Assembly (NCBI GenBank): GCA_965223325.1 | Contig: CBDCWI010000002.1 | Location: forward strand, 4,416,001 to 4,480,000 | Origin: Candidatus Multivoradales bacterium | Lineage (GTDB): Bacteria; Acidobacteriota; Thermoanaerobaculia; Multivoradales; Multivoraceae | Length of the DNA: 64,000 nucleotides | Direction of reading: 5' to 3' | Shown here: positions 1 to 64,000 of the stretch, one piece after another | How positions within the stretch are numbered: position 1 is the first letter of the stretch | Layout: each line of letters begins with the position of its first letter | Program-made: the position numbers and the translations under genes | Notes under the pieces: generated by a model | Told to the model about the DNA's origin: nothing | The model's database searches: none | The model's input: the letters and a program-made list of their open reading frames with translations, nothing else

Positions 1-1
1 C

Positions 2-853
2 TCGATTCCTCGTCTCGGCGGGTCGCTGCTGGACGAGGTGCGCGTGGCCTACTTACTCCTTCGTATTGCCGACACGTTCGAAGACGCTTACCGCTGGTCG
101 AAGGCGCGGCGTGTCGATGCCCTCTCTGAGTTCTCGGGTCTGTTCGAGAAGCCGGATCGGTCGAGGGCGGAGGCGGCCTCTAGTCGGTGGCTGGCCGATC
201 CCGAGCCGACCGACCACGAGGGCTACACCGAGCTGCTCGCCGCCGCACCAGATGTGTTGTCTGCGCTCGACGCGCTCCCCGAGCCGAACCGTCGTGCCAT
301 ATGCGCCCATGTACGGCGCACCGTCGCGGGAATGGTGGAGTTCGTCGATCGCACCGACGACGCCGGCAACCTGACTCTCCGCGACGTCGAGGACCTGCGC
401 GCCTACTGCTACGTCGTAGCGGGGATCGTCGGCGAAATGCTCACCGACCTCTTCGTTCTTCATGATGATGCCCTCCTCGTGGTGGCCGACGAGCTCCGCG
501 CTCGGGCGCCGACCTTCGGCGAGGCTCTGCAGTTGGTCAACATCACCAAAGACGCCCTGGCCGATGCCGGCGAGGGGCGCACCTTCCTGCCGCCTCAGAT
601 CGATCGCAAGGAGATCTTCGAGATCGCACGCTCTGACCTCGAGACGGCGGCAGAGTACGTTCGCCTGCTCGAAGGCGCGGGAGTTCTGCGTGGCCCAGTC
701 GAGTTCTGCGCCCTACCGGTGCTGCTCGCGCGCGCTACCCTCGACGAGGTCGAGCGACACGGCCCGGGCGCCAAGGTAGCGCGTGATCGCGTGCTGCGAG
801 AAGTCGCCGCGCTCGATCGCCGGCTCGAGCACGGCGAGCCGGCCCTGGCGTAG
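2..853 (+). CDS. Squalene/phytoene synthase family protein (5' end outside window)
   Basis: Motifs RIADTFED, YCYVVAGIVGEMLT, LQLVNITKD; frame stays open back to the window edge. Confidence 0.85.
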   Translation, partial: SIPRLGGSLLDEVRVAYLLLRIADTFEDAYRWSKARRVDALSEFSGLFEKPDRSRAEAASSRWLADPEPTDHEGYTELLAAAPDVLSALDALPEPNRRAICAHVRRTVAGMVEFVDRTDDAGNLTLRDVEDLRAYCYVVAGIVGEMLTDLFVLHDDALLVVADELRARAPTFGEALQLVNITKDALADAGEGRTFLPPQIDRKEIFEIARSDLETAAEYVRLLEGAGVLRGPVEFCALPVLLARATLDEVERHGPGAKVARDRVLREVAALDRRLEHGEPALA

Positions 854-862
854 GATCTGGCG

Positions 863-1513
863 ATGGCGACAAGTACCGTCGAGGACTACCTCAAGTGCAT
901 TCTGCAGCAGGCCGGCGATGATCAACTCGTCGGCATGGGCGCGATCGCCAGTGCCCTCGATGTGGCGCCGGGAACAGTCACGGCGATGATGAAGACACTT
1001 TCAGACTCCGGCCTTGTGCACTACGAGCCCTACAGCGGCGTACGCCTCACCGAGCCGGGCCGAAAGCTCGCGGTGCATGTTCTGCGTCGCCATCGCCTGC
1101 TCGAGCAGTTCCTCGTCCAGATCGTCGGGCTCGACTGGGCGTACGTGCACGAGGAAGCAGAGCATCTCGAACATGCCGTATCGGAGCGTCTCATCGAGCG
1201 GATTGACGAGATGCTGGGCTATCCCTCGGTCGACCCACACGGCGACCCCATTCCGGATGCTCGCGGGCGCGTCGAGAACGTCGACCTACCGAATCTGGTC
1301 GACTGCGACATCGGCGTTCCGCATACCGTCGTGCGCGTATCTGAACAGAGCGCTGCGTTTCTCGGCCTGCTCGACAGTGGTGGCCTGCGGCCGGGCGTTC
1401 TGGTTGAGGTGGCCAAGCGCGACTCCGAAAGAGTCGACCTGCGTGTGCGTGACGGCGAGCCGTTCGTCCTGGCGGCCGACGCCGCCCGCCAGGTCCTGGT
1501 TCGAGCCTGCTAG
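863..1513 (+). CDS. DtxR/MntR-family metal-dependent transcriptional regulator with FeoA-like C-terminus
   Basis: TVEDYLK, RRHRLLEQFL, HEEAEHLEH, DPHGDPIP motifs. Confidence 0.9.
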   Translation: MATSTVEDYLKCILQQAGDDQLVGMGAIASALDVAPGTVTAMMKTLSDSGLVHYEPYSGVRLTEPGRKLAVHVLRRHRLLEQFLVQIVGLDWAYVHEEAEHLEHAVSERLIERIDEMLGYPSVDPHGDPIPDARGRVENVDLPNLVDCDIGVPHTVVRVSEQSAAFLGLLDSGGLRPGVLVEVAKRDSERVDLRVRDGEPFVLAADAARQVLVRAC

Positions 1514-1528
1514 CGCCCTCAATCGAAG

Positions 1529-1834
1529 TCAGCGCCGCCGTCTACTGCGACGGTTCCGCGACTGATGATCGATCGGCCGTTTCGCGATCCAGGCGATGAA
1601 GCGTCGAATCTCGGGATGCTCACGGAGCTTCGCAATGGTGTCGTAGTGCTGGGCGATCTCTGCCTCGCTGAGTGAAGTATGGATCTTGGTGTGACAAATC
1701 CGATGCAGGATGGCGACCGGCCCATGCGCGCCCCCTTTCAGCTTCGGAACCAGGTGATGGCGACTCTCGAGCGCAGGAGGAATCTCGCGCTCGCAGAGCG
1801 GGCAGACGAGCAGCTCATCCGCCTCGGATCCCAT
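1529..1834 (-). CDS. Small HNH-endonuclease-like protein
   Basis: CPLCER...HHLVPK...HRICHTKIH zinc/HNH pattern. Confidence 0.75.
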   Translation of the reverse strand: MGSEADELLVCPLCEREIPPALESRHHLVPKLKGGAHGPVAILHRICHTKIHTSLSEAEIAQHYDTIAKLREHPEIRRFIAWIAKRPIDHQSRNRRSRRRR

Positions 1835-1857
1835 CGCGCTTGCGGCTCCCAGATCTT

Positions 1858-2586
1858 CTACCGAGCCGGCACGGTGCCGCTCCAGAAGCCCGTGTCCTCG
1901 GATTCGAACCCGTCGACGAAGAGTGCACAGCGAAACTCGAAGGTGCCCAGGGGCGGTGTCCCCCCGAGTGGGCCGGTTGTGATGAGGTGGATGATGTCTT
2001 GCGGCATGGTCTCTTGATTGCCCGAGGTGAAACTTTCCCCGCTGTCTGTTCCGGCGTCCCAGGCGACCAGAGAGACGGTTGGCGAGAGCCAGCCCGTGGC
2101 GTCGCGAAGCGCCAGGGCGGTCACGCCGACGAACCAGTCGGGGCTCGGAGCAATCATCGACACGAGGGTGACGTAGGGGTGTGACACCTCGAGGTCGAAG
2201 CTCATGGTGACTTCGCCGGGCGACGTGCCGATGCCGCCTCCCGAGAGAACGGCCAGGGCCGTGCCGCTGGTAATCGCACTTTCGACCTCGTCCTGGAGGT
2301 CTCCTTTGGCGCCCTGCTCCGCCATTCTCTGTGTGCCCAGTGAGGCGAAGCCACCGGGCTCCCAGAACGACACTTGATCGTTATGGCTGCCGCCGATCAA
2401 GCCGGAGAAGTGTGGGTTGGGCGGGAACTCCTCGGGGTGGGTGGCTGCGCTCCAGGTGGCCGCGAAACGCACCGAGCACTCAGTGCCGGATTGTGCCCCA
2501 GCGGCAACAGGGAGTACGAACAACAAGATGGCGGCAACGAGCGTGGTGAGGAAGACCCCTCGTGCGATGGTTCTGATGTAGCTCAT
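1858..2586 (-). CDS. Secreted spondin_N domain protein with C-terminal LFVDGFES motif
   Basis: Signal peptide from ATG 2586; PHFSGLIG, SMIAPSPDWFVG, WDAGTD spondin motifs. Confidence 0.85.
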   Translation of the reverse strand: MSYIRTIARGVFLTTLVAAILLFVLPVAAGAQSGTECSVRFAATWSAATHPEEFPPNPHFSGLIGGSHNDQVSFWEPGGFASLGTQRMAEQGAKGDLQDEVESAITSGTALAVLSGGGIGTSPGEVTMSFDLEVSHPYVTLVSMIAPSPDWFVGVTALALRDATGWLSPTVSLVAWDAGTDSGESFTSGNQETMPQDIIHLITTGPLGGTPPLGTFEFRCALFVDGFESEDTGFWSGTVPAR

Positions 2587-2669
2587 CGCCCTATGGTGGC
2601 ATGAAGCTCCGCTCGTTGGCATGGAGAGTCCGAGCCTGAGGTCTTTGGCTGCTGGAGCGGGGTAGTCTG

Positions 2670-4730
2670 ATGCCCTCATGGAAGGTTCCAATCGACGGCC
2701 CGCCAGCGATCTTCCTCGCTCCGTCAGGAGGGTGTGACGTGCCAGCCCGAAAGCGCACTCGGAAGCGCCGGCCTCGGGATGAGGCCGCAGGACCGGGCGT
2801 TTCTGTCTGGCCACGACGGACGGCTTTTCTTGTGCTGCTCGTGCTGGTGGTGTTTGGAGATGATCGCTTTGCCGGCATGGTGGCCGACGGGCGGCAGATG
2901 ATCCGTACCGCCATTGCCCTGGTTGAAACCGGCGAGATCGGCCAGGCCAACGACCGTGACTTTGTCGTTCCGCGCGCGGCTGGCGACTCGGTTTCACGAT
3001 TCGGAATGGCCGCCAGTTTTCTTCAGCTTCCGGCCGCTGTTCTTGCGCCACACGCGGAGCGCTCAGGCCGGCGCGGTGCGTCGCAGCCGCTCTTTCTGCT
3101 GGTGCCGTGGTTGTGCATCGGCCTCGCCGGCTGGGCCGCGGGAAGAATCGTGCTTCGACTGGGCGAAGGAGAGGAGGAAGCGGCGTCGCGCGGACTGGTG
3201 ATCGCAACCGTTCTCCTGGCCACTCTCGCTTCGCCCTTGGGTTCCTACGCCAGCATGGAGTTCTCAGAACCGGTACAGGCAGCCGCCCTGGTTCTCTGCC
3301 TTCTGGCAGCGCTACGCGCCGCGCAAGACGACTTACTCGATCTTCGGATGGCTTTCCTTGCCGGCTTCGCGGCCGGAGTGGCAGTGCTGACCAAGAGCAG
3401 CTTGATTGTCGCTGCTCCGGCCGCTCTCTTGCCCCTGCTGGACTGGCGCGACCGGCAGCGCGCCATTCGGGGTCTCTTGAGTGCGGCTGGAGCGGCACTT
3501 CTTCCGCTTGCCGTCTGGCTGGTGTTTGAGTTCGTTCGCTTCGGTGAGGTCTTCGGTGGCTATCCTGATGACCGTTTCACCAACCCCTGGTTCGATGGCG
3601 CTTGGCGTCTCCTGTTTGGTTTCAATCGCGGGTTCCTATGGTTCTGGCCAGCCCTTCTGTTCTTTGCCTGGGCGGGCAGAAGGGCGATCGCAGAGAAGTT
3701 CAAGACTCCTGTGAGCCGCGCCTGGTTGGGCGCCGCTCTGGTCGGAGCGTCGTTGTTGGTGGTTGCCGCCGGCTACTGGGGGTGGCACGGCATGGAGGGG
3801 TGGGGTCCTCGCCTGGTGATCGCAGCGATTCCGCTGATGGCTCCGTTCGCGGCGCTGGCTGCGAACCGGTTGGGGACGCGCTGGTTGTGGACGTTGGTTA
3901 CGTTTTGCCTGGTCTCGAATCTTCCACCGCTGCTACAGCACCCGACGCCGGTCGCCACCTACATCGTCAACCTGCCGTGGCCGGAGATTCCACCCGAGAG
4001 TGCAGAGCGCTATCCCTTCTATGCGCGCGGAACATCGGCCGACGGCAAGCCGACGGTGGTCCCATTCGAGGTGCTGGAACGCCAAGCGGCAGCCAACCCC
4101 TGGCGGCTTTACCTCTGGATGTGGAACGCCAGCAAGACGTCGGACTCGCAGTTGGCCCGCGCGCTTGCTGACCCGCCCTGGGCGACGGCACTCCCCGAGC
4201 TGGTCCCGACGCGGCCCTGGCCGGGCTCGGTCGCCCGTCAGGTGGCGCCACGACCAGACGGTGCCTGGTTAGGCCATAGCCTGCTCGGCGGCGCTAGTCC
4301 GAAGCCAGCGACAGCGGTCTACCTCGACGGCTTGCTCGATCAGGTCATTCGAGCTCTGCAACTCGGTCGCGTCGATGAGGCGGTGCGGTTGGCGAGAAAG
4401 CGCCGAGCGCTTTCGGAAGATCCAGAGGCCGATGCCTGGTTTCTCGAAAGTCTCCGTTTGGCGGGTCGTATCGATGAACTGAAAGGCGCGGTCGATGACA
4501 TGACCGCGGAGCGCCGCGGCGCCCCTATCGTGCACCTGGTTCTGGCACTGACGGATCGCGACCTGGGGGACAACCAGCGCGCCCGCGAGACCCTCGCTCC
4601 AGCGGGCAGACTCTTCCCGGGTACTCCGGCCGAACGGGCAGCATCGCAATCACCCTCGGAGTGGCCGGCCGATCTCGATGGTCTCTTGCACTTCGAACGA
4701 CGCGACGCCGCCGTCCTCGGCGAGCGCTAG
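2670..4730 (+). CDS. Multi-pass membrane protein, PMT/ArnT-like glycosyltransferase family, helical C-terminus (start uncertain)
   Basis: Many hydrophobic segments; FSEP, LTKS, WHGMEGWGPRL motifs. Confidence 0.6.
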   Translation: MPSWKVPIDGPPAIFLAPSGGCDVPARKRTRKRRPRDEAAGPGVSVWPRRTAFLVLLVLVVFGDDRFAGMVADGRQMIRTAIALVETGEIGQANDRDFVVPRAAGDSVSRFGMAASFLQLPAAVLAPHAERSGRRGASQPLFLLVPWLCIGLAGWAAGRIVLRLGEGEEEAASRGLVIATVLLATLASPLGSYASMEFSEPVQAAALVLCLLAALRAAQDDLLDLRMAFLAGFAAGVAVLTKSSLIVAAPAALLPLLDWRDRQRAIRGLLSAAGAALLPLAVWLVFEFVRFGEVFGGYPDDRFTNPWFDGAWRLLFGFNRGFLWFWPALLFFAWAGRRAIAEKFKTPVSRAWLGAALVGASLLVVAAGYWGWHGMEGWGPRLVIAAIPLMAPFAALAANRLGTRWLWTLVTFCLVSNLPPLLQHPTPVATYIVNLPWPEIPPESAERYPFYARGTSADGKPTVVPFEVLERQAAANPWRLYLWMWNASKTSDSQLARALADPPWATALPELVPTRPWPGSVARQVAPRPDGAWLGHSLLGGASPKPATAVYLDGLLDQVIRALQLGRVDEAVRLARKRRALSEDPEADAWFLESLRLAGRIDELKGAVDDMTAERRGAPIVHLVLALTDRDLGDNQRARETLAPAGRLFPGTPAERAASQSPSEWPADLDGLLHFERRDAAVLGER

Positions 4731-4776
4731 GCTCGTTTCCGCGTTGCGTGGGCCAAGCAGAGTTGCGTGGGCCAAG

Positions 4777-4802
4777 AAAAGGGGGCCCGGTGGGCCCCCT
4801 TT
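4777..4802. terminator. Bidirectional intrinsic terminator between convergent genes
   Basis: AAAA-GGGGGCCC-GGT-GGGCCCCC-TTT; preceded by a 15-bp direct repeat GTTGCGTGGGCCAAG (4743, 4762). Confidence 0.8.
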
Positions 4803-4859
4803 CATGATCGCTACGGTCTGATTGGACCGCTAGCGGTTCTCTAGCGAAACTACGTTCGC

Positions 4860-7838
4860 CTAGAACTCCACGCGAACCGAGAAGCGCACGGTGCGAGCCG
4901 GCTGCCACTGGTTCGGCTGGTTGAACAACGTGTTCACGATGCTCGGGTTGGCTGCGAGGATGCCCTCGTAGTCCCAACCACCAGCGAAGAACTCTTCAGA
5001 GGTGAGCGGCAGGGAACCAACCGTGCGCTCGTTGACGCGACGGGTGACGGCTTCCTGATCGAACAGGTTCAGCACCGTCACACCGAAGCGCAGCTTGGTG
5101 GCCGACAGGTCGAGGTCGTAGAACAGGCTGAGGTCAGTCTGCGTGACGTCGTCTGTGCGTGACAGGTTGTCGCGACCGTTGGGGAAGAACGGAACGTTCG
5201 AACCCACGAAGGCCTCTTCCGACACCGGGATGCCACTGCTGTAGAACTGGTTCAACGCCGCGGTGACGCCGACCGGGAAGCGGTAGACGAACTGCGCCTT
5301 GGCCACGTGCGGGCGATCGGTGCCAAGAGGACCGAAGACCAGCTGACCGTTGCGGTCGTAGGTGTTCTCGATGTGGTCGAAGAAACGGTTGACATTCGGT
5401 GATGTACGGCCGTCCTCATCCGAGGAAGCCAGACCCGAATAGTTCCCCTCGAGCTCACTGTAGGTGTAGCTCGCCCACAAGGCCCAGTTGTCGGCCATGC
5501 GGCGGGTGAACTTGAACTCGAGACCGTTGTACTCGCGTGTTGCCTTGGGGAAGGCTGGGATCGACGGATCGTTGAGGGAGAGCGAGATGCCTTCGCCAGG
5601 ATTGGCGATGTAGAACACTTCGCCGATTCCGGGAACGACGATGCCGACGTCCTCGATGGTCCGCACGAGATCCTTGTAGATGTAGCGCGCACCGAGCACG
5701 ACCCGCGGGGTCAGCTGATGCTCGAGACCGAGTTGGTACTCGTCCTCTTCCATCGGCTTGAGGTTGGGGTCAACTGTGCTGTCCAGGTCTTCGGCCGAGT
5801 TGAAACGACGATCGAGAGCTTCGATGAAGCCACCTGCGGGGCAGCTGGGCGATTCGAAGATCGTGTTCGACCCGGTTGCGCAGCCGGACGTGCTGTTGGT
5901 GGACCAGTCGGGGTTGTCCCAGGTGAAGAAGTAGTCGACCCACTTGTCACCACCGAAGGACCCGCGCGGCAGCTCGTACTTCATGACGTCGAAGTACTTG
6001 CCGTAGGAGCCGTAGAGCTTCCACTCGGAGTCGCCGTTGATGTCCCAGGCGAAACCGAGACGCGGCGCAGTCTTGTCGTCGTAGTCGAACTCGATCGGCG
6101 AGGATGGTCCTGCGCTACCGAAGTTCGGAATCCGCTCATGCTCGGCACGCAGGCCGACGTTGAAGGTCCAGTTGCCGGTCTGGTAGGTGTCCTGCAGGAA
6201 TATGGCTTCGTTGCGGCTTGCGACCTGGCCCAACGTCGAGATGTTGAGCAGGCGGAAGTAGCCGTACTGACCGGAGATGGTCTGGCCAGTCGACGAGCGG
6301 TACGGACGGCCGGCGTAGTAGAGGATGCGATCAGCGTTGTAGCCGCTCTGGACGTCGTTGGTGATCTCCTCCGTCTGATAGCCGAGCTTGAGCGAGTGGT
6401 CGCCGCCACCCTGGACGTAGTAGGTGCCATCGAGCGACACCGACTCACGCTCGTACTCATCGCGAGCAGTTGCACCACCAACCAGGATGTCGCTGAAGAA
6501 TCCCGGACTGCGTTGGAACTGCGACGGCAGATTGGCGATACCCGCGGCAGTGCTGGTGGTCGAGAAGTTGTGAACGAGACCCGGGAACTGGATGCCGGTG
6601 TCCATCACATCTGTGTGGTAGAGCCCACCGCGGAGTGAGGCGACGAAGTTGGCGGTCGGCAGGTAGTCGACATAGCCAGAGATCGTGCGCCGTTCACCCT
6701 CTTCGCCCCGGAGGTAGTCTTCCGGGTCGGTCAAGCTGGTGCGACCACTGCGCACCGGGAGGCGACCGTCGACGGTGTAGTCGGAGTTGGCCACGCCGAG
6801 CTTGTAGAGCACCTGCGAACCGGCGTTGCCGTTGAAGTTGAGCAGACCGTACTGGACGTCGACTTCTTGTGGGAAGCGGTTGGTGGTGCCGTCGGTGAAG
6901 GTGGTCTGACGACTGTTGTCGGTCAGGCCGGGCTGGTAGGAGCCGAATACGAACAGGCGGTCGCGCACGATCGGGCCGCTGAAGAACGCGCCGGGATCGA
7001 TGCGCTCGTCGCTGTCGTCGGTGTTGCGCAGGTACTGCGGCGAATCATCGTCGAGGTTGCGTACCAGGACGGGCCGCTCGGAACCGCCGCCGATGTCGTT
7101 GTCTTCGTACTGGGCGAGAACGCCGAAGCGCCAGTCCTGCGTACCACCCTTGGTGACCGCGTTGATCACGCCACCGGTGGAACCGCCGAACTCGGCGGCG
7201 TAGCCGGCTGACTTGACCTGGACTTCTTCCATGAAGTCGGTGCGCATCGGAACGCTCGAGGTGCCTTCCTGCGGCGAAGTCGTGTCGATGCCGTCGATGA
7301 TGAAGCGGTTCTCAGCGCCCGACGAACCGTCGATCGAGAGACCGCCGGCCTGTGACTCGTCCTGCGCACCGCTGGCGAGGGCGACGACGTCTGAGAAGTC
7401 GCGACCGGCCGGAACCATCTCGATGCGTTCGCGGGCGATACTCGTTGTCGTAGCGTTCGACGAAACGTCGATCGCGAGACCTTCACTGGTCACAGTGATC
7501 ACTTCGTCGACCGAGGCCAGCGCGAGCTCAAAGACCACCCGGGTGACGTTGCCGATCGAGACGTCGGCTTCCTGGGACTGGCTGGCGAACCCTTCGAGGC
7601 CTGCCTCGACGGTGTAGATGCCAGACGCCAGGCGGGGCAGACGGAACTGGCCGTTGGCGTCGGTGGTGGTCGAGACGCGGCCCACCGGGCCGATGGCTTC
7701 AATGGTGACGCCGGGGAGTGCCCCGCCGTCGCCGTCGGTGACGGTTCCTGCGAGTGAACCTGCCTGTTCCTGTGCCCCTGCAGGCCAGGCCAGGAGGGCC
7801 ACGACGAGAATCGTCGTGAGAATTCCAAATGCGCGCAT
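4860..7838 (-). CDS. Oar-like TonB-dependent receptor with N-terminal carboxypeptidase-regulatory-like domain
   Basis: Signal peptide, GALPGVTI, AEFGGSTGGVINAVTK plug, APRLGFAWD, C-terminal F; RBS GAGGAG before ATG 7838. Confidence 0.9.
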   Translation of the reverse strand: MRAFGILTTILVVALLAWPAGAQEQAGSLAGTVTDGDGGALPGVTIEAIGPVGRVSTTTDANGQFRLPRLASGIYTVEAGLEGFASQSQEADVSIGNVTRVVFELALASVDEVITVTSEGLAIDVSSNATTTSIARERIEMVPAGRDFSDVVALASGAQDESQAGGLSIDGSSGAENRFIIDGIDTTSPQEGTSSVPMRTDFMEEVQVKSAGYAAEFGGSTGGVINAVTKGGTQDWRFGVLAQYEDNDIGGGSERPVLVRNLDDDSPQYLRNTDDSDERIDPGAFFSGPIVRDRLFVFGSYQPGLTDNSRQTTFTDGTTNRFPQEVDVQYGLLNFNGNAGSQVLYKLGVANSDYTVDGRLPVRSGRTSLTDPEDYLRGEEGERRTISGYVDYLPTANFVASLRGGLYHTDVMDTGIQFPGLVHNFSTTSTAAGIANLPSQFQRSPGFFSDILVGGATARDEYERESVSLDGTYYVQGGGDHSLKLGYQTEEITNDVQSGYNADRILYYAGRPYRSSTGQTISGQYGYFRLLNISTLGQVASRNEAIFLQDTYQTGNWTFNVGLRAEHERIPNFGSAGPSSPIEFDYDDKTAPRLGFAWDINGDSEWKLYGSYGKYFDVMKYELPRGSFGGDKWVDYFFTWDNPDWSTNSTSGCATGSNTIFESPSCPAGGFIEALDRRFNSAEDLDSTVDPNLKPMEEDEYQLGLEHQLTPRVVLGARYIYKDLVRTIEDVGIVVPGIGEVFYIANPGEGISLSLNDPSIPAFPKATREYNGLEFKFTRRMADNWALWASYTYSELEGNYSGLASSDEDGRTSPNVNRFFDHIENTYDRNGQLVFGPLGTDRPHVAKAQFVYRFPVGVTAALNQFYSSGIPVSEEAFVGSNVPFFPNGRDNLSRTDDVTQTDLSLFYDLDLSATKLRFGVTVLNLFDQEAVTRRVNERTVGSLPLTSEEFFAGGWDYEGILAANPSIVNTLFNQPNQWQPARTVRFSVRVEF

Positions 7839-8279
7839 AGCTTTCTCCTCTTTTGCTAGTCGCTGTGAAGGACTCAGGTGATCTTGAAACTGAATACAAA
7901 GATGGCCAGACACCCGTTTATCCTCTTGAGATCTTCTGGGCCGGGGAGGTGCAACAACGCTGCCGGGATGAATCACCAAGAATAGGGATAAACCACAGGC
8001 TTCAGGTGAGGAACGGCGTTAGAACTGTTATCGACGCCACTGCCCGGATTCCAGCGGTCCTGGTCGTCTGGCCGCCGATCACGTCGCCTTCGGGACCAGG
8101 CGGGCGACGTTCTTGTCAGCCTGCCTGGGACGAACCGTTCAAACGGTTGGAGTCGGCTCCAGAATTATGGTGAGCGCGCTCACCAGGGAGGCGGCTTGAA
8201 GGCGCCGAGAGACCCTTGTTGGAGTGCTCATCCCGAACGAGTAACTTGGAAGCCGGTACGACTCGGATAGCCTCTGCCG

Positions 8280-9467
8280 ATGAGTGAGCCCCCGACTGAG
8301 CCCAGCTCTCCGCCGCTCCTTCGGGGCCGCAAGGGCGGGCTCTATCAGGCGCCCGGCGTTCGCCGCCCGCAGCGCGACATGGCCGCGCCCGAGCAGCTCT
8401 ATACCTGGGAGGTCGGGGGCCCCTCGCATGGCGAACGGCTCGATCGATTCCTCGAGCGTGAGTGTTCGTTCGCCAGCCGGAGCGTGGTGCGCCAATGGCT
8501 CGAGCAAGGCCTCCTTCGCATCGCTGCCTGGAAGGATCCGCAGGCTTCACCGGTCGGTCGGCTGCGGCCGGCGACCCGGTTGCGTCGCGGCCAGAAGGTC
8601 GAGTTGCGCCTCGTAGCGCCCGCTGTACGCATCGCTTCGCGGAACGAGGCGCCACCTCTCGAGGTGCTCTTCGAAGACGAACAACTCCTCGCGTTCTCGA
8701 AGCCTTCTGGGGTCAACATGTATCCGAGTCCGCGCCATCCGGGGGCTTCACTCATTGAACGGGTTCACCGGCGTCACCGCGAGCTCGGCCTAGGCACCCA
8801 ACCTCCGCCTTCGCCTTGCCACCGCCTCGATCGAGACACCTCGGGGGTCGTGCTCTTTGCGAGAGATCGGCGGAGCCGCGCAACCATCGCACGGGCCTTC
8901 GAACTACGACAGCTCGAGAAGGTCTACCTGGCGCTGGTGGCCGGAGTTGTCGAAGCCGACCGCCAGCGGCTCACCGGACATCTAGGACCGGACCCGAGCT
9001 CTACGATTCCCGCCCGGCAGGCGGTCGTCGCAGACACGACGCCAGGTTCGCAGACTGCCGAAACCGAGGTCAGGGTGAAAAAGCGCGGTGCCGACCGTAC
9101 GCTCCTCGAGCTGCGACCGAAGACCGGGCGCCAGCACCAGCTTCGGGTTCACCTGGCCGATGCCGGCCACCCGATCCTCGGCGATCGTCTCTACCTGGGC
9201 GGCGACGATCTCTTCCTCCGATCGCTCGACGCCGAAGGGCTCGAGTCGCTCACCAGCGCCGATCGCCAGCGACTGGTTCTTCCCCGGCTCGCCCTGCACG
9301 CCTGGAGACTCGCCCTCCGGCACCCAGCAACCGGCGCCTGGATCCTGATCGAGGCACCGCCAGCGACCGGAACCTTCGGGGGCACCGAACTCGGCGGAGG
9401 CACTGAACTCTTCGGAGGCACTGAACTCTTCGGAGGCACTGAACTCTTCGGAGGGTTCGATGACTGA
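8280..9467 (+). CDS. RluA-family RNA pseudouridine synthase
   Basis: KPSG, HRLDRDTSG, TGRQHQLRVH, PILGDRLY, LHAW motifs. Confidence 0.9.
   Translation: MSEPPTEPSSPPLLRGRKGGLYQAPGVRRPQRDMAAPEQLYTWEVGGPSHGERLDRFLERECSFASRSVVRQWLEQGLLRIAAWKDPQASPVGRLRPATRLRRGQKVELRLVAPAVRIASRNEAPPLEVLFEDEQLLAFSKPSGVNMYPSPRHPGASLIERVHRRHRELGLGTQPPPSPCHRLDRDTSGVVLFARDRRSRATIARAFELRQLEKVYLALVAGVVEADRQRLTGHLGPDPSSTIPARQAVVADTTPGSQTAETEVRVKKRGADRTLLELRPKTGRQHQLRVHLADAGHPILGDRLYLGGDDLFLRSLDAEGLESLTSADRQRLVLPRLALHAWRLALRHPATGAWILIEAPPATGTFGGTELGGGTELFGGTELFGGTELFGGFDD
9375..9454 (+). repeat. 18-bp in-frame tandem repeat (TTCGGAGGCACTGAACTC, ~4.4 copies) encoding FGGTEL
   Basis: Read directly at the 3' end of the RluA gene. 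Confidence 0.9.
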
Positions 9468-9541
9468 AGCCCGCGCGTCGGGCCGGCGGCTCCGCGAAGG
9501 CGATCCATCCAGTGGTCCAGCAGGCGGCGTACACTCGGTCG

Positions 9542-9904
9542 ATGAGCACCGTCAAGAAGATCTCGTTGGGCCTCATGGCCCTGTTCTATGTCGCTGCGGG
9601 CATCAACCACTTCATCAACCCCGACTTCTACATCCGGCTCATGCCGCCGTGGATTCCAGCCCATGCCGCGATGGTCGCGCTCTCGGGCGTCGCCGAGATC
9701 GCTCTCGGTTGCCTGGTCCTGCTACCTGCTACCCGCAAGCTCGCTGCCTGGGGCATCATCGCGATGCTGGTCGGATTCCTGCCGGTACACGTTCACATGC
9801 TGGTCAATGCGGAGCTCTACCCCGAGGCGCCGGTTCCCTTTCTGTGGCTTCGCTTCCCGATGCAGGTGGTATTCGGATTGTGGGCCTGGTGGCATCGCGA
9901 GTAG
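9542..9904 (+). CDS. DoxX-like membrane protein
   Basis: AGINHF...MPPWIP...SGVAEI...WLRFPMQ pattern. Confidence 0.8.
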   Translation: MSTVKKISLGLMALFYVAAGINHFINPDFYIRLMPPWIPAHAAMVALSGVAEIALGCLVLLPATRKLAAWGIIAMLVGFLPVHVHMLVNAELYPEAPVPFLWLRFPMQVVFGLWAWWHRE

Positions 9905-10000
9905 CTGAACCTGCGAGGCGGCGCGCTCCCACGGGTCGCTCCCCTGAGCAGGCGATAGACTGAGGGCTCCAACCCCACTCTGCCAACCAGGAGTTACGCC

Positions 10001-11362
10001 ATGTCTGACCGCGCTCGCGAGTCGTCGCTGTCCGTCTCCCTCACCCGGTCGCGCATTGCCGGCCTGACGCTCCTGCTCGCCGCGGGCCTCACCGCAAACG
10101 CCTGCGCCAACGAGACGCGCGCCGACCGTCCACCCGGTTCGAACCAACTGATTCTCGGCGCCACACCCGAGGCCGCCGGAATGTCGAGTGAGCGCCTCGA
10201 ACGACTCGACGAGGCCATGCAACAACTCGTCGACGACGGCAAACTCGCTGGGATCGTCACCATGATTTCCCGCCACGACCGCATCGTGCACGAGAAGGCC
10301 TTCGGCCACCGCGACATCGCCGCCGACGACCCCCTCGAGACGACCGACATCTTCCGCATCTATTCGATGACCAAGCCGATCACCGGCGTCGCTTTGATGA
10401 TGCTCTACGAAGAGGGCAAGTTCCGGCTCTCGGATCCAGTCGAGAAGTACATCCCTGAGTTCAAAGGAATGCAGGTAGTGGCGGAAGAAAGACCCACCGG
10501 CCCGGTGCTGGTCGACCAGGACCACCCGATGACGATTCGAGAACTGATGAGCCATACCGCCGGCCTCACCTACGGCCTGTTCTCGCGCTCCTATGTCGAC
10601 ACCCTCTACACCGAAGCCAACATGCTCGACTCCAACTCGACGCTTGCCGACATGATCACCAAGCTCTCGCAGACACCACTGCGCTTCCAGCCCGGCACCC
10701 GCTGGCACTACAGCGTCGCGGTTGACGTGCAGGGCTACCTCGTCGAGGTCCTTTCCGGCCTGCCCTTCGATCGCTACCTGGAAGAGCGGATCTTCGAGCC
10801 TCTCGGTATGAAAGACACCGGCTTTCACGTCCCCGCCGAAAGCGCCGAGCGCTTCGCCCAGGTCTACGCCTACGACGAAGACGGCAAGCTCTTCGCCCAG
10901 GAGGGCTTTGGCGGCAGCCGCAGCTATCTCGAGCCGGCCACTTTCTTCTCGGGGGGTGGCGGTCTCGTATCCACCGCGCAGGACTACATGCGTTTCTCGC
11001 AGATGCTCCTGAACGGTGGCGAGCTCGACGGCGTGCGCATCCTGGCGCCGCTTACCGTAGAGCTCATGCACCGCAACCAACTCCCCGAAGAACTCGAAGA
11101 GATGTCTCCCGGCACCGGCTTCGGCCTCGACTTCGCAGTGATCGAGGACCCCGTCGAAGCAGACGGTGTGTCAGAAGGCGAGTACTACTGGGGCGGCGCA
11201 GCCGGCACCTGGTTCTGGATCGACCCGGTTGAGGATCTGGCCTTCGTCGGCATGATCCAGCAGTTCGGCCAAAGCCGGCCCGACGTGCGCTCCTTGTCGC
11301 GTCGCTTGACGTATCAGGCGATTCTCGACGCCGAAGGCGATGAGCACCCGCATGTGAACTGA
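10001..11362 (+). CDS. Beta-lactamase-family serine hydrolase, secreted
   Basis: SMTK catalytic motif, LMSHTAGL, PGTRWHYS, WGGAAGT. Confidence 0.9.
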   Translation: MSDRARESSLSVSLTRSRIAGLTLLLAAGLTANACANETRADRPPGSNQLILGATPEAAGMSSERLERLDEAMQQLVDDGKLAGIVTMISRHDRIVHEKAFGHRDIAADDPLETTDIFRIYSMTKPITGVALMMLYEEGKFRLSDPVEKYIPEFKGMQVVAEERPTGPVLVDQDHPMTIRELMSHTAGLTYGLFSRSYVDTLYTEANMLDSNSTLADMITKLSQTPLRFQPGTRWHYSVAVDVQGYLVEVLSGLPFDRYLEERIFEPLGMKDTGFHVPAESAERFAQVYAYDEDGKLFAQEGFGGSRSYLEPATFFSGGGGLVSTAQDYMRFSQMLLNGGELDGVRILAPLTVELMHRNQLPEELEEMSPGTGFGLDFAVIEDPVEADGVSEGEYYWGGAAGTWFWIDPVEDLAFVGMIQQFGQSRPDVRSLSRRLTYQAILDAEGDEHPHVN

Positions 11363-11392
11363 TTCGAGTCCGCTGGCCGCGGAGGGCCCCTG

Positions 11393-12463
11393 CTAGCGCA
11401 GGCTAACTCGAACTCGCTCGCCCGGCGAAAGCTCGGCGGCCTCCAGCTCGATCCGCACCAGGTAGCCCCACTCGCGTATGTCGGAGCGGTACCAGAGTTC
11501 TTCGGGCAACGGCAGGCTCTCAGCAGCGATGCTCACAACGGTTCCCGCCAGGCGCTCACCGGACGAGCGCCGCACGACGGCCGCGCTGCCAGGATCCGAG
11601 GTTTGAGCGGTGCGCAGGTCGGTCCAGACGTGGACCTCGCGAGTGGTCAGAGGACTGATTCGCGCAATCGGTTGGCCACTCTCGACCCACTCGCCGGGAG
11701 CACTCATGATCTGTGTCACCTGACCTTCGCGAGGACTCACCAGGTCGAGCTGCCCCAGGCGCCTGGCGATCTCCTCGAGGCGGCGCTCGGCCGCGACGAT
11801 CAGCCACTCGTTGGGTCCATCGGGAACCGCGGCGCGGGAAGTCGCGGTATCGACGACGTCTGACGCGAGCCGTAGCCTTTGACGCTCGGCCTGTAGCCGC
11901 GCCTGGATGACCTCGACTTCTTTCCTGAGATCTTCGGCACGCGCGGGTGCGGTGAGCCCGCGCTCCGCCAGCACCTCGACCCGCGCAAGCTCGGTTTGAC
12001 CGGCGACCAGCTGGGCCTCGGCCTCCGCAACGGAGGCGCGCAGCCGCGCCTGTTCGAGGCGCGCCTCTTCCCGATCTCCTTCGTAGCGCCGCAGGCGCAC
12101 CAGCGCCTCGGTGGACTCGTTTGTGCCGAGCGCCTCGAGCTCAGCTTGCAGAATGTCTCTTCGAAGCAGCAGCTCGGCCGGGTCGAGTTGTGCGATGACC
12201 TGCTCGGCCGTGACCTGATCGTGGAGGCCGATCGAGAAAGTGAGCAGCATGCCGTCTTCTGGAGTCGAAACCACCACCGGCGTCGCCCAGGCGATTCCTT
12301 GAGCGTCACCTGCCGGTCGGCCCAGAAGCAGGAAGACGGCGAAGGCGACGCCACCAAGCCACAACCCAACGGTCGCCAGTTTCTTGAAGCGTAGTGACGC
12401 AACCGGTAGACGCCATCGGCCGGCTCCGGAAGAGCCTCCCGTCCTGGATGCGGTGGCGGTCAT
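11393..12463 (-). CDS. HlyD-family periplasmic adaptor
   Basis: N-terminal TM segment, coiled-coil hairpin, SPREGQV...PGEWVESGQPI lipoyl half-motif. Confidence 0.75.
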   Translation of the reverse strand: MTATASRTGGSSGAGRWRLPVASLRFKKLATVGLWLGGVAFAVFLLLGRPAGDAQGIAWATPVVVSTPEDGMLLTFSIGLHDQVTAEQVIAQLDPAELLLRRDILQAELEALGTNESTEALVRLRRYEGDREEARLEQARLRASVAEAEAQLVAGQTELARVEVLAERGLTAPARAEDLRKEVEVIQARLQAERQRLRLASDVVDTATSRAAVPDGPNEWLIVAAERRLEEIARRLGQLDLVSPREGQVTQIMSAPGEWVESGQPIARISPLTTREVHVWTDLRTAQTSDPGSAAVVRRSSGERLAGTVVSIAAESLPLPEELWYRSDIREWGYLVRIELEAAELSPGERVRVSLR

Positions 12464-13149
12464 CCCGCCTGCACTCGCGCCGCGGGTAGGAGGGAGATCG
12501 AGTGAACCCCAAGACCTCTCAGCTCGCGCACGATCCGCTCGGAGACGTCGTGACTCCGTAGGTCAACGTCATAGACCAGTTCGTATTCATCGTCGGACAC
12601 CGAACGGATTCCACTGAGCTGGAAGTTCGAACAGTGCCGCGCGAGCACCTCGGTGATCCGGTCGCGCTCCTCGTCGCTGTTCGAAGCGCGCATTCGTAGT
12701 AGCCCTTCGGCCTGGTTGGGTGCACCAAACGATGCCCAGGAGAGAAACAGGGCGGCCGCACCGCACGTCAGAGCAGCCGCCAACGCCAGTTTGGGTGTTC
12801 CAGAGCCTGAAGCCATGCCGACGGCGACGGCCAGAAACAGGAATGCGGTATCGAGGGCGTCTTTGATCGGGGTGCGAAAGCGGACGATCGCAAGCGCCGC
12901 GCCCAGGCCGAAGGCGCGCGCCAAGCTGTCACCCACGACGCACATGATCACCGCAACCACCATGCTCAACAAGACGAGCGACTGGACGAAGTTCTGGCTG
13001 TAGTTGAGAGCGCCATGCACGGCGCCGTAGACCCACGACACCGCGATTCCACCTAGAAAGGCAACCAGGAGGCGCACGAAGAAGTCTTCGAGAGTCATGG
13101 CTCCCGAAACTGTGCTCCCCGCCATGAAGGCGTTTAGAAGCTCGTCCAT
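12460..13149 (-). CDS. DUF4956 membrane protein
   Basis: SLARAFGLGAALAIVRFRTPIKD signature; adjacent to VTC gene. Confidence 0.85.
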   Translation of the reverse strand: MDELLNAFMAGSTVSGAMTLEDFFVRLLVAFLGGIAVSWVYGAVHGALNYSQNFVQSLVLLSMVVAVIMCVVGDSLARAFGLGAALAIVRFRTPIKDALDTAFLFLAVAVGMASGSGTPKLALAAALTCGAAALFLSWASFGAPNQAEGLLRMRASNSDEERDRITEVLARHCSNFQLSGIRSVSDDEYELVYDVDLRSHDVSERIVRELRGLGVHSISLLPAARVQAG

Positions 13150-14024
13150 GATCCGGGTACCGCGACCGCCGAACCAACGGGGGAGAGGGCGCTCAGACCG
13201 TACTTCGATACCGAGACCCGGTCGAGTTCCAGCTGCCGAGCAGCGCGCTGCATCCAGGCCGGGGCTGCACCCAGGAACTTCATCTCGAGGACCGTCCGAT
13301 CATCCACCTCGGGAAACAGCCAGCCGCCTCGCGAGAGGCGGAAGGGATGGGCAGGGTCGAAAGACTGAGCCTCGATGGCACGATCGAAAGTGATTCTCAC
13401 GCCGTCGCCCCACTCGCTCACGTAGGCGTGCCGGTTATAGCGAACCCAGACGTGTGGAGCCATCCCGCGACTGTCGATCACTTCACGAATCGCATCGAGC
13501 TCGTGGTGGGTGCTGCGTCCTCGATAGGCATCCAACGGTGCGACCCCTGTTGCAAGACGTAGGGCATCGTCTGGACTCAGCGCGGCTCGCGTCTTTTGGA
13601 TCGTGGTGCCGAAGCGCTGCTTGAGCTCGAGAAAGAAGGGTGGTTGCGGCGTCCGGTAGTAGGTCCGAATGCGAACCTTGGAGCGCAAGGCGATGCCTTC
13701 GTCCATTTCGTGCAGGTCGTCGAGACCTGGAGTGTCGAAGTACAGGCTATTGACGGGATAGGCGCCATCCGAGGAGTGCGCATCCGGCACGAGGTAGACG
13801 AGCGCCCGTTCCCGAACCGCTTCGGCCTGGGCGAAACTCAGGCGATACTTGAATTCAAACCGAGGAGAAAAGATGGCCTGAGGATCCTCAATCGGAAGTT
13901 TGGGCTTCAAAAGCAGACGGTGACAAGAAGGATGAAGATCGGTAAAGATCCTTCGACCATTATATTCGAGGATGGCTATCGGCAGGGTTGAGTGCCCCCC
14001 GTGGCCCCCCGACGCCTCGGCCAA
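13134..14024 (-). CDS. VTC-domain (polyphosphate polymerase-like) protein; true start probably downstream of the ORF start
   Basis: RFEFKY, SLYFDTP, RSKVRIRTY, RITFD, VLEMKF, SKY motifs. Confidence 0.85.
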   Translation of the reverse strand: MAEASGGHGGHSTLPIAILEYNGRRIFTDLHPSCHRLLLKPKLPIEDPQAIFSPRFEFKYRLSFAQAEAVRERALVYLVPDAHSSDGAYPVNSLYFDTPGLDDLHEMDEGIALRSKVRIRTYYRTPQPPFFLELKQRFGTTIQKTRAALSPDDALRLATGVAPLDAYRGRSTHHELDAIREVIDSRGMAPHVWVRYNRHAYVSEWGDGVRITFDRAIEAQSFDPAHPFRLSRGGWLFPEVDDRTVLEMKFLGAAPAWMQRAARQLELDRVSVSKYGLSALSPVGSAVAVPGSWTSF

Positions 14025-14216
14025 TCACGCACGAAGAGCAGAAGCTACCAGCAGATCGCCAGAGGACGACTCGCCTGCGGCAGAGTGGAGAAGAGCTTCC
14101 ACTCCGGTCGGCCTCGCAGGCCCAACAGCGGCCCAACCTCCAGGGTCGTTGGGTCAGTCATCGCGGCGCGACAGTTTCCCACGACGGCGAGAAGCTGGAG
14201 AGTTCGTTTAGAACCC

Positions 14217-15641
14217 CTACTCACGTCGCACAACGACAAACTCACCACGCTCGACATTTGACCAACCGGTGGCGTCTCTGAACCCGCTCGTGCGAAGCCG
14301 CGCGAGGTTGTCGCTTTCGACGACGATGCGCTCGAACTGCTCGAGCCACGTCGCGAGAGGCTCAGACTCCGGACCGCGCTTTGGGAAGCCCGCCTCGCCA
14401 AAGATGCTGTTGAAGTGGAAAGCGTGCTCGAAGTCGGCGAACGTCTGGCAGGTCGCGCGATCGCACAGGACCCTGGTGCGCAACGGGTCGAGACGCTCCC
14501 GTTCCAGGAAGACGAGCGCGGCGCTCCGACTCCGCTCCTCGAGAGCTCCGGCACGACGAAGGGGCGCCGCCGGCGACAGCCCATGCACGAGCAGGGAGAA
14601 CACGATCGTCGAACCCAGTCCTGCCCTTGCTAGCCGTGGCCGCTCTCGACTGAGCCAGAGGAGCACCACGACGGCAACGGGAATCACGATGAACGGCCGC
14701 GGGTGAAGAGCGAAGTAGAGCCATCCAAGATCGTGGAGCCAGCGACTGCGCACGAGCGCTGCCGTTACTACGGCTGCAGGCCCCAGGATGGCGGCCAACT
14801 CGGCCCACCGGTGAAGACGGTTCTCCGTCGCAGGGAGGCGTGCGAGGACCAGCGGCCCGAGGATCGACCCCAGGTAGGCAAGCGCCAGGACCAGGTTGCC
14901 CACGGCGCTTCGCGAAACCTCGTAGCCGGTCCAGGCCATGTAACCGAGCACCAGGAGCAACCAAGTACCGATCAGGGTCGCGGCAGCTCGAAACAGCCCG
15001 CGCCGTTCGGGCGACCAGAGGCGAAGGAAGACCACCGCAAAGCTCGAGAGCCACACAGCCTCTTCGCGCGCCAGAAGAGCCACCAACAGGCAAGCCATCA
15101 CCACCGCGGCGGAGAGGCGTTGATGGATCGCGACATAGAGCGCGAAGAGAGCAGGGCCGACGAACTGGTAGGGACGGAGATCGAACGTTGCGTGGTAGAG
15201 AAACGACGGAAAGGTGATGTAGGCCAGGCCAGCGAGCAACAGAAGAACCGGGCGCTCGCTTCGCCGCGCAGCGAGCGCCAGCACCAGGAGCGGTACGGCA
15301 TGAACCAGCGCGCGCCACAGGAACATCAACGCGACACCTCCACCCAACCGCAGGGCCAGAACGTCGAGGTACTTGATGGGCTCGAAGTGCATCGCCTGGT
15401 GAAGCCCGTCCTCGCCTTCACGACCGATGATGCCGAACATGTTGTCGCCAGCCACATTGAAGCTCTGCCGATCGGCGAGCTCAGGGTTGGCGGCGCGGGC
15501 CGCGAACTGATGGTAGAAGCCAAAGTCTGGCCGGTAGGAGAGCGCCTGGTATTGAAGCTCTGCAAACCACCACGACCCGAGAGCGGCCAGTGCGGCGAGA
15601 ACCAGGAGCGCGCCGGTGCACCTCTGTTGGGGTGGCTTCAC
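14217..15641 (-). CDS. Multi-pass membrane protein, DUF2079/GT-C-like
   Basis: DFGFYHQ, HFEP, FDLRP, LLAREE motifs and TM segments. Confidence 0.6.
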   Translation of the reverse strand: MKPPQQRCTGALLVLAALAALGSWWFAELQYQALSYRPDFGFYHQFAARAANPELADRQSFNVAGDNMFGIIGREGEDGLHQAMHFEPIKYLDVLALRLGGGVALMFLWRALVHAVPLLVLALAARRSERPVLLLLAGLAYITFPSFLYHATFDLRPYQFVGPALFALYVAIHQRLSAAVVMACLLVALLAREEAVWLSSFAVVFLRLWSPERRGLFRAAATLIGTWLLLVLGYMAWTGYEVSRSAVGNLVLALAYLGSILGPLVLARLPATENRLHRWAELAAILGPAAVVTAALVRSRWLHDLGWLYFALHPRPFIVIPVAVVVLLWLSRERPRLARAGLGSTIVFSLLVHGLSPAAPLRRAGALEERSRSAALVFLERERLDPLRTRVLCDRATCQTFADFEHAFHFNSIFGEAGFPKRGPESEPLATWLEQFERIVVESDNLARLRTSGFRDATGWSNVERGEFVVVRRE

Positions 15642-17275
15642 GAGAGAAGGTTCTCCCGGCTACAACCGTCGACCAGAGCGAGTGCAACCGCCTCGGCTAC
15701 TTTGATGCCGTCGATTCCGGCCGAGAGAATGCCGCCGGCATAGCCGGCTCCTTCTCCCGCCGGGAAGAGGCCGCGGGTGCTGAGGCTCTGGAAGTTCTCG
15801 CCGCGCGGAATGCGCACTGGCGACGATGTTCGGGTCTCCACTCCGGTCAAGAGGGCGTCGGGAAGTAGGTAACCCGGCAGCTTGCGATCAAAGACCGGCA
15901 GCGCTTCTCGAATGGCTGCGGTGGCGAAATCTGGCAGAAGGTCCGCCATGTCTGCCGGCACGACACCAGGTTGATACGACGGCTCGACCGAGCCGACTGC
16001 GGTCGAGGGGCGGCCGGCGAGGAAATCCTCCAAACGCTGGACCGGTGCGTTGTAGTTCGAGCCACCCGCTCGGAAGGCGCGCTCCTCGAGCGAGCGCTGA
16101 AGGTCGACTCCCAGGAGCGGTCCGCCCGGGAAGTCGCCTTCCGGCGTAATGCCGACCACGATGCCACTGTTGGCGTTACGTTCACTGCGGTCGTACTGGC
16201 TCATGCCGTTGGTCACCACGCCACCGAGCTCTGAAGCCGCAGCGACCACCGTGCCGCCCGGACACATGCAGAAGCTGTAGACGGAGCGCCCGTTGCTGGC
16301 GTGATGAACGAGGCGATACTCCGCCGCCCCCAGAACGGGGTGGCCTGCGAAACGACCGAATCGACTCTTGTCGACCAGCGTCTGCGGATGCTCGACGCGG
16401 ATACCGATCGAGAACGGTTTCGCTTCGATGCGCACACCGCGTTCTCTGAGCTTCTTGAAGGTGTCACGAGCACTGTGCCCGATGGCGAGCACGACGTGGG
16501 CGCATTCGAGCTCGGTGCCATCTCTGAGTACCAGCCCACGCAAGTGGTTGTTCTCGATCACGAAGTCGTCGACCCGGGTTTCGAAGCGGATCTCGCCACC
16601 GAGCTCGAGAATCCTGGCACGCATCGCCTCGACCATCTTGACCAACCTGAAGGTGCCGATGTGCGGCTTGGCGTCGACCAGGATCTCTGCTGGTGCCCCA
16701 GCACGAACGAACTCGGTGAGCACTCTGCGGCCGCGATGACCCGGGTCCTTGACCTGGCTGTAGAGCTTTCCGTCGGAAAACGTGCCGGCGCCACCTTCGC
16801 CGAACTGCACGTTCGACTCGGGGTTGAGGGTGCCCTTGCGCCAGAAGGCAAAGGTGTCGACGGTCCGCTCGCGCACCGCCTTGCCACGCTCGAGGAGAAT
16901 CGGCCGGAATCCCATCTCGGCGAGCGTGAGCCCAGCGAACAGCCCACACGGCCCCATGCCAATGACCACCGGTCTCTCTTGCTCTCGACCAGTCGCCGTG
17001 GCTACGAAACGGTAGCGAACGTCGGGAGACGGCGTGACCTGAGAATCCCCTTCAAAGCGCGAAAGAATCTCGGCTTCTTCGACAGCGCCGGCGAGCTCGA
17101 CGTCGGCGATGTAGACCAGCTTGATCGCCTTGCGGTTGCGCGCATCGTGACTGCGCTTCCACACCGAGACGTTGCGAACGTCGTCCTGGGAGATCTCGAG
17201 CCGGCGAGCGATGGCCCGTTCGAGAGCGTTCTCGTCGTGGTCGAGAGGAAGGACAAGCGAACGAACTCGGATCAT
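15638..17275 (-). CDS. NAD(P)/FAD-dependent oxidoreductase
   Basis: VVIGMGPCGLFA, FGEGGAGTFSDGKL, FCMCPGG, GEGAGYAGGI. Confidence 0.9.
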   Translation of the reverse strand: MIRVRSLVLPLDHDENALERAIARRLEISQDDVRNVSVWKRSHDARNRKAIKLVYIADVELAGAVEEAEILSRFEGDSQVTPSPDVRYRFVATATGREQERPVVIGMGPCGLFAGLTLAEMGFRPILLERGKAVRERTVDTFAFWRKGTLNPESNVQFGEGGAGTFSDGKLYSQVKDPGHRGRRVLTEFVRAGAPAEILVDAKPHIGTFRLVKMVEAMRARILELGGEIRFETRVDDFVIENNHLRGLVLRDGTELECAHVVLAIGHSARDTFKKLRERGVRIEAKPFSIGIRVEHPQTLVDKSRFGRFAGHPVLGAAEYRLVHHASNGRSVYSFCMCPGGTVVAAASELGGVVTNGMSQYDRSERNANSGIVVGITPEGDFPGGPLLGVDLQRSLEERAFRAGGSNYNAPVQRLEDFLAGRPSTAVGSVEPSYQPGVVPADMADLLPDFATAAIREALPVFDRKLPGYLLPDALLTGVETRTSSPVRIPRGENFQSLSTRGLFPAGEGAGYAGGILSAGIDGIKVAEAVALALVDGCSRENLLS

Positions 17276-17298
17276 CGGGGGTTCGGTTCTTTCCCCGA

Positions 17299-19095
17299 TC
17301 AGGCGTTTTGCTGCTGGTCAATCCACCAATCGACGTGCTTCTCGAGAACCACCATCGGCATCGCACCGCTCCCGATCACCGCAGCGTGGAAAGCCTTGAG
17401 ATCGAACGCGTCACCGAGCGCCTCTTCCGCCTTCTTGCGCAGGCGAGCAATCTCGAGGTAGCCAATCCGGTAGCCCAGCGCCTGGCCATGAATGTCGGCC
17501 GAGTAGCGCAGCAGCTCGGTGGCGATCTCGACGTCCGAATACACCACCCTCGGCGTCATGAAGTCGCGTGCCTCTTCGAGAGTCCAGCCGAGATGGTTCA
17601 TGCCGGTATCCAGCACTAGACGGCAGGAGATGAACATCTCCATCACCAGCCGACCGTAGCGGTCGTAGGGATCGGAGTAGAGCCCCATCTCCTTTCCGAG
17701 GTTGGCGGCATACTCCGCCCAGCCCTCGGTGAAAGCGGTGTAGAGCGCCTGCTGGCGATAGGGATGCAGCGTCTTGTTCTCGTTCTGCAGCGCGATCTGG
17801 AAGTGGTGTCCCGGGATCAACTCGTGGTAGATCAAACCCTGGGCCGAGAACAAGGAGCGATTCGGGAGGTCGGAGCCGTTGTAGCGATACTCGCCGCGCG
17901 GATTCGCTGTCGTCGGCGGCTGGTAGACGCCAAACGTCATCGTCGCCTCGACGGTCTCATCGAGTCGACGCACACCGTAGGGAGCCGCTGGCAAGACATC
18001 GAAGTAGTCGTCGACCAGTGGCTCGATGCGCGTGATGTAGCCCATGTAGCGCTCTTCGACCTCCTCGGGGCTTTGAGCGATGAAGCGCGCGTCGCGGCGC
18101 ACTGCGTTCAGGAACTCGTGCCCCGAGCCTTCGAAACCGATCTCGCGCCGTATCTCCGCCATCTCGGCCTCGAGGCGTGCCACTTCGGCCTGGCCGATCG
18201 CGTGGATCTCCTCCGGCGAGAGGTTGGTGGTGGTGTTGGCGCGCACCCGATAGAGGTAGAGCTCGCGACCACCAGGGACAACGCCCAGACCGACCTGTTC
18301 GGGAGCCGCCTCGAGATAGGCGTCGCCGAGCGCCGCCAGCAAGCGGTCGAAAGCCGGGAGGATCGCCCTCTCGACTGCGTCTTCGATGGCGACACGAAGC
18401 TCGGCCGGTTCGCTACCGTCGACGCCTTCGAGGCGTTCAGCTGATGGAACGAAGAGCTCGGTACTGCGGGCACGGTAACCCTCGAACATCTGTCGCACCG
18501 GAGGGACCTGCGCCTTCGGCAGATAGATGCCGCGCTCGCTCTGCCCCTCGACCTTCTCGGCAAGCTGGCCGATGATGCGCCCGTACTCGTCGAGCAGGTG
18601 GAGGTAGCGCGCATGGTCTTCCTGGTCAGCATGCGGTGCCGCGCCGATCACCTGGTGAACGATGTCGAGGGCGAAGCCCCCTGCCGCATAAGGCGTGACG
18701 TTGAAGTCTGCCCAGTAGTGCGACGCTGCCTCTGCGGCGAGACCGAGGTCCCAACGCAGTGTTTCGAGCGTCAGCCATTCGTCGTGCGTGAGGTGGTCTT
18801 CGTCAACGGTTGCCAACCGCTCGAGTTGTTGGCGGGCGAAGGCAGCGTTCTCCTCCGCCGCCTCGAGGCTCCAGTCGGGTAGATCGGTGACCAGCTCACC
18901 GCGGCGGAACTTGACGTAGGGGTTCTGCTCGGCCGTGCGCGCCATGATGGCGTCGGCAACCTCGGTGATGGTTGCTGATGATGTCGCGGCCGAGGACTGC
19001 GTCGTCGTCGCAACGTCTTGCCGGCAGCCGGCGACTCCCAGGACCGCAAACGCCATGAGACAAGACAGCGCCGGCGCATTTCGATTTCGGTTCAT
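17299..19095 (-). CDS. DUF885 lipoprotein
   Basis: Lipobox VAGC; HELIPGHHFQ, FTEGWAEYA, GQALGY. Confidence 0.9.
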   Translation of the reverse strand: MNRNRNAPALSCLMAFAVLGVAGCRQDVATTTQSSAATSSATITEVADAIMARTAEQNPYVKFRRGELVTDLPDWSLEAAEENAAFARQQLERLATVDEDHLTHDEWLTLETLRWDLGLAAEAASHYWADFNVTPYAAGGFALDIVHQVIGAAPHADQEDHARYLHLLDEYGRIIGQLAEKVEGQSERGIYLPKAQVPPVRQMFEGYRARSTELFVPSAERLEGVDGSEPAELRVAIEDAVERAILPAFDRLLAALGDAYLEAAPEQVGLGVVPGGRELYLYRVRANTTTNLSPEEIHAIGQAEVARLEAEMAEIRREIGFEGSGHEFLNAVRRDARFIAQSPEEVEERYMGYITRIEPLVDDYFDVLPAAPYGVRRLDETVEATMTFGVYQPPTTANPRGEYRYNGSDLPNRSLFSAQGLIYHELIPGHHFQIALQNENKTLHPYRQQALYTAFTEGWAEYAANLGKEMGLYSDPYDRYGRLVMEMFISCRLVLDTGMNHLGWTLEEARDFMTPRVVYSDVEIATELLRYSADIHGQALGYRIGYLEIARLRKKAEEALGDAFDLKAFHAAVIGSGAMPMVVLEKHVDWWIDQQQNA

Positions 19096-20240
19096 GGTTG
19101 GTCCTCAGGTTCATCGACATGGAGCAGGGCAGCAACCACCGCCTCCGTGATTGAGGAAACCAGAAGGCCCCCCCGGTTGGTCAGGGCCGCGATCGTCGCG
19201 CCCTCTGTCGGCATGTGCCAGGCTTCCGCGCTAAAGCTCGAACTGTTGCCGCGGTGCCCCAGAAACACGCGTCCGTCACTGCTTTCGATTCGTAGTAAGC
19301 CTATTCCGTAGCGATGACCGTCGGGCCGGTCGACCCACGTTTTCATCTCGGCCAGCTCCTCAGGCGTCATGACCTCGCCACCCACGATCGCGTGCAGAGC
19401 CCGGGCCAGGGCCGGAGCGGTCGCGAGCATCGACCCTGCGCCAATCGTCGCTGCGCGGAAAGTGCGCGAATCGGTCATGGCACTGAAGTCGGTGAACGTG
19501 CCGTTGCCAGCCAGATCGATGAACCCGTGCGCTAAAGGCCGATCGGGAGACTCTGGCCAGTCGATCGAATAGACATGAGGCGCCTCGGAAGGTTGGGCCA
19601 GCTGGGTCTGAATCAAGTCGCCGAAGCTCTGGTCGTAGAGCTGTTCGAGAAGGAGCGCCATCGCCACGAAGCCGGTGTTCGAATACTTCCAGGACGTGCC
19701 GGGCTCGAAATCGAGGGCCTCGGCTGCCGCGACCAGACCCGCGGCGTCGGGTGCGGTCTTGGGGCTCATGAAGTAGCGCATGATGAAAGGCCGCTCGAGC
19801 AGCGGGTCCTCGAGTCCCGAAGTGTGCTGCAGCAGCTGCCGCAGCGTGATGCGGTCAGAAGCGGTGACATCGGGCAGCCAGCGCGCCAGAGAATCGTCGA
19901 GCGAGAGCAGGCCGGCGCTTTGGGCTTTGAGGGCCAATGCACCGGTAAAGACCTTGGAGATACTCCCGACCTCGAAGCCCGTGTCGGCAGTTACGGGAAC
20001 GCCAGGCTCGCGCTCACCGGCGACCGCCACCAGGCTCTCGCCCTCTGGCGTGACCCACGCCACCGCAACGCCCTCGACTCCAGACTCTCTCCAGGCCGCT
20101 TCAACCGCCGCTTGAAGCCTGGTCTCGAGCTGGTCCGCTGCGCCAGTGATGGCAGGGGAGGGCTGGCCTACCGACCAGCTCGGGTGGAGGAAAGCCAAGA
20201 GCGCCAGGCCCACGCGAGTCTTCGATGAAAGAGAACTCAT
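19092..20240 (-). CDS. Serine hydrolase (beta-lactamase/S12 family)
   Basis: GSISK, LLQHTSG, YSN, GHRG motifs; signal peptide from ATG 20240. Confidence 0.85.
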   Translation of the reverse strand: MSSLSSKTRVGLALLAFLHPSWSVGQPSPAITGAADQLETRLQAAVEAAWRESGVEGVAVAWVTPEGESLVAVAGEREPGVPVTADTGFEVGSISKVFTGALALKAQSAGLLSLDDSLARWLPDVTASDRITLRQLLQHTSGLEDPLLERPFIMRYFMSPKTAPDAAGLVAAAEALDFEPGTSWKYSNTGFVAMALLLEQLYDQSFGDLIQTQLAQPSEAPHVYSIDWPESPDRPLAHGFIDLAGNGTFTDFSAMTDSRTFRAATIGAGSMLATAPALARALHAIVGGEVMTPEELAEMKTWVDRPDGHRYGIGLLRIESSDGRVFLGHRGNSSSFSAEAWHMPTEGATIAALTNRGGLLVSSITEAVVAALLHVDEPEDQP

Positions 20241-20414
20241 AGTCCTCAATCTAGCGTGTTCCGCTGTCGCTTCGAGAACTCGAGCAGACGCTCCTCTGTT
20301 TCTTTTCGTAGAGAACCATATGCACCGATCTCGTCGACCTCGCGGCCACGCGACATCCGGCTGATCCATAGTATCCTTGAAAAATGAGCGTTGATCGCTC
20401 ATAATACAAGGACA

Positions 20415-21575
20415 ATGATCGCTCGCCAGGACCACATTCGACTCGTTCGACGTGCTCTTCGAGAGAACCCTGTTGTGGCGCTGCTCGGTGCCAGGCAAGT
20501 TGGCAAAACGACTCTCGCTGCCGCCGTCGCGAAGGCTCACGGTCAACGCACGACGACGTTCGACCTCGAGGATCCCCGCCAGCTGGCATTTCTCGAAGAA
20601 CCGACCCTCGCGCTCGAGTCGCTCAGGGGACTCGTCGTTCTCGATGAGATTCAGCGCCGCCCCGAACTCTTCCCGGTTCTCCGGGTACTGGCCGATCGCA
20701 AGCCGCGGCCCGCGAGGTTTCTGGTTCTAGGCAGCGCGTCGCCTGATCTCTTGAAACAGAGCTCCGAATCCCTGGCCGGCCGCATCAGCTATTACGAGTT
20801 GCGAGGCTTTGACCTGACCGAGGTCGGAGAGAAACCATGGGAGAGGCTCTGGTTTCGCGGCGGATTTCCGCGCTCCTTCCTGGCGAGAAGTCATCGCGAG
20901 AGTGTGGAGTGGCGTGAAGCGTTCATCAGAACGTTCTTGCAACGCGATCTGCCCCAGCTTGGCATCACCATCCCTTCGGGAACCTTGCGGGACTTCTGGA
21001 CCATGCTGGCCCACTACCACGCCCAGACCTGGAATGGCGCTGAGCTCGCGCGAGCCTTCGGCGTCGCTCACACAACTGTGCGCCGCTATCTCAACCTGTT
21101 GAGCGACACCTTCGTCGTTCGTCAGCTCCGTCCCTTTCTCCTGAATGTAGGCAAGCGTGTCGTACGCTCACCAAAGATCTATATCGCCGATCCCGGGTTG
21201 TTCCACGCTCTGATGGGAATTCGTACACCATCCGACCTGAAGCGCCACCCCAAGGTGGGCGCGAGCTTTGAGGGGTTCGGGCTCGAGCAGGTGCTCGTTC
21301 AACTGCGAGCGAAGCAGAACGAGGCGTTCTTCTGGGGCACCCATGCCGGGGCTGAACTCGACCTGCTTGTAGTCCACGGCCGCAGACGACTTGGATTCGA
21401 ATTCAAGCGAACCGACGCGCCACGGGTAACGCGCTCCATGCGTTCGGCGCTCGAGACCCTGAAGCTCGATTCGTTGACCGTCGTTCACGTGGGTGAGCAC
21501 ACCTTTCCGCTCCAAGATGGAGTCCAAGCACTTTCCATCAGCAATCTCACGGCCCTGAAGCCGCTACGGAGATAG
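20415..21575 (+). CDS. AAA_14 ATPase with DUF4143 C-terminal domain
   Basis: GARQVGKTT, LDEIQ, LGSAS, RGGFP, PKIY, ELDL..FEFK. Confidence 0.9.
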   Translation: MIARQDHIRLVRRALRENPVVALLGARQVGKTTLAAAVAKAHGQRTTTFDLEDPRQLAFLEEPTLALESLRGLVVLDEIQRRPELFPVLRVLADRKPRPARFLVLGSASPDLLKQSSESLAGRISYYELRGFDLTEVGEKPWERLWFRGGFPRSFLARSHRESVEWREAFIRTFLQRDLPQLGITIPSGTLRDFWTMLAHYHAQTWNGAELARAFGVAHTTVRRYLNLLSDTFVVRQLRPFLLNVGKRVVRSPKIYIADPGLFHALMGIRTPSDLKRHPKVGASFEGFGLEQVLVQLRAKQNEAFFWGTHAGAELDLLVVHGRRRLGFEFKRTDAPRVTRSMRSALETLKLDSLTVVHVGEHTFPLQDGVQALSISNLTALKPLRR

Positions 21576-21642
21576 CCAGGCCTTGATGACGGGTCCCCGA
21601 CCCCTGTCACGCCAGGGTAGAGGTTGCTGCTGGTGACGCTAC

Positions 21643-22473
21643 CTATCGCCGTCCTCGCGGTGCGCGATGAGATCGGAGAAACTCGCTACGCTCGAGAAAC
21701 GCGAAGACCAGAGGGAGGAACTGAACCTGCGACAGATCGTGGCCCATCCCGGGCAGCTCGACGAGTTCATGAACCATCTCGAGCTCCTCCATGCGGCGCG
21801 CCCATCGACGCACCGAACGAAGGGAGACCGCCTTATCCTGATCACCGATGATCACCAGGACGGGGAGGTCGCGCATGCGGTCCAGCGGTGTCGAATCGCC
21901 CGGCGTTGCTGGTGAGATCGGGACCAAGCCGGTCCAAAGTTCAGGGTGGCTTGAACCGAGGCTCCAAACCCCGCCACCACCTCGCGAGAAGCCGATCAGG
22001 AAGATCCGTTCAGGATCGACTCGAAAGTGACGCTTCGTGTCGGCCACGACTTCGAGCACGTAGCGCTGGGCTAGATCACCGACGCCACTCGAGAATGGGC
22101 AAACCACGAGGTAGCCGAATCGCTCAGCAAACTCCAGCAAGCGCGGAAAACCCATGACCTGCTCAGGTTTGCCTGCGGTGCCATGCAGACCCACGATCAA
22201 GGGCCAGCGACGCTGCTCGTCGCTGGCGACGTAGGCCGAAGGCGTGAAGACCAGGTGGCGCACCCGCTTTCGCACTTCCGGCACATGCAGCCTCCTCGCT
22301 TCCACGCGGCCCACGGATGCCACGGTGGCTTCACCTGCTGATGCGAAGGCCAGTGAGTCGCCAGGCAAGTCTTGCGACTGTGCGTTGGTCGGCAGCGCGA
22401 AGCACGCAGCAAACAGTACGAGCCAGGAGACGGCTGGTGCGAAGGTTCGATCCGTTAGTCGTCTGGCACGCAT
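21643..22473 (-). CDS. Secreted alpha/beta hydrolase (esterase/peptidase-like)
   Basis: PLIVGLHG, GFSRGG nucleophile, GDQD, H near C-terminus. Confidence 0.8.
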   Translation of the reverse strand: MRARRLTDRTFAPAVSWLVLFAACFALPTNAQSQDLPGDSLAFASAGEATVASVGRVEARRLHVPEVRKRVRHLVFTPSAYVASDEQRRWPLIVGLHGTAGKPEQVMGFPRLLEFAERFGYLVVCPFSSGVGDLAQRYVLEVVADTKRHFRVDPERIFLIGFSRGGGGVWSLGSSHPELWTGLVPISPATPGDSTPLDRMRDLPVLVIIGDQDKAVSLRSVRRWARRMEELEMVHELVELPGMGHDLSQVQFLPLVFAFLERSEFLRSHRAPRGRR

Positions 22474-22600
22474 ACTGTGTTGGACCGGCGGCGCCGCATG
22501 AAGGTTCCCGGCCCCTGGCAAGCTGATCTATCGAGTAGTACCTGGCCTTCATCGGCGCCGCCGGGGGCGCCGCAACAACAGCTGGCCGCCAAGCCCGCCT

Positions 22601-23548
22601 CTAGACCTGTGTCGGCCAGTCAGTGTTGCTCTCAGGCGCACCCAAACGGCCCTTGGTCAGCACCAGCACCAGGACCGCGGCCGCCACCACCACCAGGGTG
22701 CGCACATCCTGCTCGGTAACCTCGAACATGGGCCGAGATAGGGCTTTGCTCCAGACGTTGGTAAAGCCATGGATCAAGATCGCCGGCAACACACTGCCGC
22801 CGGTCTTGAACCAGGCGAGGGTGGTCACGATCGAGAGACACAAACACAGCACCAGGAACACTCCCTGGTAAAACGCCCAACGTCCCAGGTTCTCGCTGGC
22901 CATGATGTTGGGAATCTCACGTGGGAAGTGCCATAGCCACCACAGAAACCCGAGGGCAAGCGTCGCAAAGAGTGGCGAACGCAGGCGGTCGAGCAGGAGG
23001 GGCAGGCCATAGCCGTGCCAACCGAGCTCCTCCCACAGGCCCCCTTCGTCGATGAAAGGGCCCACGATCAGCCACAGCAAGGCAGTTCCGACGCCGCCAC
23101 CCATTCCCGCCAGGATCTTCTCGCTGATCGCGCCTTCTCCGCCATAGCGAGCCGCGACCCAGAAGTAGCCCAGGCAGCCAGCGCCGTAGATCAACGCGAG
23201 CCAGAGATAAACACGAATCGCACTGCGCCGATAACCGCCCAGCCAGGGCTTGAAGCGTGACAACAGACGACGCAGTCCACCGCCACCGAGGTAGCCACTG
23301 ACGATCAGAGCCGAGAATGACGGCGCACCGGCGAAGACGAAAATCAGGAGCGCACGCCAGTCGTCGAGTCCGAACAGACCGATCGAGACAGTGTTGGCAT
23401 ACATACCGCGCTGCTGTAGGAATTCGAACAGCGCCGGCAGAAGCTCTGCCGAACTCGTCACCGCACGTACGAGCATCACTGCAATCACAATCGCAACGGC
23501 GAGCAGGTAGAACGCTGCAAAGCGGTGGGCTTGGATCCAGGATCTCAT
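22601..23548 (-). CDS. CPBP (CAAX/Abi) intramembrane metalloprotease
   Basis: EELGWHG, WWLWH, AILIHGFTN motifs. Confidence 0.85.
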   Translation of the reverse strand: MRSWIQAHRFAAFYLLAVAIVIAVMLVRAVTSSAELLPALFEFLQQRGMYANTVSIGLFGLDDWRALLIFVFAGAPSFSALIVSGYLGGGGLRRLLSRFKPWLGGYRRSAIRVYLWLALIYGAGCLGYFWVAARYGGEGAISEKILAGMGGGVGTALLWLIVGPFIDEGGLWEELGWHGYGLPLLLDRLRSPLFATLALGFLWWLWHFPREIPNIMASENLGRWAFYQGVFLVLCLCLSIVTTLAWFKTGGSVLPAILIHGFTNVWSKALSRPMFEVTEQDVRTLVVVAAAVLVLVLTKGRLGAPESNTDWPTQV

Positions 23549-23660
23549 TGAGGTGGGCTTTCTTGGCGGCACGTCGAGGCACAGACTCGAGGTCAGGTTC
23601 GGGACTCAGTGTTCCATGAGGCCTGCGCGGGGTGCATCCATCACGAGTGCGCCGCCGCGC

Positions 23661-23841
23661 CACCACACCCGGGAACAACGCGTCGCGTTGAGGAGGTGTT
23701 TGGAGCGGATCTGCTTACGCATGTTCAGTGTGGCCGCGGACTTTGCTCGGGAATCCGACTCGTGAACCTCGGCATGCGCGTGAACCGCGCATGGCTATGA
23801 AACATAGTTGCCTGGAACGTCTCCGGAGGCGAAGCCTCGGG
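23661..23841 (+). mobile_element. Family A internally deleted remnant: ~28 bp of transposase plus right end
   Basis: CACACCCGGGAACAACGCGTCGCGTT (tnpA-A) joined to GAGGAGGTGTTTGGAGCGG...TGGAACGTCTCCGGAGGCGAAGCCTCGGG. Confidence 0.85.
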
Positions 23842-24156
23842 AGGGTCGCACCGTGGGTCCGGGTGTCGTCGTGGATCTGAACTGACAACTGAGCGCGAGG
23901 GTGGGCGATCACGCCCTCTCTCGCGCTCTTCTTTCGGCTCTCGCGGAGTGGTAAAGGAGTCCTGCCCAGTCACTCTGCCGCGGCAATCGCGCCTACCGCG
24001 AGCCCAGACCTCAAGGATCGAGAAAGTGAGAATCCATGATCCTTCCCAATCTCGACGAGCTTCTGCACATTCGACAGTCCGCCCTTTGGGGCATCGAAGC
24101 GGGATGGGTTGCCGAGTTGTTGCGCGAGTCCGCTGCGCGCAAGCCTTTGTTGTGGT

Positions 24157-27000
24157 TTAGCCCTCGAGCGCCTTCCGGACTTGTGAGCTCCAATTGAAGA
24201 TGATGCGAAGGTTCGGAATGAAGTCGGCTTCGTGGCCGTCGGTCAGCAGAAACCGACCATCGGGATGTACGCGGTAGAGGGGCCAGTGCGCGAGAGTGTC
24301 GAAGGGAACATCGAAGAGCCTCTCTGGCTCGCTATGGTTGCCACTGTCGTCGAGGATGCGGGTGCGATGCATACCGCCCTCGGGTCCGACAAAGTAAAGC
24401 TCGTTGGTTCCGCCTCGCCACCTTGGCTGCCTTCCGCCTTCTCGGGAAACTCGAATGCGTTTGGATGGCTGGTCGACCCTGACCAGATAGATCTCATGGT
24501 CTCCTGACTCAGGAGATGAGAAAGCGAGCCACTCGCCCGATGGGTGCAGCGCGGGTCCTCGTTCGTCGAATCGAGACTCCACGAGGGCCAAGGCGTCTTC
24601 TCGGCCGACGAGAAAGTCTCGGCCGCCGATCCTCCCGGCAACGCTGAAGAGAAAATCTCCGTTCGGCAGCCAGCTCTCGAGATCGCGAAACTGGTCGCTC
24701 TGGTAGATGAGTTGAGGTGGGTTGTCCCCGTCCGGGTCGTACGAGACGATCTGTGGCGTTCCCCAACTGGTGACCGCGAGGCGCCTGCCATCGGCCCGCC
24801 AATGCGAGGTCATGCCCTCGCCCACGAAGGTGTCGACACCCCGAGAGAGGTCCCGCACCCAAACCTCAAAGTTGGTGTCGTCCTCCCTCGATGCTCCGGC
24901 TCGACTGAAAGCGAGTCTCTCTCCGTTTGGCGAGATTGAGAATCGCGATGCAGAGATGGGCAGGTTCTCTAGCCTGACTCCCTTCGAGGAGTACCAAGAC
25001 AGGGGAATCTCGGCCGAGTAGTCGGGCAGGTAGATCAGCGTGCCGTCGTTCGATATGTCGTAGAACGCGCCGCAGCAATCACTGACGAACACGTCGTCGA
25101 GAACCGACACTGGTGTGCCGGTGAATCGCGCCGTGTCGGCATCGAAAGGGCGCGCCCACAACACGCCGTCGAGCTCGTAGAGCAGAGTGCGTGGCCCCAA
25201 GAAGCTGACACTTTGGGCGTCTTCGAGCAGAGGGCGTTCCTCGCCGGTCGAGAGATCTTTGACCACTACCGTGGAGTCGCCCTCGAAGCCGAAGCCTCTT
25301 TGAAAGAGAAGAAGCTCAGTCCCCGGCAAGAGGAGCGGCCTTTGGTGGCCGCGATCCAGCCCGATCTCGGTGAGAGGTTCGATCTCCAGCGAGTCGAGAT
25401 GGAGACGCTCGATCGGGGTTTGCCAACCCGATATCAGCAATCGATCGTCGTGGTCCCAGCTGGCCCACATGTGGTGCCGATCTTCCAGAAGCGTGATCGG
25501 CGGGCTACCGTCGAAGGGAACTTTGATCCAGGTATCGGTCGGCACACTTGTGACAAATAGGAACTCCCCGTCGGGAGAAAAGACCGGCGCGCCGAATGTG
25601 CTCTCGGGAGTGCGCAGCGTGCGCCAGTCTCTCTCATCGAGTTGACGAACTCGCAGCTCTGCCAGCTGGTGGCCGATCCATCTCTGTGCAGCGACTCGGC
25701 GTCCGTCGGGTGAGATGGCAAAGTTGACGAATCGGCCGTCGAGGTAGCCTCCAAAGTCGGTCTCCAGCTCGGCTATGGTCACGAACTGTTCGTTTGTGGG
25801 TCGTACGAGGAGCCAAGTGGCCGCAGCCCCCAAGAGCGCCGCGAAGAGAATCCAGGCGGGGAAGGAGCGGATCGCCGGTCGCCTCCTGGTCGTGGCTAGT
25901 CGACGGCTTCGCGGCTCGATTCCTGAGTCGTCGGCTGCCTTCGCCAAGAGATCGAGATGTTTTCCGAGATCAGTGGCCGAGCGCCAACGTTGCTCCGGCT
26001 TCTTGCGCAAGCACGTTTGCACGAGTCGATCGAGCTCGTGGGGAGCCAGGACTGCACGCTCTTCGAAAGTCTTCGGGGTTTCAGTCAGGAGTGCCGAGAT
26101 GAGGCTCGCTTGCGACTCTCCCGTAAAGGCCTTCTCGCCAGTCACCATCTCATAGAGAAGCGCGCCGAAGGAGAAGATGTCGGACCGCTGGTCGGTCTCT
26201 TTGCCCTCGAGCTGCTCAGGTGACATGTACTGCAGTGTTCCGAGGATGACTCCTTCGGCGGTTAGGGAACGCCGGCGAGTCGGTGCCGCCGTGTCGCTGC
26301 TTGCGAAGAGCGAGGGTTCGAGTCCGGCGAGTCCGAAATCGAGCAGCTTGGCTCCGTCGGGTGTTAGAAAGATGTTGGCCGGTTTCAAGTCGCGATGGTA
26401 GATGCCGTGCTCATGGGCTCTGCCAAGCGCCCCCGCGATTTGACTGGCCAGCTCGAGCGTTTCGACCAGTGGCAGGGGTCCTCTACCGAGCCGTTGGTGC
26501 AGGGTCTCGCCCTCGAGCAGCTCCATCACCAGGTACTCGATGCCGTTGGCGACACCGACATCGAAGAGAGAGCAGATATGTGGATGTTGCAGCTGGGCGA
26601 CGACCTGGGCCTCGCGCTCGAAGCGTTCGCGAAGCGAGGAGCGGTCGCCTCCTCGGCTCCCAAGCACCTTCAGCGCAACGTCGCGACCGAGTCGGGTGTC
26701 GCGCGCACGATAGACCTCACCCATGCCCCCGGCGCCAATCGGCGCGATGACTTCATATGAGTCGAGTTTGAACCCGTTCGGCAGAGTGGCAATGTGGGCC
26801 GCGATCTCCGATCTGCTCGAGTCCGGTAGCCGCGCCAGAGCAGACTTCGAACGTTCGGCGAGCAGATCGGCCACGATCGCTCGGAGCTCGGCATCATCCG
26901 CGCAGGCTCGATCGATGTAGGCCTTTCGCTCGCGCCCATCGAGCTCAATCGCCCTAGCGAGAACGGCGTCTGCTTCCCGAAACCGGTCGAAGGGATTCAC
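24157..27000 (-). CDS. Ser/Thr protein kinase with TM segment and PD40/TolB-like propeller repeats
   Basis: GAGGMGEVY, VALK, HRDLKPAN, DFGLA, YMSPE; SPDG repeats. Confidence 0.95.
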   Translation of the reverse strand: MNPFDRFREADAVLARAIELDGRERKAYIDRACADDAELRAIVADLLAERSKSALARLPDSSRSEIAAHIATLPNGFKLDSYEVIAPIGAGGMGEVYRARDTRLGRDVALKVLGSRGGDRSSLRERFEREAQVVAQLQHPHICSLFDVGVANGIEYLVMELLEGETLHQRLGRGPLPLVETLELASQIAGALGRAHEHGIYHRDLKPANIFLTPDGAKLLDFGLAGLEPSLFASSDTAAPTRRRSLTAEGVILGTLQYMSPEQLEGKETDQRSDIFSFGALLYEMVTGEKAFTGESQASLISALLTETPKTFEERAVLAPHELDRLVQTCLRKKPEQRWRSATDLGKHLDLLAKAADDSGIEPRSRRLATTRRRPAIRSFPAWILFAALLGAAATWLLVRPTNEQFVTIAELETDFGGYLDGRFVNFAISPDGRRVAAQRWIGHQLAELRVRQLDERDWRTLRTPESTFGAPVFSPDGEFLFVTSVPTDTWIKVPFDGSPPITLLEDRHHMWASWDHDDRLLISGWQTPIERLHLDSLEIEPLTEIGLDRGHQRPLLLPGTELLLFQRGFGFEGDSTVVVKDLSTGEERPLLEDAQSVSFLGPRTLLYELDGVLWARPFDADTARFTGTPVSVLDDVFVSDCCGAFYDISNDGTLIYLPDYSAEIPLSWYSSKGVRLENLPISASRFSISPNGERLAFSRAGASREDDTNFEVWVRDLSRGVDTFVGEGMTSHWRADGRRLAVTSWGTPQIVSYDPDGDNPPQLIYQSDQFRDLESWLPNGDFLFSVAGRIGGRDFLVGREDALALVESRFDERGPALHPSGEWLAFSSPESGDHEIYLVRVDQPSKRIRVSREGGRQPRWRGGTNELYFVGPEGGMHRTRILDDSGNHSEPERLFDVPFDTLAHWPLYRVHPDGRFLLTDGHEADFIPNLRIIFNWSSQVRKALEG

Positions 27001-27082
27001 GACCGCAGTTTAGCGTGGCTTCCTCTCGAGAGATTTCGTGAAAGGAGTTGCAGTTGCTGCAGCTCAGATCGAGCTGCCGGAA

Positions 27083-27312
27083 GATCGCGCGGCGATGCCG
27101 CGCTCAGTCGGGAGTAGGTTTCGAGCCCAAGTGGTGGCGCAGAGCCAGGCCCAACGGGTAGCCGATTCACGACTGACAGTTGGTCAATGGCGAGGGTCGT
27201 CCGATAGGGTTAAGGCCCCTTGCAGGACAGTCGGTGGTTCCGTGCGAAGGTCATGGCCCATCAATTGCGGTATGTCCCCACTGACGCGAGTGGTTGGGGA
27301 GCCGTCGAAGTC
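27083..27312 (+). mobile_element. Family B left end plus first ~20 transposase codons (truncated, diverged)
   Basis: GATCGCGCGGCGATGCCGCGC...; ATGGCCCATCAATTGCGGTATGTCCCC = MAHQLRYVP. Confidence 0.85.
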
Positions 27313-27408
27313 ATCGATCGGATGCCGACGTCGGAGCTTCCATGGCGATCGACATGGGAGCGGTTCGCACTGCCGGAACTACCCGGTATACGGCTCTCTA
27401 CATGGCTC

Positions 27409-28434
27409 TCATTCAGCCTTCGGTCGCCGCGTGTGCTTCGTCGCTGCGTATTCCTTTACGGCATTGCGTGAGCTGCGCCATAGACCGTCTGCGCCTTGAA
27501 CCGCGTCGAGTCGACCGCGTTGCGCGGCTTGCCGGAGCGCTGGCACCGAGAAGTCGTCGTCGGCGAGCGCCGCCAACGGGACCAGCCGAGCGGGTCCGGC
27601 CACGTTCGGTACGACGAAGCGATTGAGGTTGTCGAGCATCGCCCTTGCGATGATCTCACCGAGTGCTCCGTGATCGCCGTCGTCGGCACGCTGAAGAGCC
27701 CGAATGTACGCGTCGCGCTCCTTCTTGTAGATGACGACTGGGGGATAGCCGAGACGCACCAGTGTCAGGTTCAGCGCGAGGCGACCGACTCGCCCGTTGC
27801 CGTCGATGAACGGGTGAATGCACTCGAACTGATGGTGGACTCGAGCCAATTCCTCGGGCAGCGGAGCGGCGAGTTTGGCGCCCGACACCACGGTGTCACC
27901 GAGTTCGACTGCCTCGGCGACCCAGTCGGTGAGCAGGGCAGGTACTTCTGGCCACGGTGGTGGGGTCATGCCGCCGCCGAATTCGGCGATCTCGTGTTGG
28001 CGGAAGTTCCCTGGTGACTCGGCATCAGTCGCTTCCGGATGAGGGGCGACACTCCACACTGGCGTCATGGCCATGTGATGGATCCTACGAACTTCGTTCA
28101 AGCTGATTAACCCGCCGTCACTCCAGCCGTCGGGGTCCAGGGCTTGGCCGTACACCCACCGAGCAGCCTCGCTGTAGCCCTCAACTTCCATGTACTCCTT
28201 GATTGGCTTCGCGCCGACCGCGCGGCGCTGGTCAAGAAGCTGCGCGACCTCTCGCAGCGCGAGCGTGTTGCCCTCCAGCGCTGTCGAATGGTGGGCTTCG
28301 AGGTGCCAGATGTCAGACCAGACCGTCTCCGACTCCTTCGGCGAGGGCAATCCGCCGAACCGTTGGTTCAACGCTCGGAGCGCGCCGTCGAGCCGCAGGT
28401 AGATCGTGGCCCTGCTGGGTCGTCCTCGTGCCAT
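27409..28434 (-). CDS. Fic-domain protein with C-terminal HTH-like extension
   Basis: Canonical HPFIDGNGRVGR motif; HSTALEGNT helix. Confidence 0.92.
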   Translation of the reverse strand: MARGRPSRATIYLRLDGALRALNQRFGGLPSPKESETVWSDIWHLEAHHSTALEGNTLALREVAQLLDQRRAVGAKPIKEYMEVEGYSEAARWVYGQALDPDGWSDGGLISLNEVRRIHHMAMTPVWSVAPHPEATDAESPGNFRQHEIAEFGGGMTPPPWPEVPALLTDWVAEAVELGDTVVSGAKLAAPLPEELARVHHQFECIHPFIDGNGRVGRLALNLTLVRLGYPPVVIYKKERDAYIRALQRADDGDHGALGEIIARAMLDNLNRFVVPNVAGPARLVPLAALADDDFSVPALRQAAQRGRLDAVQGADGLWRSSRNAVKEYAATKHTRRPKAE

Positions 28435-28490
28435 GTGCGCGTTTTCGTCCCTTCGGTTCGAGAGTTGAGTAGCTGGTGTCTCGGCGAAAT

Positions 28491-28552
28491 GAACTTATCA
28501 AGTATAATCGTATTTGATACGCCTGCTCGGTACTGGAGCGAACTTATCAAGT
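28491..28552. promoter_or_regulatory. Two copies of quasi-palindromic GAACTTATCAAGT upstream of fic (candidate operators)
   Basis: 13-bp direct repeat at 28491 and 28540; core ACTT-N3-AAGT. Confidence 0.55.
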
Positions 28553-28593
28553 CTTGCGGGCACGTACGGGGACCGTGAAGGCGCATCGCGCCG

Positions 28594-28687
28594 CCGGGAT
28601 CCGACTCGTGAATCCCGGCCTGCGCGTGAACCTCGCATGGCTATGAAACATCGGTGCCTGGAACGTCTCCCGAGGCGAAGCTCCGGG
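28594..28687 (+). mobile_element. Family A solo right end
   Basis: CCGGGATCCGACTCGTGAATC...TGAAACATCGGTGCCTGGAACGTCTCCCGAGGCGAAGCTCCGGG. Confidence 0.85.
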
Positions 28688-28782
28688 GGGCTCTTGAGCG
28701 AAAAGAAGTCCCTATCCCTTATCCCTCCACGGCGCTGGACCTTCGACGAGAGAACCCCTCGCGACCTCCTCGTTTCGTTGAA

Positions 28783-28819
28783 GCACGTTTTTCGTGCCAC
28801 ACGATTTTCGTGCTATAGT
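28783..28819 (+). promoter_or_regulatory. Tandem CACG-N5-CGTG palindromes next to a TATAGT -10-like box (candidate TA operator)
   Basis: GCACGTTTTTCGTGC and CACGATTTTCGTG directly upstream of the antitoxin gene. Confidence 0.6.
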
Positions 28820-28836
28820 TCGGGCGGAGAGCTCAA

Positions 28837-29067
28837 ATGACCAACATCACCCTGAAGCTGGACGAACCCATCCTCCGAGAGGCGCGCATTCTGGCCGCGA
28901 AGCGAGGCACCTCCGTCAGTCGGCTCGTCGCAGAGCAGCTCGAAGAGCTCGTCCGTCGTGAGCGCCGCTACGGCTCAGCGAGGAAGCGCGCCCTGAAGAG
29001 AATGCGGTCTGCCAGATCGCTCGGCTGGACGCCTCCTGCCTCGCGAGATGAACTGCATGAGCGTTAG
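28837..29067 (+). CDS. Ribbon-helix-helix antitoxin (VapB-like)
   Basis: MTNITLKLD...GTSVSRLV...SRDELHER; overlaps PIN gene. Confidence 0.85.
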   Translation: MTNITLKLDEPILREARILAAKRGTSVSRLVAEQLEELVRRERRYGSARKRALKRMRSARSLGWTPPASRDELHER

Positions 29068-29476
29068 GGCGTTTGTCGACACGAACATCCTCGTGTACGC
29101 ACACGACTCTGGTGCTGGCGAACGACACTCGGCGGCGTTGACTCTGCTCGCCGGGCTGTGGGAAAGCCGAACTGGAATCCTGAGCACTCAGGTGCTCCAG
29201 GAGTTCTACGTCAACGTCCACAAGCGTGCCCGGCATCCCATGACTCGGGACGAGGTCAGGCACACTCTCGACGACTACATGGCATGGGAGATCGTTGTCA
29301 ATGACGAGCAGTCGATTCGCGAAGCCATCGTCCTGGAGGAGCGCTACAAGCTCTCGTTCTGGGATGCGTTGATTGTTCAGGCGGCAAACTCTTCTGGCGC
29401 CGATGTTCTCTACTCCGAGGACCTCAGCCACGGCCATGTCTACGGGGCTGTCGAACTCGTGAATCCCTTCGCGTAG
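29057..29476 (+). CDS. vapC: PIN-domain toxin
   Basis: FVDTNILVYA, QVLQEF, SFWDALI, YSEDL, NPF. Confidence 0.92.
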   Translation: MSVRAFVDTNILVYAHDSGAGERHSAALTLLAGLWESRTGILSTQVLQEFYVNVHKRARHPMTRDEVRHTLDDYMAWEIVVNDEQSIREAIVLEERYKLSFWDALIVQAANSSGADVLYSEDLSHGHVYGAVELVNPFA

Positions 29477-29588
29477 CGGTTCGTGCAGGAGGAGCTGGTC
29501 GCGGATCGGTGGAGCCCAGGCGGTCACAGGAAGGTTGGGCTCGTGATCTGACTGAGAACGTACGGCAACCTCATCCCGGCCGAGAGGC

Positions 29589-29693
29589 GACGTTCCAGGC
29601 ACCTATGTTTCACAGCCATTCGGGGTTCACGCGCCTGCCGAGATTCACGAGCGTCAGCGTCCATCAGGAAAGTGATGTCAACGCCGCGCGATC
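29589..29693 (+). mobile_element. Family A solo left end followed by a 12-bp family B right tip
   Basis: GACGTTCCAGGCACCTATGTTTCAC...CAGGAAAGTGA, then CGCCGCGCGATC at 29682-29693. Confidence 0.8.
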
Positions 29694-29883
29694 TCGCCAA
29701 CCTTCTGCTCGCCTCCAGGACCAGGCGTACGGGTGCGTGCCGTAGTTCGACGGTCATGGGCACCCAGCTTCACGGTTCGCGACCGCCCACTCGTGAGAAA
29801 GATCGGACGAACCGGTACCTGAATTGTTAAAAGATCATCCATCGTGGCAGGATTCACCCATTAACGTGTGAGCTCCTAAAAGG

Positions 29884-32193
29884 GTGGCCGAAGGCGCAAT
29901 GAGAAAAGGCACAAGACGTAATGTCAGGCGTCCACGGGTCAAAGCAAGTGTGGTCCTGCTCGCGCACGCGCTGGCGATTTGGCCCACGGTGGCAATCGGT
30001 TCTCTAGCAGCTGAAGAAGAACGGCTCCTCCCGGAGCGGGCTGTCGTGGCAAGCGCACGAGCGAACCTGAGATTTCTCGAGGCGCCTCAGGCGTCCACGT
30101 CCGAGAAGTCAGCCGTCGCCGAGATGGTGCGGAGGTCCCTGCGCTCCCAGTTGCTCATCCTTCGGTCCAAGCTTCAGCGGTCGCACTCGCCAAAAGAAGC
30201 CTCCGGTGTCCTGCGTGAGGTGGAAGAGCTGCTACGTCGAATCCGGGTGCCGCGAGACGGCACCTTGGCCCAAGACGTGGTTTGGAGAGGCGCCACAAGC
30301 GGTTCGATTTCTGGAACGGTCAGGAGGGAGGATGACGGGACGCCGATCGCAGGCGTTGGGATTGTGCTCCGCGAACGGGATCCGGAGGGCCTGATTTTCG
30401 ACGCAGTGGTTACTTCTCCGACCGGATCGTACGGCTTCACGAACGTGCCCGACGGCGTGTATACCCTTCGCACCTTCAACGAGATTGGCCTCGTCGATGA
30501 GCGATGGGAAGACGTCCCTTGCGTCCCCTCCTGCTACTTCTACGAGGGTGATTCGATTGAGGTGGCTGCAGGAGCAGCTATCGGTGCAGTCGACCTATCT
30601 CTTGCCCAGGGCGGCGGCTTCAGTGGCCTAATAGCAGGCGAGGCAGACGGCGAACTCCTCAGGTACTTCCAGGTCGACATTTTCGATCGTGAGGGAGCAG
30701 AGGTGCTGTCCCTGTCGTCTTCCGTTTTCGACTGGGAGTATCCGCTGGGCTTCTACACCATCGGAGGCCTTCCTGCGGGGGACTACTACGCCCGGGCCAC
30801 CGGGTCCGAGGAGTACACCCAGCTCTACAACGGAAGGGACTGCAGGGCTGGCTGTTCGGTTACCGACGGCGATGTCATTCCTGTGGCTCCTGGGGAGATC
30901 ACCGATGGGATCGACTTCTCTCTCTCTAAGGGTGGGGTTGTCAGCGGCACGGTGACGGACGGCCGGACGGGCCTTGTAGTCGAGGGCATTACGGTCGACA
31001 TTCGGGCGATCGGCGACCGCGACCTGGCGACGACGTCGGCAGACGGCCGGTTCGAATCGCGCGCGCTCACGCCCGGCACCTACACAGCGCTCGCTGCGCA
31101 GTATGAAACGGACTACTCCGCGGAGTATTGGGACGACGTTCCATGCTCTGGAGACTGTTCTCCGGGTGGCGCGACGCCGATCGTCGTGGATCTCGATGCG
31201 AGTGTTTCCGATATCGACTTTGTGCTCGCGCCCTTGGCGGCTTTCTCTGGTGCTTTCCGAGCTGGCGACGCCCCTGCTCCGGGTACGGTCCACGTGTTCG
31301 ACGAGGCCGGGGTCTTCGTCAGCGCGTACGGTACGAGCCAAGACGGCACGTATCGCGTGCCAGGGCTCGAACCAGGGACGTATTTCGCCATCAGTCAGTC
31401 TCGCTGGATCGACGCACTCTACGACGGGCTAACGTGCGAGGACTTTGAGTGCGATCCAACGGCCGGAACACCCATCGTCCTCGAGAGGTCCGAGGAGGTG
31501 CCCGGAATCGACTTCGACCTCGGCTTCGGTGGGAGTATCTCGGGCCGGGTTATCGACGAGATGACAGGGGAGCCGGTCTCCGATGCCCTCGTGGAGGTGT
31601 TTCACACGGACATCTTCCTGGTAGATGGAATGCGTACCGACTTCCTTGGGCGCTACCGGACCAGCGAGCCAGGCCTTCTGGGTTCCTACCTGGTTCGTGC
31701 GAACCACTCCCAATACGAAGCTGAGGAATTCGACGGTCTCGATTGCGGCGGCTACGATTGCGCTGACCCTGCAGGTGCGCTGGTCGAAGTCGCGGCCGGA
31801 GAAGAGATCGCCGATATCGACTTCACCCTTCGCCCTCTGGCAACCATCAGTGGCACGATTCGGTCCAACTCGGCTCGACGTCCATCGGTTCACGTCTACG
31901 ACCAGGATGGGATCCCGTTTATCGGCGGAGACGTCTATGCCCTCTCGTGGCAGACGGTCGTTCCTGCGGGGGACTACTTCGCCGGCGCAGGGACCAGTCC
32001 TTTCGACTTTCCAGGCTTGTCGGTCCTCTACGACGGGGTCTACTGTCGGGGCTGCCCGGCGACCGAGGGGACATTGATCCGCCTCTCGCCTGGTGACGTG
32101 CGCACGGGGGTCGACTTCGACCTCCGTGGCCTGCTCTTCATCGATGGTTTCGAAAGCGGCGACTTCCGGGAGTGGGATTCCCTCCGGCCCTGA
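29884..32193 (+). CDS. Secreted adhesin-like protein with carboxypeptidase-regulatory-like Cys-containing repeats and LFIDGFESGD tail
   Basis: Repeats GxISGTV...G.Y...YDGxxC..C...IDFxL; signal-like N-terminus. Confidence 0.8.
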   Translation: MAEGAMRKGTRRNVRRPRVKASVVLLAHALAIWPTVAIGSLAAEEERLLPERAVVASARANLRFLEAPQASTSEKSAVAEMVRRSLRSQLLILRSKLQRSHSPKEASGVLREVEELLRRIRVPRDGTLAQDVVWRGATSGSISGTVRREDDGTPIAGVGIVLRERDPEGLIFDAVVTSPTGSYGFTNVPDGVYTLRTFNEIGLVDERWEDVPCVPSCYFYEGDSIEVAAGAAIGAVDLSLAQGGGFSGLIAGEADGELLRYFQVDIFDREGAEVLSLSSSVFDWEYPLGFYTIGGLPAGDYYARATGSEEYTQLYNGRDCRAGCSVTDGDVIPVAPGEITDGIDFSLSKGGVVSGTVTDGRTGLVVEGITVDIRAIGDRDLATTSADGRFESRALTPGTYTALAAQYETDYSAEYWDDVPCSGDCSPGGATPIVVDLDASVSDIDFVLAPLAAFSGAFRAGDAPAPGTVHVFDEAGVFVSAYGTSQDGTYRVPGLEPGTYFAISQSRWIDALYDGLTCEDFECDPTAGTPIVLERSEEVPGIDFDLGFGGSISGRVIDEMTGEPVSDALVEVFHTDIFLVDGMRTDFLGRYRTSEPGLLGSYLVRANHSQYEAEEFDGLDCGGYDCADPAGALVEVAAGEEIADIDFTLRPLATISGTIRSNSARRPSVHVYDQDGIPFIGGDVYALSWQTVVPAGDYFAGAGTSPFDFPGLSVLYDGVYCRGCPATEGTLIRLSPGDVRTGVDFDLRGLLFIDGFESGDFREWDSLRP

Positions 32194-32202
32194 GTAGCCT
32201 AG

Positions 32203-32395
32203 CTAGTTGCACTCCCGCATACATAGGTCCCTGGCAACGGAGGGTGCCGGATGGTCGGGCAGCTCGTCGGACTCGAAGCGGGCTCTAGGGATTGGGATGG
32301 TTTCAGCGTCTACCAAGACCGAGGAGCCTGCGCTGGTGACGAGGTCGGCTTTCACCAGTCTGTCGCCTGGCCGAACTACCCGGTACACGGACTCC
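32203..32395 (-). pseudogene. 3' fragment of an unknown gene cut at a family B end
   Basis: Open frame to stop at 32203 that runs into element sequence with no start of its own. Confidence 0.3.
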
Positions 32396-32451
32396 GTCTG
32401 GCGTTGCCGCCAAAACTTACCCCCGACCGTGCGCGGCATCGCCGCGCGATC
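32396..32451 (+). mobile_element. Family B solo right end
   Basis: CAAAACTTACCCCCGACCGTGCGCGGCATCGCCGCGCGATC. Confidence 0.9.
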
Positions 32452-32533
32452 AAGGTTCAAGGGTGGCCTCCCCACCATCCATCGCCTGCTGGAGCTCGTA
32501 GGGCCCGGTTGTTCTCCAAACATGAGAAGCCAA

Positions 32534-33080
32534 TGTCTAGCACCAACGTCTCTCGGCCTGGGTTTTCGGTGGACACATGATCCGAGCTAAGTTCGGGTTG
32601 GAGGTGTCGAATGTCGAAGACGAAACGAAGAGCTCCGAAGACGAAGGGCCGTTGGTCGGCAAAGCGCAAGGCCTCTGTGGTCCTGCGTCTTCTTCGCGGC
32701 GAGTCACTTGACGAGGTGTCGCGCGAGACCGGCCTGACGGTGGCTCGTCTGAGCGAGTGGCGCGAGTCCTTCCTGAGCGCAGGTGAGGAGGGCTTGAAGG
32801 CCCGTACCGAGGATCCGGTGGTCGAGTCTCTTGTCGAGGACAAGCGGCGGCTGCAGGCGAAGATCGGTGAACTGACGATGGATCAGGAGCTTCTGTTCGA
32901 GAAGATCCATCGCCTGGAGGGCGAGAAGCCTTTTCTTGGATGGAGGTCGAGGAAGTGAGTGCCGCACCCTCTCCCTCCACGGGAATCCGCTACGGCATAT
33001 CACGGGTCTGTCGTCTCTGGGAGGTTGCCCGGTCTGGCTTCTACGCCGCGCGCAAGCGCCGCGAGTCTTGCGGGGCGGGG
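32534..33080 (+). mobile_element. Truncated IS3-family element (left end, orfA, start of orfB)
   Basis: TG start at 32534; orfA HTH; orfB (GTG 32955) YGISRVCRLWEVARSGFY breaks off after ~40 codons. Confidence 0.75.
32611..32958 (+). CDS. IS3-family OrfA (HTH plus coiled coil)
   Basis: RWSAKRKASVVLRLLRGESL...WRESFL...LQAKIGELTM. Confidence 0.85.
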   Translation: MSKTKRRAPKTKGRWSAKRKASVVLRLLRGESLDEVSRETGLTVARLSEWRESFLSAGEEGLKARTEDPVVESLVEDKRRLQAKIGELTMDQELLFEKIHRLEGEKPFLGWRSRK

Positions 33081-33405
33081 TGGTGGGCGAGGAGGCAGTT
33101 TCTGCGAGGCAGTCTCGCCCACCCAGACTCGCAGCCCCTCGTCACCTACGATGTGTTCGACATAGAGGCCGTTCTCGCTCCACTCTCGCTTAACGGCCCA
33201 CCTTGCGCGCCACTCCGCCTTGGACGCTGGCAGTTCGAAGCTCCAGAACTTACCGGAGGGGTCGCAACCCGGCTGGATGACGCGGAAGATACGGGTTCCA
33301 GGGGGCAGGAAGACGGGATTTGGCGGTCTGGTGAATGTTGAATCCGCCACGCCGGGAAGGTTGTCCCACCCGGTCTTTGTGCGCTCCACACCCTGCAGGT
33401 CTGGT
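33080..33405 (-). pseudogene. Orphan fragment resembling a polymorphic-toxin C-terminal domain
   Basis: TF..P.PVFLPPGTRIFRV...FW...KAEWRARWAVKREWSENG.YVE...GLRVWVGETASQ recalls RHS toxin tips; no start or stop of its own. Confidence 0.55.
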
Positions 33406-33597
33406 GAGGCTTCGCCTCGAGACGTTCCAGGCACCTATGTTTCACGGCCATGCGAGGTTCACGCGCCTGCCGAGATTCACGAGCGTCAGCGGCCATCAGG
33501 AAAGTGAGGCCGCCTTGCCTCCAGCGGCGTGCCACCGGCGTTTTGCTGCCACGCGACGCCCCGCGAGGGGCTTGGAACAACGGCACTCGAAGGTGGG
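33406..33597 (+). mobile_element. Family A solo left end (~190 bp)
   Basis: GAGGCTTCGCCTCGAGACGTTCCAGGCACCTATG...GGCACTCGAAGGTGGG. Confidence 0.9.
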
Positions 33598-33604
33598 AGA
33601 CGCT

Positions 33605-33970
33605 CTAGGGGTCCAGACGGTCTGAACCGCCCGACCAGGGCAGTCGATGCTCGTAGTCGCACGCCGCGACGGCCATGATGTCTTTGGCCCAGAAAGCTCT
33701 CAGTAGTGTGCTGACGAGATCGAGAAACTGAGACTCTTCTGCGCCTTCGAATGGGTCGATTTCCAGCACCCAACCGGAGAACAGAAAGTTGGATCGGGTG
33801 CGAGCGAAATCCCCTTCCTTCCAGATGTCGTTCGAGCGAAGTTCGAGTTCCGCGAACCCGACGTCGTACATGCCTCGAGCGTCCTTCGGATTCTCGAGAA
33901 CTTCGTTGAGCACCGACTGGATCTCGTGGTTGAGCTCGCCGCTCAGGTACATCGTGCATTCGAGTTTCAA
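33605..33970 (-). CDS. Putative immunity protein
   Basis: 121 aa overlapping toxin stop by 4 bp; NFLF..LEIDP...LLRAFW..MAVAACDYE..LP. Confidence 0.65.
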   Translation of the reverse strand: MKLECTMYLSGELNHEIQSVLNEVLENPKDARGMYDVGFAELELRSNDIWKEGDFARTRSNFLFSGWVLEIDPFEGAEESQFLDLVSTLLRAFWAKDIMAVAACDYEHRLPWSGGSDRLDP

Positions 33971-35799
33971 AACTGACCTCCGGAGGGTAACTGTAGCCGA
34001 ACACCATGATCGAACGGCCCACCTTCGAGGACGATCGAGAAGTCGATCTCGAAGCCATAGAGATCTCTGACCTCGTTCCTGACCTGCCTGAGGCCAGCCT
34101 GCTTCGCGTTGATCTTTCCGCTCTCTAGCGAATAGAGAATTGTGCGCTCGGCGGAGCTGCCTGGGTTCCTTCGAGCTAGTAGGTCTTCGGCGATCCGATT
34201 GAAGGTTGCGCGATCCACCCGCACTGCAAAGTCGAGGTCACTCGGTTTCCCATCAAGGTCTGGAAACTCTCGAACACTCTTGCCTCGGTCTATGCGACTC
34301 CCTTGAATGATGAGGTCATCACCAAGTCCCAGTGCCTTTGCCTCAGCTCTCAGCATTCTGGACATCGTTACGAAGTCGTCGGGTGTTACACCGCGGGGAA
34401 CTTTCAAGCGGAGGACGTCGTCGAAGAACGACCCTCCGGCTGTCAGAGGGATGACACTGGTGGAGATCTGGACGCTCTGTTCAAGTAGGTCTGCCGTTCG
34501 TGCCATGCCCTTGAACGAAGCGTGAAAGACATCGTTCGCGGAGGTGGGCTTCTCCGGGCCCAGAACCTGAGTTGCGATCTCGACAGCGCGATGCATCGGG
34601 AGCCCATCGCGTTTCTCCAGATAGGCGGCCATCGCTGGGATTCCGGCCCCTGGATGAGCCTGCTGCCAGCGGGCAAGGGCGATGAAATGCGTATTGCCCG
34701 CTTGCAGCACCCCTGCTGCCCGCGTCAGCCTCCGCTGGGCGGCTTGAAGGGCTGTCGCGTAACTGACGAGGCCATAGGACGCTCCGCCTTGGTCCCGTGT
34801 CTCGAACGCTGCTTTCGCCCTCTCGAACGCTGCGTGGGCTGCCTCCAGTTCGGCGAGCGTCGCGAGGTGTTCACCGGGAGTGACGGCGGCCCGTGCAACT
34901 CTTCCCTCTTCTGAAATGCCGATCTCGAATACCCAGGCTGCTGCTTGGCCTGTGCCGACACCTTTGCCCGTTGTCGCCTGATCATCCGTGACCTGCCGTG
35001 GGCGGTTCGTTGCGGACTCCAGGTCAGCAACGCTGACGCCGAGTACTTGCGCAACCTGGCTGAGATCGTCTGCTCTTGGCGGAGACTCGGATCTATGCGG
35101 TCCAGGCACCGCGGGGGGTTCGTTGGCGGCTTTCGCGTTGGCAGTGCCATGGAACCAGGCCAAGTCATCAAGACTGAAGTCTCGGCCTGCGTCGAGATCG
35201 CTAGTGAAGTCATGTTCAACGTCGAAGTTGAAGCCGAGGTCGAAGTTCGTGTCCAGCCAGGCGTCTTCTTGCCGCGGCAGACCACCCCAGAGGCTGAACT
35301 CTGCAGGCTCTGTATCGAAGCCTGGCGCGTTCCAGTTCCAGTCAAGGTTGTCGAGCCCCAGGCCGAGCTGTCGTTCTTCGGTGCTTCCGAAGTCGAAATC
35401 GAAGCCGAGGTCGTAGTCCCAGCCGAGGTCGAGTTCTCGCGGCTCTTTGAGGTCGCTGGGAGTGCCGAAGTCGTAGGCCCATGGGTCGAGGCTCCAGTCG
35501 GAGCCGAAGGGATCGTCGTAGGAGGAATCGGAGTCGAAGTTCCAGAGGTCGTCGTTGTTGCTTCCGAAGTCAGTGTCGAAGTCACTCCCGAAGTCGGTGT
35601 CAAACTCGAGGCCGAGGTCGAACGTTGCGGGTGGCTGGGTGTTCGAGTCGAAAAGTGAGCCGAAGCCACCGGACCCTGACGGTTCGTAGCTGTCGTTCTC
35701 GAGGCTGGTTGAGGTCCCGAAACCGCCGTCAGAACCGCCGAAGGTGTCGGCCAGGTTGAGGCCGAAGCCTGAGGAATTGTCGTTTCTGATGTCGGTCAT
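33967..35799 (-). CDS. Putative polymorphic toxin: D/F/G-rich N-terminus, helical linker, C-terminal nucleotidyltransferase-fold domain
   Basis: IIQGSR...SDLDFAVRV (GS-DxD) and EIDFSIV..GGPFD; small downstream partner gene. Confidence 0.65.
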   Translation of the reverse strand: MTDIRNDNSSGFGLNLADTFGGSDGGFGTSTSLENDSYEPSGSGGFGSLFDSNTQPPATFDLGLEFDTDFGSDFDTDFGSNNDDLWNFDSDSSYDDPFGSDWSLDPWAYDFGTPSDLKEPRELDLGWDYDLGFDFDFGSTEERQLGLGLDNLDWNWNAPGFDTEPAEFSLWGGLPRQEDAWLDTNFDLGFNFDVEHDFTSDLDAGRDFSLDDLAWFHGTANAKAANEPPAVPGPHRSESPPRADDLSQVAQVLGVSVADLESATNRPRQVTDDQATTGKGVGTGQAAAWVFEIGISEEGRVARAAVTPGEHLATLAELEAAHAAFERAKAAFETRDQGGASYGLVSYATALQAAQRRLTRAAGVLQAGNTHFIALARWQQAHPGAGIPAMAAYLEKRDGLPMHRAVEIATQVLGPEKPTSANDVFHASFKGMARTADLLEQSVQISTSVIPLTAGGSFFDDVLRLKVPRGVTPDDFVTMSRMLRAEAKALGLGDDLIIQGSRIDRGKSVREFPDLDGKPSDLDFAVRVDRATFNRIAEDLLARRNPGSSAERTILYSLESGKINAKQAGLRQVRNEVRDLYGFEIDFSIVLEGGPFDHGVRLQLPSGGQF

Positions 35800-35916
35800 C
35801 GCGCGGGCTCCGGAAAGCAGGGGTGAGCTGCCTCTTCCTTCTTCCGGATTGCCGGGGCCTTGTTACAGGCCCATCAGACTGAGGTTGACGCCTCATGAAT
35901 TCACGCCGCAGACTCG

Positions 35917-37773
35917 CTAAAGGGCGCAGGCCTCCTTCTGAAGAGAAGCGTCATCGGGCTCTTTGTCTTGTCCGTGCTCGGCGACCGGTGTCACCTCTTT
36001 TCCCATCGCCGATTCGATCAAGCGCATCAGGCGTCTGCGACGGTCCTCGAGGAACTCGTCGAAGTCATCGCGGCGCAAGAAACCGGGCGAGAGCGCGTGG
36101 CTCGAGAGCAGGTCGTCCATTTCGGCGTCACTCAGGGCCACCTGTTTGTGTTGCTGGATTCTCGGTAGGTATTGAGAGGGGGCTTCGCCACCAATCTTGC
36201 GATTGGCTTTGTAGGAGATCGGCGTCTTGTTGAGAATGGAGTCGTAGCGGTCCTTCCCGATGCCGTGCTTCCTGCACCAGGCACGCGGGAAGATGTGGTG
36301 GATATCGAGAGAGATCTCCTCGGTATCGAGTTCCTTGATGGTGGATTTCCAGAACCAGTCTCTCGAGCCTTCACGAAGAACGAGGACATTGATGCCCTTG
36401 TAGGCGGCGCTGAGCCGCGAGCGAAGCGTGTCGAGGCGCTCAGGCTGAAAGTTTGCGTCTCGCACGGTGCGTGGCAAGGTCGTGTCGTCTTCGAACCAGC
36501 GAAGGAGCTCTTCGTAGTCGTTGGCCATGCGGGTTTCAACGGCGCCGCCGTAGAGCTCACCCAGTACACCAGACCAGAACCAGCGAGCCAGCTTGTCGTA
36601 GACCCTGGGCTCGAGCCAGCGATCGCTCAGCTTCGTGAGCACTGCAGCCAGCGGGACGAGTTGTGTGCTGTAGGGCAGCTCTCGTCGGCTGTAGAAGCAT
36701 TCTTTTCGCAGGAAGCGCGCGGCGTTTCGGAACCCACCCTCCAGGTCATTGGCCCACTTCTTCCAAGCGGCCAATGGGAGCTGGAGTACGTCGGCCCGTT
36801 TCGCGCTCACGGGGCGAACCTGCTTCCCGCTCTTGCCGGCGGCAAGATCTGCTTTCCTCACTTCGTGGGTGTGAAGCAGACTGATGGCTTGAAGGAACTC
36901 TGTGGCCTCGGTTCCTTCGAGGAGTGGATCTTCTTCCAAACGGGCCTGCCTCGATTCGACTTCGCGAACATCCGAGCCGAACCAATCGTCTCGCAGGTTG
37001 TAGCCGTCGGCCGCATAGCTCGCGGTGATCAACTCGAAGACGGAAAGCTTCACGCCGCCGGTGTTCACTTTCTCGAACACCAGGCACACCGCTTCCTTCG
37101 ACGTCTCTTTCTTGAGCAGGATCAAAGGGAGTTGGTAGCTGCGGAAGGCCGTGAGGACATCGCTACGGAACTTCATGTAGGTGTCGAACTGGTCCGAGGC
37201 AACTCGGTGAAGGGTGGTCTCCCACTCATCGCAGCTCATCACTTGAGAACAGGGAAAGTGGAGCTGTTCGCATTCGCGTTCGGTACTCGAGAGGTCGAGA
37301 TCCACCTGCCGTCCGAAGTCGCTCCGGATCTGCCGGTTCTCGTCAACGGCAATTACGGCTTCGTCCAGGGCATGCGGCGCTTCTACCGCTCGCTTGATGT
37401 CGAAGTAGTAGTGGCGCTTGATCTTCTTGCCCTTCGCGGTCCGCGTGTTGACGGCCTGGGGGAGTGCGAGGGCTTGAGTGAGCGTGGTGAGGCGCTGTTG
37501 CCCATCGAGAATGAGCTTCTCGGGCGCCACGTCCTTCCCGATCATGTCCTCTAGCCCTTCGACAGGCCGGGTCTCGAAGCGGACTTCGCCGCCAGCTTCG
37601 AGCAGCATGACGGCGCCAATTGGAAAGGATCGCGCGATGCTGACGAGTAGATCCTGGATGTGATCGTCGTCCCAGACCCAGCCGCGTTGGAAGTCGGGAA
37701 GCTGGATCCTGCCTTCGGTGATTCCTCTCAGCAGGGCGTTCAGGGATTCCTTGGTGCTGTCGAATGTCGTCAT
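35917..37773 (-). CDS. DUF262/GmrSD-family restriction endonuclease-like protein
   Basis: LPDFQRGWVW, ILDGQQRLTT, VFEKVNTGG.KL, DIHHIFP, N motifs. Confidence 0.9.
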   Translation of the reverse strand: MTTFDSTKESLNALLRGITEGRIQLPDFQRGWVWDDDHIQDLLVSIARSFPIGAVMLLEAGGEVRFETRPVEGLEDMIGKDVAPEKLILDGQQRLTTLTQALALPQAVNTRTAKGKKIKRHYYFDIKRAVEAPHALDEAVIAVDENRQIRSDFGRQVDLDLSSTERECEQLHFPCSQVMSCDEWETTLHRVASDQFDTYMKFRSDVLTAFRSYQLPLILLKKETSKEAVCLVFEKVNTGGVKLSVFELITASYAADGYNLRDDWFGSDVREVESRQARLEEDPLLEGTEATEFLQAISLLHTHEVRKADLAAGKSGKQVRPVSAKRADVLQLPLAAWKKWANDLEGGFRNAARFLRKECFYSRRELPYSTQLVPLAAVLTKLSDRWLEPRVYDKLARWFWSGVLGELYGGAVETRMANDYEELLRWFEDDTTLPRTVRDANFQPERLDTLRSRLSAAYKGINVLVLREGSRDWFWKSTIKELDTEEISLDIHHIFPRAWCRKHGIGKDRYDSILNKTPISYKANRKIGGEAPSQYLPRIQQHKQVALSDAEMDDLLSSHALSPGFLRRDDFDEFLEDRRRRLMRLIESAMGKEVTPVAEHGQDKEPDDASLQKEACAL

Positions 37774-38038
37774 GGGCTGGCGTTTCCTTGGCGTGTTTCG
37801 AGCGGTCGGGGCGGGTTCGAACTCGGTGGTCCGTTCGCTGTCACGGCATGCTCCGAGGGAACTCCCGGTGAATCGTAGGCCTCCCTCGTTGCTACTGCCG
37901 TGCACCGTCAGCGGTAGCCGGCGGGCGTCCCGCTGATTGGGAGTCACCCGAAGCACAGAAATTATAGATTAAGTAGAATTGCGAGACTTGGCTTTTCGGC
38001 AGCCAATACCTCATTTCGAGTTCTTTCGAGGGCAATCG

Positions 38039-39016
38039 ATGTCTATTCTCCGATTTGTGCTCCCCGCGCTTCTAGTCGCGCCCCTTCATCCCTCTCCTCC
38101 AGAAAGAGACGTGACCACCGTGCCCTCTGGGACCCGCGCTCGCGCCGTTCTCGTGGATTGGCTCGGTTCACGCGGTACAGATGTTGGGGCCGAGCCGCTC
38201 TTCTGCCTCGATGAGGATGTCCACGCTGGCACGAGCACTTTGCTCAACCGCGGCATGCCGGTCGTGGGCATTGTGGATCGGGTGTCGACGGGCGGAGCCG
38301 GGTTTGACCCGGGCGACATCGCAGTTCGGCTCAAGGTCCTCCTGACACCGGACGGCGGGCGTATCTCGGTCTCGGGTTCCGGTTCTTTCGTCGGCGGGAG
38401 CAACGCCGCTAGTGCCGTGTGGGGGGGTCTGATGGCCCTGGGCACTCGCGGAGACGACGTGAAACTGCCGCCTGGAACGGCGATTGAGTTCGAGACGGCG
38501 GCCGAGGCGTCCTGGTCGCGCGAAGCGGAGGTTGACGGGCCAGAGTGGAGGCGCTGCCGTGACTTTCTCCAGTTCGCGCAACTCCCGGCTCTGCCTCTTT
38601 CCGAGCTCGAGACGGCCAAGACGTACCGGTGGCCCGGGAATGAACTGGTTGGAGACCTGGACGTCGCGGATCTCGAGGAGGGTTCGCAGACTCCCGTTCA
38701 ACTCCGGGGGGTCGTCATCTACGACGCCTTCTTGCTGAACACGAAGTTCGGCTTGACCCTTTCCAAGAAGAAGGCGGCTTTCGATCTCTCCACGATCATT
38801 CAGGTGCTCGAGTCGCACGATAAGCGCGTAGACATGCGGGTGAGTTTGCTCGATGGCGACGAAGTGCTCGCGACTGTTCTCAAGAAGGGAATCGACGCCG
38901 AGGAGGAGAAGGTCAAGAAGGTCGATCTCCGGCTTCGGACGGAGCGCGAGCTGTACGAGCGCGCGGTTAATTCAGGCGGCGGTCGACTTCGGCTGGAGAT
39001 GAAGGTGCGAGAGTAG
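38039..39016 (+). CDS. Secreted hypothetical protein
   Basis: Signal-like N-terminus; G.DVKLPPGT motif; long unbroken ORF. Confidence 0.6.
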   Translation: MSILRFVLPALLVAPLHPSPPERDVTTVPSGTRARAVLVDWLGSRGTDVGAEPLFCLDEDVHAGTSTLLNRGMPVVGIVDRVSTGGAGFDPGDIAVRLKVLLTPDGGRISVSGSGSFVGGSNAASAVWGGLMALGTRGDDVKLPPGTAIEFETAAEASWSREAEVDGPEWRRCRDFLQFAQLPALPLSELETAKTYRWPGNELVGDLDVADLEEGSQTPVQLRGVVIYDAFLLNTKFGLTLSKKKAAFDLSTIIQVLESHDKRVDMRVSLLDGDEVLATVLKKGIDAEEEKVKKVDLRLRTERELYERAVNSGGGRLRLEMKVRE

Positions 39017-39160
39017 TTCAGAGCCTAAGGGTCGAGCCAGTCTGAACCGCCCGATCGGGGTGGTCGGTGTTCGTTGGCGTCCCCAGGGAGTCGTCGGCCG
39101 CGTCACACTGTAGCTACGGGTACCGTCATTCGCCCTGGCGGCGTTCCGCGCCTGGCGGCT

Positions 39161-40676
39161 TTCAAGGCACCTATGTTTCACAGCCATTCGAGGTTCACGC
39201 GCCTGCCGAGATTCACGAGCGTCAGCGGCCATCTGGAAAGTGAGCCACCTTGCCTCCAGCGGCGTGCCACCGGCGTAGTACTGCCACGCGACGCCCCGCG
39301 AGCCGCTTGGAACAACGGCACTCGAAGGTGGGGGCCGTAACAAGAGCGCAGATTCTCGGGAGGTACGACTACCAGTTCGCCAAACAACGGCAGCTTCCTC
39401 CCCATGCGTTTCGCCAAGCCCAGGATCTACACGCCCAACCGCGTCGTCGAAGTCACCACGCGCTGCCTCCAGTCGCGTTTCCTCCTGCGCCCGAGCAAAG
39501 AAGTCAACAACGAGATCATCGCCGGCTCGTGCGCAGCGGCTCTACGGAGTGAGCGTCCACGCCTTCTGGTTCGGCTCAAACCACTGCCACCTCTTGCTGT
39601 CTGCCGCATCGCAGTGGCACATCTCGCGCCTCATGGGTTTCACCAACGGAAACATCGCGAGACGAGTTGGCCGGTTGCAGCGTTGGCAGCGAGCGGTTCT
39701 GGTGTCGCCGCTACCAGGGCATCGAACTCACCGCGGAGCCTCAAGCGGCGTTCCAGCGCCTGCGCTACGTCATGGCGCAGGGCTGCAAAGAAGGGCTGAT
39801 TGAATCGCCGCTTGACTGGCCCGGTGTGACGAGTGCTCGGGCTCTTGCCGACGGTTCGATGAAGCTCTCGGGCGTCTGGCTAGATCGCACCGGCTTGTAC
39901 CACGAGCGCGTCCGCCGAGGAGTTATAGGCCCGCGATCCAAACAGCTGAGCCGGAGCGAGCGTCGCGAGGCGAGTCGCAAGATCGACATCACCGAGTTCG
40001 AGACGGTCGAGGAGCTCACTCTCGAGCTTCTGCCGCACTTTGCCGAGCTGAGCGCCGAGGCCTACCGCAAGATGCTCGTCTCGATGATCGAAGACATCGA
40101 GGAAGAGACAGGCCAACGCCTCGATCTCGAAGGTGGGCGGAGCATGGGACGCGAGAAGATCCTCGCCCAGGACCCTCACGCCGCTCCGCGGCAGTCGAAG
40201 CGCAGTCCCGCCCCGGCCTGCCACGCCCACACCCGGGAACAGCGCGTCGCGTTCATCGTCAACCGCTGGCATTTCGTTGTGGCGTACAGGAGGGCGGCGA
40301 GTAGGTTGCGTTCGGGTGAGGAGAACGTCGCGTTCCCGCGAGGTTGCTTTCCGCCGCGTGGCGCGTTCGTTCCGCACGTGGCTCGCGCTCCTGGATAGAA
40401 GGACTTCAGAGTTGCGTCTTTTTGGGACGGCGAATCACGAGATCGCGGCGCGAGCTATGGCGCAGTCAACCGCGCAGCGGCTTGGACCGGCTTGGACGGT
40501 GGTTTGAGGCGTGGTCGCGCCGCGTTGAGGAGGTGTTTGGAGCGGATCTGTTTACGCAGGTTCAGTACGGCCGCAGACTTGGCTCCGGGATCCGACTCGT
40601 GAATCTCGGCATGCGCGTGAATTTCGCATGGCTGTGAAACATAGTTGCCTGGAACGTCTCGAGGCGAAGCCTCGGG
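39161..40676 (+). mobile_element. Family A HUH/Y1 element, frameshifted; left tip degenerate
   Basis: Left and right inverted ends around a transposase pseudogene. Confidence 0.9.
39404..40398 (+). pseudogene. tnpA: Family A Y1 transposase pseudogene
   Basis: Near-identical to 49097..50095 but with a 5-bp deletion near 39524 and a 1-bp insertion near 39688. Confidence 0.9.
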
Positions 40677-40943
40677 ACGGGAGTCCCTCACGCGAAGACT
40701 AGGCGAAAGAGGCCATGAGGCGCGCTCGGTGTGGTCGAAGAGGCGCTCTCACCTCGCCACCCGGATGCCGGGCGCATCCGCCTGCGCCTCGCCTCGCTGC
40801 TGGCTAAGTCGGACGAGACTACCGTCGCCATTCGAAAGGCGGCGCTGGCAATCGAGGTTCTCGCTGAGCATCTCGATCCAGCAAACCCTGAGTTGGCAGA
40901 GGCCCACGAGCTCCTTGACAGTCTCCAGTCAGGAGGCGTCTGA
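40677..40943 (+). pseudogene. 3' fragment of a TPR-like protein abutting the A right end
   Basis: LSPRHPD...LAEHLDPANPELAEA kinesin-light-chain-type TPR pattern; no convincing start. Confidence 0.45.
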
Positions 40944-41253
40944 CCCAGGCTCAGTGCGGGTCGGACCTTCAGGGGCGTTTTGGCTCTTTCGGCTAATATG
41001 GAGCAAATCTCTCTTAAGATTTCCAAGCTGTCAGGGATGGGACCTATGGAAGAGAGCCGCTCGGCCAGGCTAGCGAGCCGTATTGCCTACCGCCTCCTCG
41101 CTAGTTTGCTGCGTGCTCGTGCATCGTCCTTATTTCTGCCTCCGGGCAGGACCTCCTCAGCATGCTCCTTCCGCTGACACGACGGGCCAACGCAGAACCC
41201 GGGGCTCGACTGGCTTACTGCTCCGAACACAACGCACACAGGAGGGTCAAGTG

Positions 41254-42303
41254 ATGATCGACGAAGCGAGAATGCAGGAGTTGCTCGGCAAGATGGTGTC
41301 GGACATGGGGGCTGCCGCGGTTGCACCGCTAGTCATCCTCGGCGACAAGCTCGGGCTCTATCGCGCCTTGGCCGACGGGCCGATGACGGCCGAAGAGCTC
41401 GCCGACCGGACCGGCACGACCGAGCGCTACGTTCGCGAATGGTGTAGTGCGCAGGCCGGCTTCGGCTACATCGACTACCACCCAGAAGATCAACGCTTCG
41501 GCTTGAGTGCGGAGCAAGAGGCGGTATTTGCCGATGAGAAGAGCCCCACCTGCATGACTGGCGGCTATTACGCCATTAGCTCCGTGTTCTTCGACGAACC
41601 CAAGATCACTCATGCCTTCCAAACCGGGGAGGGCGTGGCTTGGGGAGATCACTCCGACTGCCTATTCTGCGGTACCGAGAAGTTTTTCCGCCCGGGCTAC
41701 CAGGCCAACATTGTTGCGGAATGGCTGCCAGCTCTGGATGGTGTCGTCGAAAAGCTCAGTGCCGGAGCCAAGGTCGCCGACGTCGGCTGTGGTCACGGTG
41801 TCTCTACTCTGGTCATGGCCAAGGCATTTCCCAAATCTGAGTTCATCGGCTTCGATTTTCACCAGGCCTCGATCGCACAGGCCAGCTCCCATGCTCGAGA
41901 GTCGGGACTCGACAACGTCCGATTCGAGGTTGCGGCCGCCAAGCATTTTCCCGGAAGCGATTTCGACCTAGTCGCCTATTTCGACTGTCTTCACGACATG
42001 GGCGATCCGGTGGGGGCAATCGAGCACACTCACGCAGCACTCAAGAGCGATGGCACCTTGATGCTCGTCGAGCCCTTCGCCTACGACCATTTGGAGGACA
42101 ACCTCAACCCCGTGGGACGCATGTACTACTCCTTCTCCACCATGATCTGCACACCCGCGTCGATCAGCCAGGAGGTAGGCCTGGCGCTGGGAGCTCAGGC
42201 GGGAGAGAAGCGCCTCGGAGAAGTTGTTCGTGAAGGCGGCTTCTCTTCGTTCCGACGAGCGGCAGAGACTCCGTTCAACTTGATTCTCGAAGCTCGTCTG
42301 TGA
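41254..42303 (+). CDS. Class I SAM-dependent methyltransferase with N-terminal wHTH (Rv2258c-like)
   Basis: GDKLGLYRAL, ERYVREW, VADVGCGHG, FDCLHDMGDP, LGAQAGE; RBS AGGAGG. Confidence 0.9.
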   Translation: MIDEARMQELLGKMVSDMGAAAVAPLVILGDKLGLYRALADGPMTAEELADRTGTTERYVREWCSAQAGFGYIDYHPEDQRFGLSAEQEAVFADEKSPTCMTGGYYAISSVFFDEPKITHAFQTGEGVAWGDHSDCLFCGTEKFFRPGYQANIVAEWLPALDGVVEKLSAGAKVADVGCGHGVSTLVMAKAFPKSEFIGFDFHQASIAQASSHARESGLDNVRFEVAAAKHFPGSDFDLVAYFDCLHDMGDPVGAIEHTHAALKSDGTLMLVEPFAYDHLEDNLNPVGRMYYSFSTMICTPASISQEVGLALGAQAGEKRLGEVVREGGFSSFRRAAETPFNLILEARL

Positions 42304-42526
42304 ACATAGCTGTCTGCGTGGAGCCGCACTGGAGTGGCAGCTTGGACTCTCGGCCTAGTATCGGGTCACTGCAGCCGCCATGTCTAGAACTCGTTCGTGC
42401 TGTATTTTGGCGCGAGTCGAGCGTGGTGTTTCTCGCGGCTCGGCGCCCCACCCGAAATGACCTACGAACGAATTCGAGCCATTACATGGGAGACGCAAGC
42501 AACAGGTCCCCCAAAAGGAGGATCGC

Positions 42527-43597
42527 ATGGCGAAGGTGACGAAGGTGAACGTGCTTGTGCTTGGTCTCCTTGTCTTGTTGGTACAGATGATCGGTTGTCA
42601 GCCCGCGTCCGACGAAACGGCTGACGCCACTGCCGACGCTGGGGCTCACGCTGGCGAAAGTCCGGACGTCGAAGCGCAGATCGCGGATGCGTTGTCGGCA
42701 GCGCTCCCGTCGATGGCAGCGACCGCGAGGGTCGTGGACTGGGATGGAAACGTGCTACGGGACGGTGACGGCCCCTACACTTGTATGCCAACTCCGCCAC
42801 AGTTCGTGGATGGCCGTGCCCCGATGTGCATGGACAAGCCGTGGTCGGCATGGGCCGATGCTTGGGGTCGTCGCACCGAGCTCTCGATCTCGCACCTCGG
42901 GATCTCCTACATGCTGGCCGGCGACGAAGGCGCGAGCAACATCGACCCCTTCGCCACCGAGGCTACAGCGGAGAACGAGTGGGTGGTGGAAGGGCCGCAC
43001 CTGATGCTTATCGTGCCCGACCCGGCGCTGCTCGAGGGCATCTCGACCGACCCAGACAACGGCGGTCCTTACGTGATGTGGAAAGGGACGCCCTACGCTC
43101 ACGTTATGGTTCCGGTGGAGCTCAGCGACGTTACGGAGGCCGCCCCAGACGCTCTTGCCGACGCGTTGTCGGCGGCCAACCCGTCGATGGCCAACAGGGT
43201 GACCGTGATGGACTGGGAGGGCAACGTTTTGAGGGAAGGTGAGGGTGACTACACCTGCATGCCAACTCCACCACAGTTCGCCGACGGTCGAGCTCCGATG
43301 TGCATGGACGCGCCCTGGTCTGCCTGGGCCGAGGCCTGGAGCAGCCGCGGTGAGCTCACCATCGATCGGCTCGGGATCTCCTACATGCTGGCCGGTGACG
43401 AGGGCGCGAGCAACGTCGACCCCTTCGCCACGGAGGCGACGGCTGATAACGAGTGGGTAGTGGAGGGGCCGCACCTGATGCTCATCGTGCCCGACCCGGC
43501 GCTGCTCGGGAACATCGGCACCGACCCAGACAACGGCGGACCGTACGTGATGTGGGAGGGGTCACCCTACGCACATGTGATGGTGCCCTTGGACTAA
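42527..43597 (+). CDS. Putative lipoprotein with two tandem ~145-aa homologous domains
   Basis: MIGC lipobox-like; duplicated PMCMD.PW...GISYMLAGD.GASN.DPFA...EGPHLM...PYVMW.G.PYAHVM. Confidence 0.8.
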   Translation: MAKVTKVNVLVLGLLVLLVQMIGCQPASDETADATADAGAHAGESPDVEAQIADALSAALPSMAATARVVDWDGNVLRDGDGPYTCMPTPPQFVDGRAPMCMDKPWSAWADAWGRRTELSISHLGISYMLAGDEGASNIDPFATEATAENEWVVEGPHLMLIVPDPALLEGISTDPDNGGPYVMWKGTPYAHVMVPVELSDVTEAAPDALADALSAANPSMANRVTVMDWEGNVLREGEGDYTCMPTPPQFADGRAPMCMDAPWSAWAEAWSSRGELTIDRLGISYMLAGDEGASNVDPFATEATADNEWVVEGPHLMLIVPDPALLGNIGTDPDNGGPYVMWEGSPYAHVMVPLD

Positions 43598-43978
43598 CTC
43601 CCGCGACCGTGGCCCTTTAAGCTCCCACGGAGCGTTGCACCGTTTCGTTGGCGGGTTCCAAGAAAGTGCACCCTCAGGGTACGGGAGGGATCTCCAGGTC
43701 GACCACACACAGGTTCGCCTCCCAGCCGAGCTCCGAGCAATACAGATGCGACCGCCAAGCCGGCGTCGAGAGCGTCGGAAAGGCCCAGAAGCCTCGATTT
43801 CCAGACGCCCGCGGCCCTGTGAGTTCGCCGCTCTCCAGGTAGTTCGCCTGCAACGGTGCAGGGTAAGTCGGCGAACTTCGATTTCTAGGGCGCACTCGAG
43901 AAATCCCAGGCTGCCGAGTTGCCCTGCACCGGAACCGGACGTGTGTTGAAAGCCGCTCTCTCCCTTTGTCTTTAGAGC

Positions 43979-44449
43979 CTATGGGAGCTTGAAGTCGCCT
44001 CGGATGGTGTTGAACGCCTTGCCTCCGGGCCACTGTCCGGTCGGCGCTCCCCAAGTTCCAGTGGCCGACAGGCCTTCGAGGTTCCCGGCACTCTTCATGA
44101 TGTGCCAGGTTCCACCGTCCTGATCACCTTCCCAGGCTGACCAGTAACCGCCCCCTCCGCCCATGGGAACCGTGGTGCAGTGACCGCTCGCGGCGGACTG
44201 GTTCTCGCCCATAGTGACCTGGCTGCCATAGCAGTCTTGACTGGCCAGATGGAGCTTGTGGCTCGTGTCCTTAAAGACCACGAAGCCGCGTTGTGCGAAG
44301 CGCACCGCGACGACGCCCTCTTGGAGTTCGGTGGTTTCCAGAATCTCCGTTTCGTAGAGGAAGGTCATCTCCTCTTCAGCTTGCAAGTTCGCGGCGAATA
44401 GGTTCGACGCGACGAACAGCATGGCAACGATACATCGTTTCGTACTCAT
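43979..44449 (-). CDS. Secreted hypothetical protein
   Basis: Signal peptide; RBS GGAGG. Confidence 0.7.
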   Translation of the reverse strand: MSTKRCIVAMLFVASNLFAANLQAEEEMTFLYETEILETTELQEGVVAVRFAQRGFVVFKDTSHKLHLASQDCYGSQVTMGENQSAASGHCTTVPMGGGGGYWSAWEGDQDGGTWHIMKSAGNLEGLSATGTWGAPTGQWPGGKAFNTIRGDFKLP

Positions 44450-44721
44450 CGTTTACCTCCAGTTCTGGTCTGCCGAGCCAAGGCCCTCCACGTTGGACGC
44501 AGGTCATTTGAGGCACCAGGAGCAAACGTCGAGAGACCCGACTGGCTGTGATGACGATCAACGGACGATGCCTTCCTAGCTTAGCAAGGGATAGGACACG
44601 ATCGACCAGAATCTTGGAGCTGTCGGCGGACCTCCGGATCCGCACAGCCGAACTGCGTCCCTTGACCCAAAAGCCTCAAATGTGTGCACCGGAATTCGGT
44701 TTGCCTTGTCCTGATCCTTCT

Positions 44722-44883
44722 TCATCGGGTCGGCACTAGACGCTCGAGCTCATCGAACCAGTTCTCGACCAACACCACCTTGGCTTTCGAGAGCTCAGCC
44801 CCTCGAGGCATGACGAAGTGTCGTCCATCGGGCGTCACGTCGAAAAGCCTGTGTGGCCAACCAATCATCCGGGGTCTTGGCTC
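44722..44883 (-). pseudogene. C-terminal fragment of a kinase/PD40-type protein cut at the B left end
   Basis: FDVTPDGRHFVM...VVLVENWFDELERLVPTR*, similar to the tail of 24157..27000. Confidence 0.7.
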
Positions 44884-46283
44884 GATCGCGCGGCGATGCC
44901 GCCCACGGTCGGGGGTAAGTTTTGAGTCGAAGTTGTGGCGCAGGGCCGGGACTCGCCACCGACCTGACGTGTAGCCCGATTCACAAATGACAGTTGGTCG
45001 ATGGCGAGGGTCATCCGCTAAGATTTCACTCCCTGCAGGACATCGATGGCTCCGGGCGAAGAGTCATGGCCCATCAACTGAGATACGTCCCCACCGACTC
45101 GAGCGGTTGGGGAGTCGTCGAAGTGACGGTGCGCATCGTCAACGGATTCTTCCTGTTGGCGCCATCGTCACGCCTGCGCGACCTGCTGATCGGGATCATC
45201 GGCCGCGCGCAGCGAAAGACCGAAATCCGGATCCACGCCCTGGACTACCAGGTCAATCATGCCCACCTTCTGCTGGGCGCTCGCGACGCCCAGCAGCTGG
45301 CCGATTTCATGCGGCGCATTCAGCACCAGACGAGTGTGGAACTACGGATCCTGCGCGGGTGGAAGGGTCCGAAATGGGAAGGGCCCTACAAGACGTCGTT
45401 CCCCGGTCACGCGAAGAAGGACCTCTGCCGGCGCTTTCGCTACATCCTTGCCCAGGGTTGCAAGGCGGGGTTGGTGTCTTCACCTCGCAAGTGGCCAGGC
45501 GTGTCGGTAGGGGAGGCGTTGTGGTCAGGGACCTTCGAGCTCGAGGGCACCTGGGTCGATCGTTCAGCGCTTCGTCGTGCCCGTTTCTCGAAAGCCGGTC
45601 GTCGTTTGAGCGAAAAGGACTTCTCGAGCCGCGAGACGGTCGTTTTATCGAAGCTTCCGTGCTTCGAGGACCTCCCTGACGAGGAGTACTTCGACTGGGC
45701 CCGCGGGATGATTGTTGAGATCGAGGACGAGACCCGGGTGCGCCACAAACGGGAGGGAACGAGGCCTCGCGGCGCCTACAAGACAACGCAGGTGAGTCCG
45801 ATGCGCCGTCCGAGGAAGCTCGATTGGGGGCCGAGGCCTCGGGTCATCGCGTCGGACTCGTTCGAGCGCAATCGGCTGCTTTCGGTTTTCGATGCGGTGA
45901 GGCGAGCGCATCGCGCGGCGCGCGATCTTCTGTGGAGTGGTGACCTGGAGGCGCGATTTCCGCCCGGGACTTTTCCAAGCCCGCTGCCGTTTGTGGCCCT
46001 GGAAGTGGCTGGGCCGGGTGCACGCGACGGTCCCTGAGTCCAGGCCGCCGCCGAAGAGGTTGACGAGGTTGAGGGGGACGCACCGGCAGGTGTGGTGGCG
46101 GAGCTGCGTCTGTCGGGTGGAGTGCCGAGGCTTCAGGGGTGGCGAAGGCGACGTCTCTGCCCTCGCGACACCCATCGAGGTGGTGAAAGAGGACGATGGA
46201 GTGCTTCGGAACTCGGCGCGTCGCCTTGTCTGGTGTTGCCGTGAAAACTTACCCCCTACCGTGCGCGGCATCGCCGCGCGATC
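44884..46283 (+). mobile_element. Family B HUH/Y1 element, complete (1400 bp)
   Basis: GATC-to-GATC with ~41-bp inverted ends. Confidence 0.92.
45066..46037 (+). CDS. tnpA: Family B Y1 (RAYT/IS200-like) HUH transposase, 323 aa
   Basis: HUH motif NHAHLLL; YILAQGCKAGLV..P..WPG; C-terminal FPPGTF. Confidence 0.88.
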   Translation: MAHQLRYVPTDSSGWGVVEVTVRIVNGFFLLAPSSRLRDLLIGIIGRAQRKTEIRIHALDYQVNHAHLLLGARDAQQLADFMRRIQHQTSVELRILRGWKGPKWEGPYKTSFPGHAKKDLCRRFRYILAQGCKAGLVSSPRKWPGVSVGEALWSGTFELEGTWVDRSALRRARFSKAGRRLSEKDFSSRETVVLSKLPCFEDLPDEEYFDWARGMIVEIEDETRVRHKREGTRPRGAYKTTQVSPMRRPRKLDWGPRPRVIASDSFERNRLLSVFDAVRRAHRAARDLLWSGDLEARFPPGTFPSPLPFVALEVAGPGARDGP

Positions 46284-46486
46284 CCCGGAAACACTGGCCT
46301 GAAATCGCCGTCTGACGAGGGGGTTTTTGGCCACCCCTCCCCCAGCCGACCCGAGGCCTCGCCTCGGGTCGGTCTGTATGCGCGGGTTTCTACCCCGCAT
46401 CAGCACACCATCGCCATGCAGCTGCACCAGCTGCGCGAGTTCCTCGAGCGACGAGGCTGGCAAGAGACGATCGTCGTCAAGGAGGC
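46284..46486 (+). pseudogene. N-terminal fragment of a serine resolvase between two B elements
   Basis: RVGLYARVSTPHQHTIAMQLHQLREFLERRGW...KE with catalytic YARVS. Confidence 0.8.
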
Positions 46487-47885
46487 GGGCGGCGATGCCG
46501 CCCCCGGCCGCCCCCGGTCGGGGGTAAGTTTTGAGCCGAAGTTGTGGCGCAGTGCGACGCCTCGCCACCGACCGGACGTGTAGCCCGATTCACAAATGAC
46601 AGTTGGTCGATGGCGAGGGTCATCCGCTAGGATTCGGCTCCCTGCAGGACATCGATGGCTCCGGGCGAAGAGTCATGGCCCATCAACTGAGATACGTCCC
46701 CACCGACTCGAGCGGTTGGGGAGTTGTCGAAGTGACGGTTCGAATCGTCAACGGGTTCTTCCTGTTGGCGCCATCGTCACACCTACGCGACCTGCTGATC
46801 GGGATCATCGGCCGCGCGCAGCGAAAGACCGAGATCCGGATTCACGCCCTGGACTACCAGGTCAATCATGCTCACCTTCTGCTGGGCGCTCGCGACGCCC
46901 AACAGCTGGCCGACTTCATGCGGCGCATTCAGCACCAGACGAGTGTGGAACTACGGATCCTGCGCGGGTGGAAGGGTCCGAAATGGGAAGGGCCGTACAA
47001 GACGTCGTTTCCCGGTCACGCGAAGAAGGACCTCTGCCGTCGTTTCCGCTACATCCTTGCCCAGGGTTGCAAGGCGGGGTTGGTGTCTTCACCGCGCAAG
47101 TGGCCAGGCGTGTCGGTGGGGGAGGCGCTGTGGTCAGGGACCTTCGAGCTCGAGGGCACGTGGGTCGACCGCTCCGCGCTTCGACGTGCTCGTTTCTCGA
47201 AAGCGGGGCGTCGTTTGAGCGAAAAGGACTTCTCGAGCCGCGAGACGGTCGTCTTATCGAAGCTTCCGTGCTTCGAGGACCTCCCGGACGAGGAGTACTT
47301 CGACTGGGCCCGCGGGATGATTGTAGAGATCGAGGACGAGACCCGGGCGCGCCACAAGCGAAAGGGCACGAGGCCTCGCGGCGCCTACAAAACGACGCAA
47401 GTGAGTCCAATGCGTCGCCCGCGGAAGCTGGATTGGGGGCCGAGGCCTCGGGTCATCGCGTCGGACTCGTTCGAGCGCAATCGGCTGCTTTCGGTTTTCG
47501 ATGCGGTGAGGCGAGCGCATCGTGCGGCGCGCGATCTTCTGTGGGGTGGTGACCTGGAGGCGCGGTTTCCCCCCGGAACTTTCCCAAGCCCGCTGCCGTT
47601 CGTGGCCCTGGAAGTGCCTGGGCCGGGTGCACGCGACGGTCCCTGACGGCCCAGGCCACCGGCGAAGAGGTTGAGGGGGACGCACCGATCGGTGTGTTGG
47701 CGGAGCTCCGTTTGTCGGGCGGAGTACCGACGTTCAGGAGTGGCGACGGCGAGGTTTCTGCCTTCGTCACCGCCCTTCGAGGTCGGAGAAGAGGGCGATG
47801 GAGCGCGCGAAGGCTCGGCGCTTCGTCCAGTCCAGCGTTGCCGTCAAAACTTACCCCCGACCGTGCGCGGCATCGCCGCGCGATC
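46487..47885 (+). mobile_element. Family B element; left tip degenerate with a 10-bp duplication
   Basis: GGGCGGCGATGCCGCCCCCGGCCGCCCCCGGTCGGGGGTAAG ... CGCCGCGCGATC. Confidence 0.9.
46675..47646 (+). CDS. tnpA: Family B Y1 HUH transposase
   Basis: Near-identical to 45066..46037. Confidence 0.88.
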   Translation: MAHQLRYVPTDSSGWGVVEVTVRIVNGFFLLAPSSHLRDLLIGIIGRAQRKTEIRIHALDYQVNHAHLLLGARDAQQLADFMRRIQHQTSVELRILRGWKGPKWEGPYKTSFPGHAKKDLCRRFRYILAQGCKAGLVSSPRKWPGVSVGEALWSGTFELEGTWVDRSALRRARFSKAGRRLSEKDFSSRETVVLSKLPCFEDLPDEEYFDWARGMIVEIEDETRARHKRKGTRPRGAYKTTQVSPMRRPRKLDWGPRPRVIASDSFERNRLLSVFDAVRRAHRAARDLLWGGDLEARFPPGTFPSPLPFVALEVPGPGARDGP

Positions 47886-48418
47886 CAACGGTCGGCGGAG
47901 ACGAAGCCGCCGTTGTCGCTGTTGTAGAAGCGTTTCGTCGTTCCGTCCGAGAGCACCAGGAGAGGGCTGTCGGGGTTGAACTCACTACTGCCGGCACCGT
48001 TCGGGTTGAAGACCTTGCCCGCGTGCAGTTGCCATCCCGAGCCACCCATGTGATCTGTCGTGTCTGAAGACGCCACGTGGGTCTGGCGCACGTCGGTGCG
48101 GTTCCAGACGTCGGAGTTGTAGTAGAGGTTGACCTGCAGGCGCAGGTCGGCCCTCACCGGAAGGTCGATAGGCGTCATACGAAACATGACTCGGCCACCG
48201 AACAGGTCGAAGTCCTCTTCGAAGCCCCCGAGGACAGCTCCGTTGGTGACCTCAGAGAGATAGCGATCGTGAGTCGGCTCGTCGCCCGCGGTCTGCGCCG
48301 TGAGCTGGCTGGTCAGGCCATGCAGGAGAGCAAGAAGGATTGCGGCGGCGACGAGAATGGGACCGCTCGGAGCCGCTTCAGGAGGCGTACGGTCGAAGAC
48401 GGTGGGCTGGGCTGTCAT
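47886..48418 (-). pseudogene. N-terminal fragment of a secreted RHS/YD-type protein truncated by the B right end
   Basis: Signal peptide, then EDFDLFGG...IDLP...LYYNS...GSGWQL..G...LSDGT pre-RHS pattern; frame runs into the element at GATC. Confidence 0.7.
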
Positions 48419-48599
48419 GGAGTGCCTTTCGGTATCGGCGATTCGCGGTGCCCGTGTTCTTCCGGGTCTCGCCGGGGTTGTTACACCCCCCTGGCCGGCA
48501 CGCCCGCCCCTGCCCAGCACCTGACCCTCTTTTGCGACCAGAATGAGCGCCGAAGGCCAGCGCAGGCCAACAGGAGGCCGCGAGGTACGCGACCTCGTC

Positions 48600-48809
48600 G
48601 CCAGTAACAACACCGCTCGGATCCGGAAGAAGACGAAAGACAGCTCACCCTTGCCTTCCGGAGCTCGCGCCATGACCGACATCAGAAACGACAATCCCTC
48701 GGGATTCAGCCTCAACCTGCCCGACACCTTCGGCGGTTCCGATGGCGGTTTCGGAACCTCACCGAGCCTCGAGAACCACAGCTACGAACCGTCGGGTCCC
48801 GGCGGCTGA
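48600..48809 (+). pseudogene. Upstream region plus first 45 codons of a paralogue of the toxin gene at 35799
   Basis: MTDIRNDNPSGFSLNLPDTFGGSDGGFGTSPSLENHSYEPSGPGG from ATG 48672; upstream DNA also homologous. Confidence 0.85.
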
Positions 48810-48821
48810 CAAAGTAGTCAG
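48801..48821. repeat. Hairpin repeat C (GGCGGCTGACAAAGTAGTCAG); inverted copy at 56297-56317
   Basis: 20/21 match to the reverse complement of 56297-56317; internal stem CTGAC/GTCAG. Confidence 0.7.
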
Positions 48822-48836
48822 CTCGGTAACAGGCAC

Positions 48837-50352
48837 CGCCTCGGCGAGCGAGGTTCCAGGCACCTATGTTTCTCAGCCATGCGAGGTTCACGCGCCTGCC
48901 GAGATTCACGAGCGTCAGCGGCCATCAGGAAAGTGAGCCACCTTGCCTCCAGCGGCGTGCCACCGGCGTAGTGCTGCCACGCGACGCGCCGCGAGCCGCT
49001 TGGAACAACGGCACTCGAAGGTGGAGGCCGTAACAAGAGCGGAGATTCTCGGGAGGTACGACAACCAGTTCGCCAAACAACGACAGCTTCCTCCCCATGC
49101 GTTTCGCCAAACCCAGGATCTACACGCCCAACCGCGTCGTCGAAGTCACCACGCGCTGCCTCCAGTCGCGTTTCCTCCTGCGGCCGAGCAAAGAAGTCAA
49201 CAACGAGATCATCGCCGTCCTGGCTCGTGCGCAGCGGCTCTACGGAGTGAGCGTCCACGCCTTCTGGTTCGGCTCAAACCACTGCCACCTCTTGCTGTCC
49301 GCCGCATCGCAGTGGCACATCTCGCGCTTCATGGGTTTCACCAACGGAAACATCGCGAGACGAGTTGGCCGGTTGCAGCGTTGGCGCGAACGTTTCTGGT
49401 GCCGCCGTTACCAGGGCATCGAACTCACCGACGAGCCGCAGGCCGCCTACCAGCGCCTGCGCTACGTCTTGGCGCAGGGCTGCAAAGAAGGGCTGATTGA
49501 TTCGCCGCTTGACTGGCCCGGTGTGACGAGTGCTCGGGCTCTTGCCGACGGTTCGATGAAGCTCTCGGGCGTCTGGCTCGATCGCACTGGCTTGTACCAC
49601 GAGCGCGTCCGCCGAGGAGTTATTGGCCCGCGGTCCAAACGGCTGAGCCGGAGGGAGCGTCGCGAGGCGAATCGCAAGATCGACATCACCGAGTTCGAGA
49701 CGGTCGAGGAGCTCACTCTCGAGCCCCTGCCGCACTTTGCCGAGCTGAGCGCCGAGGCCTACCGCAAGATGCTCGTCTCGATGATCGAAGACATCGAGGA
49801 AGAGACAGGCCAACGCCTCGATCTCGCAGGTGGGCGGAGCATGGGACGCGAGAAGATTCTCGCCCAGGACCCTCACGCCGCTCCGCGCCATTCGAAGCGC
49901 AGCCCCGCCCCGGCCTGCCACGCCCACACCCGGGAACAGCGCGTCGCGTTCATCGTCAACCGCTGGCATTTCGTTGTGGCGTACAGGAGGGCGGCGCGTA
50001 GGTTGCGTTCGGGTGAGGAGAACGTCGCGTTCCCGCGAGGTTGCTTCCCGCCGCGTGGCGCGTTCGTTCCGCACGCGGCTCGCGCTCCTGGATAGAAGGA
50101 CTTCAGTGTTGCGTCTTTTGTGACGGCGATCACGAGATTCGCGGCGCGAGCTATGGCTTTGGTTGTTGCGCTGGCGACTCGAGGGCGGTTCGAGGCGTGA
50201 CCGGGCCTTGGCGACCGGTCGTTTCGCGCGAATCGGTTAGCGCGCGCTCGGCAAAGCGGTGAGTTTCGCGCCGGAGTCTGCCTCGTGAATCTGGATATGC
50301 CCCTGAAGCTCGCTTGGCACCGAAACATAGTTGCCTGGAACGTCTCAGGCGA
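48837..50352 (+). mobile_element. Family A element with a divergent right-end allele
   Basis: Left end at 48837; right end CTCGTGAATCTGGATATGCCCCTGAAGCTCGCTTGGCACCGAAACATAGTTGCCTGGAACGTCTC. Confidence 0.9.
49097..50095 (+). CDS. tnpA: Family A Y1 (RAYT/IS200-like) HUH transposase, 332 aa
   Basis: EVTTRC...FLLRP, SNHCHLLL (HUH), FWCRRY, YVLAQGCKEGLI..P.DWPG, FPRGCFPP. Confidence 0.88.
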   Translation: MRFAKPRIYTPNRVVEVTTRCLQSRFLLRPSKEVNNEIIAVLARAQRLYGVSVHAFWFGSNHCHLLLSAASQWHISRFMGFTNGNIARRVGRLQRWRERFWCRRYQGIELTDEPQAAYQRLRYVLAQGCKEGLIDSPLDWPGVTSARALADGSMKLSGVWLDRTGLYHERVRRGVIGPRSKRLSRRERREANRKIDITEFETVEELTLEPLPHFAELSAEAYRKMLVSMIEDIEEETGQRLDLAGGRSMGREKILAQDPHAAPRHSKRSPAPACHAHTREQRVAFIVNRWHFVVAYRRAARRLRSGEENVAFPRGCFPPRGAFVPHAARAPG

Positions 50353-50363
50353 GAACTCGGCGC

Positions 50364-50481
50364 GGACACCCATCGAGGCGGTGAAAGAGGACGATGGAGT
50401 GCTTCGGAACTCGGCGCGTCGCCTTGTCTGGCGTTTCCGTGAAAACTTACCCTCGACCGTGCGCGGCATCGCCGCGCGATC
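50364..50481 (+). mobile_element. Family B solo right end fused to the A right end
   Basis: Matches 46167-46283 closely; ends CGCCGCGCGATC. Confidence 0.9.
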
Positions 50482-50633
50482 TCGACAGGCTTCCCGGTCG
50501 AATGAAGTCCGGCCCCGCTTAGGAACGGCCATGGAAGCCATATTTACTTGATTTAACAAGTTTAGGATTTATTGTAGAATTCTAACGATGGCTCAATAGA
50601 CGCCAGCAACCTCACGGTCAAAGGACCCTGCCC

Positions 50634-53147
50634 ATGCAACTCGCTGTCGCCACTGGTGTCCCAGTCACCACCCGCTGTCGAAGCCTCCCCGGGGCATGTT
50701 CCCGTGGCCGAGGTCGCTCTGCGGCGCTGGCCGCTGTCGTTTTCGCCGGAGTGATCGTGGGCCCTGCGATGGGCCAGGGGCCCCGCGCGCTCGCAAAAGC
50801 AGCAGAGAACGCCGTCGAGGCGCAGCGTTACAGCGAAGCCATCGAACTACTCGAGAAGGCCGTCGAAACCAGTCACTCCAAGGCGCGGTTCGTCGAGCGC
50901 CTCGCAGAGATCAAGCAGGAAGGTGCCCAATGGGCAGCTATGACCGGGCTCTCGGGTCACCCAACGGATCTGGAGCGGTCCGTGAAGTGGCTTGGGTTGG
51001 CGGAACAGTGGGCGCCGAAGCGCACATCTGTCGCCGTGCTACGTCACGTGGTTGAATCGGAGATCGCACGCCGTCGGGCTGTGCTTGCGGAGGCGATCGA
51101 AGAAGCTCGTGCGGGCCGGGTCGGCCGCGCCGTTCAACTTGGCGAAAGCGTCGCCTCGAGAAGTCTAGAAGCACCAGAGACCAAGCTGCTGGCCGAAGAA
51201 CTCGAGCTTCAAGAATCTCTGAGAAAGGCTCGCGAACAGGTGGAGGCGAACCCCGTCGCCGAAGAGGCTTTTCATGCGGTATCTCGCCTCATTGGCCCGG
51301 CAGGCAGTCGGCCGGCTGTAATCTCTCTCCGAGAGACAGTCGGTCGCGCCCAACTGGCGATTGCACAAGAACTACTAGCGGTGCCCGACTTGGCGGTTCA
51401 GGACGTCCATGCCGGCACCGAAGCGATTCTCAGAGCCGAGAAGGTATGTTCGGCCTGCCCGACCGAACCCATTAGAGGGCTGGTCGCAGAGCGGATTGAT
51501 GAGGTTTTTGGACCTCAGCTCGAGCAGTATCGGTCTCTGGGGCCACATGGGGCAGTCGCTGCAGATGTTCTACGGCAGAGCCTGATCAGGCTGTCACCGC
51601 AAAGGGCGACGACTTCGGGTGCCCTGCCTGAGTCGTGGCCCGACGTCGTTGTTTCTGTTGATTGGCTCAGCCCTGGCGACGCCTGCGATACGCCGCCAGG
51701 CCTTCCAGCGAGGCTCACTGACCAGTTACCAACCGTACCGCCGGGTTCAAGAAAGAGCCCGGCCATCGACCAAAGTCCTGACCTGGTCGTCCGAGTATCC
51801 CTCACTCAGTGCGAGAGCCGGGCGATCAATCCGCGGGAAGTGCAGGTTCGTTCGTCATCGTACAGGGCCGGGTCACAACAGATCGCCAACCCTGAGTATG
51901 CAAGGCTTCAGGAAAACGTCAACGCTGCGACGACTAACCTTCGAACAGCCCAGTTGAACCTGGCGAACTCGGCTCAGAACATGAAGGCCTTCTACCAGGG
52001 GCAAGTGCTGGGCGGCCAGATATCCCTGGGAATGCTCCAGGGGAAGCTGAACCGCACGCCGCCCTACCTTGAACGCCCGGTCATTCAGCCCTACACCTAC
52101 GAAGAGTATGAAAAAGCTCTTGTTGTCTCGGTTGCGGGCTCGATCTCACTGGTCGACGCGCACGACCGCGGCGTACTGGTCGTAGTTCCCGTCGAAAGCT
52201 CCGTCGAGGCCTCTGCCTGGGGTCGCCGCGGCGTCTTTGGGGAGGACGTAGGCGGCCTCACCAATTCCAGCCCACAGATTCCGGAGACCTTGGCGGAGCT
52301 GGCTGACCATGCCACTGTAGACGTGTCCGAAAGAGCTCTGGGGATCGTCACTGAATACGCAAGCCGTTGGGCCCTCGTTCGGGCAGTCAAAGCAAGGCAA
52401 GGCGGCTCGGATAGAGGCGCAGCGGCGTGGATGGTCGCCGAGGCAATCCTCTCCAACGAAGATGCCGAACCTGGCCTGCTCGCCCCGGACCTCGTTGCGA
52501 AGCTGCTAGCAAATGACCCTCACGCGGCCTCATCCATGGTTCCCGACGTCGCTACGTTCTGCCAGAACCCGAGCGCTAAGAGCTCTACTCTCTGCGGTGG
52601 TGAGAATCGCTCGAGAACGAGTCGCGGGACGGCGGAGGAAAGTGAGAGTTCAGCGAGCGCAGCTGTGTTGGGGAAAGCGACCGATTACAGGGGATATCAG
52701 GAGAGGCGCTCAACCGGTTCTCGCACAGGCCGGGGCGGCAGTTGCGAGAGCGGTCACCAGATCGAAGTCGTGAGTCTTGGTGGAGAATTTGTCATCCTCG
52801 AAGACATGTCTGTGTGGAAAGTCGACGGCTTGGAGGCGCTCGAAACCAGCCTCTGGCATCGCGGAAACTCCGTGACGAGGTGTGACTCCCGTCTCGTCAA
52901 CATGGACTTGAACGAAGTCGTGACCGTGGAGCAGGTCTCGAGAGCGAGCGGTTCCATTCACGCGGTGGAGGCCGCCGACGATGGCCTCTTCGTCATCAAC
53001 GGCGCGATCTTTGAGGCGAAGACCTACTGTTCAGTTGCCCGTGGGGATGAGGTTCTCTTCATCGATGGCTCGGCGAGTGGCGTCTGCGTCAGCGCGTCGC
53101 TTCTGTCTCTGGGCTCTGCGCGTGTCTGCCGCGTCTGGTGCAAGTAG
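50634..53147 (+). CDS. Large secreted hypothetical protein (TPR-like N-terminus, two small Cys-rich C-terminal domains)
   Basis: 837-aa ORF after an AT-rich promoter-like stretch; signal-like segment; NPEY..LQ; CESGH and KTYC..VWC domains. Confidence 0.7.
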   Translation: MQLAVATGVPVTTRCRSLPGACSRGRGRSAALAAVVFAGVIVGPAMGQGPRALAKAAENAVEAQRYSEAIELLEKAVETSHSKARFVERLAEIKQEGAQWAAMTGLSGHPTDLERSVKWLGLAEQWAPKRTSVAVLRHVVESEIARRRAVLAEAIEEARAGRVGRAVQLGESVASRSLEAPETKLLAEELELQESLRKAREQVEANPVAEEAFHAVSRLIGPAGSRPAVISLRETVGRAQLAIAQELLAVPDLAVQDVHAGTEAILRAEKVCSACPTEPIRGLVAERIDEVFGPQLEQYRSLGPHGAVAADVLRQSLIRLSPQRATTSGALPESWPDVVVSVDWLSPGDACDTPPGLPARLTDQLPTVPPGSRKSPAIDQSPDLVVRVSLTQCESRAINPREVQVRSSSYRAGSQQIANPEYARLQENVNAATTNLRTAQLNLANSAQNMKAFYQGQVLGGQISLGMLQGKLNRTPPYLERPVIQPYTYEEYEKALVVSVAGSISLVDAHDRGVLVVVPVESSVEASAWGRRGVFGEDVGGLTNSSPQIPETLAELADHATVDVSERALGIVTEYASRWALVRAVKARQGGSDRGAAAWMVAEAILSNEDAEPGLLAPDLVAKLLANDPHAASSMVPDVATFCQNPSAKSSTLCGGENRSRTSRGTAEESESSASAAVLGKATDYRGYQERRSTGSRTGRGGSCESGHQIEVVSLGGEFVILEDMSVWKVDGLEALETSLWHRGNSVTRCDSRLVNMDLNEVVTVEQVSRASGSIHAVEAADDGLFVINGAIFEAKTYCSVARGDEVLFIDGSASGVCVSASLLSLGSARVCRVWCK

Positions 53148-53214
53148 ACCTGCGAATCGTCACGCAGACCTGATCGAGCGCTACTTCGGAGAGATGCGTG
53201 CAGCGCGGTTGCCT

Positions 53215-53259
53215 GATCGCGCAGCGATGCCGCGCACAGTCGGGGGTAGGTTTTGAGCC
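53215..53259 (+). mobile_element. Family B solo left end
   Basis: GATCGCGCAGCGATGCCGCGCACAGTCGGGGGTAGGTTTTGAGCC. Confidence 0.85.
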
Positions 53260-53268
53260 CTCGGGGGG

Positions 53269-53445
53269 GGCACCCTCGTGAAGGATCTCATCGAGCAGGC
53301 TGCGGGAGTCCGAAACCGGAAACTCGTGGATCGTGGCGGCGGAAGTAGACTCGGACATGGTGGCGTATCTCCTTTGCCCTCGCGGGCGATTGGGGGGTTA
53401 GGCAACCCCAGGATACGCCGCCCTTCTCATCTACTCGGAACCCGA
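53269..53445 (-). mobile_element. Remnant of an IS256-like left end with ~30 transposase codons
   Basis: GGTTGCCTAAC...AGGAGATACGCC-ACC-ATG leader; N-terminus ...SLLDEILHEGA. Confidence 0.55.
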
Positions 53446-53463
53446 CCCCCGCCTGGCGGGGCC

Positions 53464-54986
53464 GACGCTCCAGGCACCTATGTTTCATAGCCATGCGAGG
53501 TTCACGCGCCTGCCGAGATTCACGAGCGTCAGCGGCCGTCAGGAAAGTGAGCCACCTTGCCTCCAGCGGCGTGCCACCGGCGAAGTCCTGCCAGGCGATG
53601 CCCCGCGAGGCGCTTTGAACAACGGCACTCGAAGGCGGGGGCCGTAACAAGAGCGCAGATTCTCGGGAGGTACGACAACCAGGATCGCCAAACAACGGCA
53701 GCTTCCTCCCCATGCGTTTCGCCAAGCCCAGGATCTACACGCCCAACAGCGTCGTCGAAGTCACCACGCGCTGCCTCCAGTCGCGTTTCCTCCTGCGCCC
53801 GAGCAAAGAAGTCAACAACGAGATCATCGCCGTCCTGGCTCGTGCGCAGCGGCTCTACGGAGTGAGCGTCCACGCCTTCTGGTTCGGCTCAAACCACTGC
53901 CATCTCTTGCTGTCCGCCGAATCGCAGTGGCACATCTCGCGCTTCATGGGTTTCACCAACGGAAACATCGCGAGACGAGTTGGCCGGTTGCAGCGTTGGC
54001 GCGAGCGGTTCTGGTGTCGCCGTTACCAGGGCATCGAACTCACCGACGAGCCGCAAGCCGCCTACCAGCGTCTCCGCTACGTCTTGGCGCAGGGCTGCAA
54101 AGAAGGGCTGATTGATTCGCCGCTTGACTGGCCCGGTGTGACCAGTGCTCGCGCTCTTGCCGGCGGCTCGATGAAGCTCTCGGGCGTCTGGCTAGATCGC
54201 ACCGGCCTGTACCACGAGCGCGTCCGCCGAGGAGTGATCGGCCCGCGATCCAAACAGCTGAGCCGGAGCGAGCGTCGCGAGGCGAATCGCAAGATCGACA
54301 TCACCGAGTTCGAGACGGTCGAGGAGCTCACTCTCGAGCCCCTGCCGCACTTTGCCGACCTGAGCGCCGAGGCCTACCGCAAGATGATCGTTTCGATGAT
54401 CGAAGACATCGAGGAAGAGACAGGCCAACGCCTCGATCTCGAAGGTCGGCGGAGCATGGGACGCGAGAAGATTCTCGCCCAGGACCCTCACGCCGCTCCG
54501 CGGCAGTCGAAGCGCAGCCCCGCCCCGGCCTGCCACGCCCACACCCGGGAACAGCGCGTCGCGTTCATCGTCAACCGCTGGCATTTCGTTGTGGCGTACA
54601 GGAGGGCGGCGCGTAGGTTGCGTTCGGGTGAGAAGAACGTCGCGTTCCCTCGAGGTTGCTTTCCGCCGCGCGGCGCGTTCGTTCCGCACGCGGCTCGCGC
54701 TCCTGGATAGAAGGACTTCAGTGTTGCGTCTTTTGGGGACGGCGATCACGAGATCGCGGCGCGAGTTATGGCGCAGTCAATCGCGCAGCGGCTTGGACTG
54801 GCTTGGACGGTGGTTTGAGGTGTGATCGAGCCGCGTTGAGGAGGTGTTTGGAGCGGATCTGCTTGCGCATGTCCAGTACGGCCGCAGACTTGGCTCCGGG
54901 ATCCGACTCGTGAATCTCGGCATGCGCGTGAACCTCGCATGGCTATGAAACATAGTTGCCTGGAACGTCTCCGAGGCGGCCTCGGG
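53464..54986 (+). mobile_element. Family A element, intact transposase
   Basis: GACGCTCCAGGCACCTATG ... TGGAACGTCTCCGAGGCGGCCTCGGG. Confidence 0.9.
53712..54710 (+). CDS. tnpA: Family A Y1 HUH transposase, 332 aa
   Basis: Near-identical to 49097..50095. Confidence 0.88.
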   Translation: MRFAKPRIYTPNSVVEVTTRCLQSRFLLRPSKEVNNEIIAVLARAQRLYGVSVHAFWFGSNHCHLLLSAESQWHISRFMGFTNGNIARRVGRLQRWRERFWCRRYQGIELTDEPQAAYQRLRYVLAQGCKEGLIDSPLDWPGVTSARALAGGSMKLSGVWLDRTGLYHERVRRGVIGPRSKQLSRSERREANRKIDITEFETVEELTLEPLPHFADLSAEAYRKMIVSMIEDIEEETGQRLDLEGRRSMGREKILAQDPHAAPRQSKRSPAPACHAHTREQRVAFIVNRWHFVVAYRRAARRLRSGEKNVAFPRGCFPPRGAFVPHAARAPG

Positions 54987-55545
54987 AGATCGAGGACGAG
55001 ACCCGGGCGCGCCACAAGCGAAAGGGCACGAGGCCTCGCGGCGCCTACAAAACGGCGCAGGTGAGTCCGATGCGCCGTCCGAGGAAGCTCGATTGGGGGC
55101 CGAGGCCTCGGGTCATCGCGTCGGACTCGTACGAACGCAATCGGCTGCTTTCGGTTTTCGATGCGGTGAGGCGAGCGCATCGTGCGGCGCGCGATCTTCT
55201 GTGGGGTGGTGACCTGGAGGCGCGGTTTCCCCCCGGAACTTTCCCAAGCCCGCTGCCGTTCGTGGCCCTGGAAGTGCCTGGGCCAGGTACACGCGACGGT
55301 CCCTGACGGCCCAGGCCACCGGCGAAGAGGTTGAGGGGGACGCACCGATCGGTGTGTTGGCGGAGCTCCGTTTGTCGGGCGGAGTACCCACGTTCAGGAG
55401 TGGTGAAGGCGAGGTTTCTGCCTTCGTCACCGCCCTTCGAGGTCGGAGAGGAGGGCGATGGAGCGCGCGAAGGCTCGGCGCTTCGTCCAGTCCAGCGTTG
55501 CCGTCAAAACTTACCCCCGACCGTGCGCGGCATCGCCGCGCGATC
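54986..55545 (+). mobile_element. Family B 3' half (transposase from EIEDET to stop 55306, plus right end)
   Basis: Begins directly after the A right hairpin. Confidence 0.88.
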
Positions 55546-56297
55546 TTCGAGCTCGAGGGCACCTGGGTCGATCGTTCGGCGCTTCGCCGTGCCCGTTTCT
55601 CGAAAGCCGGTCGTCGTTTGAGCGAAAAGGACTTCTCGAGCCGCGAGACGGTCGTGTTATCGAAGCTTCCGTGCCTCGAGGACCTCCCTGACGAGGAGTA
55701 CTTCGACTGGGCCCGCGGGATGATTGTTGAGATCGAGGACGAGACCCGGGTGCGCCACAAGCGAGAGGGGACGAGGCCTCGCGGTGCCTACAAGACGATG
55801 CAGGTGAGTCCGATGCGCCGTCCGAGGAAGCTCGATTGGGGGCCGAGGCCTCGGGTCATCGCGTCGGACTCGTACGAACGCAATCGCCTGCTTTCGGTTT
55901 TCGATGCGGTGAGGCGAGCGCACCGCGCGGCACGGGATCTTCTGTGGAGTGGTGACCTGGAGGCGAAGTTTCCGCCTGGCACTTTTCCAAGCCCGCTGCC
56001 GTTTGTGGCCTTGGAAGTGCCTGGGCCGGGTGCACGCGACGGTCCCTGACGGTCCGGGCCGCCGGCGAAGAGGTTGACAAGGTTGAGGGTGACGCACCTA
56101 TCGGTGTGATGGCGGAGCTGCGTTTGTCGGGCAGAGTGCCGAGGTTTCAGGGGTGGCGAAGGCGAGGTTTCTGCCCTCGCGATGACCGATCGAGGTGGTG
56201 GAGAAGGCTGATGGAGCGCTCTGGATTCGGCGCGGCGCCTTCGTCGGCGCTGCCATCAAAACTTACCCCCTACCGTGCGCGGCATCGCCGCGCGAAC
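55546..56297 (+). mobile_element. Family B 3' half (transposase from FELEGT to stop 56049, plus right end)
   Basis: Begins directly after the GATC of the preceding B end; terminal GAAC variant. Confidence 0.88.
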
Positions 56298-56342
56298 TGA
56301 CTACTTTGTCAGCTGCCTGGGAGGCCGACCGACTCATTTCAT

Positions 56343-56370
56343 CTGGAACGTCTCGAGGCGAAGCCTCGGG
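56343..56370 (+). mobile_element. Family A right tip only
   Basis: CTGGAACGTCTCGAGGCGAAGCCTCGGG. Confidence 0.8.
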
Positions 56371-56372
56371 GA

Positions 56373-56411
56373 GGTACACGCTATTCCCGCACACTCGGTA
56401 CACGCTATTCC
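56373..56411 (+). repeat. 15-bp direct repeat GGTACACGCTATTCC, two copies
   Basis: Copies at 56373 and 56397. Confidence 0.8.
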
Positions 56412-56492
56412 TGAATTCGCGTTTGACAGCCGATTTCGCCGCCGTATATGGTCGGCTAACCCAATGTCGAACAACCATAAGGGGGCGATCAG

Positions 56493-57098
56493 ATGATTGT
56501 CGAACAATCGGCGCTGTTTCGAATCGGCTTCGTTTTCATAGCATTGGCCGTGCTAACCACCGGGTTAGCTAGCGCACAAGGCGTTACCCAACAGGAAGTG
56601 CGCCTCACCCTCAAAGGAAGCAATCTTCCCGCCTACACGTGCGCACAGCACCTCCTCCAGACTCCGGACGTTCAGACACTGCGCGAGATTCTCGATCTCG
56701 ACCAGGCCGAAAGGGATCGCTTGTCTGCGCGGCAAGCAGACTACGAGTCTCATCGGAATGGGCTGGCTGCTCATATGAGGAACCGCTACGAGGCTTTGGG
56801 GCTGAGCGACCCTGCGAGGGCCGCGACTATCCCTGAACAAGCCCTTCGTTCCTACAGCCTTGAGGGATCCAGGCGGGATGCCGCTGCCGTTCGACGACTC
56901 GTAGCATCGCTTTATCGAGGTCTCGATGACGAGTCAAGAGCTCTAATGAAGGCAGAGTTCCCGGGCGGAAGAATCTGCGAGGGCGTTGCTTTGCACACGA
57001 CCGACGAGTCGTTTGATCCCGACCTGTTGGACCTCTTTGATACTTTCAGAGACGGAATGCAAGAGGACTTTGACACCACTGACAGAGGAAACCGATGA
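56493..57098 (+). CDS. Secreted hypothetical protein
   Basis: Signal peptide ending ASA-Q; overlaps next gene by 4 bp. Confidence 0.65.
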   Translation: MIVEQSALFRIGFVFIALAVLTTGLASAQGVTQQEVRLTLKGSNLPAYTCAQHLLQTPDVQTLREILDLDQAERDRLSARQADYESHRNGLAAHMRNRYEALGLSDPARAATIPEQALRSYSLEGSRRDAAAVRRLVASLYRGLDDESRALMKAEFPGGRICEGVALHTTDESFDPDLLDLFDTFRDGMQEDFDTTDRGNR

Positions 57099-57583
57099 TG
57101 TTGACGAGAGGATGCCTCCTTGTAGCAATGCTGCTGGCAATTGCCGGCACCCCCAGCCAGGCGCTGACCTATTCAACACACGTAGCGACGACGGCCATCG
57201 GCAACAACTTCAGCATGACCGTCGACTTTACGGCGTGGGTGAATGTGACTCAGATTACGGAATTGGATTGGCTCGACGTTATCCAGGCCACGGCGATAGG
57301 ATACGGCTATTACAACGCTTGTATTCTCAATGTGAACAACCTCGGCCAGGACGATAAGACGTGGATAATCCTCCCCTACCAGCCGACTCCTTTCAAGGTA
57401 GAAGCCCTGTTGAGAAAGAACGGTACCTGTGGTGGCGGAGTTGGCGGTCTGTCCTTCAAGACCAAGGGTGTTTTTAGTGGAACCGAGATCCCTGCGTCCT
57501 CCAAAAACGGAAACTGCGTTTGCCCTTGTGAAGCGCCACCCGGCGGCGGTGGTGGTGGTGGAGGAGGATGGCCGCCACAGTAG
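57095..57583 (+). CDS. Secreted Cys-containing hypothetical protein with Gly/Pro tail
   Basis: Signal peptide ending SQA; CVCPC motif and poly-Gly. Confidence 0.65.
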   Translation: MMLTRGCLLVAMLLAIAGTPSQALTYSTHVATTAIGNNFSMTVDFTAWVNVTQITELDWLDVIQATAIGYGYYNACILNVNNLGQDDKTWIILPYQPTPFKVEALLRKNGTCGGGVGGLSFKTKGVFSGTEIPASSKNGNCVCPCEAPPGGGGGGGGGWPPQ

Positions 57584-57643
57584 TTAGCTCACAGCCGGCG
57601 GTTCTGGGTCGTCCCAAAGGGGAAAGCCTACCGTGCCGTCGCT

Positions 57644-59037
57644 GATCGCGCGGCGATGCCGCGCCCAGTCGGGGGTAAGTTTTGAGTCGAAGTCGTGGCG
57701 CAGGACCGGGACTCGCCACCGGCCCAACGTGTAGCCCGATTCACAAGATGACAGTTGGTCGATGGCGAGGGTCATCCGCTAGGATTCGGCTCCCTGCAAG
57801 GCATCGATGGTTCCGTGCGATGAGTCATGGCCCATCAACTGAGGTATGTCCCCACCGACGGAAGCGGTTGGGGAGTCGTCGAAGTGACGGTGCGCATCGT
57901 CAACGGATTCTTCCTGTTGGCGCCATCGTCACGCCTGCGCGACCTGCTGATCGGGATCATCGGCCGCGCGCAGCGAAAGACCGAAATCCGGATCCACGCC
58001 CTGGACTACCAGGTCAATCATGCCCACCTTCTGCTGGGCGCTCGCGACGCCCAGCAGCTGGCCGATTTCATGCGGCGCATTCAGCACCAGACGAGTGTGG
58101 AACTACGGATCCTGCGCGGGTGGAAGGGTCCGAAATGGGAAGGGCCCTACAAGACGTCGTTCCCCGGTCACGCGAAGAAGGACCTCTGCCGGCGCTTTCG
58201 CTACATCCTTGCCCAGGGCTGCAAGGTGGGATTGGTGTCTTCACCGCGCAAGTGGCCAGGCGTGTCGGTGGGGGAGGCGCTGTGGTCAGGGACCTTCGAG
58301 CTCGAGGGCACCTGGGTCGATCGTTCGGCGCTTCGTCGTGCCCGTTTCTCGAAAGCCGGTCGTCGTTTGAGCGAAAAGGACTTCTCGAGCCGCGAGACGG
58401 TCGTTTTATCGAAGCTTCCGTGCTTCGAGGACCTCCCTGACGAGGAGTACTTCGACTGGGCCCGCGGGATGATTGTAGAGATCGAGGACGAGACCCGGGT
58501 GCGCCACAAACGGGAGGGAACGAGGCCTCGCGGCGCGTACAAAACGACGCAAGTGAGTCCAATGCGTCGCCCGCGGAAGCTCGATTGGGGGCCGAGGCCT
58601 CGGGTCATCGCGTCGGACTCGTTCGAGCGCAATCGGCTGCTTTCGGTTTTCGATGCGGTGAGGCGAGCGCATCGCGCGGCGCGGGATCTTCTCTGGAGTG
58701 GTGACCTGGAGGCGCGGTTTCCCCCCGGGACTTTTCCAAGCCCGCTGCCCTTTGTGGCCTTGGAAGTGCCTGGGCCGGGTGCACGCGACGGTCCCTGACG
58801 GCCCAGCCCACCGGCGAAGAGGTTGAGGGGGATGCACCGATCGGTGTGTTGGCGGAGCTCCGTTTGTCGGGCGGAGTACCGACGTTCAGGAGTGGCGAAG
58901 GCGAGGTTTCTGCCTTCGTCACCGCCCCTCGAGGTCGGAGAAGAGGGCGATGGAGCGCGCGAAGGCTCGGCGCTTCGTCCAGTCCAGCGTTGCCGTCAAA
59001 ACTTACCCCCGACCGTGCGCGGCATCGCCGCGCGATC
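57644..59037 (+). mobile_element. Family B element, complete
   Basis: GATC-to-GATC with inverted ends. Confidence 0.92.
57827..58798 (+). CDS. tnpA: Family B Y1 HUH transposase, 323 aa
   Basis: NHAHLLL; YILAQ. Confidence 0.88.
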   Translation: MAHQLRYVPTDGSGWGVVEVTVRIVNGFFLLAPSSRLRDLLIGIIGRAQRKTEIRIHALDYQVNHAHLLLGARDAQQLADFMRRIQHQTSVELRILRGWKGPKWEGPYKTSFPGHAKKDLCRRFRYILAQGCKVGLVSSPRKWPGVSVGEALWSGTFELEGTWVDRSALRRARFSKAGRRLSEKDFSSRETVVLSKLPCFEDLPDEEYFDWARGMIVEIEDETRVRHKREGTRPRGAYKTTQVSPMRRPRKLDWGPRPRVIASDSFERNRLLSVFDAVRRAHRAARDLLWSGDLEARFPPGTFPSPLPFVALEVPGPGARDGP

Positions 59038-59142
59038 TGCCATCAAAACTCACCCCCTACCGTGCGCGGCCTCTCGGCGCGCCGCCCAGTACGGCGATGC
59101 CGTCAACCTTACCCCGACCGTGCGCAGCATCGCCGCGCGATC
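59038..59142 (+). repeat. Two extra tandem family B right tips
   Basis: TGCCATCAAAACTCACCCCCTACCGTGCGCGG... and TGCCGTCAACCTTACCCCGACCGTGCGCAGCATCGCCGCGCGATC. Confidence 0.85.
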
Positions 59143-59158
59143 TCATCAGTTCCTGAAT

Positions 59159-61975
59159 TCACCGTGTGGTTCTTGACATCTGCAAGACTTCGGCAACTTC
59201 ATCCCGGCCTTCCAGGCCATTGCCTGCGGGGCAGTCGATCCGGAGGAGCAGATTCTGTTGTCTTCTCAGTCGGGTCTCGGCCCAGGCTAAAACCTCCTCC
59301 TCCTGAGAGAAGAGAATGACCTGGCGTTGGGTGCTCTCCGCTAACAACAGGTCGAGGATGGCCTGAGTCCGGTCAGCATCGGAGTGTACGGTGACGTCGT
59401 CCAAGAAGACCGGCGCTATCTCTTCCGTCGTGACGAGAGTCTCGGCCAGAGCGAGGCGCAACAGTAGGTAGATCTGTTCTGCAGTTCCGTGGGAGAGGTG
59501 TGGTGCCGTCCGCCACTGGCCGTCTGCGTCTTGGGCTTGAATCTCGAGGCTCGCCGGATCGATTCGCGCGTCGACGTAGCGCTCGCTCGTAGCTTTGCCA
59601 ATGTGGCGAGAGATGATGGCCGAGAGCCTGGGCGCGATGTCCCGTTGGATCTCGTCCTTCGCCTCGGCCAGGAAGGTAGCTGTTCTCTCGAGGATCGCAT
59701 CCAGTTCTTCGAGTCGCTCGAGATCGGCACGAGCGGCAGCGTGCTGTTCTTCAGCTTCTGCGACGTCTGGCTTGGCGCTCTCGAACTCCTGGATCTTCCC
59801 CTTCAGCTGTTCCGCTTCGTTCTGGGCTTCCCGGAGCCGCACATCCGAGCGGTCGGCGGCTTCTTGGAGCCTCCCGACGGGTCCCGGTGGGACGGACGGC
59901 CAGGGGAGGGGACCAAGCTCGCGCTCGTAGTCGGCGAGACGCTCTTCGAGCTCCAGAAGGCTCGAGGGCCCGAGAAGGCCGCAAAGTCGCTCGAAGGCTT
60001 CACGGCTTCGGTCGAGCTCCTGGTCCTGCTTGTCGAGCTGGAGGAGCCTGGCTTCGAGCTTCCCCGCCAAGGAATCACCTGGTTCTCCATCGATTCCTAG
60101 TCGTCTTGCCGCTTGCACGAGCTTCTGCTCCAGCCGCATCGCACGTCCCTGTTGTTGCGCGTACGCTTCCTCCTGGCGTCGGCGAAGCTCGAGGTTTTCT
60201 GCGAGGTCGCTCCGGCGGGCGGCAAGGACAGCCAGCTCCCGGTTCGTTCGACATTGCCCGGCGTAGTCCACCGCCAGCTGTCGGAGGTCGAGATCTTCGA
60301 TCCTCGGATCGTCGAGGCCGCGCTGCAGTAGTTCTTTGCGAAGTCCGTGGGCGGCGTCTTCGAAGGCTCGGGAGTACTGCTGCTCCATGAGCTTCCATTT
60401 GTCGTACTGCTCCTGCTGGAGGTGGGTATCGTCGACGGCGGACGCGAGGCGCCGAAGATCCTGTGGGGCCGTGGGGAGCCCGTTCGCTGCCAGGCGTCTC
60501 CTGGCGTCTTCCTGAGCACTCTCTACTTCTGTTCGACGATCTCGTTGCACCTCGAGTCGAGTTGCCAGGGAGCTCGTCCGTTGCTGGCCCGATTGCCCCG
60601 CTAGCAGCAACCATGCGGTAGCTGCACCAGTGAGGAGGCCGGCGATAGCCGATGCTCCGGCTCCAGGGTTTGTTCCAGAGGAAAACAGGACAATCGCTAG
60701 GACAACCAGCGTAGTCGTGAAGCTCGCCATGGCCCACGAGGCTTTGCGCCGCTGAACGCCAGCCTCACGAAGGTCCTCAAGCTGGCGTTCGAGCTCGGAG
60801 TCGACATCAGGCAGTAGCCTCTCGAGACTCTCGGCGTAGACACGCAACTCCGGCCCCGTGGGGAGTCCCGATTCATGGGCCTCGACGGGGGGCCGAAAAG
60901 ACTGGTTGCGGTGTACCTCGAGCTCTCGCTTGCAGGAGTCGTAGGTGGCTAGTGCCGTCTCGACCTCGGGTGCTACCTCGGTGTCTCCCTGGGGTGGGAA
61001 CGGTAGTGAAGCGAGCTCCTGTTCGATGTCTGCGGCAGATGGCCCCGAGTCTGGGGGCACCGGCATCGACCGTCCTCGCCAGGTGGCCAGAACGTCGCTG
61101 ATAGAGCGCCGCTGATCCGAAGTCGAGTCGCCCGTTGGTGGTGCACCATCGGGGAATTGCGACTGGAGGACCCGGATTTCCTGGACCTTCTCCGACAGCG
61201 AAGCGGCCTTCGCAACCAGGACGACTCGTCTGGCCTCGTCGTACGCTCTCTGAAGTCGGACGACGTCCTCTTCGCTCTCGCTCAGATCGTCGAGTAGTTG
61301 CAGAAAGCGCTCGTGTTCGACTCGCGCCATCTCAAGATGGGACTCCGTGCTCCGAAGTTGCTCGACCGCGGCTGGCAGAGGCTTGGAAGACCCGCGCCGC
61401 CTCATGCCGACGTTTTCGGAGCGAAACTCCTTGACGCATCGAAGAGCCGCTTCGGCCGTAGCGTCGGAATTGCCCGCGATCGCCGCCTTCTGCAACTGCT
61501 CTTGAAAGTCTTCCGGATGAGACAAGACCTCGAGGAGTTCCGCCTGTCTGACGCAGACGGTGCCACCGAAGATTTGGCGATTCAAACCGAGGACTCCTGA
61601 GGCGTCGGCTGAACCCTCGAAGATGTACCGACTCGTGAGATCGCGTCCGGTTGCCGCGTCCGTGATCTTGCTTCCCGCCGGATCGGCGAGGTCCTGGAGG
61701 ACCTCCAGGACGTTGCCGTCGTCCAACTCGACAAGGACCAGGACCTTCCAGTCCGCACGGCCCCATGGCTGGTGACGCTGCACCAGGGCTTCATCCGCCC
61801 TTGCTCGTCGTCCACGGGCTCTCTTCATGCCGCAGAGACCAAGTTGGATCGCAGCATGCCAGCTCGACTTCCCTGCTTCGTTTCCACCCCAGATCAGAGT
61901 GAACCCGGGTGCGAGCTCCAGCTCCTGATCCGAGAAAGGGCCGAACGATATAGCGCGTACGGAGAGCACCCTCAT
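59159..61975 (-). CDS. SbcC/Rad50-like (YhaN-type) SMC ATPase with central TM hairpin
   Basis: Walker A GGNEAGKSS, long coiled coil, LSHGTAEQIYLLLRLAL signature, PVFLDD Walker B. Confidence 0.88.
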   Translation of the reverse strand: MRVLSVRAISFGPFSDQELELAPGFTLIWGGNEAGKSSWHAAIQLGLCGMKRARGRRARADEALVQRHQPWGRADWKVLVLVELDDGNVLEVLQDLADPAGSKITDAATGRDLTSRYIFEGSADASGVLGLNRQIFGGTVCVRQAELLEVLSHPEDFQEQLQKAAIAGNSDATAEAALRCVKEFRSENVGMRRRGSSKPLPAAVEQLRSTESHLEMARVEHERFLQLLDDLSESEEDVVRLQRAYDEARRVVLVAKAASLSEKVQEIRVLQSQFPDGAPPTGDSTSDQRRSISDVLATWRGRSMPVPPDSGPSAADIEQELASLPFPPQGDTEVAPEVETALATYDSCKRELEVHRNQSFRPPVEAHESGLPTGPELRVYAESLERLLPDVDSELERQLEDLREAGVQRRKASWAMASFTTTLVVLAIVLFSSGTNPGAGASAIAGLLTGAATAWLLLAGQSGQQRTSSLATRLEVQRDRRTEVESAQEDARRRLAANGLPTAPQDLRRLASAVDDTHLQQEQYDKWKLMEQQYSRAFEDAAHGLRKELLQRGLDDPRIEDLDLRQLAVDYAGQCRTNRELAVLAARRSDLAENLELRRRQEEAYAQQQGRAMRLEQKLVQAARRLGIDGEPGDSLAGKLEARLLQLDKQDQELDRSREAFERLCGLLGPSSLLELEERLADYERELGPLPWPSVPPGPVGRLQEAADRSDVRLREAQNEAEQLKGKIQEFESAKPDVAEAEEQHAAARADLERLEELDAILERTATFLAEAKDEIQRDIAPRLSAIISRHIGKATSERYVDARIDPASLEIQAQDADGQWRTAPHLSHGTAEQIYLLLRLALAETLVTTEEIAPVFLDDVTVHSDADRTQAILDLLLAESTQRQVILFSQEEEVLAWAETRLRRQQNLLLRIDCPAGNGLEGRDEVAEVLQMSRTTR

Positions 61976-63069
61976 GGCGGGGCCTCCAGATCAGAGCGCC
62001 CATCGAGAGCACGTAGGCCGGTGATCAGGATCCGCGCCTTCATGTCCTCCGATAGTTCCTGGTCGGCCCGGACCTTGGAGACGAAGCGGCCTCGAACTGT
62101 GGGTTCCTTCTCGAGGCCATCCAGGTCGTAGCCCGGTTGGAGGCCCTGCGACCGGAGTACGATCTGTTCCACGTCGCCGGTCGGGCTGGATAGGCGCTCG
62201 AGGTTGAGATCTATATGGGCAGACAGTTCACCTTTGAGAGTGACCCGGACGACGCCTTTCAGGTGCCTCAGTTCGCCCGAGATCAGCTCGCGTAGCTCGT
62301 CGCAGTGATTGCACGACGTGAGGTCGATGAAGACATCATGCACCTCCGAGACGGCTACAGAGAATCGCTCCCGCGAGATGACCCCGTCGGAGCCGATCTG
62401 GGCGACTACCATCCCACGGTTCCCTGTCTCCCCGAAGGCGAGGGGGTCTGGGTTGCCTGGGTAGGTGAAAAGGTCCTGGTCGGCCGGAGCGTGGTAGTGG
62501 CCTACGAATGCATGCTGAAAGCCGGCCCTTTCGATGTCGGGGCTTTCGAACGGCGCGTGGGGCGCTTGGGAGGCCGTCGCCGGAACGGAGCTGGAGTCTG
62601 CTCCGTGGAAGAGGGCGACGTGGGTGGAGCCGGGCGGGGTTCTGAAGCCACCGAAGAAGGAATCGCAGCGTGTGGGTCCGGTGAACGCTGCGCCCCAGAG
62701 ACAGAGACCGCCTGCGAGTTCTGTCGACTGAAACTCACCCGTCTTGAAAAGGTGTACGTTCGAAGACCATGAGACCTGATGGTAGAGGCTATTCGGCCCG
62801 TACCAGTCGTGGTTTCCGGGACTGATGTAGATCGGGAGCGGGGTGTCTCCGAAGGAAGTGCGAAGGAACTCTCGAGTATCGGGTGACACGCGGTCGTGCT
62901 CATAGAGATCTCCCGCACACAGGATAGCGTCGACTCGCTGCTCCTGGGCGAGATTCAGGATCCTTCTCAAGCAGGCACGGAGAGCGCCGCGACGACGTTT
63001 CGCCACATCGCGTTTTGCCCAGGCAAAGGGGGAATCGAGATGGAGATCAGCGAAGATGGCGAGTCGCAT
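61972..63069 (-). CDS. SbcD/Mre11-like (YhaO-type) metallophosphoesterase nuclease
   Basis: ADLHLD, AGDLYE, PGNHD, FHG, GHYH, YPGNP. Confidence 0.9.
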   Translation of the reverse strand: MRLAIFADLHLDSPFAWAKRDVAKRRRGALRACLRRILNLAQEQRVDAILCAGDLYEHDRVSPDTREFLRTSFGDTPLPIYISPGNHDWYGPNSLYHQVSWSSNVHLFKTGEFQSTELAGGLCLWGAAFTGPTRCDSFFGGFRTPPGSTHVALFHGADSSSVPATASQAPHAPFESPDIERAGFQHAFVGHYHAPADQDLFTYPGNPDPLAFGETGNRGMVVAQIGSDGVISRERFSVAVSEVHDVFIDLTSCNHCDELRELISGELRHLKGVVRVTLKGELSAHIDLNLERLSSPTGDVEQIVLRSQGLQPGYDLDGLEKEPTVRGRFVSKVRADQELSEDMKARILITGLRALDGRSDLEAPP

Positions 63070-63420
63070 GGGTGTGCTCCACGTCCCTTTGTGATGGGAT
63101 CTGTTCGGAACGAGGGAAAGAGTTTCGCGTAGGAGACATAGTTACCCCCCAAGTGCTGGGTGGTTGATGAGAATGCCGATACGCTGCGCGGCGTGGCACA
63201 GCCGAAACATAGGAACGATCGAGAATCTCGAAGCGAGCCCGAAGCAGTGCTCGAGTTCTCCAGGGCGAGGCAGACGCTCGGGAAAGCGGAGCGGAGCAAC
63301 GGCCATGAGGGCGTTCCTTTGGGAGGAACCGCGCCTTCCTGGTCTGAAGTTGACCAGGGTCATTTGCCCGTAGGAGCTGGGCGTGCTGGAGAGTCTAGGG
63401 AGAGAAAGGCGGGCGGCTGG

Positions 63421-63490
63421 AATAACTAGAAACATTAGAAACATTAGTAATTCTGGAATTACTCGAAACAGATAAAATCTATATGAAAAG
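63421..63490. promoter_or_regulatory. AT-rich patch with TAGAAACAT direct repeat and AGTAATTC-TG-GAATTACT palindrome
   Basis: Read directly; lies upstream of the nuclease/ATPase operon. Confidence 0.4.
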
Positions 63491-63564
63491 AGGGTTGCCG
63501 TCAATCGTTGCGAGATTCGAGGTTCGCGGCGATGGTGGCTGTAGAGGCTGGTCATTGAAGTGGG

Positions 63565-63620
63565 CCGCATGGCTATGAAACATAGGTGCCTGGATCCTCT
63601 CCCGAGGCGAAGCCTCGGGA
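63565..63620 (+). mobile_element. Family A solo end in right-end orientation
   Basis: CGCATGGCTATGAAACATAGGTGCCTGGA...CCCGAGGCGAAGCCTCGGG. Confidence 0.85.
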
Positions 63621-63796
63621 AGCACGAGAGCCTCGACGTGACCTGGCCGAACTGAGGGAGTGCCGCGGTTGCCAGCGAAGCGAAGTACTACGCCAGCGGG
63701 CCCCTTCAGAGTCTCGAGCTCGGAAGCGGCCTCGACGAACTCCGCAACTACGATGAGCGCTACTACCCGGCCAGGATTCGAGTGGGGACCGATCCT
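63621..63796 (+). pseudogene. Internal RHS/YD-repeat fragment between two A hairpins
   Basis: VASEAKYYASGPLQSLELGSGLDELRNYDERYYPARIRVG resembles RHS core repeats (Y..xGPL.SL.LG.G..E.R.YD.RY). Confidence 0.65.
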
Positions 63797-64000
63797 CGCC
63801 GAGGCTTCGCCTCGCCTCGGCGACGTTCCAGGCACCTATGTTTCACTGCCATGCGAGGGTTCACGCCCCCGCCAAGGCTTCGCCTCGGCGATGTTCCAGG
63901 CACCTATGATTCACAGCCATGCGAGGTTCACGCGCCTGCCGAGATTCACGAGTGTCAGCGGCCATCAGAAAGTGAGCCACCCCGCCTTCAGCGGCGTTAG
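63797..64000 (+). mobile_element. Two tandem family A left ends; the second runs to the window edge
   Basis: CGCCGAGGCTTCGCCTC...GTTCCAGGCACCTATG at 63797 and again at 63870. Confidence 0.85.

What the first reader, a model, noticed from the sequence alone, without database searches (positions are those of the whole stretch)
23661..64000. Candidate HUH-transposase-built gene capture and shuffling array (integron-like, no integrase)
Seen: over ~40 kb, cargo blocks are separated by ends or copies of two Y1-transposase element families (3 full A, 3 full B, 2 B halves, about 15 solo ends). I saw none in the first 23.6 kb. Cargo is accessory and conflict-type: kinase, Fic, VapBC, adhesin-like protein, toxin plus immunity, GmrSD-like, SbcCD-like, secreted unknowns. 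Known: Y1 HUH enzymes (IS200/IS605 TnpA, RAYT/TnpA-REP) cut and rejoin ssDNA at hairpin-defined sites. Inference: the ends act as recombination sites that recruit and rearrange DNA at one locus, like attC sites in an integron.
Basis: partly seen in the sequence, partly recalled or inferred. Interest (0 to 1): 0.9.

Follow-up and report, generated by a model that had tools for sequence, protein, structure and literature searches.

The report
Hairpin-ended transposon array in defence island
Two families of small jumping genes with hairpin-tipped inverted ends have piled up in a strain-variable island of defence and toxin genes, and several rearrangements break exactly at their tips, but nothing shows a dedicated integron-like gene-capture machine.

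Summary
From 23.7 kb to the window's end lie 3 full A elements (~1.40 kb), 3 full B elements (~1.51 kb) plus the start of a fourth, two 3' halves of A, and 12 solo ends. None lies in the first 23.6 kb.

Genome-wide, 20 of 22 B ends and 30 of 42 A ends fall in about 1.75% of the genome.

Both families encode 323-347 aa Y1 HUH transposases: an IS200/ISDra2-like core with a Y-x3-Q motif, plus an unmatched C-terminal domain. Unlike IS200/IS605, both have terminal inverted repeats (42 and ~66 bp) with hairpins at the tips, and no target duplications. The closest known kind is the little-studied TIRtron/TIRYT.

The island (~95 kb) carries defence and conflict cargo and other IS types, and no integrase. 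A second, collinear version of the island at the other contig's end shares the elements but little cargo. Some indels end exactly at element tips; others fit homologous recombination.

Best reading (about 0.6): IS-like Y1 elements colonising and rearranging a strain-variable defence island. Integron-like capture is unproven (about 0.15).

The parts
23679..23845 (+). Solo B right end: 80 bp of interior, the TIR at 23759-23825, and the outer hairpin. It marks the left edge of the island.
24157..27000 (-). Cargo: Ser/Thr kinase with PD40 repeats (947 aa).
27079..27311 (+). A left-end fragment: the TIR at 27083-27124 plus about 190 bp of interior.
27409..28434 (-). Cargo: Fic-domain protein.
28592..28687 (+). 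Solo B right end.
28837..29476 (+). Cargo: DUF6364 small protein plus a PIN-domain protein (a VapBC-like pair).
29586..29675 (-). Solo B left end.
29884..32193 (+). Cargo: CarboxypepD_reg-repeat protein (769 aa).
32396..32451 (+). Solo A right end. Together with the A left-end fragment at 27083 it bounds a 5.4 kb stretch with A ends and no transposase.
32549..33074 (+). Fragment of an ordinary IS3-type element (HTH_Tnp_1). It is 98.5% identical to 6 other copies in the genome.
33406..33597 (-). B left-end fragment: the TIR at 33418-33483 plus about 114 bp of interior.
33967..39016 (.). Cargo block: a 610-aa unknown (-), a GmrSD_N protein of 679 aa (-), and a 345-aa unknown (+).
39154..40661 (+). 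B1: full-length B element with a frameshifted transposase gene.
40685..44883 (.). Cargo block: a 142-aa unknown, an HTH+SAM methyltransferase, a 356-aa protein with an internal repeat, and a 156-aa unknown.
44884..46283 (+). A1: full A element with an intact Y1 transposase gene.
46493..47885 (+). A2: full A element with a degenerate left TIR and an intact gene.
48847..50348 (+). B2: full B element with an intact 332-aa Y1 transposase gene at 49097-50095.
50365..50482 (+). A right-end fragment (75 bp of interior plus the TIR) that directly abuts B2's right tip.
50634..53147 (+). Cargo: 837-aa protein with no family match.
53215..53256 (-). Solo A left TIR.
53463..54973 (+). B3: full B element with an intact gene at 53712-54710.
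54986..55545 (+). A 3' half (560 bp), 5'-truncated at B3's right tip.
55546..56297 (+). A 3' half (752 bp), starting directly at the right tip of the previous half.
56298..57643 (+). Cargo: two small ORFs (201 and 162 aa) with no family match. This is the only cargo of the window that is also in the second array (C1:2134437-2135783).
57644..59037 (+). A3: full A element with an intact gene.
59038..59142 (+). Two further 5'-truncated A right ends in tandem (59043-59081 and 59108-59142).
59159..63570 (-). Cargo: SbcC-like ATPase (938 aa), a Metallophos (SbcD-like) protein (365 aa), and a 142-aa unknown.
63540..63879 (.). A partial B right end (63540-63603, +) and a solo B left end (63819-63879, -).
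63887..64000 (+). Left end of B4, a full element that continues to C2:4481375 beyond the window.

Best explanation
A and B are two families of autonomous, IS-like transposons. Each carries one gene for a long Y1 HUH transposase, bounded by terminal inverted repeats whose outermost part is a short hairpin. The kind is TIRtron/TIRYT-like.

Shown:
- The elements sit in a strain-variable accessory and defence island of about 95 kb (C2:4439679-4534597) on what is most likely a single circular chromosome.
- The mosaic of full copies, 5'-truncated copies and solo ends was produced by deletions or joinings anchored exactly at an element tip, and by homologous recombination and segmental duplication between the 1.4-1.5 kb repeats.

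Inferred:
- The elements move as single-stranded DNA by cut-and-rejoin at the hairpin tips, which fits the absence of target duplications.
- The mosaic also reflects repeated insertion, often into or beside earlier copies.
- The cargo genes are ordinary island content that is gained and lost around the elements. They are not cassettes recruited by a dedicated system.
For: Enzyme:
- Pfam Y1_Tnp matches in 5 of 7 ORFs tested; the two misses are the two halves of the frameshifted B1 gene.
- A profile of the family matches ISDra2 TnpA (E 1e-6) and TnpA-REP (E 1.5e-3), with Y123 aligned to the catalytic Tyr.
- The AlphaFold model (pLDDT 89.6) matches ISDra2, TnpA-REP and IS608 over the first ~160 residues only.
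- H62, H64 and Y123 are invariant in 33 of 33 aligned homologues.

Ends:
- A has a 42-bp TIR and B a ~66-bp TIR.
- A's tip folds as a 7-bp hairpin as ssDNA in one of the two ends folded: z -3.6 for A2's right end, no excess for A1's left end.
- I saw no target duplication in any of the 9 A copies printed with both flanks.

IS-like behaviour:
- About 14 further loci of related ~1.37-kb families are dispersed in the genome. One pair is 99.8% identical over 1373 bp.
- The family is multi-copy in 29 of 41 genomes of the order.
- The family is large: 1445 cluster representatives at E<=1e-30.

Permissive island:
- An IS3 fragment and ISL3 and IS256/Mutator transposases lie in the same island, together with GmrSD-like, type IIG RM-like and UvrD genes. 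The second array carries a DISARM-like gene set.

Homologous recombination and duplication:
- B5 with its flank is 98.9% identical to B1 with its flank over 2046 bp, while B5 plus an A half is 95% identical to B3 plus an A half over 2080 bp.
- A 9-kb indel between the two versions lies between two direct A right parts.

Tip-anchored events:
- An 8.4-kb indel has one edge at A2's exact right tip and the other 30 nt inside another A TIR. The joined form is seen in read contigs of 2 of 4 runs.
- Three separate junctions join a B right tip to A interior sequence.
Against: - The copies are old: 87-98% identical, apart from one 100% identical pair at a contig end. Active IS copies are usually at least 99% alike.
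- Yet 9 of 10 A genes are intact, with a median dN/dS of 0.076. That is unusual for decaying insertions and could mean the genes are kept for a function.
- No recent A or B transposition is shown within this assembly.
- All 15 copies in the two arrays point the same way relative to replication, which random insertion would not give. However, they are not independent events.
- Neither a target motif nor an empty site could be found (relatives are too distant).
- Clustering this strong needs either local hopping or a self-targeting preference, and neither is shown.
Confidence: 0.6

Rival explanations
1. Capture and shuffling by the ends. The hairpin-tipped ends act as recombination sites for the Y1 enzymes. 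DNA lying between two compatible ends, or between an element and a downstream surrogate end, is moved or joined at this locus. The array then works as a cassette platform without an integrase.
For: - Tip-precise junctions exist that homologous recombination cannot make: the A right tip joined 30 nt inside another A TIR, tandem 5'-truncated right ends after A3, and three junctions of a B tip to A interior.
- Some stretches are bounded by matching ends and hold no transposase: 27083-32451 (Fic, PIN pair, adhesin-like protein) and 53215-55545.
- The two collinear versions of the island share the elements but little cargo.
- Many transposase copies are under purifying selection.
- Elsewhere in the genome, 4 orphan RHS toxin modules each begin with the same leader ending in an A-like TIR, all in one orientation.
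- An array of related Y1 genes with tandem end-like repeats occurs in another genus.
Against: - No cargo block was found in two different contexts bounded by ends. The only shared block is explained by descent or duplication together with its neighbouring A copies.
- Cargo lies on both strands in blocks of 1-4 genes, and ends occur in all orientations.
- Other IS types have accumulated in the same place.
- The RHS leaders share one identical fusion point, so they may descend from a single event.
- No circle junctions or excision joints of cargo units appear in the read contigs, although these were contigs rather than raw reads.
Confidence: 0.15
2. Domesticated or host-beneficial Y1 genes. The many diverged but intact copies are kept by selection on the host, for example to diversify or regulate the defence island. 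They are not selfish transposons.
For: - dN/dS is 0.05-0.14 across 9 intact A copies, with dS 0.08-0.37.
- The TIRs are more conserved (91-94%) than third codon positions (86%) or the 3' UTR (80%).
- A large conserved C-terminal domain of unknown fold is present.
- RAYT-type relatives are regarded as domesticated (abstract of PMC5581495).
Against: - Three of 7 B copies are frameshifted or split, and 1 of 10 A copies is broken.
- Related families are dispersed like IS, with one near-identical pair.
- The A TIR is absent from the other species representatives scanned, from JGI metagenomes, and from 5 relatives. There is therefore no long vertical persistence of this family.
- Purifying selection between copies is also expected if the copies diverged in different strains while still active.
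Confidence: 0.1
3. Assembly artefact. The dense repeats made the assembler join unrelated cargo blocks, so the array as drawn does not exist.
For: - The genome is in 2 contigs. One ends inside an A element and the other in an 11.5-kb stretch that is 99.88% identical to the first.
- Two versions of the island are present.
- No read contig spans a whole element, so the order of blocks was not checked independently.
Against: - In two runs of one sample, every cargo block of 44-64 kb is one contig. Most of these contigs (four of five in run X1) reach at least 29 nt into the element tips that the assembly places on both of their sides; the last block reaches only its right-hand neighbour.
- The blocks have similar depth: 45.6-56.4 in X2 and 3.2-6.8 in X1.
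- Copies differ by 2-13%, enough for long reads to tell them apart.
- GC skew fits one circle made of C2 followed by reversed C1.
Confidence: 0.04

Closest known systems
TIRtrons / TIRYT (TIR-associated tyrosine transposases; Di Nocera et al. 2013, PMC3733652, passages read; discussed in Quentin et al. 2018, PMC6006769, sections 11 and 15 read)
   Same: - A single Y1 HUH gene is flanked by terminal inverted repeats rather than by REPs or IS200-type subterminal hairpins.
- The TIRs can be self-complementary and occur as singles, dimers or clusters.
- A distinct protein group is reported from Acidobacteria.
- The inner motif of the A TIR (GTCGGGGGTAAG) resembles the published GGGGWSAS motif.
   Different: - The elements here are multi-copy as whole units (10 A, 7 B), strongly clustered, and mixed with 5'-truncated copies.
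- The Tyr motif is Y-x3-Q, not the Y-x3-NP of subclass 2.1, to which most TIRYTs were assigned.
- Membership in the published protein groups could not be tested, because their alignment is in a supplement.
IS200/IS605 family (IS608, ISDra2)
   Same: - The catalytic core has the Y1 HUH fold, and ISDra2 TnpA is the best sequence and fold match.
- The Tyr motif is Y-x3-Q.
- There are no target duplications.
- The ends carry hairpins.
   Different: - The protein is 2-2.5 times longer, with a conserved extra C-terminal domain.
- The ends are true inverted repeats of 42-66 bp.
- There is no tnpB.
- Copies are 87-98% identical rather than nearly identical.
- No target tetranucleotide is evident.
RAYT / REPtron (TnpA-REP with REP/REPIN)
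   Same: - A Y1 gene is flanked by inverted hairpin-bearing repeats, and tandem clusters of ends resemble BIMEs.
- 4ER8 is a good fold match (TM 0.69 on the target).
   Different: - The gene is not single-copy.
- The ends number 22-42 and are clustered, not hundreds and dispersed.
- The NCBIfam REP_Tyr_transpos score is 32-37 bits against a cut-off of 80.
- The Y-x3-NP motif is absent.
Integrons and CALINs
   Same: - An array of accessory genes is separated by repeats able to fold as ssDNA hairpins.
- Gene content turns over between close strains.
   Different: - There is no IntI.
- There is no single-ORF, co-oriented cassette structure.
- The repeats are ends of autonomous transposons.
- Cargo blocks hold 1-4 genes on both strands.
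IS91/ISCR and Helitron end-bypass capture (recalled, not read here)
   Same: - The enzymes are of the HUH class.
- Series of right ends in one orientation, and units with matching ends and foreign content, would fit capture by skipping an end.
   Different: - Those elements use Rep-like Y2 enzymes and rolling-circle copying.
- Here the enzyme is a Y1 IS200-like core, and no transduced flank was demonstrated.
Defence islands rich in mobile elements (general knowledge, recalled)
   Same: Defence, toxin-antitoxin and conflict genes are mixed with several kinds of IS, and the content varies between strains.
   Different: Two related Y1 families dominate, and their tips mark many of the breakpoints.

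Membership tests
IS200/IS605 | Y1 HUH transposase core (HUH motif and one catalytic Tyr, Y-x3-Q) | tested here: met
   Pfam Y1_Tnp matches. H62, H64 and Y123 are invariant. Y123 aligns to the ISDra2 Tyr. Foldseek matches ISDra2, IS608 and IS200 structures.
IS200/IS605 | Small transposase of about 130-150 aa made of the core only | tested here: not met
   The proteins are 323-347 aa. The C-terminal ~170 aa are conserved and confidently folded, with no PDB match.
IS200/IS605 | Subterminal hairpins at both ends and no terminal inverted repeats | tested here: not met
   A has a 42-bp TIR and B a ~66-bp TIR.
IS200/IS605 | No target-site duplication | tested here: met
   I saw no direct repeat in the flanks of any of the 9 A copies printed with both flanks, nor of the 7 B copies (by eye).
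IS200/IS605 | Insertion 3' of a fixed tetra- or pentanucleotide | tested here: inconclusive
   No shared flank motif is seen among the flanks printed. No empty sites are available.
RAYT / REPtron | Y-x3-NP motif and a match to the curated REP_Tyr_transpos model | tested here: not met
   The motif is RY[VI]LAQG. NF047646 scores 32.4 and 36.7 bits against a cut-off of 80.
RAYT / REPtron | About one gene copy per genome, with flanking REPs dispersed in high copy number | tested here: not met
   There are 10 A and 7 B full copies, and 42 A and 22 B ends, of which 30 and 20 lie in 1.75% of the genome.
TIRtron / TIRYT | Y1 transposase gene flanked by terminal inverted repeats | tested here: met
TIRtron / TIRYT | TIR carrying the GGGGWSAS motif (reported for the majority of TIRYTs) | tested here: inconclusive
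   The A TIR has GGGGTAAG (7 of 8 positions). The dispersed families have GTCGGGGGGACTTTCC. The B TIR has no such motif.
TIRtron / TIRYT | Protein belongs to one of the published TIRYT groups (for example the Acidobacteria group) | not testable with these tools
   The published alignment is in a supplement, and supplements are closed. The named homologues found here come from Acidobacteriota and Thermoanaerobaculia MAGs.
Integron | IntI tyrosine recombinase beside the array | tested here: not met
   PF00589 has 9 matches in the genome. None lies in C2:4.44-4.535 Mb or in C1:2.10-2.144 Mb.
Integron | Mostly single-ORF, co-oriented cassettes, each ending in one attC | tested here: not met
   There are 14 cargo blocks of 0-4 genes on both strands, bounded by left- or right-type ends in all combinations.
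Integron | Recombination sites that act as folded single strands | not testable with these tools
   A's tip folds as a 7-bp hairpin in silico in one of the two A ends folded. The B ends were not better than shuffled sequence. Activity needs a bench test.
IS91 / ISCR (rolling-circle capture) | Rep-like HUH enzyme with two catalytic tyrosines | tested here: not met
   The fold and sequence are those of a Y1 IS200-like core, with a single conserved Tyr in the motif.

The most novel reading that the evidence does not exclude
The hairpin-tipped ends are working recombination sites for a large, uncharacterised family of long Y1 transposases. By skipping an end or joining a tip to a nearby end, the enzymes move and stack blocks of defence and toxin genes. 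The block 27083-32451, the tandem right ends, and the RHS orphan toxin modules that each start with an A-like TIR would be products of this. If so, these bacteria have an integrase-free, ssDNA-based cassette platform that diversifies defence islands between strains.
Probability: 0.15. Interest if true: 0.85.

Novelty: new variant of a known kind. Interest (0 to 1): 0.5.

Why it matters
Y1 HUH enzymes flanked by inverted repeats (TIRtrons) have been named but hardly studied. The full-text search for 'TIRYT' found only 3 papers, 2 of them listed.

This locus offers:
- clear element boundaries for two such families;
- a large protein family (at least 1445 cluster representatives) with a new C-terminal domain;
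- two natural versions of one island, in which some breakpoints lie exactly at element tips.

That makes it a good test bed for two questions. How do TIR-bearing Y1 elements move, given that their ends must be handled on opposite strands? And do they do more than insert, that is, do they reshape defence islands and toxin arrays?

If they are only ordinary IS in a permissive island, the finding is a useful annotation and a caution against reading repeat-rich islands as capture machines.

Tried and rejected
Searches and checks that led nowhere:
- **Close relative for synteny.** The same-genus genome G001 is only about 74% identical at the DNA level, and homologues of window genes 4-23.6 kb are scattered in it and in G003 and G007. 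No empty-site or cargo-order comparison was possible.
- **Other genomes carrying the elements.** A protein-based scan of species representatives found nothing. The exact A-TIR pattern gave 0 hits in genome contigs and 0 in JGI metagenome contigs. The B-TIR pattern gave 0 in metagenome contigs. The A-TIR with up to 3 mismatches gave 0 of 5 relatives. The own genome is left out of the collection scans.
- **tRNA or RNA features.** ARAGORN found 0 genes and Rfam gave 0 matches at gathering score.
- **ssDNA folding.** A's right tip folds well (z -3.6). A1's left end and both B ends were not better than shuffled sequence, so no claim is made for a B hairpin.
- **Conservation of solo ends.** They match the consensus at 34-41 of 42 positions, which cannot be told from neutral decay.
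- **Orientation bias as a mark of lagging-strand targeting.** Dispersed paralogues split 9 versus 7. All 15 array copies are co-oriented, but they are not independent.
- **C-terminal domain.** It has no PDB fold match, and Atlas feature hits were all below 0.9.
- **Depth of read contigs.** The ratio of the shared cargo block (56.3-57.7 kb) to window-specific cargo is about 2.9 in X2, about 3.9 in X1, about 1.8 in X3 and above 8 in X4. I read this only as a hint that the two island versions sit in different strains, because contig depths are coarse and summed over organisms.
- **Parts without read cover in runs X3 and X4** are not used as evidence.
- **A left-end flank in runs X3 and X4.** Loose end at 44888. 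It did not match, by eye, any flank printed. I did not search for it.
- **Literature.** I found no paper describing Y1 or HUH end arrays as capture platforms. Supplements of PMC3733652 and PMC6006769, which hold the TIRYT alignment and subclass lists, could bear on membership and were not seen.

Considered and rejected:
- **REP-like dispersed repeats.** The ends are clustered and few.
- **DDE-type IS.** The enzyme is Y1 and there is no target duplication.
- **Simple tandem duplication of one unit.** The cargo blocks are unrelated to each other.

Full report
**1. What is there**

The window is G000:C2:4416001-4480000, from a 6.69-Mb, 64% GC genome in two contigs. Repeat finding and alignments show two element families beyond 23.6 kb.
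- Element A is about 1.40 kb. Full copies lie at 44884-46283, 46493-47885 and 57644-59037, and two 3' halves lie at 54986-55545 and 55546-56297.
- Element B is about 1.51 kb. Full copies lie at 39154-40661, 48847-50348 and 53463-54973, and a fourth begins at 63887.
- Profile scans of the ends over the whole genome give 14 A ends and 13 B ends in the window. None lies before 23,759, and 12 are solo ends.
- Genome-wide, 20 of 22 B ends and 30 of 42 A ends lie in two stretches that make up about 1.75% of the genome: C2:4439679-4534597 and C1:2122221-2144090. The only correction is that the two halves belong to the family I call A.

**2. The elements**

Each element has one ORF with a Pfam Y1_Tnp match. 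Five of 7 ORFs tested matched; the two misses are the two halves of the frameshifted B1 gene.
- The proteins are 323-347 aa.
- A profile of 33 homologues matches ISDra2 TnpA (E 1e-6) and E. coli TnpA-REP (E 1.5e-3). The conserved Tyr of the motif RY[VI]LAQGCKEGL aligns to the catalytic Tyr.
- An AlphaFold model (mean pLDDT 89.6) matches ISDra2, TnpA-REP (TM 0.69 on the target), IS200 and IS608 structures over the first ~160 residues only. The C-terminal ~170 residues are confidently folded but match nothing in the PDB.
- The Tyr motif is Y-x3-Q, as in IS200-type enzymes, not the Y-x3-NP of RAYTs. The curated RAYT model scores far below its cut-off.
- Both elements end in terminal inverted repeats, unlike IS200/IS605.
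  - A: 42 bp, TCAAAACTTACCCCCGACCGTGCGCGGCATCGCCGCGCGATC, with the palindrome GCGCGGC-NNN-GCCGCGC four bases from the tip.
  - B: about 66 bp, followed by a short variable palindrome.
- I saw no target duplication in the flanks of 9 A and 7 B copies.

**3. What is known about this kind**

- Di Nocera et al. 2013 (PMC3733652, passages read) named RAYT-like genes flanked by inverted repeats TIRtrons and TIRYTs. They noted that the TIRs may be self-complementary and occur singly, in dimers or in clusters, and they described a sharply defined protein group from Acidobacteria.
- Quentin et al. 2018 (PMC6006769, sections 11 and 15 read) classified TnpA-Y1 proteins. None of their subclasses combines about 310-350 aa with Y-x3-Q.
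- The homologues named by their sources are 'transposase' or 'RayT' from Acidobacteriota and Thermoanaerobaculia MAGs.
- The full-length family has 1445 cluster representatives at E<=1e-30.
- It is multi-copy in 29 of 41 genomes of the order.
- The closest known kind is therefore the TIRtron. This family looks like an undescribed or barely described branch of it.

**4. Do they behave like IS?**

For IS-like behaviour:
- The genome holds 37 loci related to the A or B protein. About 14 belong to at least four other families of ~1.37-kb units with short TIRs. These are dispersed, and one pair is 99.8% identical over 1373 bp. That is ordinary IS behaviour.

Against it, A and B differ from typical IS:
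- Their copies are 87-98% identical, apart from one 100% identical pair at a contig end.
- Yet 9 of 10 A genes are intact, with a median dN/dS of 0.076.
- The TIRs are more conserved than third codon positions or the 3' UTR.
- Either the copies diverged while active in different strains and were brought together by island recombination, or they are kept for a function.
- The A TIR was not found in any other species representative, in JGI metagenomes, or in 5 relatives.

**5. The island**

- Cargo in the window: kinase+PD40, Fic, a PIN pair, a CarboxypepD_reg protein, a GmrSD_N protein with PADLOC hits, a methyltransferase, SbcC- and SbcD-like proteins, and several unknowns.
- Beyond the window, the island runs to C2:4534597. 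It holds two more B copies, one more A copy, ISL3 and IS256/Mutator transposases, a 1743-aa type IIG RM-like protein, a UvrD helicase and triplicated unknown units.
- An IS3 fragment lies at 32549-33074.
- No PF00589 integrase lies in the island, and no tRNA gene was found in the window.
- Several kinds of mobile element have therefore accumulated here, which fits a permissive accessory region.

**6. Two versions of the island**

Self-comparison gave an unexpected result.
- C2's last 11.5 kb is 99.88% identical to C1:2088678-2100169 in reverse.
- From there, C1:2100176-2144090 is collinear with C2 running back to about 4462300, through seven anchors in strictly the same order. One 144-bp, 81% match falls out of order.
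- Only 27,627 of the 55,413 bases compared have a counterpart. Of these, 11,498 are the flank and most of the rest are A and B copies.
- C1's version carries a DISARM-like gene set and other genes that are absent from C2's version.
- The other ends of the contigs overlap in the same head-to-tail way, at 91-99% identity.
- GC skew gives two balanced replichores if the chromosome is C2 followed by reversed C1.
- I therefore think there is one circular chromosome, with two variable regions each assembled twice from co-occurring strains. A true inverted duplication is not excluded.
- The read contigs lean the same way. The one cargo block shared by both versions is 1.8 to more than 8 times as deep as window-specific cargo, depending on the run. 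This is weak evidence, because contig depths are coarse.

**7. Breakpoints**

Some differences between the versions fit homologous recombination.
- A 9-kb indel lies between A3 and a downstream A half in direct orientation.
- B5 is a mosaic: 98.9% identical to B1 with its left flank, and 95% identical to B3 with an A half.

Others do not fit homologous recombination.
- In C1, the exact right tip of an A copy is followed by the last 30 nt of another A TIR and then the shared cargo. In the window, the same two points are 8.4 kb apart: 47885 and 56267. The joined form occurs in contigs of 2 of 4 runs.
- A right tip also abuts a 752-bp A fragment at 55545/55546, and A3 is followed by two short right-end fragments in tandem (59038-59142).
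- Three different junctions join B's right tip to A interior sequence.
- These tip-precise joints are what transposase-mediated insertion, adjacent deletion or end-joining would leave. In that narrow sense the ends do act as recombination breakpoints.

**8. Why I do not accept the integron analogy as shown**

- The 14 cargo blocks hold 0-4 genes on both strands and are bounded by left- and right-type ends in all combinations.
- No block was found in a second context.
- Other IS share the island.
- No cargo-bearing circle or excision joint appeared, although the runs are kept only as contigs.

Leads in favour of the analogy remain.
- Stretches with matching ends and no transposase exist: 27083-32451, with Fic, the PIN pair and the adhesin-like gene, and 53215-55545.
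- Series of right ends lie in one orientation.
- An array of related Y1 genes with tandem end-like repeats occurs in another genus (G012).
- An RHS locus at C2:2017591-2025655 has four orphan toxin modules. Each begins with the same ~155-nt leader ending in an A-like TIR, all in one orientation. Because all four share one identical fusion point with the RHS core end, they may stem from a single event.

**9. Assembly**

- In two runs of one sample, each cargo block of 44-64 kb is a single contig.
- Most of these contigs reach at least 29 nt into the element tips that the assembly places on both of their sides. The block at 56.3-57.7 kb reaches only its right-hand neighbour. Depths are similar across blocks.
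- The local junctions are therefore supported. The order of the blocks is not independently checked.

**10. Verdict**

- The thing is an array of TIR-bearing Y1 transposons of a large, poorly known family, in a strain-variable defence island.
- The mechanism I commit to is IS-like ssDNA transposition plus tip-anchored rearrangement and homologous recombination (about 0.6).
- Integron-like capture is a lead worth testing (about 0.15), not a finding.
Supplements of the two key papers were not seen.

Noticed in passing
G000 contig ends: C2:4534597-4546094 versus C1:2088678-2100169; C2:1-50264 versus C1:60543-9589: The two contigs overlap head-to-tail at both ends if C1 is reversed. One overlap is 99.88% identical over 11.5 kb and then patchy. 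The other is 91-99% identical over about 50 kb. With the GC skew (ori near C2:3.5 Mb, ter near C2:0.34 Mb), this fits one circular chromosome whose two variable regions were each assembled twice, probably from co-occurring strains.
   Followed up: partly
G000 C1:1-9635 and C1:46710-56344; integrase genes at C1:8481, C1:55190 and C2:4595: A 9.6-kb stretch is repeated at 100% identity 46.7 kb apart at the start of C1, and a tyrosine-recombinase gene lies in each copy and in the matching part of C2. It may be a prophage or integrative element, or an assembly redundancy.
   Followed up: no
G000 C2:2017591-2025655 (L013:5591-13655); a similar leader at C1:1782147-1782302: Downstream of an RHS-repeat gene lie four orphan modules. 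Each starts with the RHS core-end sequence, preceded by a shared ~155-nt leader that ends in an A-like TIR (36 of 42 matches to the A TIR in the first module). All four are in the same orientation and share the same fusion point.
   Followed up: partly
L007 (G012:C21:92001-112000), about 7900-18000: In another genus of the family, three Y1_Tnp genes lie 4.1-4.5 kb apart, with unknown ORFs between them and 1-3 tandem copies of a ~35-nt end-like repeat after each gene. Some of the intervening DNA is also repeated, so this may be a tandem duplication.
   Followed up: partly
window 42683-43456: The 356-aa cargo ORF (42527-43597) contains an internal direct repeat with a period of about 474 bp and 78% identity.
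   Followed up: no
window 46284-46492 and 48600-48793: The 209-bp spacer between A1 and A2 is 90.6% identical to C2:1573817-1574019. A 194-bp piece just left of B2 is about 86% identical to two places near C1:1.40 Mb. These are probably remnants of paralogous genes destroyed by insertions.
   Followed up: no
window 54971 joined to 46279 (read contigs of runs X3 and X4 only): Contigs from the second sample join B's right tip to a point 5 nt inside A1's right end followed by the A1-A2 spacer. This arrangement is in neither assembled version and suggests a third version of the array.
   Followed up: no
G000 C2:4515777-4529278: A unit of about 2.8-3.9 kb (a 620-625-aa unknown plus a small ORF) occurs three times in tandem at 85-93% identity. 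Two of the copies are followed by an A-like TIR (4523111 and 4528215). One copy has a 94% identical counterpart in the C1 version.
   Followed up: no
G000 C1:2135813-2137197 and C1:2142755-2144090: Two A copies 7 kb apart are 100% identical over 1336 bp, and the second is cut by the contig's end. This is either a very recent copy or an assembly effect at the contig's end.
   Followed up: no

Follow-up and report, generated by a model that had tools for sequence, protein, structure and literature searches.

A repeated 1.4-kb unit with hairpin-tipped inverted ends around a long RAYT-like Y1 gene, a probable insertion-sequence-like element of an acidobacterial genome

The window analyzed here is a 64,000-nucleotide stretch of the 6.7 Mb genome of a Candidatus Multivoradales bacterium (GenBank assembly GCA_965223325.1, contig CBDCWI010000002.1, positions 4,416,001 to 4,480,000). 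It contains B7, a unit in which one HUH/Y1 gene lies between two inverted ends, together with further full and partial copies and two units of a related family, A (Table 1). Each end of B7 consists of GATC, a 7-bp GC hairpin and then GGTCGGGGGTAAGTTTT; the right end is an inverted copy of the left, with 38 of 40 bases matching (95% over 40 bases by blastn), and the left hairpin carries one mismatch. An earlier note on this DNA had described GATC, hairpin and inner motif inverted around one 323-aa HUH gene, and the sequence reads as it said. The 13-mer GGGGGTAAGTTTT occurs 12 times in the window at ≤1 mismatch, against 0.03 expected, a count reached in 0 of 100 shuffles. A sigma-70-type promoter scan of 44800–46400 returned 0 sites. 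The neighboring full copy B8 has its left junction inside a resolvase-like gene fragment and its right junction inside an RHS-like gene.

Table 1. Features of the B and A families in the window (positions within the 64,000-nucleotide stretch).
Feature	Position	Strand	Details
Divergent left-end fragment	27083..27311	+	unit positions 1-241, 79% identity
Solo right end	32396..32451	+	
Full unit B7, 1400 bp	44884..46283	+	bounded by 40-bp inverted ends; copy named in the earlier note
Left inverted end of B7	44884..44923	+	GATC 44884-44887; hairpin GCGCGGC-GAT-GCCGCCC 44888-44904; inner motif ACGGTCGGGGGTAAGTTTT 44905-44923
Gene for the 323-aa HUH/Y1 protein of B7	45066..46037	+	RAYT-like core over approximately residues 1-150, then a conserved extension as far as about residue 305; H65, H67, Y126 conserved
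Variable 3′ untranslated part of B7	46038..46243	+	74-80% identity among copies
Right inverted end of B7	46244..46283	-	inner motif 46244-46262; hairpin GCGCGGC-ATC-GCCGCGC 46263-46279; GATC 46280-46283
Second full copy, B8	46487..47885	+	gene 46675-47646; left end without GATC, variant hairpin GGGCGGC/GCCGCCC, 10-base duplication
Family A unit	48838..50370	+	Y1 gene 49097-50095, about 32% identical to B protein; own hairpin-tipped inverted ends
Right-end remnant	50361..50481	+	unit positions 1281-1400
Solo left end	53215..53254	+	
Second Family A copy	53452-54995		gene 53712-54710
5′-truncated copy	54986..55545	+	unit positions 834-1400; begins at internal GATC, adjoins Family A end
5′-truncated copy, nested (e26)	55542..56295	+	unit positions 647-1398; immediately follows the right end of the preceding fragment
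Third full copy, B9	57644..59037	+	gene 57827-58798; mosaic with copy B3 of contig C1
Two more degenerate right-end remnants	59038..59142	+	tandem behind B9

The ends are better conserved than neutral sequence: among nine copies, the inner motif and the left hairpin are each 95% conserved, against 86% at third codon positions, and the right hairpin, at 83%, exceeds the 3′ untranslated part. Single-strand folding of the B7 ends did not surpass that of shuffled GC-rich sequence, with z of +1.2 and +0.4 at the left end and of −1.3 and −0.4 at the right. The hairpin is supported because it is conserved, shows one compensatory double change (GGGCGGC/GCCGCCC, copies B4 and B8) and has an analog at the ends of Family A, where CCGAGGC-TTC-GCCTCGG is accompanied by a GGCACC box. 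Genome-wide, we counted 25 perfect copies of the hairpin and about 40 end-like sites. A REP population was considered and rejected, since the hairpin is not dispersed and all close copies (≤1 mismatch) lie at B-type ends.

The product of the B7 gene carries NHAHLL (HUH) and RYILAQGCKAGLVSSPRKWPG, and its tyrosine motif, YILAQG, takes the form Y-x-L-x-[QNH]-[GSA] across the family. It scored 25.4 bits with Pfam Y1_Tnp (cut-off 23), 32.6 bits with the NCBIfam RAYT model, under its equivalog cut-off of 80, and 16.8 bits with the IS200/IS605 transposase model, under its cut-off of 55. The RAYT model matched 61 of 61 family members, and the IS200 model matched 22 of 61 at E ≤ 0.01. In the alignment of these 61 sequences, H65 and Y126 never vary and H67 hardly does, Y126 being the sole invariant tyrosine; Pfam detected no domain besides Y1_Tnp in any member, and a helix-turn-helix (HTH) in 0 of 61. 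The AlphaFold model (pLDDT 93.2, pTM 0.89) shows one helix linking the HUH strand to the strand that follows. Its closest solved structure by Foldseek was the E. coli RAYT 4ER8 (E 4e-6, TM 0.70 normalized by target length), which also came top with VIA (Z 15.1, rmsd 2.9 over 156 residues), IS608 TnpA reaching Z 8.9. On these profile and structural models, we assign the B protein with confidence as a Y1 HUH enzyme with a RAYT-like core, in line with what had been read from its motifs. The long C-terminal extension noticed at that time, ~170 aa, is conserved. Modeled alone, as had been proposed, it gave a structure (pLDDT 85.5, pTM 0.47) and no nameable fold, the best of 48,161 chains reaching Z 3.9; such a missing match does not show a new fold.

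The genome holds ten full-length units (B7 and nine others) plus many fragments of either end. The nine others are 89.2–95.2% identical to B7 in DNA and 96–99% in protein, and only one pair, B4 and B5, has identical coding sequences. The repeated, near-identical whole units of the earlier note are thus repeated at unrelated places, yet near-identical is too strong a word for DNA identities of 89–95%. Flanking DNA differs between copies, and the units end sharply at identical bases at unrelated sites; some ends sit within the resolvase-like gene, RHS-like genes or other B copies. By tblastn, the genome contains 48 family segments, among them nine intact B genes, whose reading frames are all intact (9/9), with dS of 0.08–0.39 and a median dN/dS of 0.07. 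Judging by their sequences, the B copies have existed for a long time, have been reshuffled by recombination into mosaics and are held by purifying selection; the element is therefore either weakly active or no longer active, or else it is replenished by variants from elsewhere. Segmental duplication and recombination account for some of the copies. By our own count, end fragments comprise about nine distinct right ends and five left ends. MITE-like derivatives were ruled out as a population, only one internal-deletion derivative (258 bp, single-copy) being present. Separately, orphan RHS cassettes are headed by a 300-bp unit that opens with a B-type end and lacks one at its far side; Rfam gave 0 matches on the RHS array locus.

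Five protein clades occur in this genome, each with its own end sequence, and at the sequence level the ends change along with the protein clade. B and B′ are sister clades (support 95/90): the ends of B are hairpin-tipped, those of B′ read CAGTCGGGGGGACTTTCC. Recent duplicates are found in the sister and cousin subfamilies B′, A, D and E. GGTGCC boxes face inward family-wide (47 loci), with 57 forward and 15 reverse upstream of the gene and 18 forward and 34 reverse downstream. Acidobacteriota and Myxococcota carry the family widely and in several copies, as judged from at least 150 clusters (50% identity, E below 1e-30) and from its multi-copy state in 29 of 41 related genomes. Two other genomes contain pairs 97.5–99.9% identical over 1.2–1.3 kb in different places, and near-identical pairs occur on different replicons in relatives. 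Another complete genome of the order has ten copies, mostly 80–90% identical, the homology covering the gene and about 55 bp. A search for related loci with the single B protein as query found no relative; a smaller alignment as query did. Tblastn of 72,556 plasmids gave no match. The full 36-nt end pattern had 0 matches in a metagenome contig collection, and a looser 22-nt pattern matched three loci, all without the hairpin and without a Y1 gene.

We compared filled junctions with uninterrupted paralogous DNA. At three independent right-end junctions, GATC at the filled site corresponds to GGTC in the uninterrupted sequence. For B7, contig C1 has an identical flank (100%) that runs on as GGTC followed by other DNA; for B2, the paralogs read GGTC in four of five cases and TGTC in one; and for the nested copy e26, the internal site reads GGTC in 11 of 11 other B copies. 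No target-site duplication was seen at the B unit junctions. From this GGTC-to-GATC correspondence, the leading G probably belongs to the target, and the element would start with ATC and the hairpin. The fixed GATC foot of the earlier note accordingly gives way: the G is shared with the uninterrupted target in these three cases, and a relaxed pattern retrieved 38 end-like rows of which 22 have GATC in front of the hairpin. These 38 include two pairs of duplicates and five ends from the separate 300-bp repeat. Because every junction comparison is one-sided (one flank matched), support for transposition of the whole unit is indirect. Flank searches inside the genome recovered one-sided matches and no complete empty site. 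The suggestion of seeking empty sites in related genomes did not work out at the one locus tried: the flanks of the B′ locus L098 are ~65% identical in the same-genus genome G001, on different contigs and not syntenic, and there is therefore no empty site to seek there.

Several known systems resemble the B unit in part. The nearest are TIRtrons, or TIRYTs (TIR-associated tyrosine transposases; Di Nocera et al, 2013, PMC3733652), named in 2013 and discussed by Quentin et al, 2018 (PMC6006769); according to the passages drawn on here, their RAYT-like genes lie within terminal inverted repeats bearing a G-rich motif. Like B, they place a RAYT-like HUH/Y1 gene within long terminal inverted repeats and not GTAG REPs. 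Their G-rich box has the consensus GGGGWSAS in the majority of published cases (PMC3733652, in part); B has GGGGTAAG and B′ GGGGGGAC, each matching 7/8 by our own reading. The same passages mention partly self-complementary TIRs and an acidobacterial TIRYT group. They present TIRYTs essentially as single genes, sometimes with solo-TIR families, whereas the B gene and its ends form a unit of ~10 copies plus fragments with few solo ends. As far as these sources describe them, most published TIRYTs belong to subclass 2.1, with a median of 238 aa and an HTH or DnaA_C-like tail, in contrast to the 323-aa B protein, which has no HTH by Pfam. The B protein also lacks the class 2 Y---NP motif; it is set apart from TIRYTs by comparison with published descriptions.

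The REPtron of E. coli (TnpA-REP, 4ER8) supplies the best structural match to the B protein and shares with B the post-tyrosine motif GLV..P..WP and a hairpin with a short 5′ foot, inverted on both sides of the gene. REPtrons differ in having abundant REPs and typically one copy per genome, and the B protein differs from RAYTs in its 170-aa extension and in YILAQG in place of Y---NP (class 2 in the part of PMC6006769 drawn on here). IS200/IS605 elements (IS608, ISDra2 TnpA) resemble B in Y1 HUH chemistry, end hairpins, multiple copies with partial copies, no target duplication seen, signs of a tetranucleotide-type target and a Y---Q form of the tyrosine motif (copy B). They lack terminal inverted repeats, their left and right subterminal hairpins differing on one strand, whereas the B ends are 40-bp inverted repeats; their transposases of about 130–150 aa are shorter, and the structural match is weaker than that to RAYT. 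TnpA-Y1 subclass 2.3 of Chromatiales and Alteromonadales is described in sections of PMC6006769 as having a median of 325 aa, several diverged copies per genome, no REPs, the HUH motif NHYH and subclass-specific C-terminal domains, all of which we count as likenesses to B. In the same account, a conserved insertion of 55 aa separates beta3 from alphaC and the motif is YVDLNP, where the B protein has a single modeled helix and YILAQG, and its taxa differ from those of the B family.

We found no family with these particular ends in the literature, and, among the publications listed from 2014 on, titles and abstract openings indicate no such multi-copy Y1 element. Our verdict is that the TIRtron/TIRYT kind was already described and that the B unit is an IS-like, multi-copy variant of it with an apparently unclassified long Y1 transposase. 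What had been put forward as a new mobile IS class thus keeps a probable mobility, to which truncated copies and ends abutting DNA that is uninterrupted elsewhere point, and loses its claim to be wholly new. A match to a described IS family with these ends had been named as what would overturn that proposal; RAYT-like genes between TIRs are known, and these particular ends are unmatched.

Taken with its inverted hairpin-tipped ends, its Y1 fold with conserved HUH and tyrosine residues and its copies and fragments at unrelated sites, the 1.4-kb repeated unit is best explained, with a probability of about 0.6, as an insertion-sequence-like element whose sole gene encodes its own long Y1 transposase with a RAYT-like core, acting by a mechanism that we infer. 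The enzyme would recognize the GC hairpin, extruded on single-stranded DNA, plus the adjoining GTCGGGGG motif. Cleavage would fall at the hairpin's outer foot, and the cut end would be joined beside a G|GTC-like site; of the terminal GATC, the G would then come from the target and the ATC from the element. As the two ends are inverted versions of one sequence, the enzyme could act on either strand. Movement may proceed through excision as a single-stranded circle, as in IS608, or by a one-ended, copy-type route.

A more far-reaching version is doubtful, and we offer it tentatively. The family may be an unclassified deep branch of Y1 HUH enzymes (roughly 310 aa), with a RAYT-like core and an extension unmatched by any known fold, that is still an autonomous transposon, with symmetric hairpin-tipped ends joining at G|GTC. 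It would then be a living intermediate between IS200/IS605 and domesticated RAYT/REP systems, its Y1 enzyme helping to shuffle polymorphic-toxin tips by way of the end at the orphan RHS cassettes of this genome.

Unlikely, in our view, are domesticated paralogs of the TIRtron type, kept by the host for a single-strand DNA task and spread mainly by segmental duplication and recombination in a variable island, with the ends as regulatory or processing sites. The divergence of the copies weighs against the insertion-sequence reading, as a dS of 0.08–0.39 is unusually high for an IS and domesticated paralogs would look alike in this respect. Also counting against it are the one-sidedness of the junction comparisons, the copies gained by segmental duplication and recombination, the want of a clear replication strand bias among dispersed copies, the folding of the hairpins, no stronger than that of shuffled sequence, and the missing matches on plasmids and for the 36-nt end pattern. 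The low dN/dS of about 0.07 at dS up to 0.39, the nine intact frames, the single identical pair, the shared flanks and mosaic structure of copies, and the ten copies of the other complete genome, homologous over little more than the gene, all fit such paralogs; RAYTs in general behave like housekeeping genes, according to the part of PMC5581495 drawn on here. Host-kept paralogs, however, would hardly account for sharp ends at the same bases at unrelated sites, for the many truncated and solo-end remnants and the deletion derivative, or for ends within other genes and other copies, and the recent duplicates in B′, A, D and E and the near-identical pairs on different replicons in relatives likewise argue against them.

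The element could also be mobile by a one-ended, rolling-circle-like route as in IS91/ISCR, the right end being the constant origin end beside a tetranucleotide and the other boundary variable; we regard this as quite improbable. IS91/ISCR elements resemble B in having an HUH enzyme, insertion beside a tetranucleotide (GTTC/CTTG for IS91), one constant end with a variable other boundary, and capture of adjacent DNA. The excess of right-end fragments, the restriction of the three GGTC-target junctions to right ends, the one-sidedness of every insertion and the 300-bp unit at the RHS cassettes, with its single end, would all fit such a route. IS91/ISCR enzymes are larger, with two catalytic tyrosines, as is the rule for rolling-circle transposases of the IS91 type, and a different fold arrangement, and their ends are not 40-bp hairpin inverted repeats. 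The B protein, in contrast, has one invariant tyrosine and a Y1-type fold like that of RAYT and IS200 proteins, and its full units have two equivalent inverted ends; nested insertions and recombination also explain the truncations. That the inverted ends are served in trans by another transposase, with the Y1 gene as passenger, is very improbable: 40-bp terminal inverted repeats are typical of DDE-type insertion sequences and the tie of the Y1 protein to the ends is one that we infer, but no other ORF in the unit is backed by a family match or conservation, the junctions lack a visible target-site duplication, each of the five protein clades in one genome has its own ends, and oriented boxes surround the gene family-wide.

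RAYT-type enzymes are commonly portrayed as relatives of IS200 transposases that have become tame and single-copy, and the transition from IS to REP/RAYT is an open question. The B-type family has a RAYT-like fold but resembles an IS in its copies of the whole unit, its decayed fragments, its insertions nested in one another and its ends specific to each clade. Read as an insertion-sequence-like element, it offers in its symmetric ends a simple test bed for both-strand processing by a Y1 enzyme and for the role of the extra 170 residues. If the G|GTC target rule is true, the few known single-strand transposases would gain a new specificity, and if the deep-branch version is true, a Y1 enzyme would help to shuffle polymorphic-toxin tips.

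Dispersed full-length copies of the family show no clear replication strand bias by our own tally (nine with, seven against); clustered copies run 19 with and one against, being non-independent of one another. A further sign of mobility is that, in metagenome contigs of the source type, depth on the unit is far above that of the flanks, and several different sequences continue past positions 44888, 46280 and 46283. There are also contigs that skip 66–197 bases between 46037 and 46259 of the B7 region.

The B unit, a repeated 1.4-kb hairpin-ended element, is best read as an insertion sequence (IS)-like element whose own Y1 protein is a putative transposase. The left end of B7, the copy in question, reads GATC, then GCGCGGC-GAT-GCCGCCC and ACGGTCGGGGGTAAGTTTT; the right end is its inverted copy, with 38 of 40 bases shared between the arms. 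Between the ends lies a single long frame, for which we take ATG 45066 as the start because homologues start there, giving 323 aa that carry NHAHLL and RYILAQGCKAGLVSSPRKWPG. To this extent the sequence agrees with the earlier note, which had described the ends and the single gene. Its further claims of near-identical units and a constant GATC were not borne out: across the whole genome, blastn finds 10 copies of full or almost full length, the query among them, at 89.2–95.2% DNA identity, and GATC precedes the hairpin in 22/38 end-like rows, ends with CATC and with TATC also being present. Within the window, the 13-mer at the core of the end is present 12 times, against 0.03 expected. Conservation reaches 95% in both the inner end motif and the left hairpin and is lower at third codon positions (86%) and in the 3′ untranslated part (74–80%); the hairpin stem of copies B4 and B8 shows a compensatory change.

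Positions of B units, Family A units and neighbouring features (window positions unless prefixed C1 or C2, the two contigs of the source genome)
Feature	Position	Remark
B7	44884-46283	B unit in question
B8	46487-47885	B unit
B9	57644-59037	B unit
Dispersed B copies	C1 1.727 Mb; C2 2.355 Mb	
Degenerate B6 and RHS remnant	C2 2354593-2358600	
Nested junction	55541	
Family A unit	39145-40684	
Family A unit	48838-50370	
Family A unit	53452-54995	
Further Family A ends	29577; 33409; 63878	
Resolvase-like gene start	46383-46486	cut off by B8 left end
Paralog of resolvase-like start	C2 1573817-1574068	uninterrupted, 90% identical
300-bp repeat	C2 2015000-2029000; C1 ~1782000	5-6 copies, outside window
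Fic-domain gene	27412-28434	
GmrSD-type restriction endonuclease gene	35920-37956	
SbcCD-like pair	59162-63069	AAA/SMC_N with calcineurin-like phosphoesterase
Secreted-looking protein, 356 aa	42527-43597	direct repeat 42683-42982 / 43157-43456

Against Pfam Y1_Tnp the B7 protein scores 25.4 bits, marginally above the cut-off of 23, and it falls below the cut-offs of the NCBIfam models for RAYT (REP-associated transposase; 32.6 bits, cut-off 80) and IS200 (16.8 bits, cut-off 55). An exhaustive phmmer search over 1.84 billion representatives yielded 2119 homologues at E ≤ 0.001, of which 833 reached ≤ 1e-10 and at least 150 reached ≤ 1e-30; among the matches listed, these are mostly ~300–320 aa long and aligned over most of their length. 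An alignment of 61 family members shows H65 and Y126 without exception and H67 with almost none, and the members also share a conserved FP.G.FPP motif in the C-terminal part. Confidence in the AlphaFold model is high (pLDDT 93.2, pTM 0.89); among solved structures the model most resembles 4ER8, the REP-associated transposase of E. coli (Foldseek E 4e-6; Z 15.1 by VIA, rmsd 2.9 over 156 residues), with IS608 TnpA behind (Z 8.9). In sequence-profile comparison, ISDra2 TnpA (2e-6) and RAYT (2e-4) lie about equally far from the family. The Y1_Tnp score and the closest structure largely bear out the enzyme type first proposed, a Y1 protein with a RAYT-like core. The last ~170 residues are predicted to comprise a pair of strands and a pair of long helices and probably pack on the core. 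Modelled alone, this part reaches a pTM of 0.47 and gave no fold match (best Z 3.9), and no Pfam family covers it in any of the 61 members.

Two contigs, C1 and C2, make up the 6.69-Mb source genome. Cumulative GC skew declines over all of C1 and has turning points on C2 at ~0.34 Mb and ~3.5 Mb, suggesting a single 6.69-Mb chromosome in which reversed C1 links the end of C2 to its start and the origin lies near C2 3.5 Mb. As C1 terminates within a B copy, the assembly probably broke in the B repeat cluster. The majority of B copies lie in one repeat-rich stretch across this break, and others are dispersed; blastn also detected many fragments of the left or right end, and the window itself has three full copies plus seven or more fragments. 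Flanks are common to some copies, and the pair B3/B9 is mosaic, with 100% identity over the flank and first ~220 bp of the unit, then 92–98%, then 71–80%, so the copy count has been raised in part by segmental duplication and recombination.

The protein family occupies 48 tblastn segments in this genome, and its dispersed copies show no clear strand bias (9 with replication, 7 against). In a maximum-likelihood tree, B and the subfamily B′ are well-supported sister clades (95/90), and families A, D and E form separate clades. B′ comprises eight copies with ~60% protein identity to B, in units of similar size (1.35–1.4 kb) at unrelated places and in groups with 82–96% identity inside each; its ends carry CAGTCGGGGGGACTTTCC in inverted orientation, present as two direct copies at the left end, and neither a hairpin nor GATC was found there. 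Family A (~32% protein identity to B; two genes in the window) has units of ~1.5 kb with hairpin-tipped inverted ends of 60–87 bp, which read CCGAGGC-TTC-GCCTCGG, four bases, then GTTCCAGGCACCTATGTTTCA; one copy sits inside a B copy, directly behind an internal GATCTC. Because B, B′ and A form separate clades, each with its own ends, end sequence follows protein clade. At 47 loci from Acidobacteriota and Myxococcota MAGs, GGTGCC boxes flank the gene and are directed inward: upstream, 57 are forward and 15 reverse, often in tandem 11–15 bp apart; downstream, ~225–300 bp behind the gene, 18 are forward and 34 reverse. The family was found in 29/41 related genomes, with a maximum of 43 matches per genome. 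Most of the 10 copies in one complete genome of the order are 80–90% identical, with homology covering the gene plus ~55 bp, and a single pair, split between two replicons, shares 99.9% identity over 1257 bp.

Junctions, written 5′-flank-NNNN-hairpin with the hairpin to the right, were compared with paralogous DNA lacking the element. At the B7 right end, GATC and the hairpin come after the flank ...TTTCCGGG, and a 100% identical C1 flank continues GGTCGAGGGAGG. Five flank paralogs of the B2 right end continue GGTC (four) or TGTC (one), GGTC stands at the nested junction in 11/11 other B copies, and further cases give GAGC, GCTC, GACC and GGTA. The first of the four bases is G in filled and uninterrupted sequence alike in the ten right-end comparisons; the sole left-end comparison gives AGGC versus AGGT. 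These alignments suggest that the first G of GATC would be target DNA, with the element starting at ATC plus hairpin, and that GGTC, entered after its first G, may be the preferred insertion site. At five Family A junctions, target DNA adjoins the hairpin tip directly. In no comparison does the other flank of the copy continue the same target; this one-sidedness could stem either from a one-ended mechanism or from recombination among copies, with neither favoured. The start of a serine-recombinase (resolvase)-like gene (...VSTPHQHTIAMQLHQLREFLERRGW...) breaks off at the left end of B8, and its 90% identical C2 paralog runs on without interruption there. In metagenome contigs of four runs from one study, depth on the B unit is far greater than on its flanks, and several different continuations occur beyond 44888, 46280 and 46283; coming from mixed samples, these contigs show the presence and variety of junctions, not rates.

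The main rival holds the B copies to be domesticated members of a multi-copy paralog family. Nine copies keep an intact reading frame, each exactly 972 nt, and pairwise dS of the coding sequences is 0.08–0.39 with a median dN/dS of 0.07, one pair being identical. The age of the copies and purifying selection count against an active IS, as does our failure to recover a complete empty site for the B unit. The IS-like reading draws on the repetition of whole units and fragments and on one-sided junctions with uninterrupted DNA, which largely uphold the behaviour originally proposed. The Y1 protein would act on the hairpin-tipped inverted ends and, by analogy with its structural relatives, its substrate would most likely be single-stranded DNA. 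The fold, the repeated unit, the ends particular to each clade and the one-sided junctions are observed; that the hairpin is recognised, where the cut falls, which strand or strands serve and by what route the element would move are inferred.

The lack of precedent claimed in the earlier note was overstated, as Di Nocera et al. 2013 (PMC3733652) had introduced the name TIRtron for a RAYT-like gene between long inverted repeats and TIRYT for its enzyme, describing an acidobacterial group that was sharply delimited and a common GGGGWSAS box. In the scheme of Quentin et al. 2018 (PMC6006769), Y1 proteins fall into 12 subclasses; most TIRYTs belong to subclass 2.1 (median 238 aa, HTH-like tail), and subclass 2.3, long and multi-copy, carries the motif YVDLNP and a 55-aa insertion in its core. 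Judged by these published descriptions, the B7 protein, with YILAQG and no NP, fits no motif signature of the subclasses, and it lacks both the HTH of subclass 2.1 and the 55-aa insertion of subclass 2.3. Bertels et al. 2017 (PMC5581495) describe most RAYTs as single-copy, with duplicates in Group 1 reaching at most 6.2%. Among the papers that our literature search covered, none reports a hairpin-ended element of the B kind in multiple copies.

The region around the B copies looks like a variable or defence island, holding the Fic-domain gene, the GmrSD-type endonuclease gene and the SbcCD-like pair of the table. The two halves of the 356-aa protein are ~78% identical, and it has no Pfam match. 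B units tend toward polymorphic-toxin loci, since the ends of B6 and B8 meet RHS-like coding DNA: the left end of the degenerate B6 adjoins an RHS core-end coding remnant (...VDPYGLDE), which neighbours a gene with an Ntox28 toxin domain, and the B8 right end (47885) lies within an RHS-like gene. A 300-bp repeat, in one orientation throughout, starts exactly with a B-type end, (G)ATC, hairpin, then ACGGTCGGGGGGACTTTCC, and the opposite B-type end is not present. Orphan toxin cassettes lie there downstream of an RHS-repeat gene, and about 180 bp on the 300-bp repeat enters their conserved RHS core end (...DPVFGD...NPTVWVDPDGR); in two cases a flank paralog diverges exactly at the hairpin tip.

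Follow-up and report, generated by a model that had tools for sequence, protein, structure and literature searches.

The 64,000-nucleotide stretch of Candidatus Multivoradales bacterium DNA analysed here (the window) contains a gene for a Y1-type HUH enzyme set between long inverted ends, which raises the question of whether this structure is a transposon acted on by its own enzyme, a host-kept gene among repeats, or a relic spread by other means. The data presented below indicate that the structure, referred to as copy A5, is probably a copy of an insertion-sequence-like transposon with a long-form Y1 HUH gene, inverted arms and a tag plus hairpin caps, for which we infer a mechanism. The 1.5-kb element (53464-54985), in which a single 332-aa gene lies inside 63-nt inverted ends, and its immediate surroundings comprise the following features:

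53447-53461, no strand: hairpin CCCCGC-CTG-GCGGGG just outside the left arm, from sequence and DNA fold
53464-53526, + strand: left inverted repeat, IRL-type (...CCAGGCACCTATG...), 63 nt, from the inverted-repeat call
53485-53501, + strand: putative decayed family-type end motif in the left arm, CATAGCCATGCGAGGTT, from by-eye comparison
53568-53585, + strand: second inward-reading motif, GCGTGCCACCGGCGAAGT, about 130-145 nt upstream of the ATG
53712-54710, + strand: Y1 HUH enzyme gene, 332 aa (H62, H64, Y123, Q127), from ORF, Pfam and structure
54907-54969, + strand: right inverted repeat, IRR-type (...CATAGTTGCCTGGAACGTC), 63 nt, with a CGTC tag at 54966-54969
Right end: stretch ...GCCTGGAACGTCTC, then the hairpin cap
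54971-54985, + strand: terminal hairpin cap CCGAGGC-G-GCCTCGG, the element's last part

The two arms are 95% complementary and 1380 nt apart, in agreement with the ~60-bp inverted ends of the initial annotation, which also correctly described a 332-aa protein and, in general terms, an element of Y1 type that has inverted ends and finishes in a hairpin. The left-end string quoted there is two bases off the actual letters of 53466-53524 (CGCTCC..., ...TTTCATAGCC), and the cap that it gave to A5, CCGAGGC-GAA-GCCTCGG, is the family consensus carried by sister copies; two bases of this loop are missing from A5. In its full family form the end continues outward from the arm: a tag containing CGTC comes first, then a GC-rich hairpin of 6-7 bp whose loop is GAA. 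At the left end of A5 the hairpin at 53447-53461 is 2 nt from the GACG (CGTC) tag and has the geometry of the right cap with another stem sequence; the 28-nt segment counted from the tag has a folding energy of -7.9 kcal/mol, while values of -6 or below are reached by 5.9% of 3000 random genomic 28-mers. In an alignment of the seven copies similarity fades just outward of the left arm, and this hairpin belongs either to the element or to its flank. With an intact gene, a cap short of two loop bases and a non-canonical left hairpin, A5 may have lost its mobility. With up to three mismatches allowed, the window contains 14 matches to a 17-mer from the arm, against 0.06 expected from shuffles. 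An Rfam search and a tRNA scan of the window returned nothing. Scanning 53300-55100 for promoters and terminators revealed neither a promoter-like site nor, at the cap, a terminator; as the cap is also followed by G-rich DNA without a T run, it is not an intrinsic terminator.

The A protein matches Pfam Y1_Tnp (E 2e-08, 34.8 bits against a cut-off of 23), and its gene is the only ORF in the A element with a family match. Foldseek aligned the structure model (pLDDT 87) with TnpA of ISDra2, IS200 and IS608 (E 1e-5 to 1e-3) and with TnpA-REP, while VIA-align placed E. coli TnpA-REP first (4er8_A; Z 15.0, rmsd 2.7, 156 of 165 residues) and IS608 second (Z 8.2). H62, H64 and Y123 are invariant in 20 sequences, and the catalytic tyrosine lies in the motif RLRY[VIL]L[AS][QHN]G, where A has Gln127 at Y+4; IS608 TnpA likewise has a Gln four residues past its Tyr. 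Whole-model Foldseek and VIA-align searches gave no clear structural match for the C-terminal ~190 aa, and residues 145-332 hit only unnamed clusters in the ESM Atlas (best 0.90). No HTH Pfam domain (Bac_DnaA_C, HTH_23 or HTH_28) matched the A protein at E <= 0.01, a PDB sequence search gave a chance match only (E 0.42), and tblastn of a plasmid collection gave no match. The best NCBIfam profile is REP_Tyr_transpos (NF047646), whose score of 37 bits is below its cut-off of 80; transpos_IS200 (NF033573) scored 19.7 bits, below its cut-off of 55.

Seven near-full A copies, 90-100% identical (lowest 90.5%), are present in the genome together with solo ends. Besides A5 the window holds copies at 39157-40675 and 48850-50344, the start of another at 63890, and six solo ends, none of them mentioned in the initial annotation, including:

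23684-23841, + strand: solo right-end fragment of A with a GAA cap, core 23826-23838
33406-33597, + strand: solo left-end fragment of A with a cap, 177 nt
39157-40675, + strand: sister copy A3, with a frameshifted gene (three tblastn pieces) and the right cap CGAGGC-GAA-GCCTCG at 40660-40674
48850-50344, + strand: sister copy A4, with left arm 48850-48912, intact gene 49097-50095 and variant right arm 50282-50344
63890-64000, + strand: left end of sister copy A6, which extends past the window and keeps its left-arm cap

The A4 right arm is 79% complementary to the A5 left arm, and the A4 cap is degenerate; the A6 left-arm cap reads CCAAGGC-TTC-GCCTCGG on the + strand. All seven A genes are located between A-type arms; by tblastn four are uninterrupted and three are split by frameshifts. 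Between intact copies dN/dS is 0.13-0.17 in three pairs (19-23 synonymous versus 8-11 non-synonymous differences; pairs with copy A1 were left out as invalid, since an indel disturbs this unaligned comparison), showing purifying selection. The flanks differ in at least five A copies, with similarity stopping at the left arm and at, or no more than 6 nt past, the right cap. By eye, no direct repeat of flanking bases is present at six distinct A copy boundaries, which fits HUH chemistry and not a DDE enzyme. Long terminal inverted repeats are generally regarded as a DDE hallmark, and would be explained if a classical cut-and-paste element were moved in trans by a DDE transposase with the Y1 gene as its passenger. 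The lack of a target-site duplication, the Y1 gene's position as the sole ORF with a family match, and the recurrence across the protein family of a gene-plus-inverted-motif layout with clade-specific ends make this extremely improbable.

A search for A ends in the 6.7-Mb genome gave 24 matches; two of them (C2 284306 and C2 4319982) have flanks that do not resemble A ends and were discounted as chance. The remaining 22 (11 right-type, 11 left-type) are all on full copies or truncated remnants, and no dispersed doublets were seen among them. These numbers bear on the view that the gene is a domesticated RAYT in a REPtron, that is, a host-kept single-copy Y1 gene that spreads flanking hairpin repeats (REPs/REPINs). 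The structural match to the E. coli RAYT, the ranking of the REP_Tyr_transpos profile, the inverted hairpin-bearing repeats around the gene (as in REPtrons), the tandem end units at 58996-59141, on the right side of the related B element described below, and the name RayT on many homologues in IMG all favour it. It is nevertheless improbable, as there are seven gene copies, three of them broken, the few A ends reside on full or truncated elements, the NCBIfam score is less than half its cut-off, and the tag is CGTC rather than GTAG.

The A copies all lie in one repeat-rich region, with two further solo ends at C1 1.79 Mb; two A copies and two solo ends are on the other contig. That the A and B families share one locus, as first annotated, holds in that both are in one region, which is better described as a co-oriented pile-up spanning the ends of both contigs. 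For some A copies the origin is segmental duplication or recombination instead of transposition: A7 combines the left flank of A3 with that found to the right of A5, and a flanking stretch of 536 nt, X, is duplicated along with A3/A7. From 54986 onward A5 adjoins the 3' 561 nt of a B element (94% identical, from B position 58478), and the matching left junction to this B interior is absent from the genome. Neither a transposition event, nor a circle junction, nor an empty site was found in the genome and public-run contigs: a search with the A flanks gave no clean filled-versus-empty pair in the genome, every placed junction in contigs from the four runs (of one study) that carry parts of the stretch matches one known from the genome, and the matches listed include no circle junction joining right to left end. 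No RNA run is listed among the public runs that carry the stretch. The clustering and co-orientation of the A copies, their demonstrably recombinant flanks, the numerous solo and truncated ends and the damaged A5 cap could reflect a dead repeat family, spread only by segmental duplication or recombination in a variable island, whose enzyme no longer acts on the ends. This is a doubtful reading, to be judged very unlikely, given the low dN/dS between intact copies, similarity boundaries that coincide with the ends in copies with unrelated flanks, and the two copies and two solo ends on the other contig. By hand tally 24 of 31 family genes are co-oriented with the leading strand; outside the cluster the count is 9 of 16, which gives no independent sign of lagging-strand targeting.

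The caps are unevenly preserved. By eye, 8 of the 11 right-type A ends carry a hairpin with a GAA loop and a stem of 5 bp or more, as do 4 of the 11 left-type ends, with a fifth degenerate; the left-end cap is decayed in six of the seven full copies, so the data do not call for a mechanism that uses two symmetric hairpins. The 28-nt segment counted from the tag folds at -6 kcal/mol or below in 7/11 right-type and 4/10 left-type ends, compared with the 5.9% of random 28-mers; common descent of the A ends means that these counts are not independent. Of the 18 genomic occurrences of GAGGCGAAGCCTC, 8 are at A ends and 3 at a third end type that has its last 12 nt and the hairpin in common with A ends; the cap stem with three other loops has no genomic occurrence. 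Consensus folding (alifold) of 21 aligned ends revealed no conserved hairpin within the arms, and the CTATG-AAA-CATAG and CATGCG...CGCATG stems of A5, considered as conserved arm hairpins, are broken in the variant arms of A4/A6.

The disparity between right and left caps is a feature expected of a rolling-circle or one-ended variant, in which the right hairpin serves as a strand-transfer terminator (IS91/Helitron-like) and a looser left end carries upstream DNA along. In keeping with such a mode, the unit X+A3, in which the upstream flank precedes the element, recurs as X+A7, the duplicated unit starting 5 nt past the A6 cap and ending exactly at the right cap, and B 3' fragments adjoin A right ends, with no gap at A5 and A7 and at a distance of ~25 nt downstream for A4. 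The enzyme, however, has one Y1-type catalytic tyrosine region and is not the Y2 Rep of IS91/Helitrons, the long, symmetric A arms are unneeded by rolling-circle elements, and the X+A pattern can also be obtained by homologous recombination among the co-oriented copies; a rolling-circle element is thus an unlikely, though not negligible, alternative.

The pairing of enzyme and ends is informative for the preferred reading, a Y1 transposon. The B protein (window 57827-58798) aligns with the A protein over its full length (33% identity, E 7e-46), and the shared motifs first noted (FLL.PS, NHxHLLL, Y.LAQGCK.GL, FP.G.FP) are all in the alignment. The B ends, 42 nt long, are unrelated to A ends in sequence, and end in a hairpin, GCGCGGC-GAT/ATC-GCCGCGC, of the same 7-bp stem and 3-nt loop architecture, again as first described. 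Eight of ten B or B-like-75% genes tested sit between B ends and, among these ten and the seven A genes, no hybrid A/B enzyme-end pairing was seen. Pairing of enzyme clade with end type is therefore strict and consistent with the two enzyme/end pairs of the initial annotation, while its 'separate specificities' are suggested by co-occurrence. Other clades of the A/B protein family carry still other inverted ends, so that protein clade and end sequence co-vary, a relation that annotation had proposed to check.

Relatives elsewhere, mostly in Thermoanaerobaculia MAGs, were found with an alignment query; a single-protein query of genome and metagenome contigs gave none. The two closest proteins are 75% and 52% identical to that of A. 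The expectation that such homologues would share these ends does not hold for the 60-nt arms, present at none of the 67 testable homologue loci from other genomes; a flanking inverted repeat of score >=30 is absent from 51 of the 67. What the homologues do commonly have is a short inverted motif: inward-reading GGTGCCA lies upstream at 39 of the 67 loci, downstream at 33 and on both sides at 25, whereas the opposite orientation gives 2, 4 and 0. Hairpins are not enriched outside the homologues' end motif (6/111 outward versus 6/111 inward). The absence of 60-nt arms and the lack of cap enrichment elsewhere indicate that long arms with a hairpin cap are a speciality of the A and B lineages and not family-wide, and the relatives without caps suggest that the family as a whole may work primarily by something other than hairpin recognition. 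The A clade nests within the GGTGCCA-bearing clade (SH-aLRT 97, quick tree), and A ends appear to retain a decayed copy of the motif: the counterpart of CATAGCCATGCGAGGTT in the variant right arms of A4/A6 and in the sister clade is GGTGCCA[AT]GCGA, as judged by eye from the alignment of 21 ends and homologue end sequences (for example GGTGCCATGCGAAC at locus L055). The motif at 53568-53585 resembles, by resemblance only, the family motif AGGTGCCA[GC]CCGA[AT]TT.

How the transposon might move can be proposed from these features. By analogy with IS608 TnpA and E. coli TnpA-REP, the A enzyme would recognise the tagged hairpin as folded single-stranded DNA, and cleavage beside the hairpin would be effected by Tyr123 with a metal held by H62, H64 and Q127. 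Because the two A ends are inverted, both would present the same tag-plus-GAA-hairpin face, the right end on the top strand and the left end on the bottom one, a geometry that would correspond to that of a REPtron/REPIN and not of IS608. Within one strand, pairing of the 63-nt arms could draw both tips together. The inner GGTGCCA-type motif, a candidate, is probably the primary binding site of the family, perhaps for the C-terminal part of the protein, to which the outer 25 nt and the cap would be an A-lineage addition.

To our knowledge, the arrangement of a Y1 gene within long, hairpin-capped inverted ends has been described before and never tested at the bench, and the mechanism by which Y1 enzymes seated between inverted repeats (TIRYTs, and RAYTs with REPINs) move DNA is not known; the only biochemistry we know of concerns IS608/ISDra2, with same-strand ends, and cleavage and rejoining by one E. 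coli RAYT. The A and B families offer a compact test system, with two related enzymes, unrelated and well-delimited ends, several intact and several broken copies, and natural end variants (GAA loop, shortened loop, swapped stem). With the family-wide GGTGCCA end motif, such elements could be delimited by the hundred in MAGs of Thermoanaerobaculia and others. Should the element prove unremarkable, it would amount to no more than a new insertion-sequence family to annotate. A more far-reaching, and on balance unlikely, proposal is that A and B are living members of an undescribed Y1 subclass that transposes whole elements, an autonomous 'missing link' from IS200/IS605 to REPIN-RAYT systems and possibly an enzyme type for CGTC palindromes. 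It would be marked by a RAYT-like fold, by Gln/His/Asn at Y+4 in the manner of IS200, by a C-terminal part of ~190 aa whose fold is unmatched, and by cutting on opposite strands where tag-plus-triloop hairpins close the long inverted arms. Were this true, a gene-less A element would be a ready-made REPIN, and the A type could be the first candidate enzyme type for CGTC-tagged palindromes.

Among known systems, the E. coli TnpA-REP and its REPtron (Ton-Hoang 2012, PMC3333891; Messing 2012, PMC3479197) provide the best structural match, and share inverted flanking hairpin repeats with an unpaired tag 5' of the hairpin. The E. coli RAYT is single-copy and domesticated, accompanied by hundreds of GTAG-tagged REPs, and about 165 aa long, whereas A, in several copies and with 22 ends in all, carries a tag that contains CGTC and encodes 332 aa, of which ~190 form the extra part. 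A likewise departs from the RAYT pattern of about one gene per genome with a highly abundant, mostly gene-less flanking repeat, described in Bertels 2017 (PMC5581495), in having seven genes and 22 ends on full or truncated elements, and it has Gln at Y+4 where Table 1 of Quentin et al. 2018 (PMC6006769) gives Y---NP for class-2 RAYTs. With IS200/IS605 (IS608, ISDra2) A shares the Y1 HUH fold, the single tyrosine, multiple copies, end hairpins and the lack of target duplication. These elements lack terminal inverted repeats and have two hairpins on the same strand in direct orientation (PMC6006769), while A has 63-nt inverted arms and tag-plus-hairpin modules at its two ends that are mutually reverse-complementary. 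IS200/IS605 TnpA is about 150 aa against the 332 aa of A, and tnpB is absent from the A element. TnpA-Y1 class 3 has Y----Q, about 178 aa and flanking structures with a CnGA foot (PMC6006769); the Gln of A is at Y+4, not Y+5, and the protein is longer.

CGTC-tagged palindromic repeats (Di Nocera, De Gregorio and Rocco 2013, PMC3733652) are like the A cap in being short GC-rich hairpins with CGTC on the 5' side, a resemblance only. They are high-copy, with 8-9-bp stems starting with A/T pairs, 4-5-nt loops and CCA tails, and that paper reports no associated transposase; the A cap has a 6-7-bp stem with an all-G/C foot, a 3-nt loop, a 1-2-nt spacer past the tag and a low copy number (18 genomic core copies). 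The closest described kind is that of the TIRtrons and their TIR-associated tyrosine transposases (TIRYTs), in which a RAYT-like Y1 gene lies within long terminal inverted repeats unrelated to GTAG REPs (PMC3733652); the A arm likewise contains no GTAG-tagged REP, and its gene is flanked by TIRs. Some TIRYT TIRs hold self-complementary tracts, moderately abundant TIR families exist, and one sharply defined group is acidobacterial (PMC3733652), a group compared with A by its description. The available portion of that paper reports gene-plus-TIR structures and not near-identical multi-copy whole elements, while A has seven copies with pseudogenes, and the GGGGWSAS motif of some TIRYT TIRs is, by eye, absent from the A arm. 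Quentin et al. (PMC6006769) assign 20 of the 26 TIRYTs to subclass 2.1, marked by an HTH tail together with Y---NP; the A protein shows neither an HTH tail match nor Y---NP. The A element thus reads as a variant of the TIRtron/TIRYT kind with new features.

The family-A copy under study (A5) is organized as follows.

Window 53447-53461: left outer hairpin, a perfect CCCCGC-CTG-GCGGGG, 2 bases outside the left arm
Window 53464-53526: left arm, 63 nt, 95% complementary to the right arm
Window 53712-54710, + strand: Y1 gene, 332 aa, the sole long open reading frame (ORF) between the arms
Window 54907-54969: right arm, 63 nt, 1380 nt from the left arm, terminal sequence ...CCTGGAACGTC
Window 54966-54969: CGTC tag, the last bases of the right arm
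Window 54971-54985: right cap, the hairpin CCGAGGC-G-GCCTCGG, 1 base beyond CGTC

The DNA from window 54986 corresponds to the last 561 nt of an element of the sister family B (94% identical, from B position 58478). As B-element DNA begins at this base, the right boundary of A5 is the foot of the cap hairpin, in agreement with the end implied by the coordinates of the initial annotation. The GAA loop that it assigned to the A5 cap is, however, a single G, and its left-arm string departs from the A5 sequence at two bases. The left outer hairpin (-7.9 kcal/mol) occupies the same position relative to the tag as the right cap but has a different stem.

A blastn search of the genome (6.69 Mb, two contigs, here C1 and C2, 64% G+C; the window spans C2 4416001-4480000) identified seven near-full copies of the element, of 90.5-100% identity, and A-type arms frame every copy (7/7). 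A 23-mer anchor matched at 24 places, which yielded 22 A ends after two were excluded as chance.

C2, window 39157, 48850, 53464 and 63890, and 65921 just past the window edge: A copies, five inside 28 kb
C1, close to the contig end: two A copies
Window 23684, 28594, 29589, 33406, 63566 and 63813: solo or truncated A ends
C1 1792118 and 1795525: solo or truncated A ends

In an alignment of the seven copies with their flanks, inspected by eye, similarity broke off at the arm on the left and at the cap or up to 6 nt beyond it on the right, and no duplicated flanking bases indicative of target duplication were found. The gene is uninterrupted in four copies and split in three (tblastn). Pairs among three intact copies show 19-23 synonymous versus 8-11 non-synonymous differences (dN/dS 0.13-0.17), the pairs of the fourth intact copy being left out because an indel invalidated the comparison. 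GC skew is negative over the whole of C1 and switches on C2 at ~0.35 Mb and 3.45 Mb. The skew fits a single chromosome with the end of C2 joined to the reversed end of C1; the A/B-rich stretches at the two contig ends would then form a single region in which every copy has the same orientation.

Diagnostic bases separate left-type arms (..CATAGGTGCC..) from right-type arms (..CATAGTTGCC..). The A-family consensus outward of GGAACGTC reads TC(C)GAGGC-GAA-GCCTCG(G). Inspected by eye, 8 of the 11 right-type ends carry a GAA hairpin with a stem of 5 bp or more, as do 4 of the 11 left-type ends, where a fifth is degenerate; only A6 among the seven full copies retains the left GAA cap. In 7/11 right-type and 4/10 left-type ends the 28-nt stretch from the tag has a folding energy of -6 kcal/mol or below, compared with 5.9% of 3000 random genomic 28-mers, an excess that is not a probability because the ends share descent. 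No conserved hairpin was found within the A arms. The genome contains 18 occurrences of the cap core GAGGCGAAGCCTC (8 A ends, 3 ends of a third type and 7 sites inside another repeat), and the cap stem with a GCA, GTA or GGA loop has no occurrence genome-wide. A terminator function was ruled out, since no T run lies downstream of the cap.

C1 2125106; C2 3820348, 3826030, 3829910, 4167813, 4171229 and 4400375: seven copies of the other repeat, with a GAGGC-GAA-GCCTC core
Window 56310-56370 (e.g. 56355), C1 near 2132730 and 2135713: third end type, ...GACTCATTTCAT-CTGGAACGTCTC plus GAA hairpin, 5 genomic matches

In the seven-copy repeat the core is nested in a longer stem (GGGTGC...GCACC). The third end type, positioned immediately past B right ends, has only its last 12 nt and the hairpin in common with A ends; a 26-nt piece of A gene lies right behind a third-type cap (C1 2132698-2132723). 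Ends of differing families are frequently in contact. The A1 cap (C1 2128540-2128560) is followed, 4 nt on, by an inverted end (CCCGAACTACCCGGTACA) belonging to a different clade within the A protein family, and at C1 1795520 a B end adjoins a solo A left end. The families may target one another's hairpins.

The A protein matches Pfam Y1_Tnp above the cut-off (2e-08); in NCBIfam it scores best against REP_Tyr_transpos (37 bits, cut-off 80), followed by transpos_IS200 (19.7 bits, cut-off 55). An AlphaFold model built from a 20-row alignment (pLDDT 87.3, pTM 0.85) was searched with Foldseek, in which the N-terminal ~130 residues matched TnpA of ISDra2, IS200 and IS608 as well as TnpA-REP. By exhaustive structural alignment Escherichia coli TnpA-REP (4er8_A) ranked first by far (Z 15.0, rmsd 2.7 Å, 156/165 residues), followed by IS608 (Z 8.2). 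H62 and H64 in the aligned motif SNHxHLL and Y123 in RLRYxLAQGCKEG are invariant, with Q/H/N at Y+4. The C-terminal part (about 145-332) gave no convincing match in whole-model structural or Atlas searches; RSPAPRFHA and FPxGCFPP are conserved in it.

By tblastn, the genome carries some 31 complete or nearly complete genes for the A/B protein family. The B genes (window 57827-58798 and 45066-46034, among others) are 96-99% alike, and B ends are inverted, 40-46 nt long, and read ...GATC-GCGCGGC-GAT-GCCGCGC-CCAGTCGGGGGTAAGTTTTGA.

Window 44884-46283, 46507-47885 and 57644-59141, + strand: three full B elements
Window 54986-55546, 55542-56299 and 50369-50482, + strand: 3' B fragments
Window 58996-59037, 59043-59081 and 59097-59141: three tandem end units right of the B copy at 57644

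The tandem units recall the REP/BIME clusters next to RAYT genes. As initially proposed, A and B are homologous (33% identical, E 7e-46) and their ends are alike in cap architecture alone. A clade 60% identical to B is flanked by CAGTCGGGGGGACTTTCC and a further clade by GTACCGGGTAGTTCGGGC; as A, B and these clades carry distinct flanking repeats, each clade has its own ends, and the proposed co-variation of protein clade with end sequence holds in this genome. Perfect hairpins with a 7-bp stem and 3-nt loop number 1088 genome-wide, with 28 (4.5 expected) in the 27.9 kb flanking family genes, nearly all of them B or A caps. Three neighbouring ORFs lie beside A or B ends.

Window 50634-53147: 837-aa ORF between A ends, no significant family match
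Window 29884-32193: 769-aa ORF between A ends, no significant family match
Window 53089-53358, - strand: 89-aa ORF, start 53358, good ribosome-binding site

Pfam searches returned no match for the 837-aa or 89-aa ORF, and the 769-aa ORF gave a weak, sub-cut-off NCBIfam match to an anammox S-layer model. The 89-aa ORF extends into a B end unit (53215-53254), which may have replaced its 3' portion.

A word-indexed search retrieved 365 related proteins, most of them 300-320 aa long with 41-47% identity and called RayT or transposase where named; many sit on contigs of 1.2-1.6 kb. Matches occur in 29 of 41 related genomes, frequently many in each. Relatives are encoded in 502 genome-contig stretches, the best 80 of which derive mostly from MAGs labelled Thermoanaerobaculia/Acidobacteriota, with some Myxococcota or Deltaproteobacteria. 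Among the 67 of 79 loci with sufficient flank, 16 displayed a flanking inverted repeat (score at least 30), compared with 2 and 3 in orientation controls and 5 in the best of 20 shuffles; none of the 67 had arms near 63 nt. These repeats have AGGTGCCA[GC]CCGA[AT]TT in common, reading inward on both sides. Inward GGTGCCA occurs within 350 nt upstream at 39 of the 67 loci, within 450 nt downstream at 33 and on both sides at 25, the opposite orientation giving 2, 4 and 0, respectively. Hairpins outside GGTGCCA are not enriched (stems of at least 6 in 6/111 outward versus 6/111 inward windows), an exception being one element of a relative's genome with CGTTCGC-TTC-GCGAACG right beside GGTGCC. At these loci, homologues elsewhere often share the short GGTGCCA motif, with no long arms and no enrichment of caps. 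A quick ML tree of 60 proteins places the A clade, together with two motif-bearing pairs (SH-aLRT 97), within a large GGTGCCA clade; B and its relatives make up a clade of their own (support 100). By eye, the A arms contain CATAGCCATGCGAGGTT 22-38 nt inward of the tag; at this place the variant right arms of A4 and A6 have CGGTGCCAAGCGAGCTT, and the sister clade has GGTGCCATGCGAAC. Given this motif and the motif-bearing relatives, we read the A arm, from sequence, as the family end motif with a ~25-nt outward extension and a cap.

The analysis shows that the Y1 catalytic residues are conserved, that enzyme and ends co-vary, that the element behaves as a multi-copy unit and that target duplication is lacking. 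By analogy with IS608/ISDra2 and TnpA-REP (PMC6006769, PMC3333891 and PMC3479197), the A enzyme would bind the folded hairpin within single-stranded DNA and cut beside it. Because the A ends are inverted, the face made up of tag and GAA hairpin would be presented by the top strand on the right and by the bottom strand on the left, like REPtrons and unlike IS608; the arms could pair within a single strand, drawing the tips together. The data also allow a one-ended or rolling-circle-like variant of movement, in keeping with a right cap that is better conserved than the left and with a duplicated unit (X, a 536-nt flank, plus A3 or A7) that stops at the right cap and starts 5 nt past the A6 cap, although recombination among co-oriented copies accounts for the same observations.

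C2 4454631-4456680 (window 38631-40680): unit X plus A3
C2 4481395-4483440, beyond the window: duplicate unit X plus A7, from 5 nt after the A6 cap to the A7 cap

The duplication could reflect either transduction by an A element or recombination. The first ~45 nt of X resemble a decayed right-type A end (CCTGGACGTCGC).

A RAYT-like gene between long terminal inverted repeats was named TIRtron/TIRYT in 2013 (PMC3733652); a literature search for 'TIRYT' returned that paper and Quentin et al. 2018 (PMC6006769) with its preprint, and no others. By the motifs tabulated in Quentin et al. 2018, the A protein falls outside all 12 subclasses, having an N-type HuH like classes 2 and 3 and Gln four residues past the Tyr like class 1. 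What is added here is a clearly multi-copy, IS-like variant of the TIRtron type, with a terminal tagged triloop hairpin on the A ends, an end motif that recurs across the protein family and a protein that, judged by its motifs, would lie outside the published subclasses.
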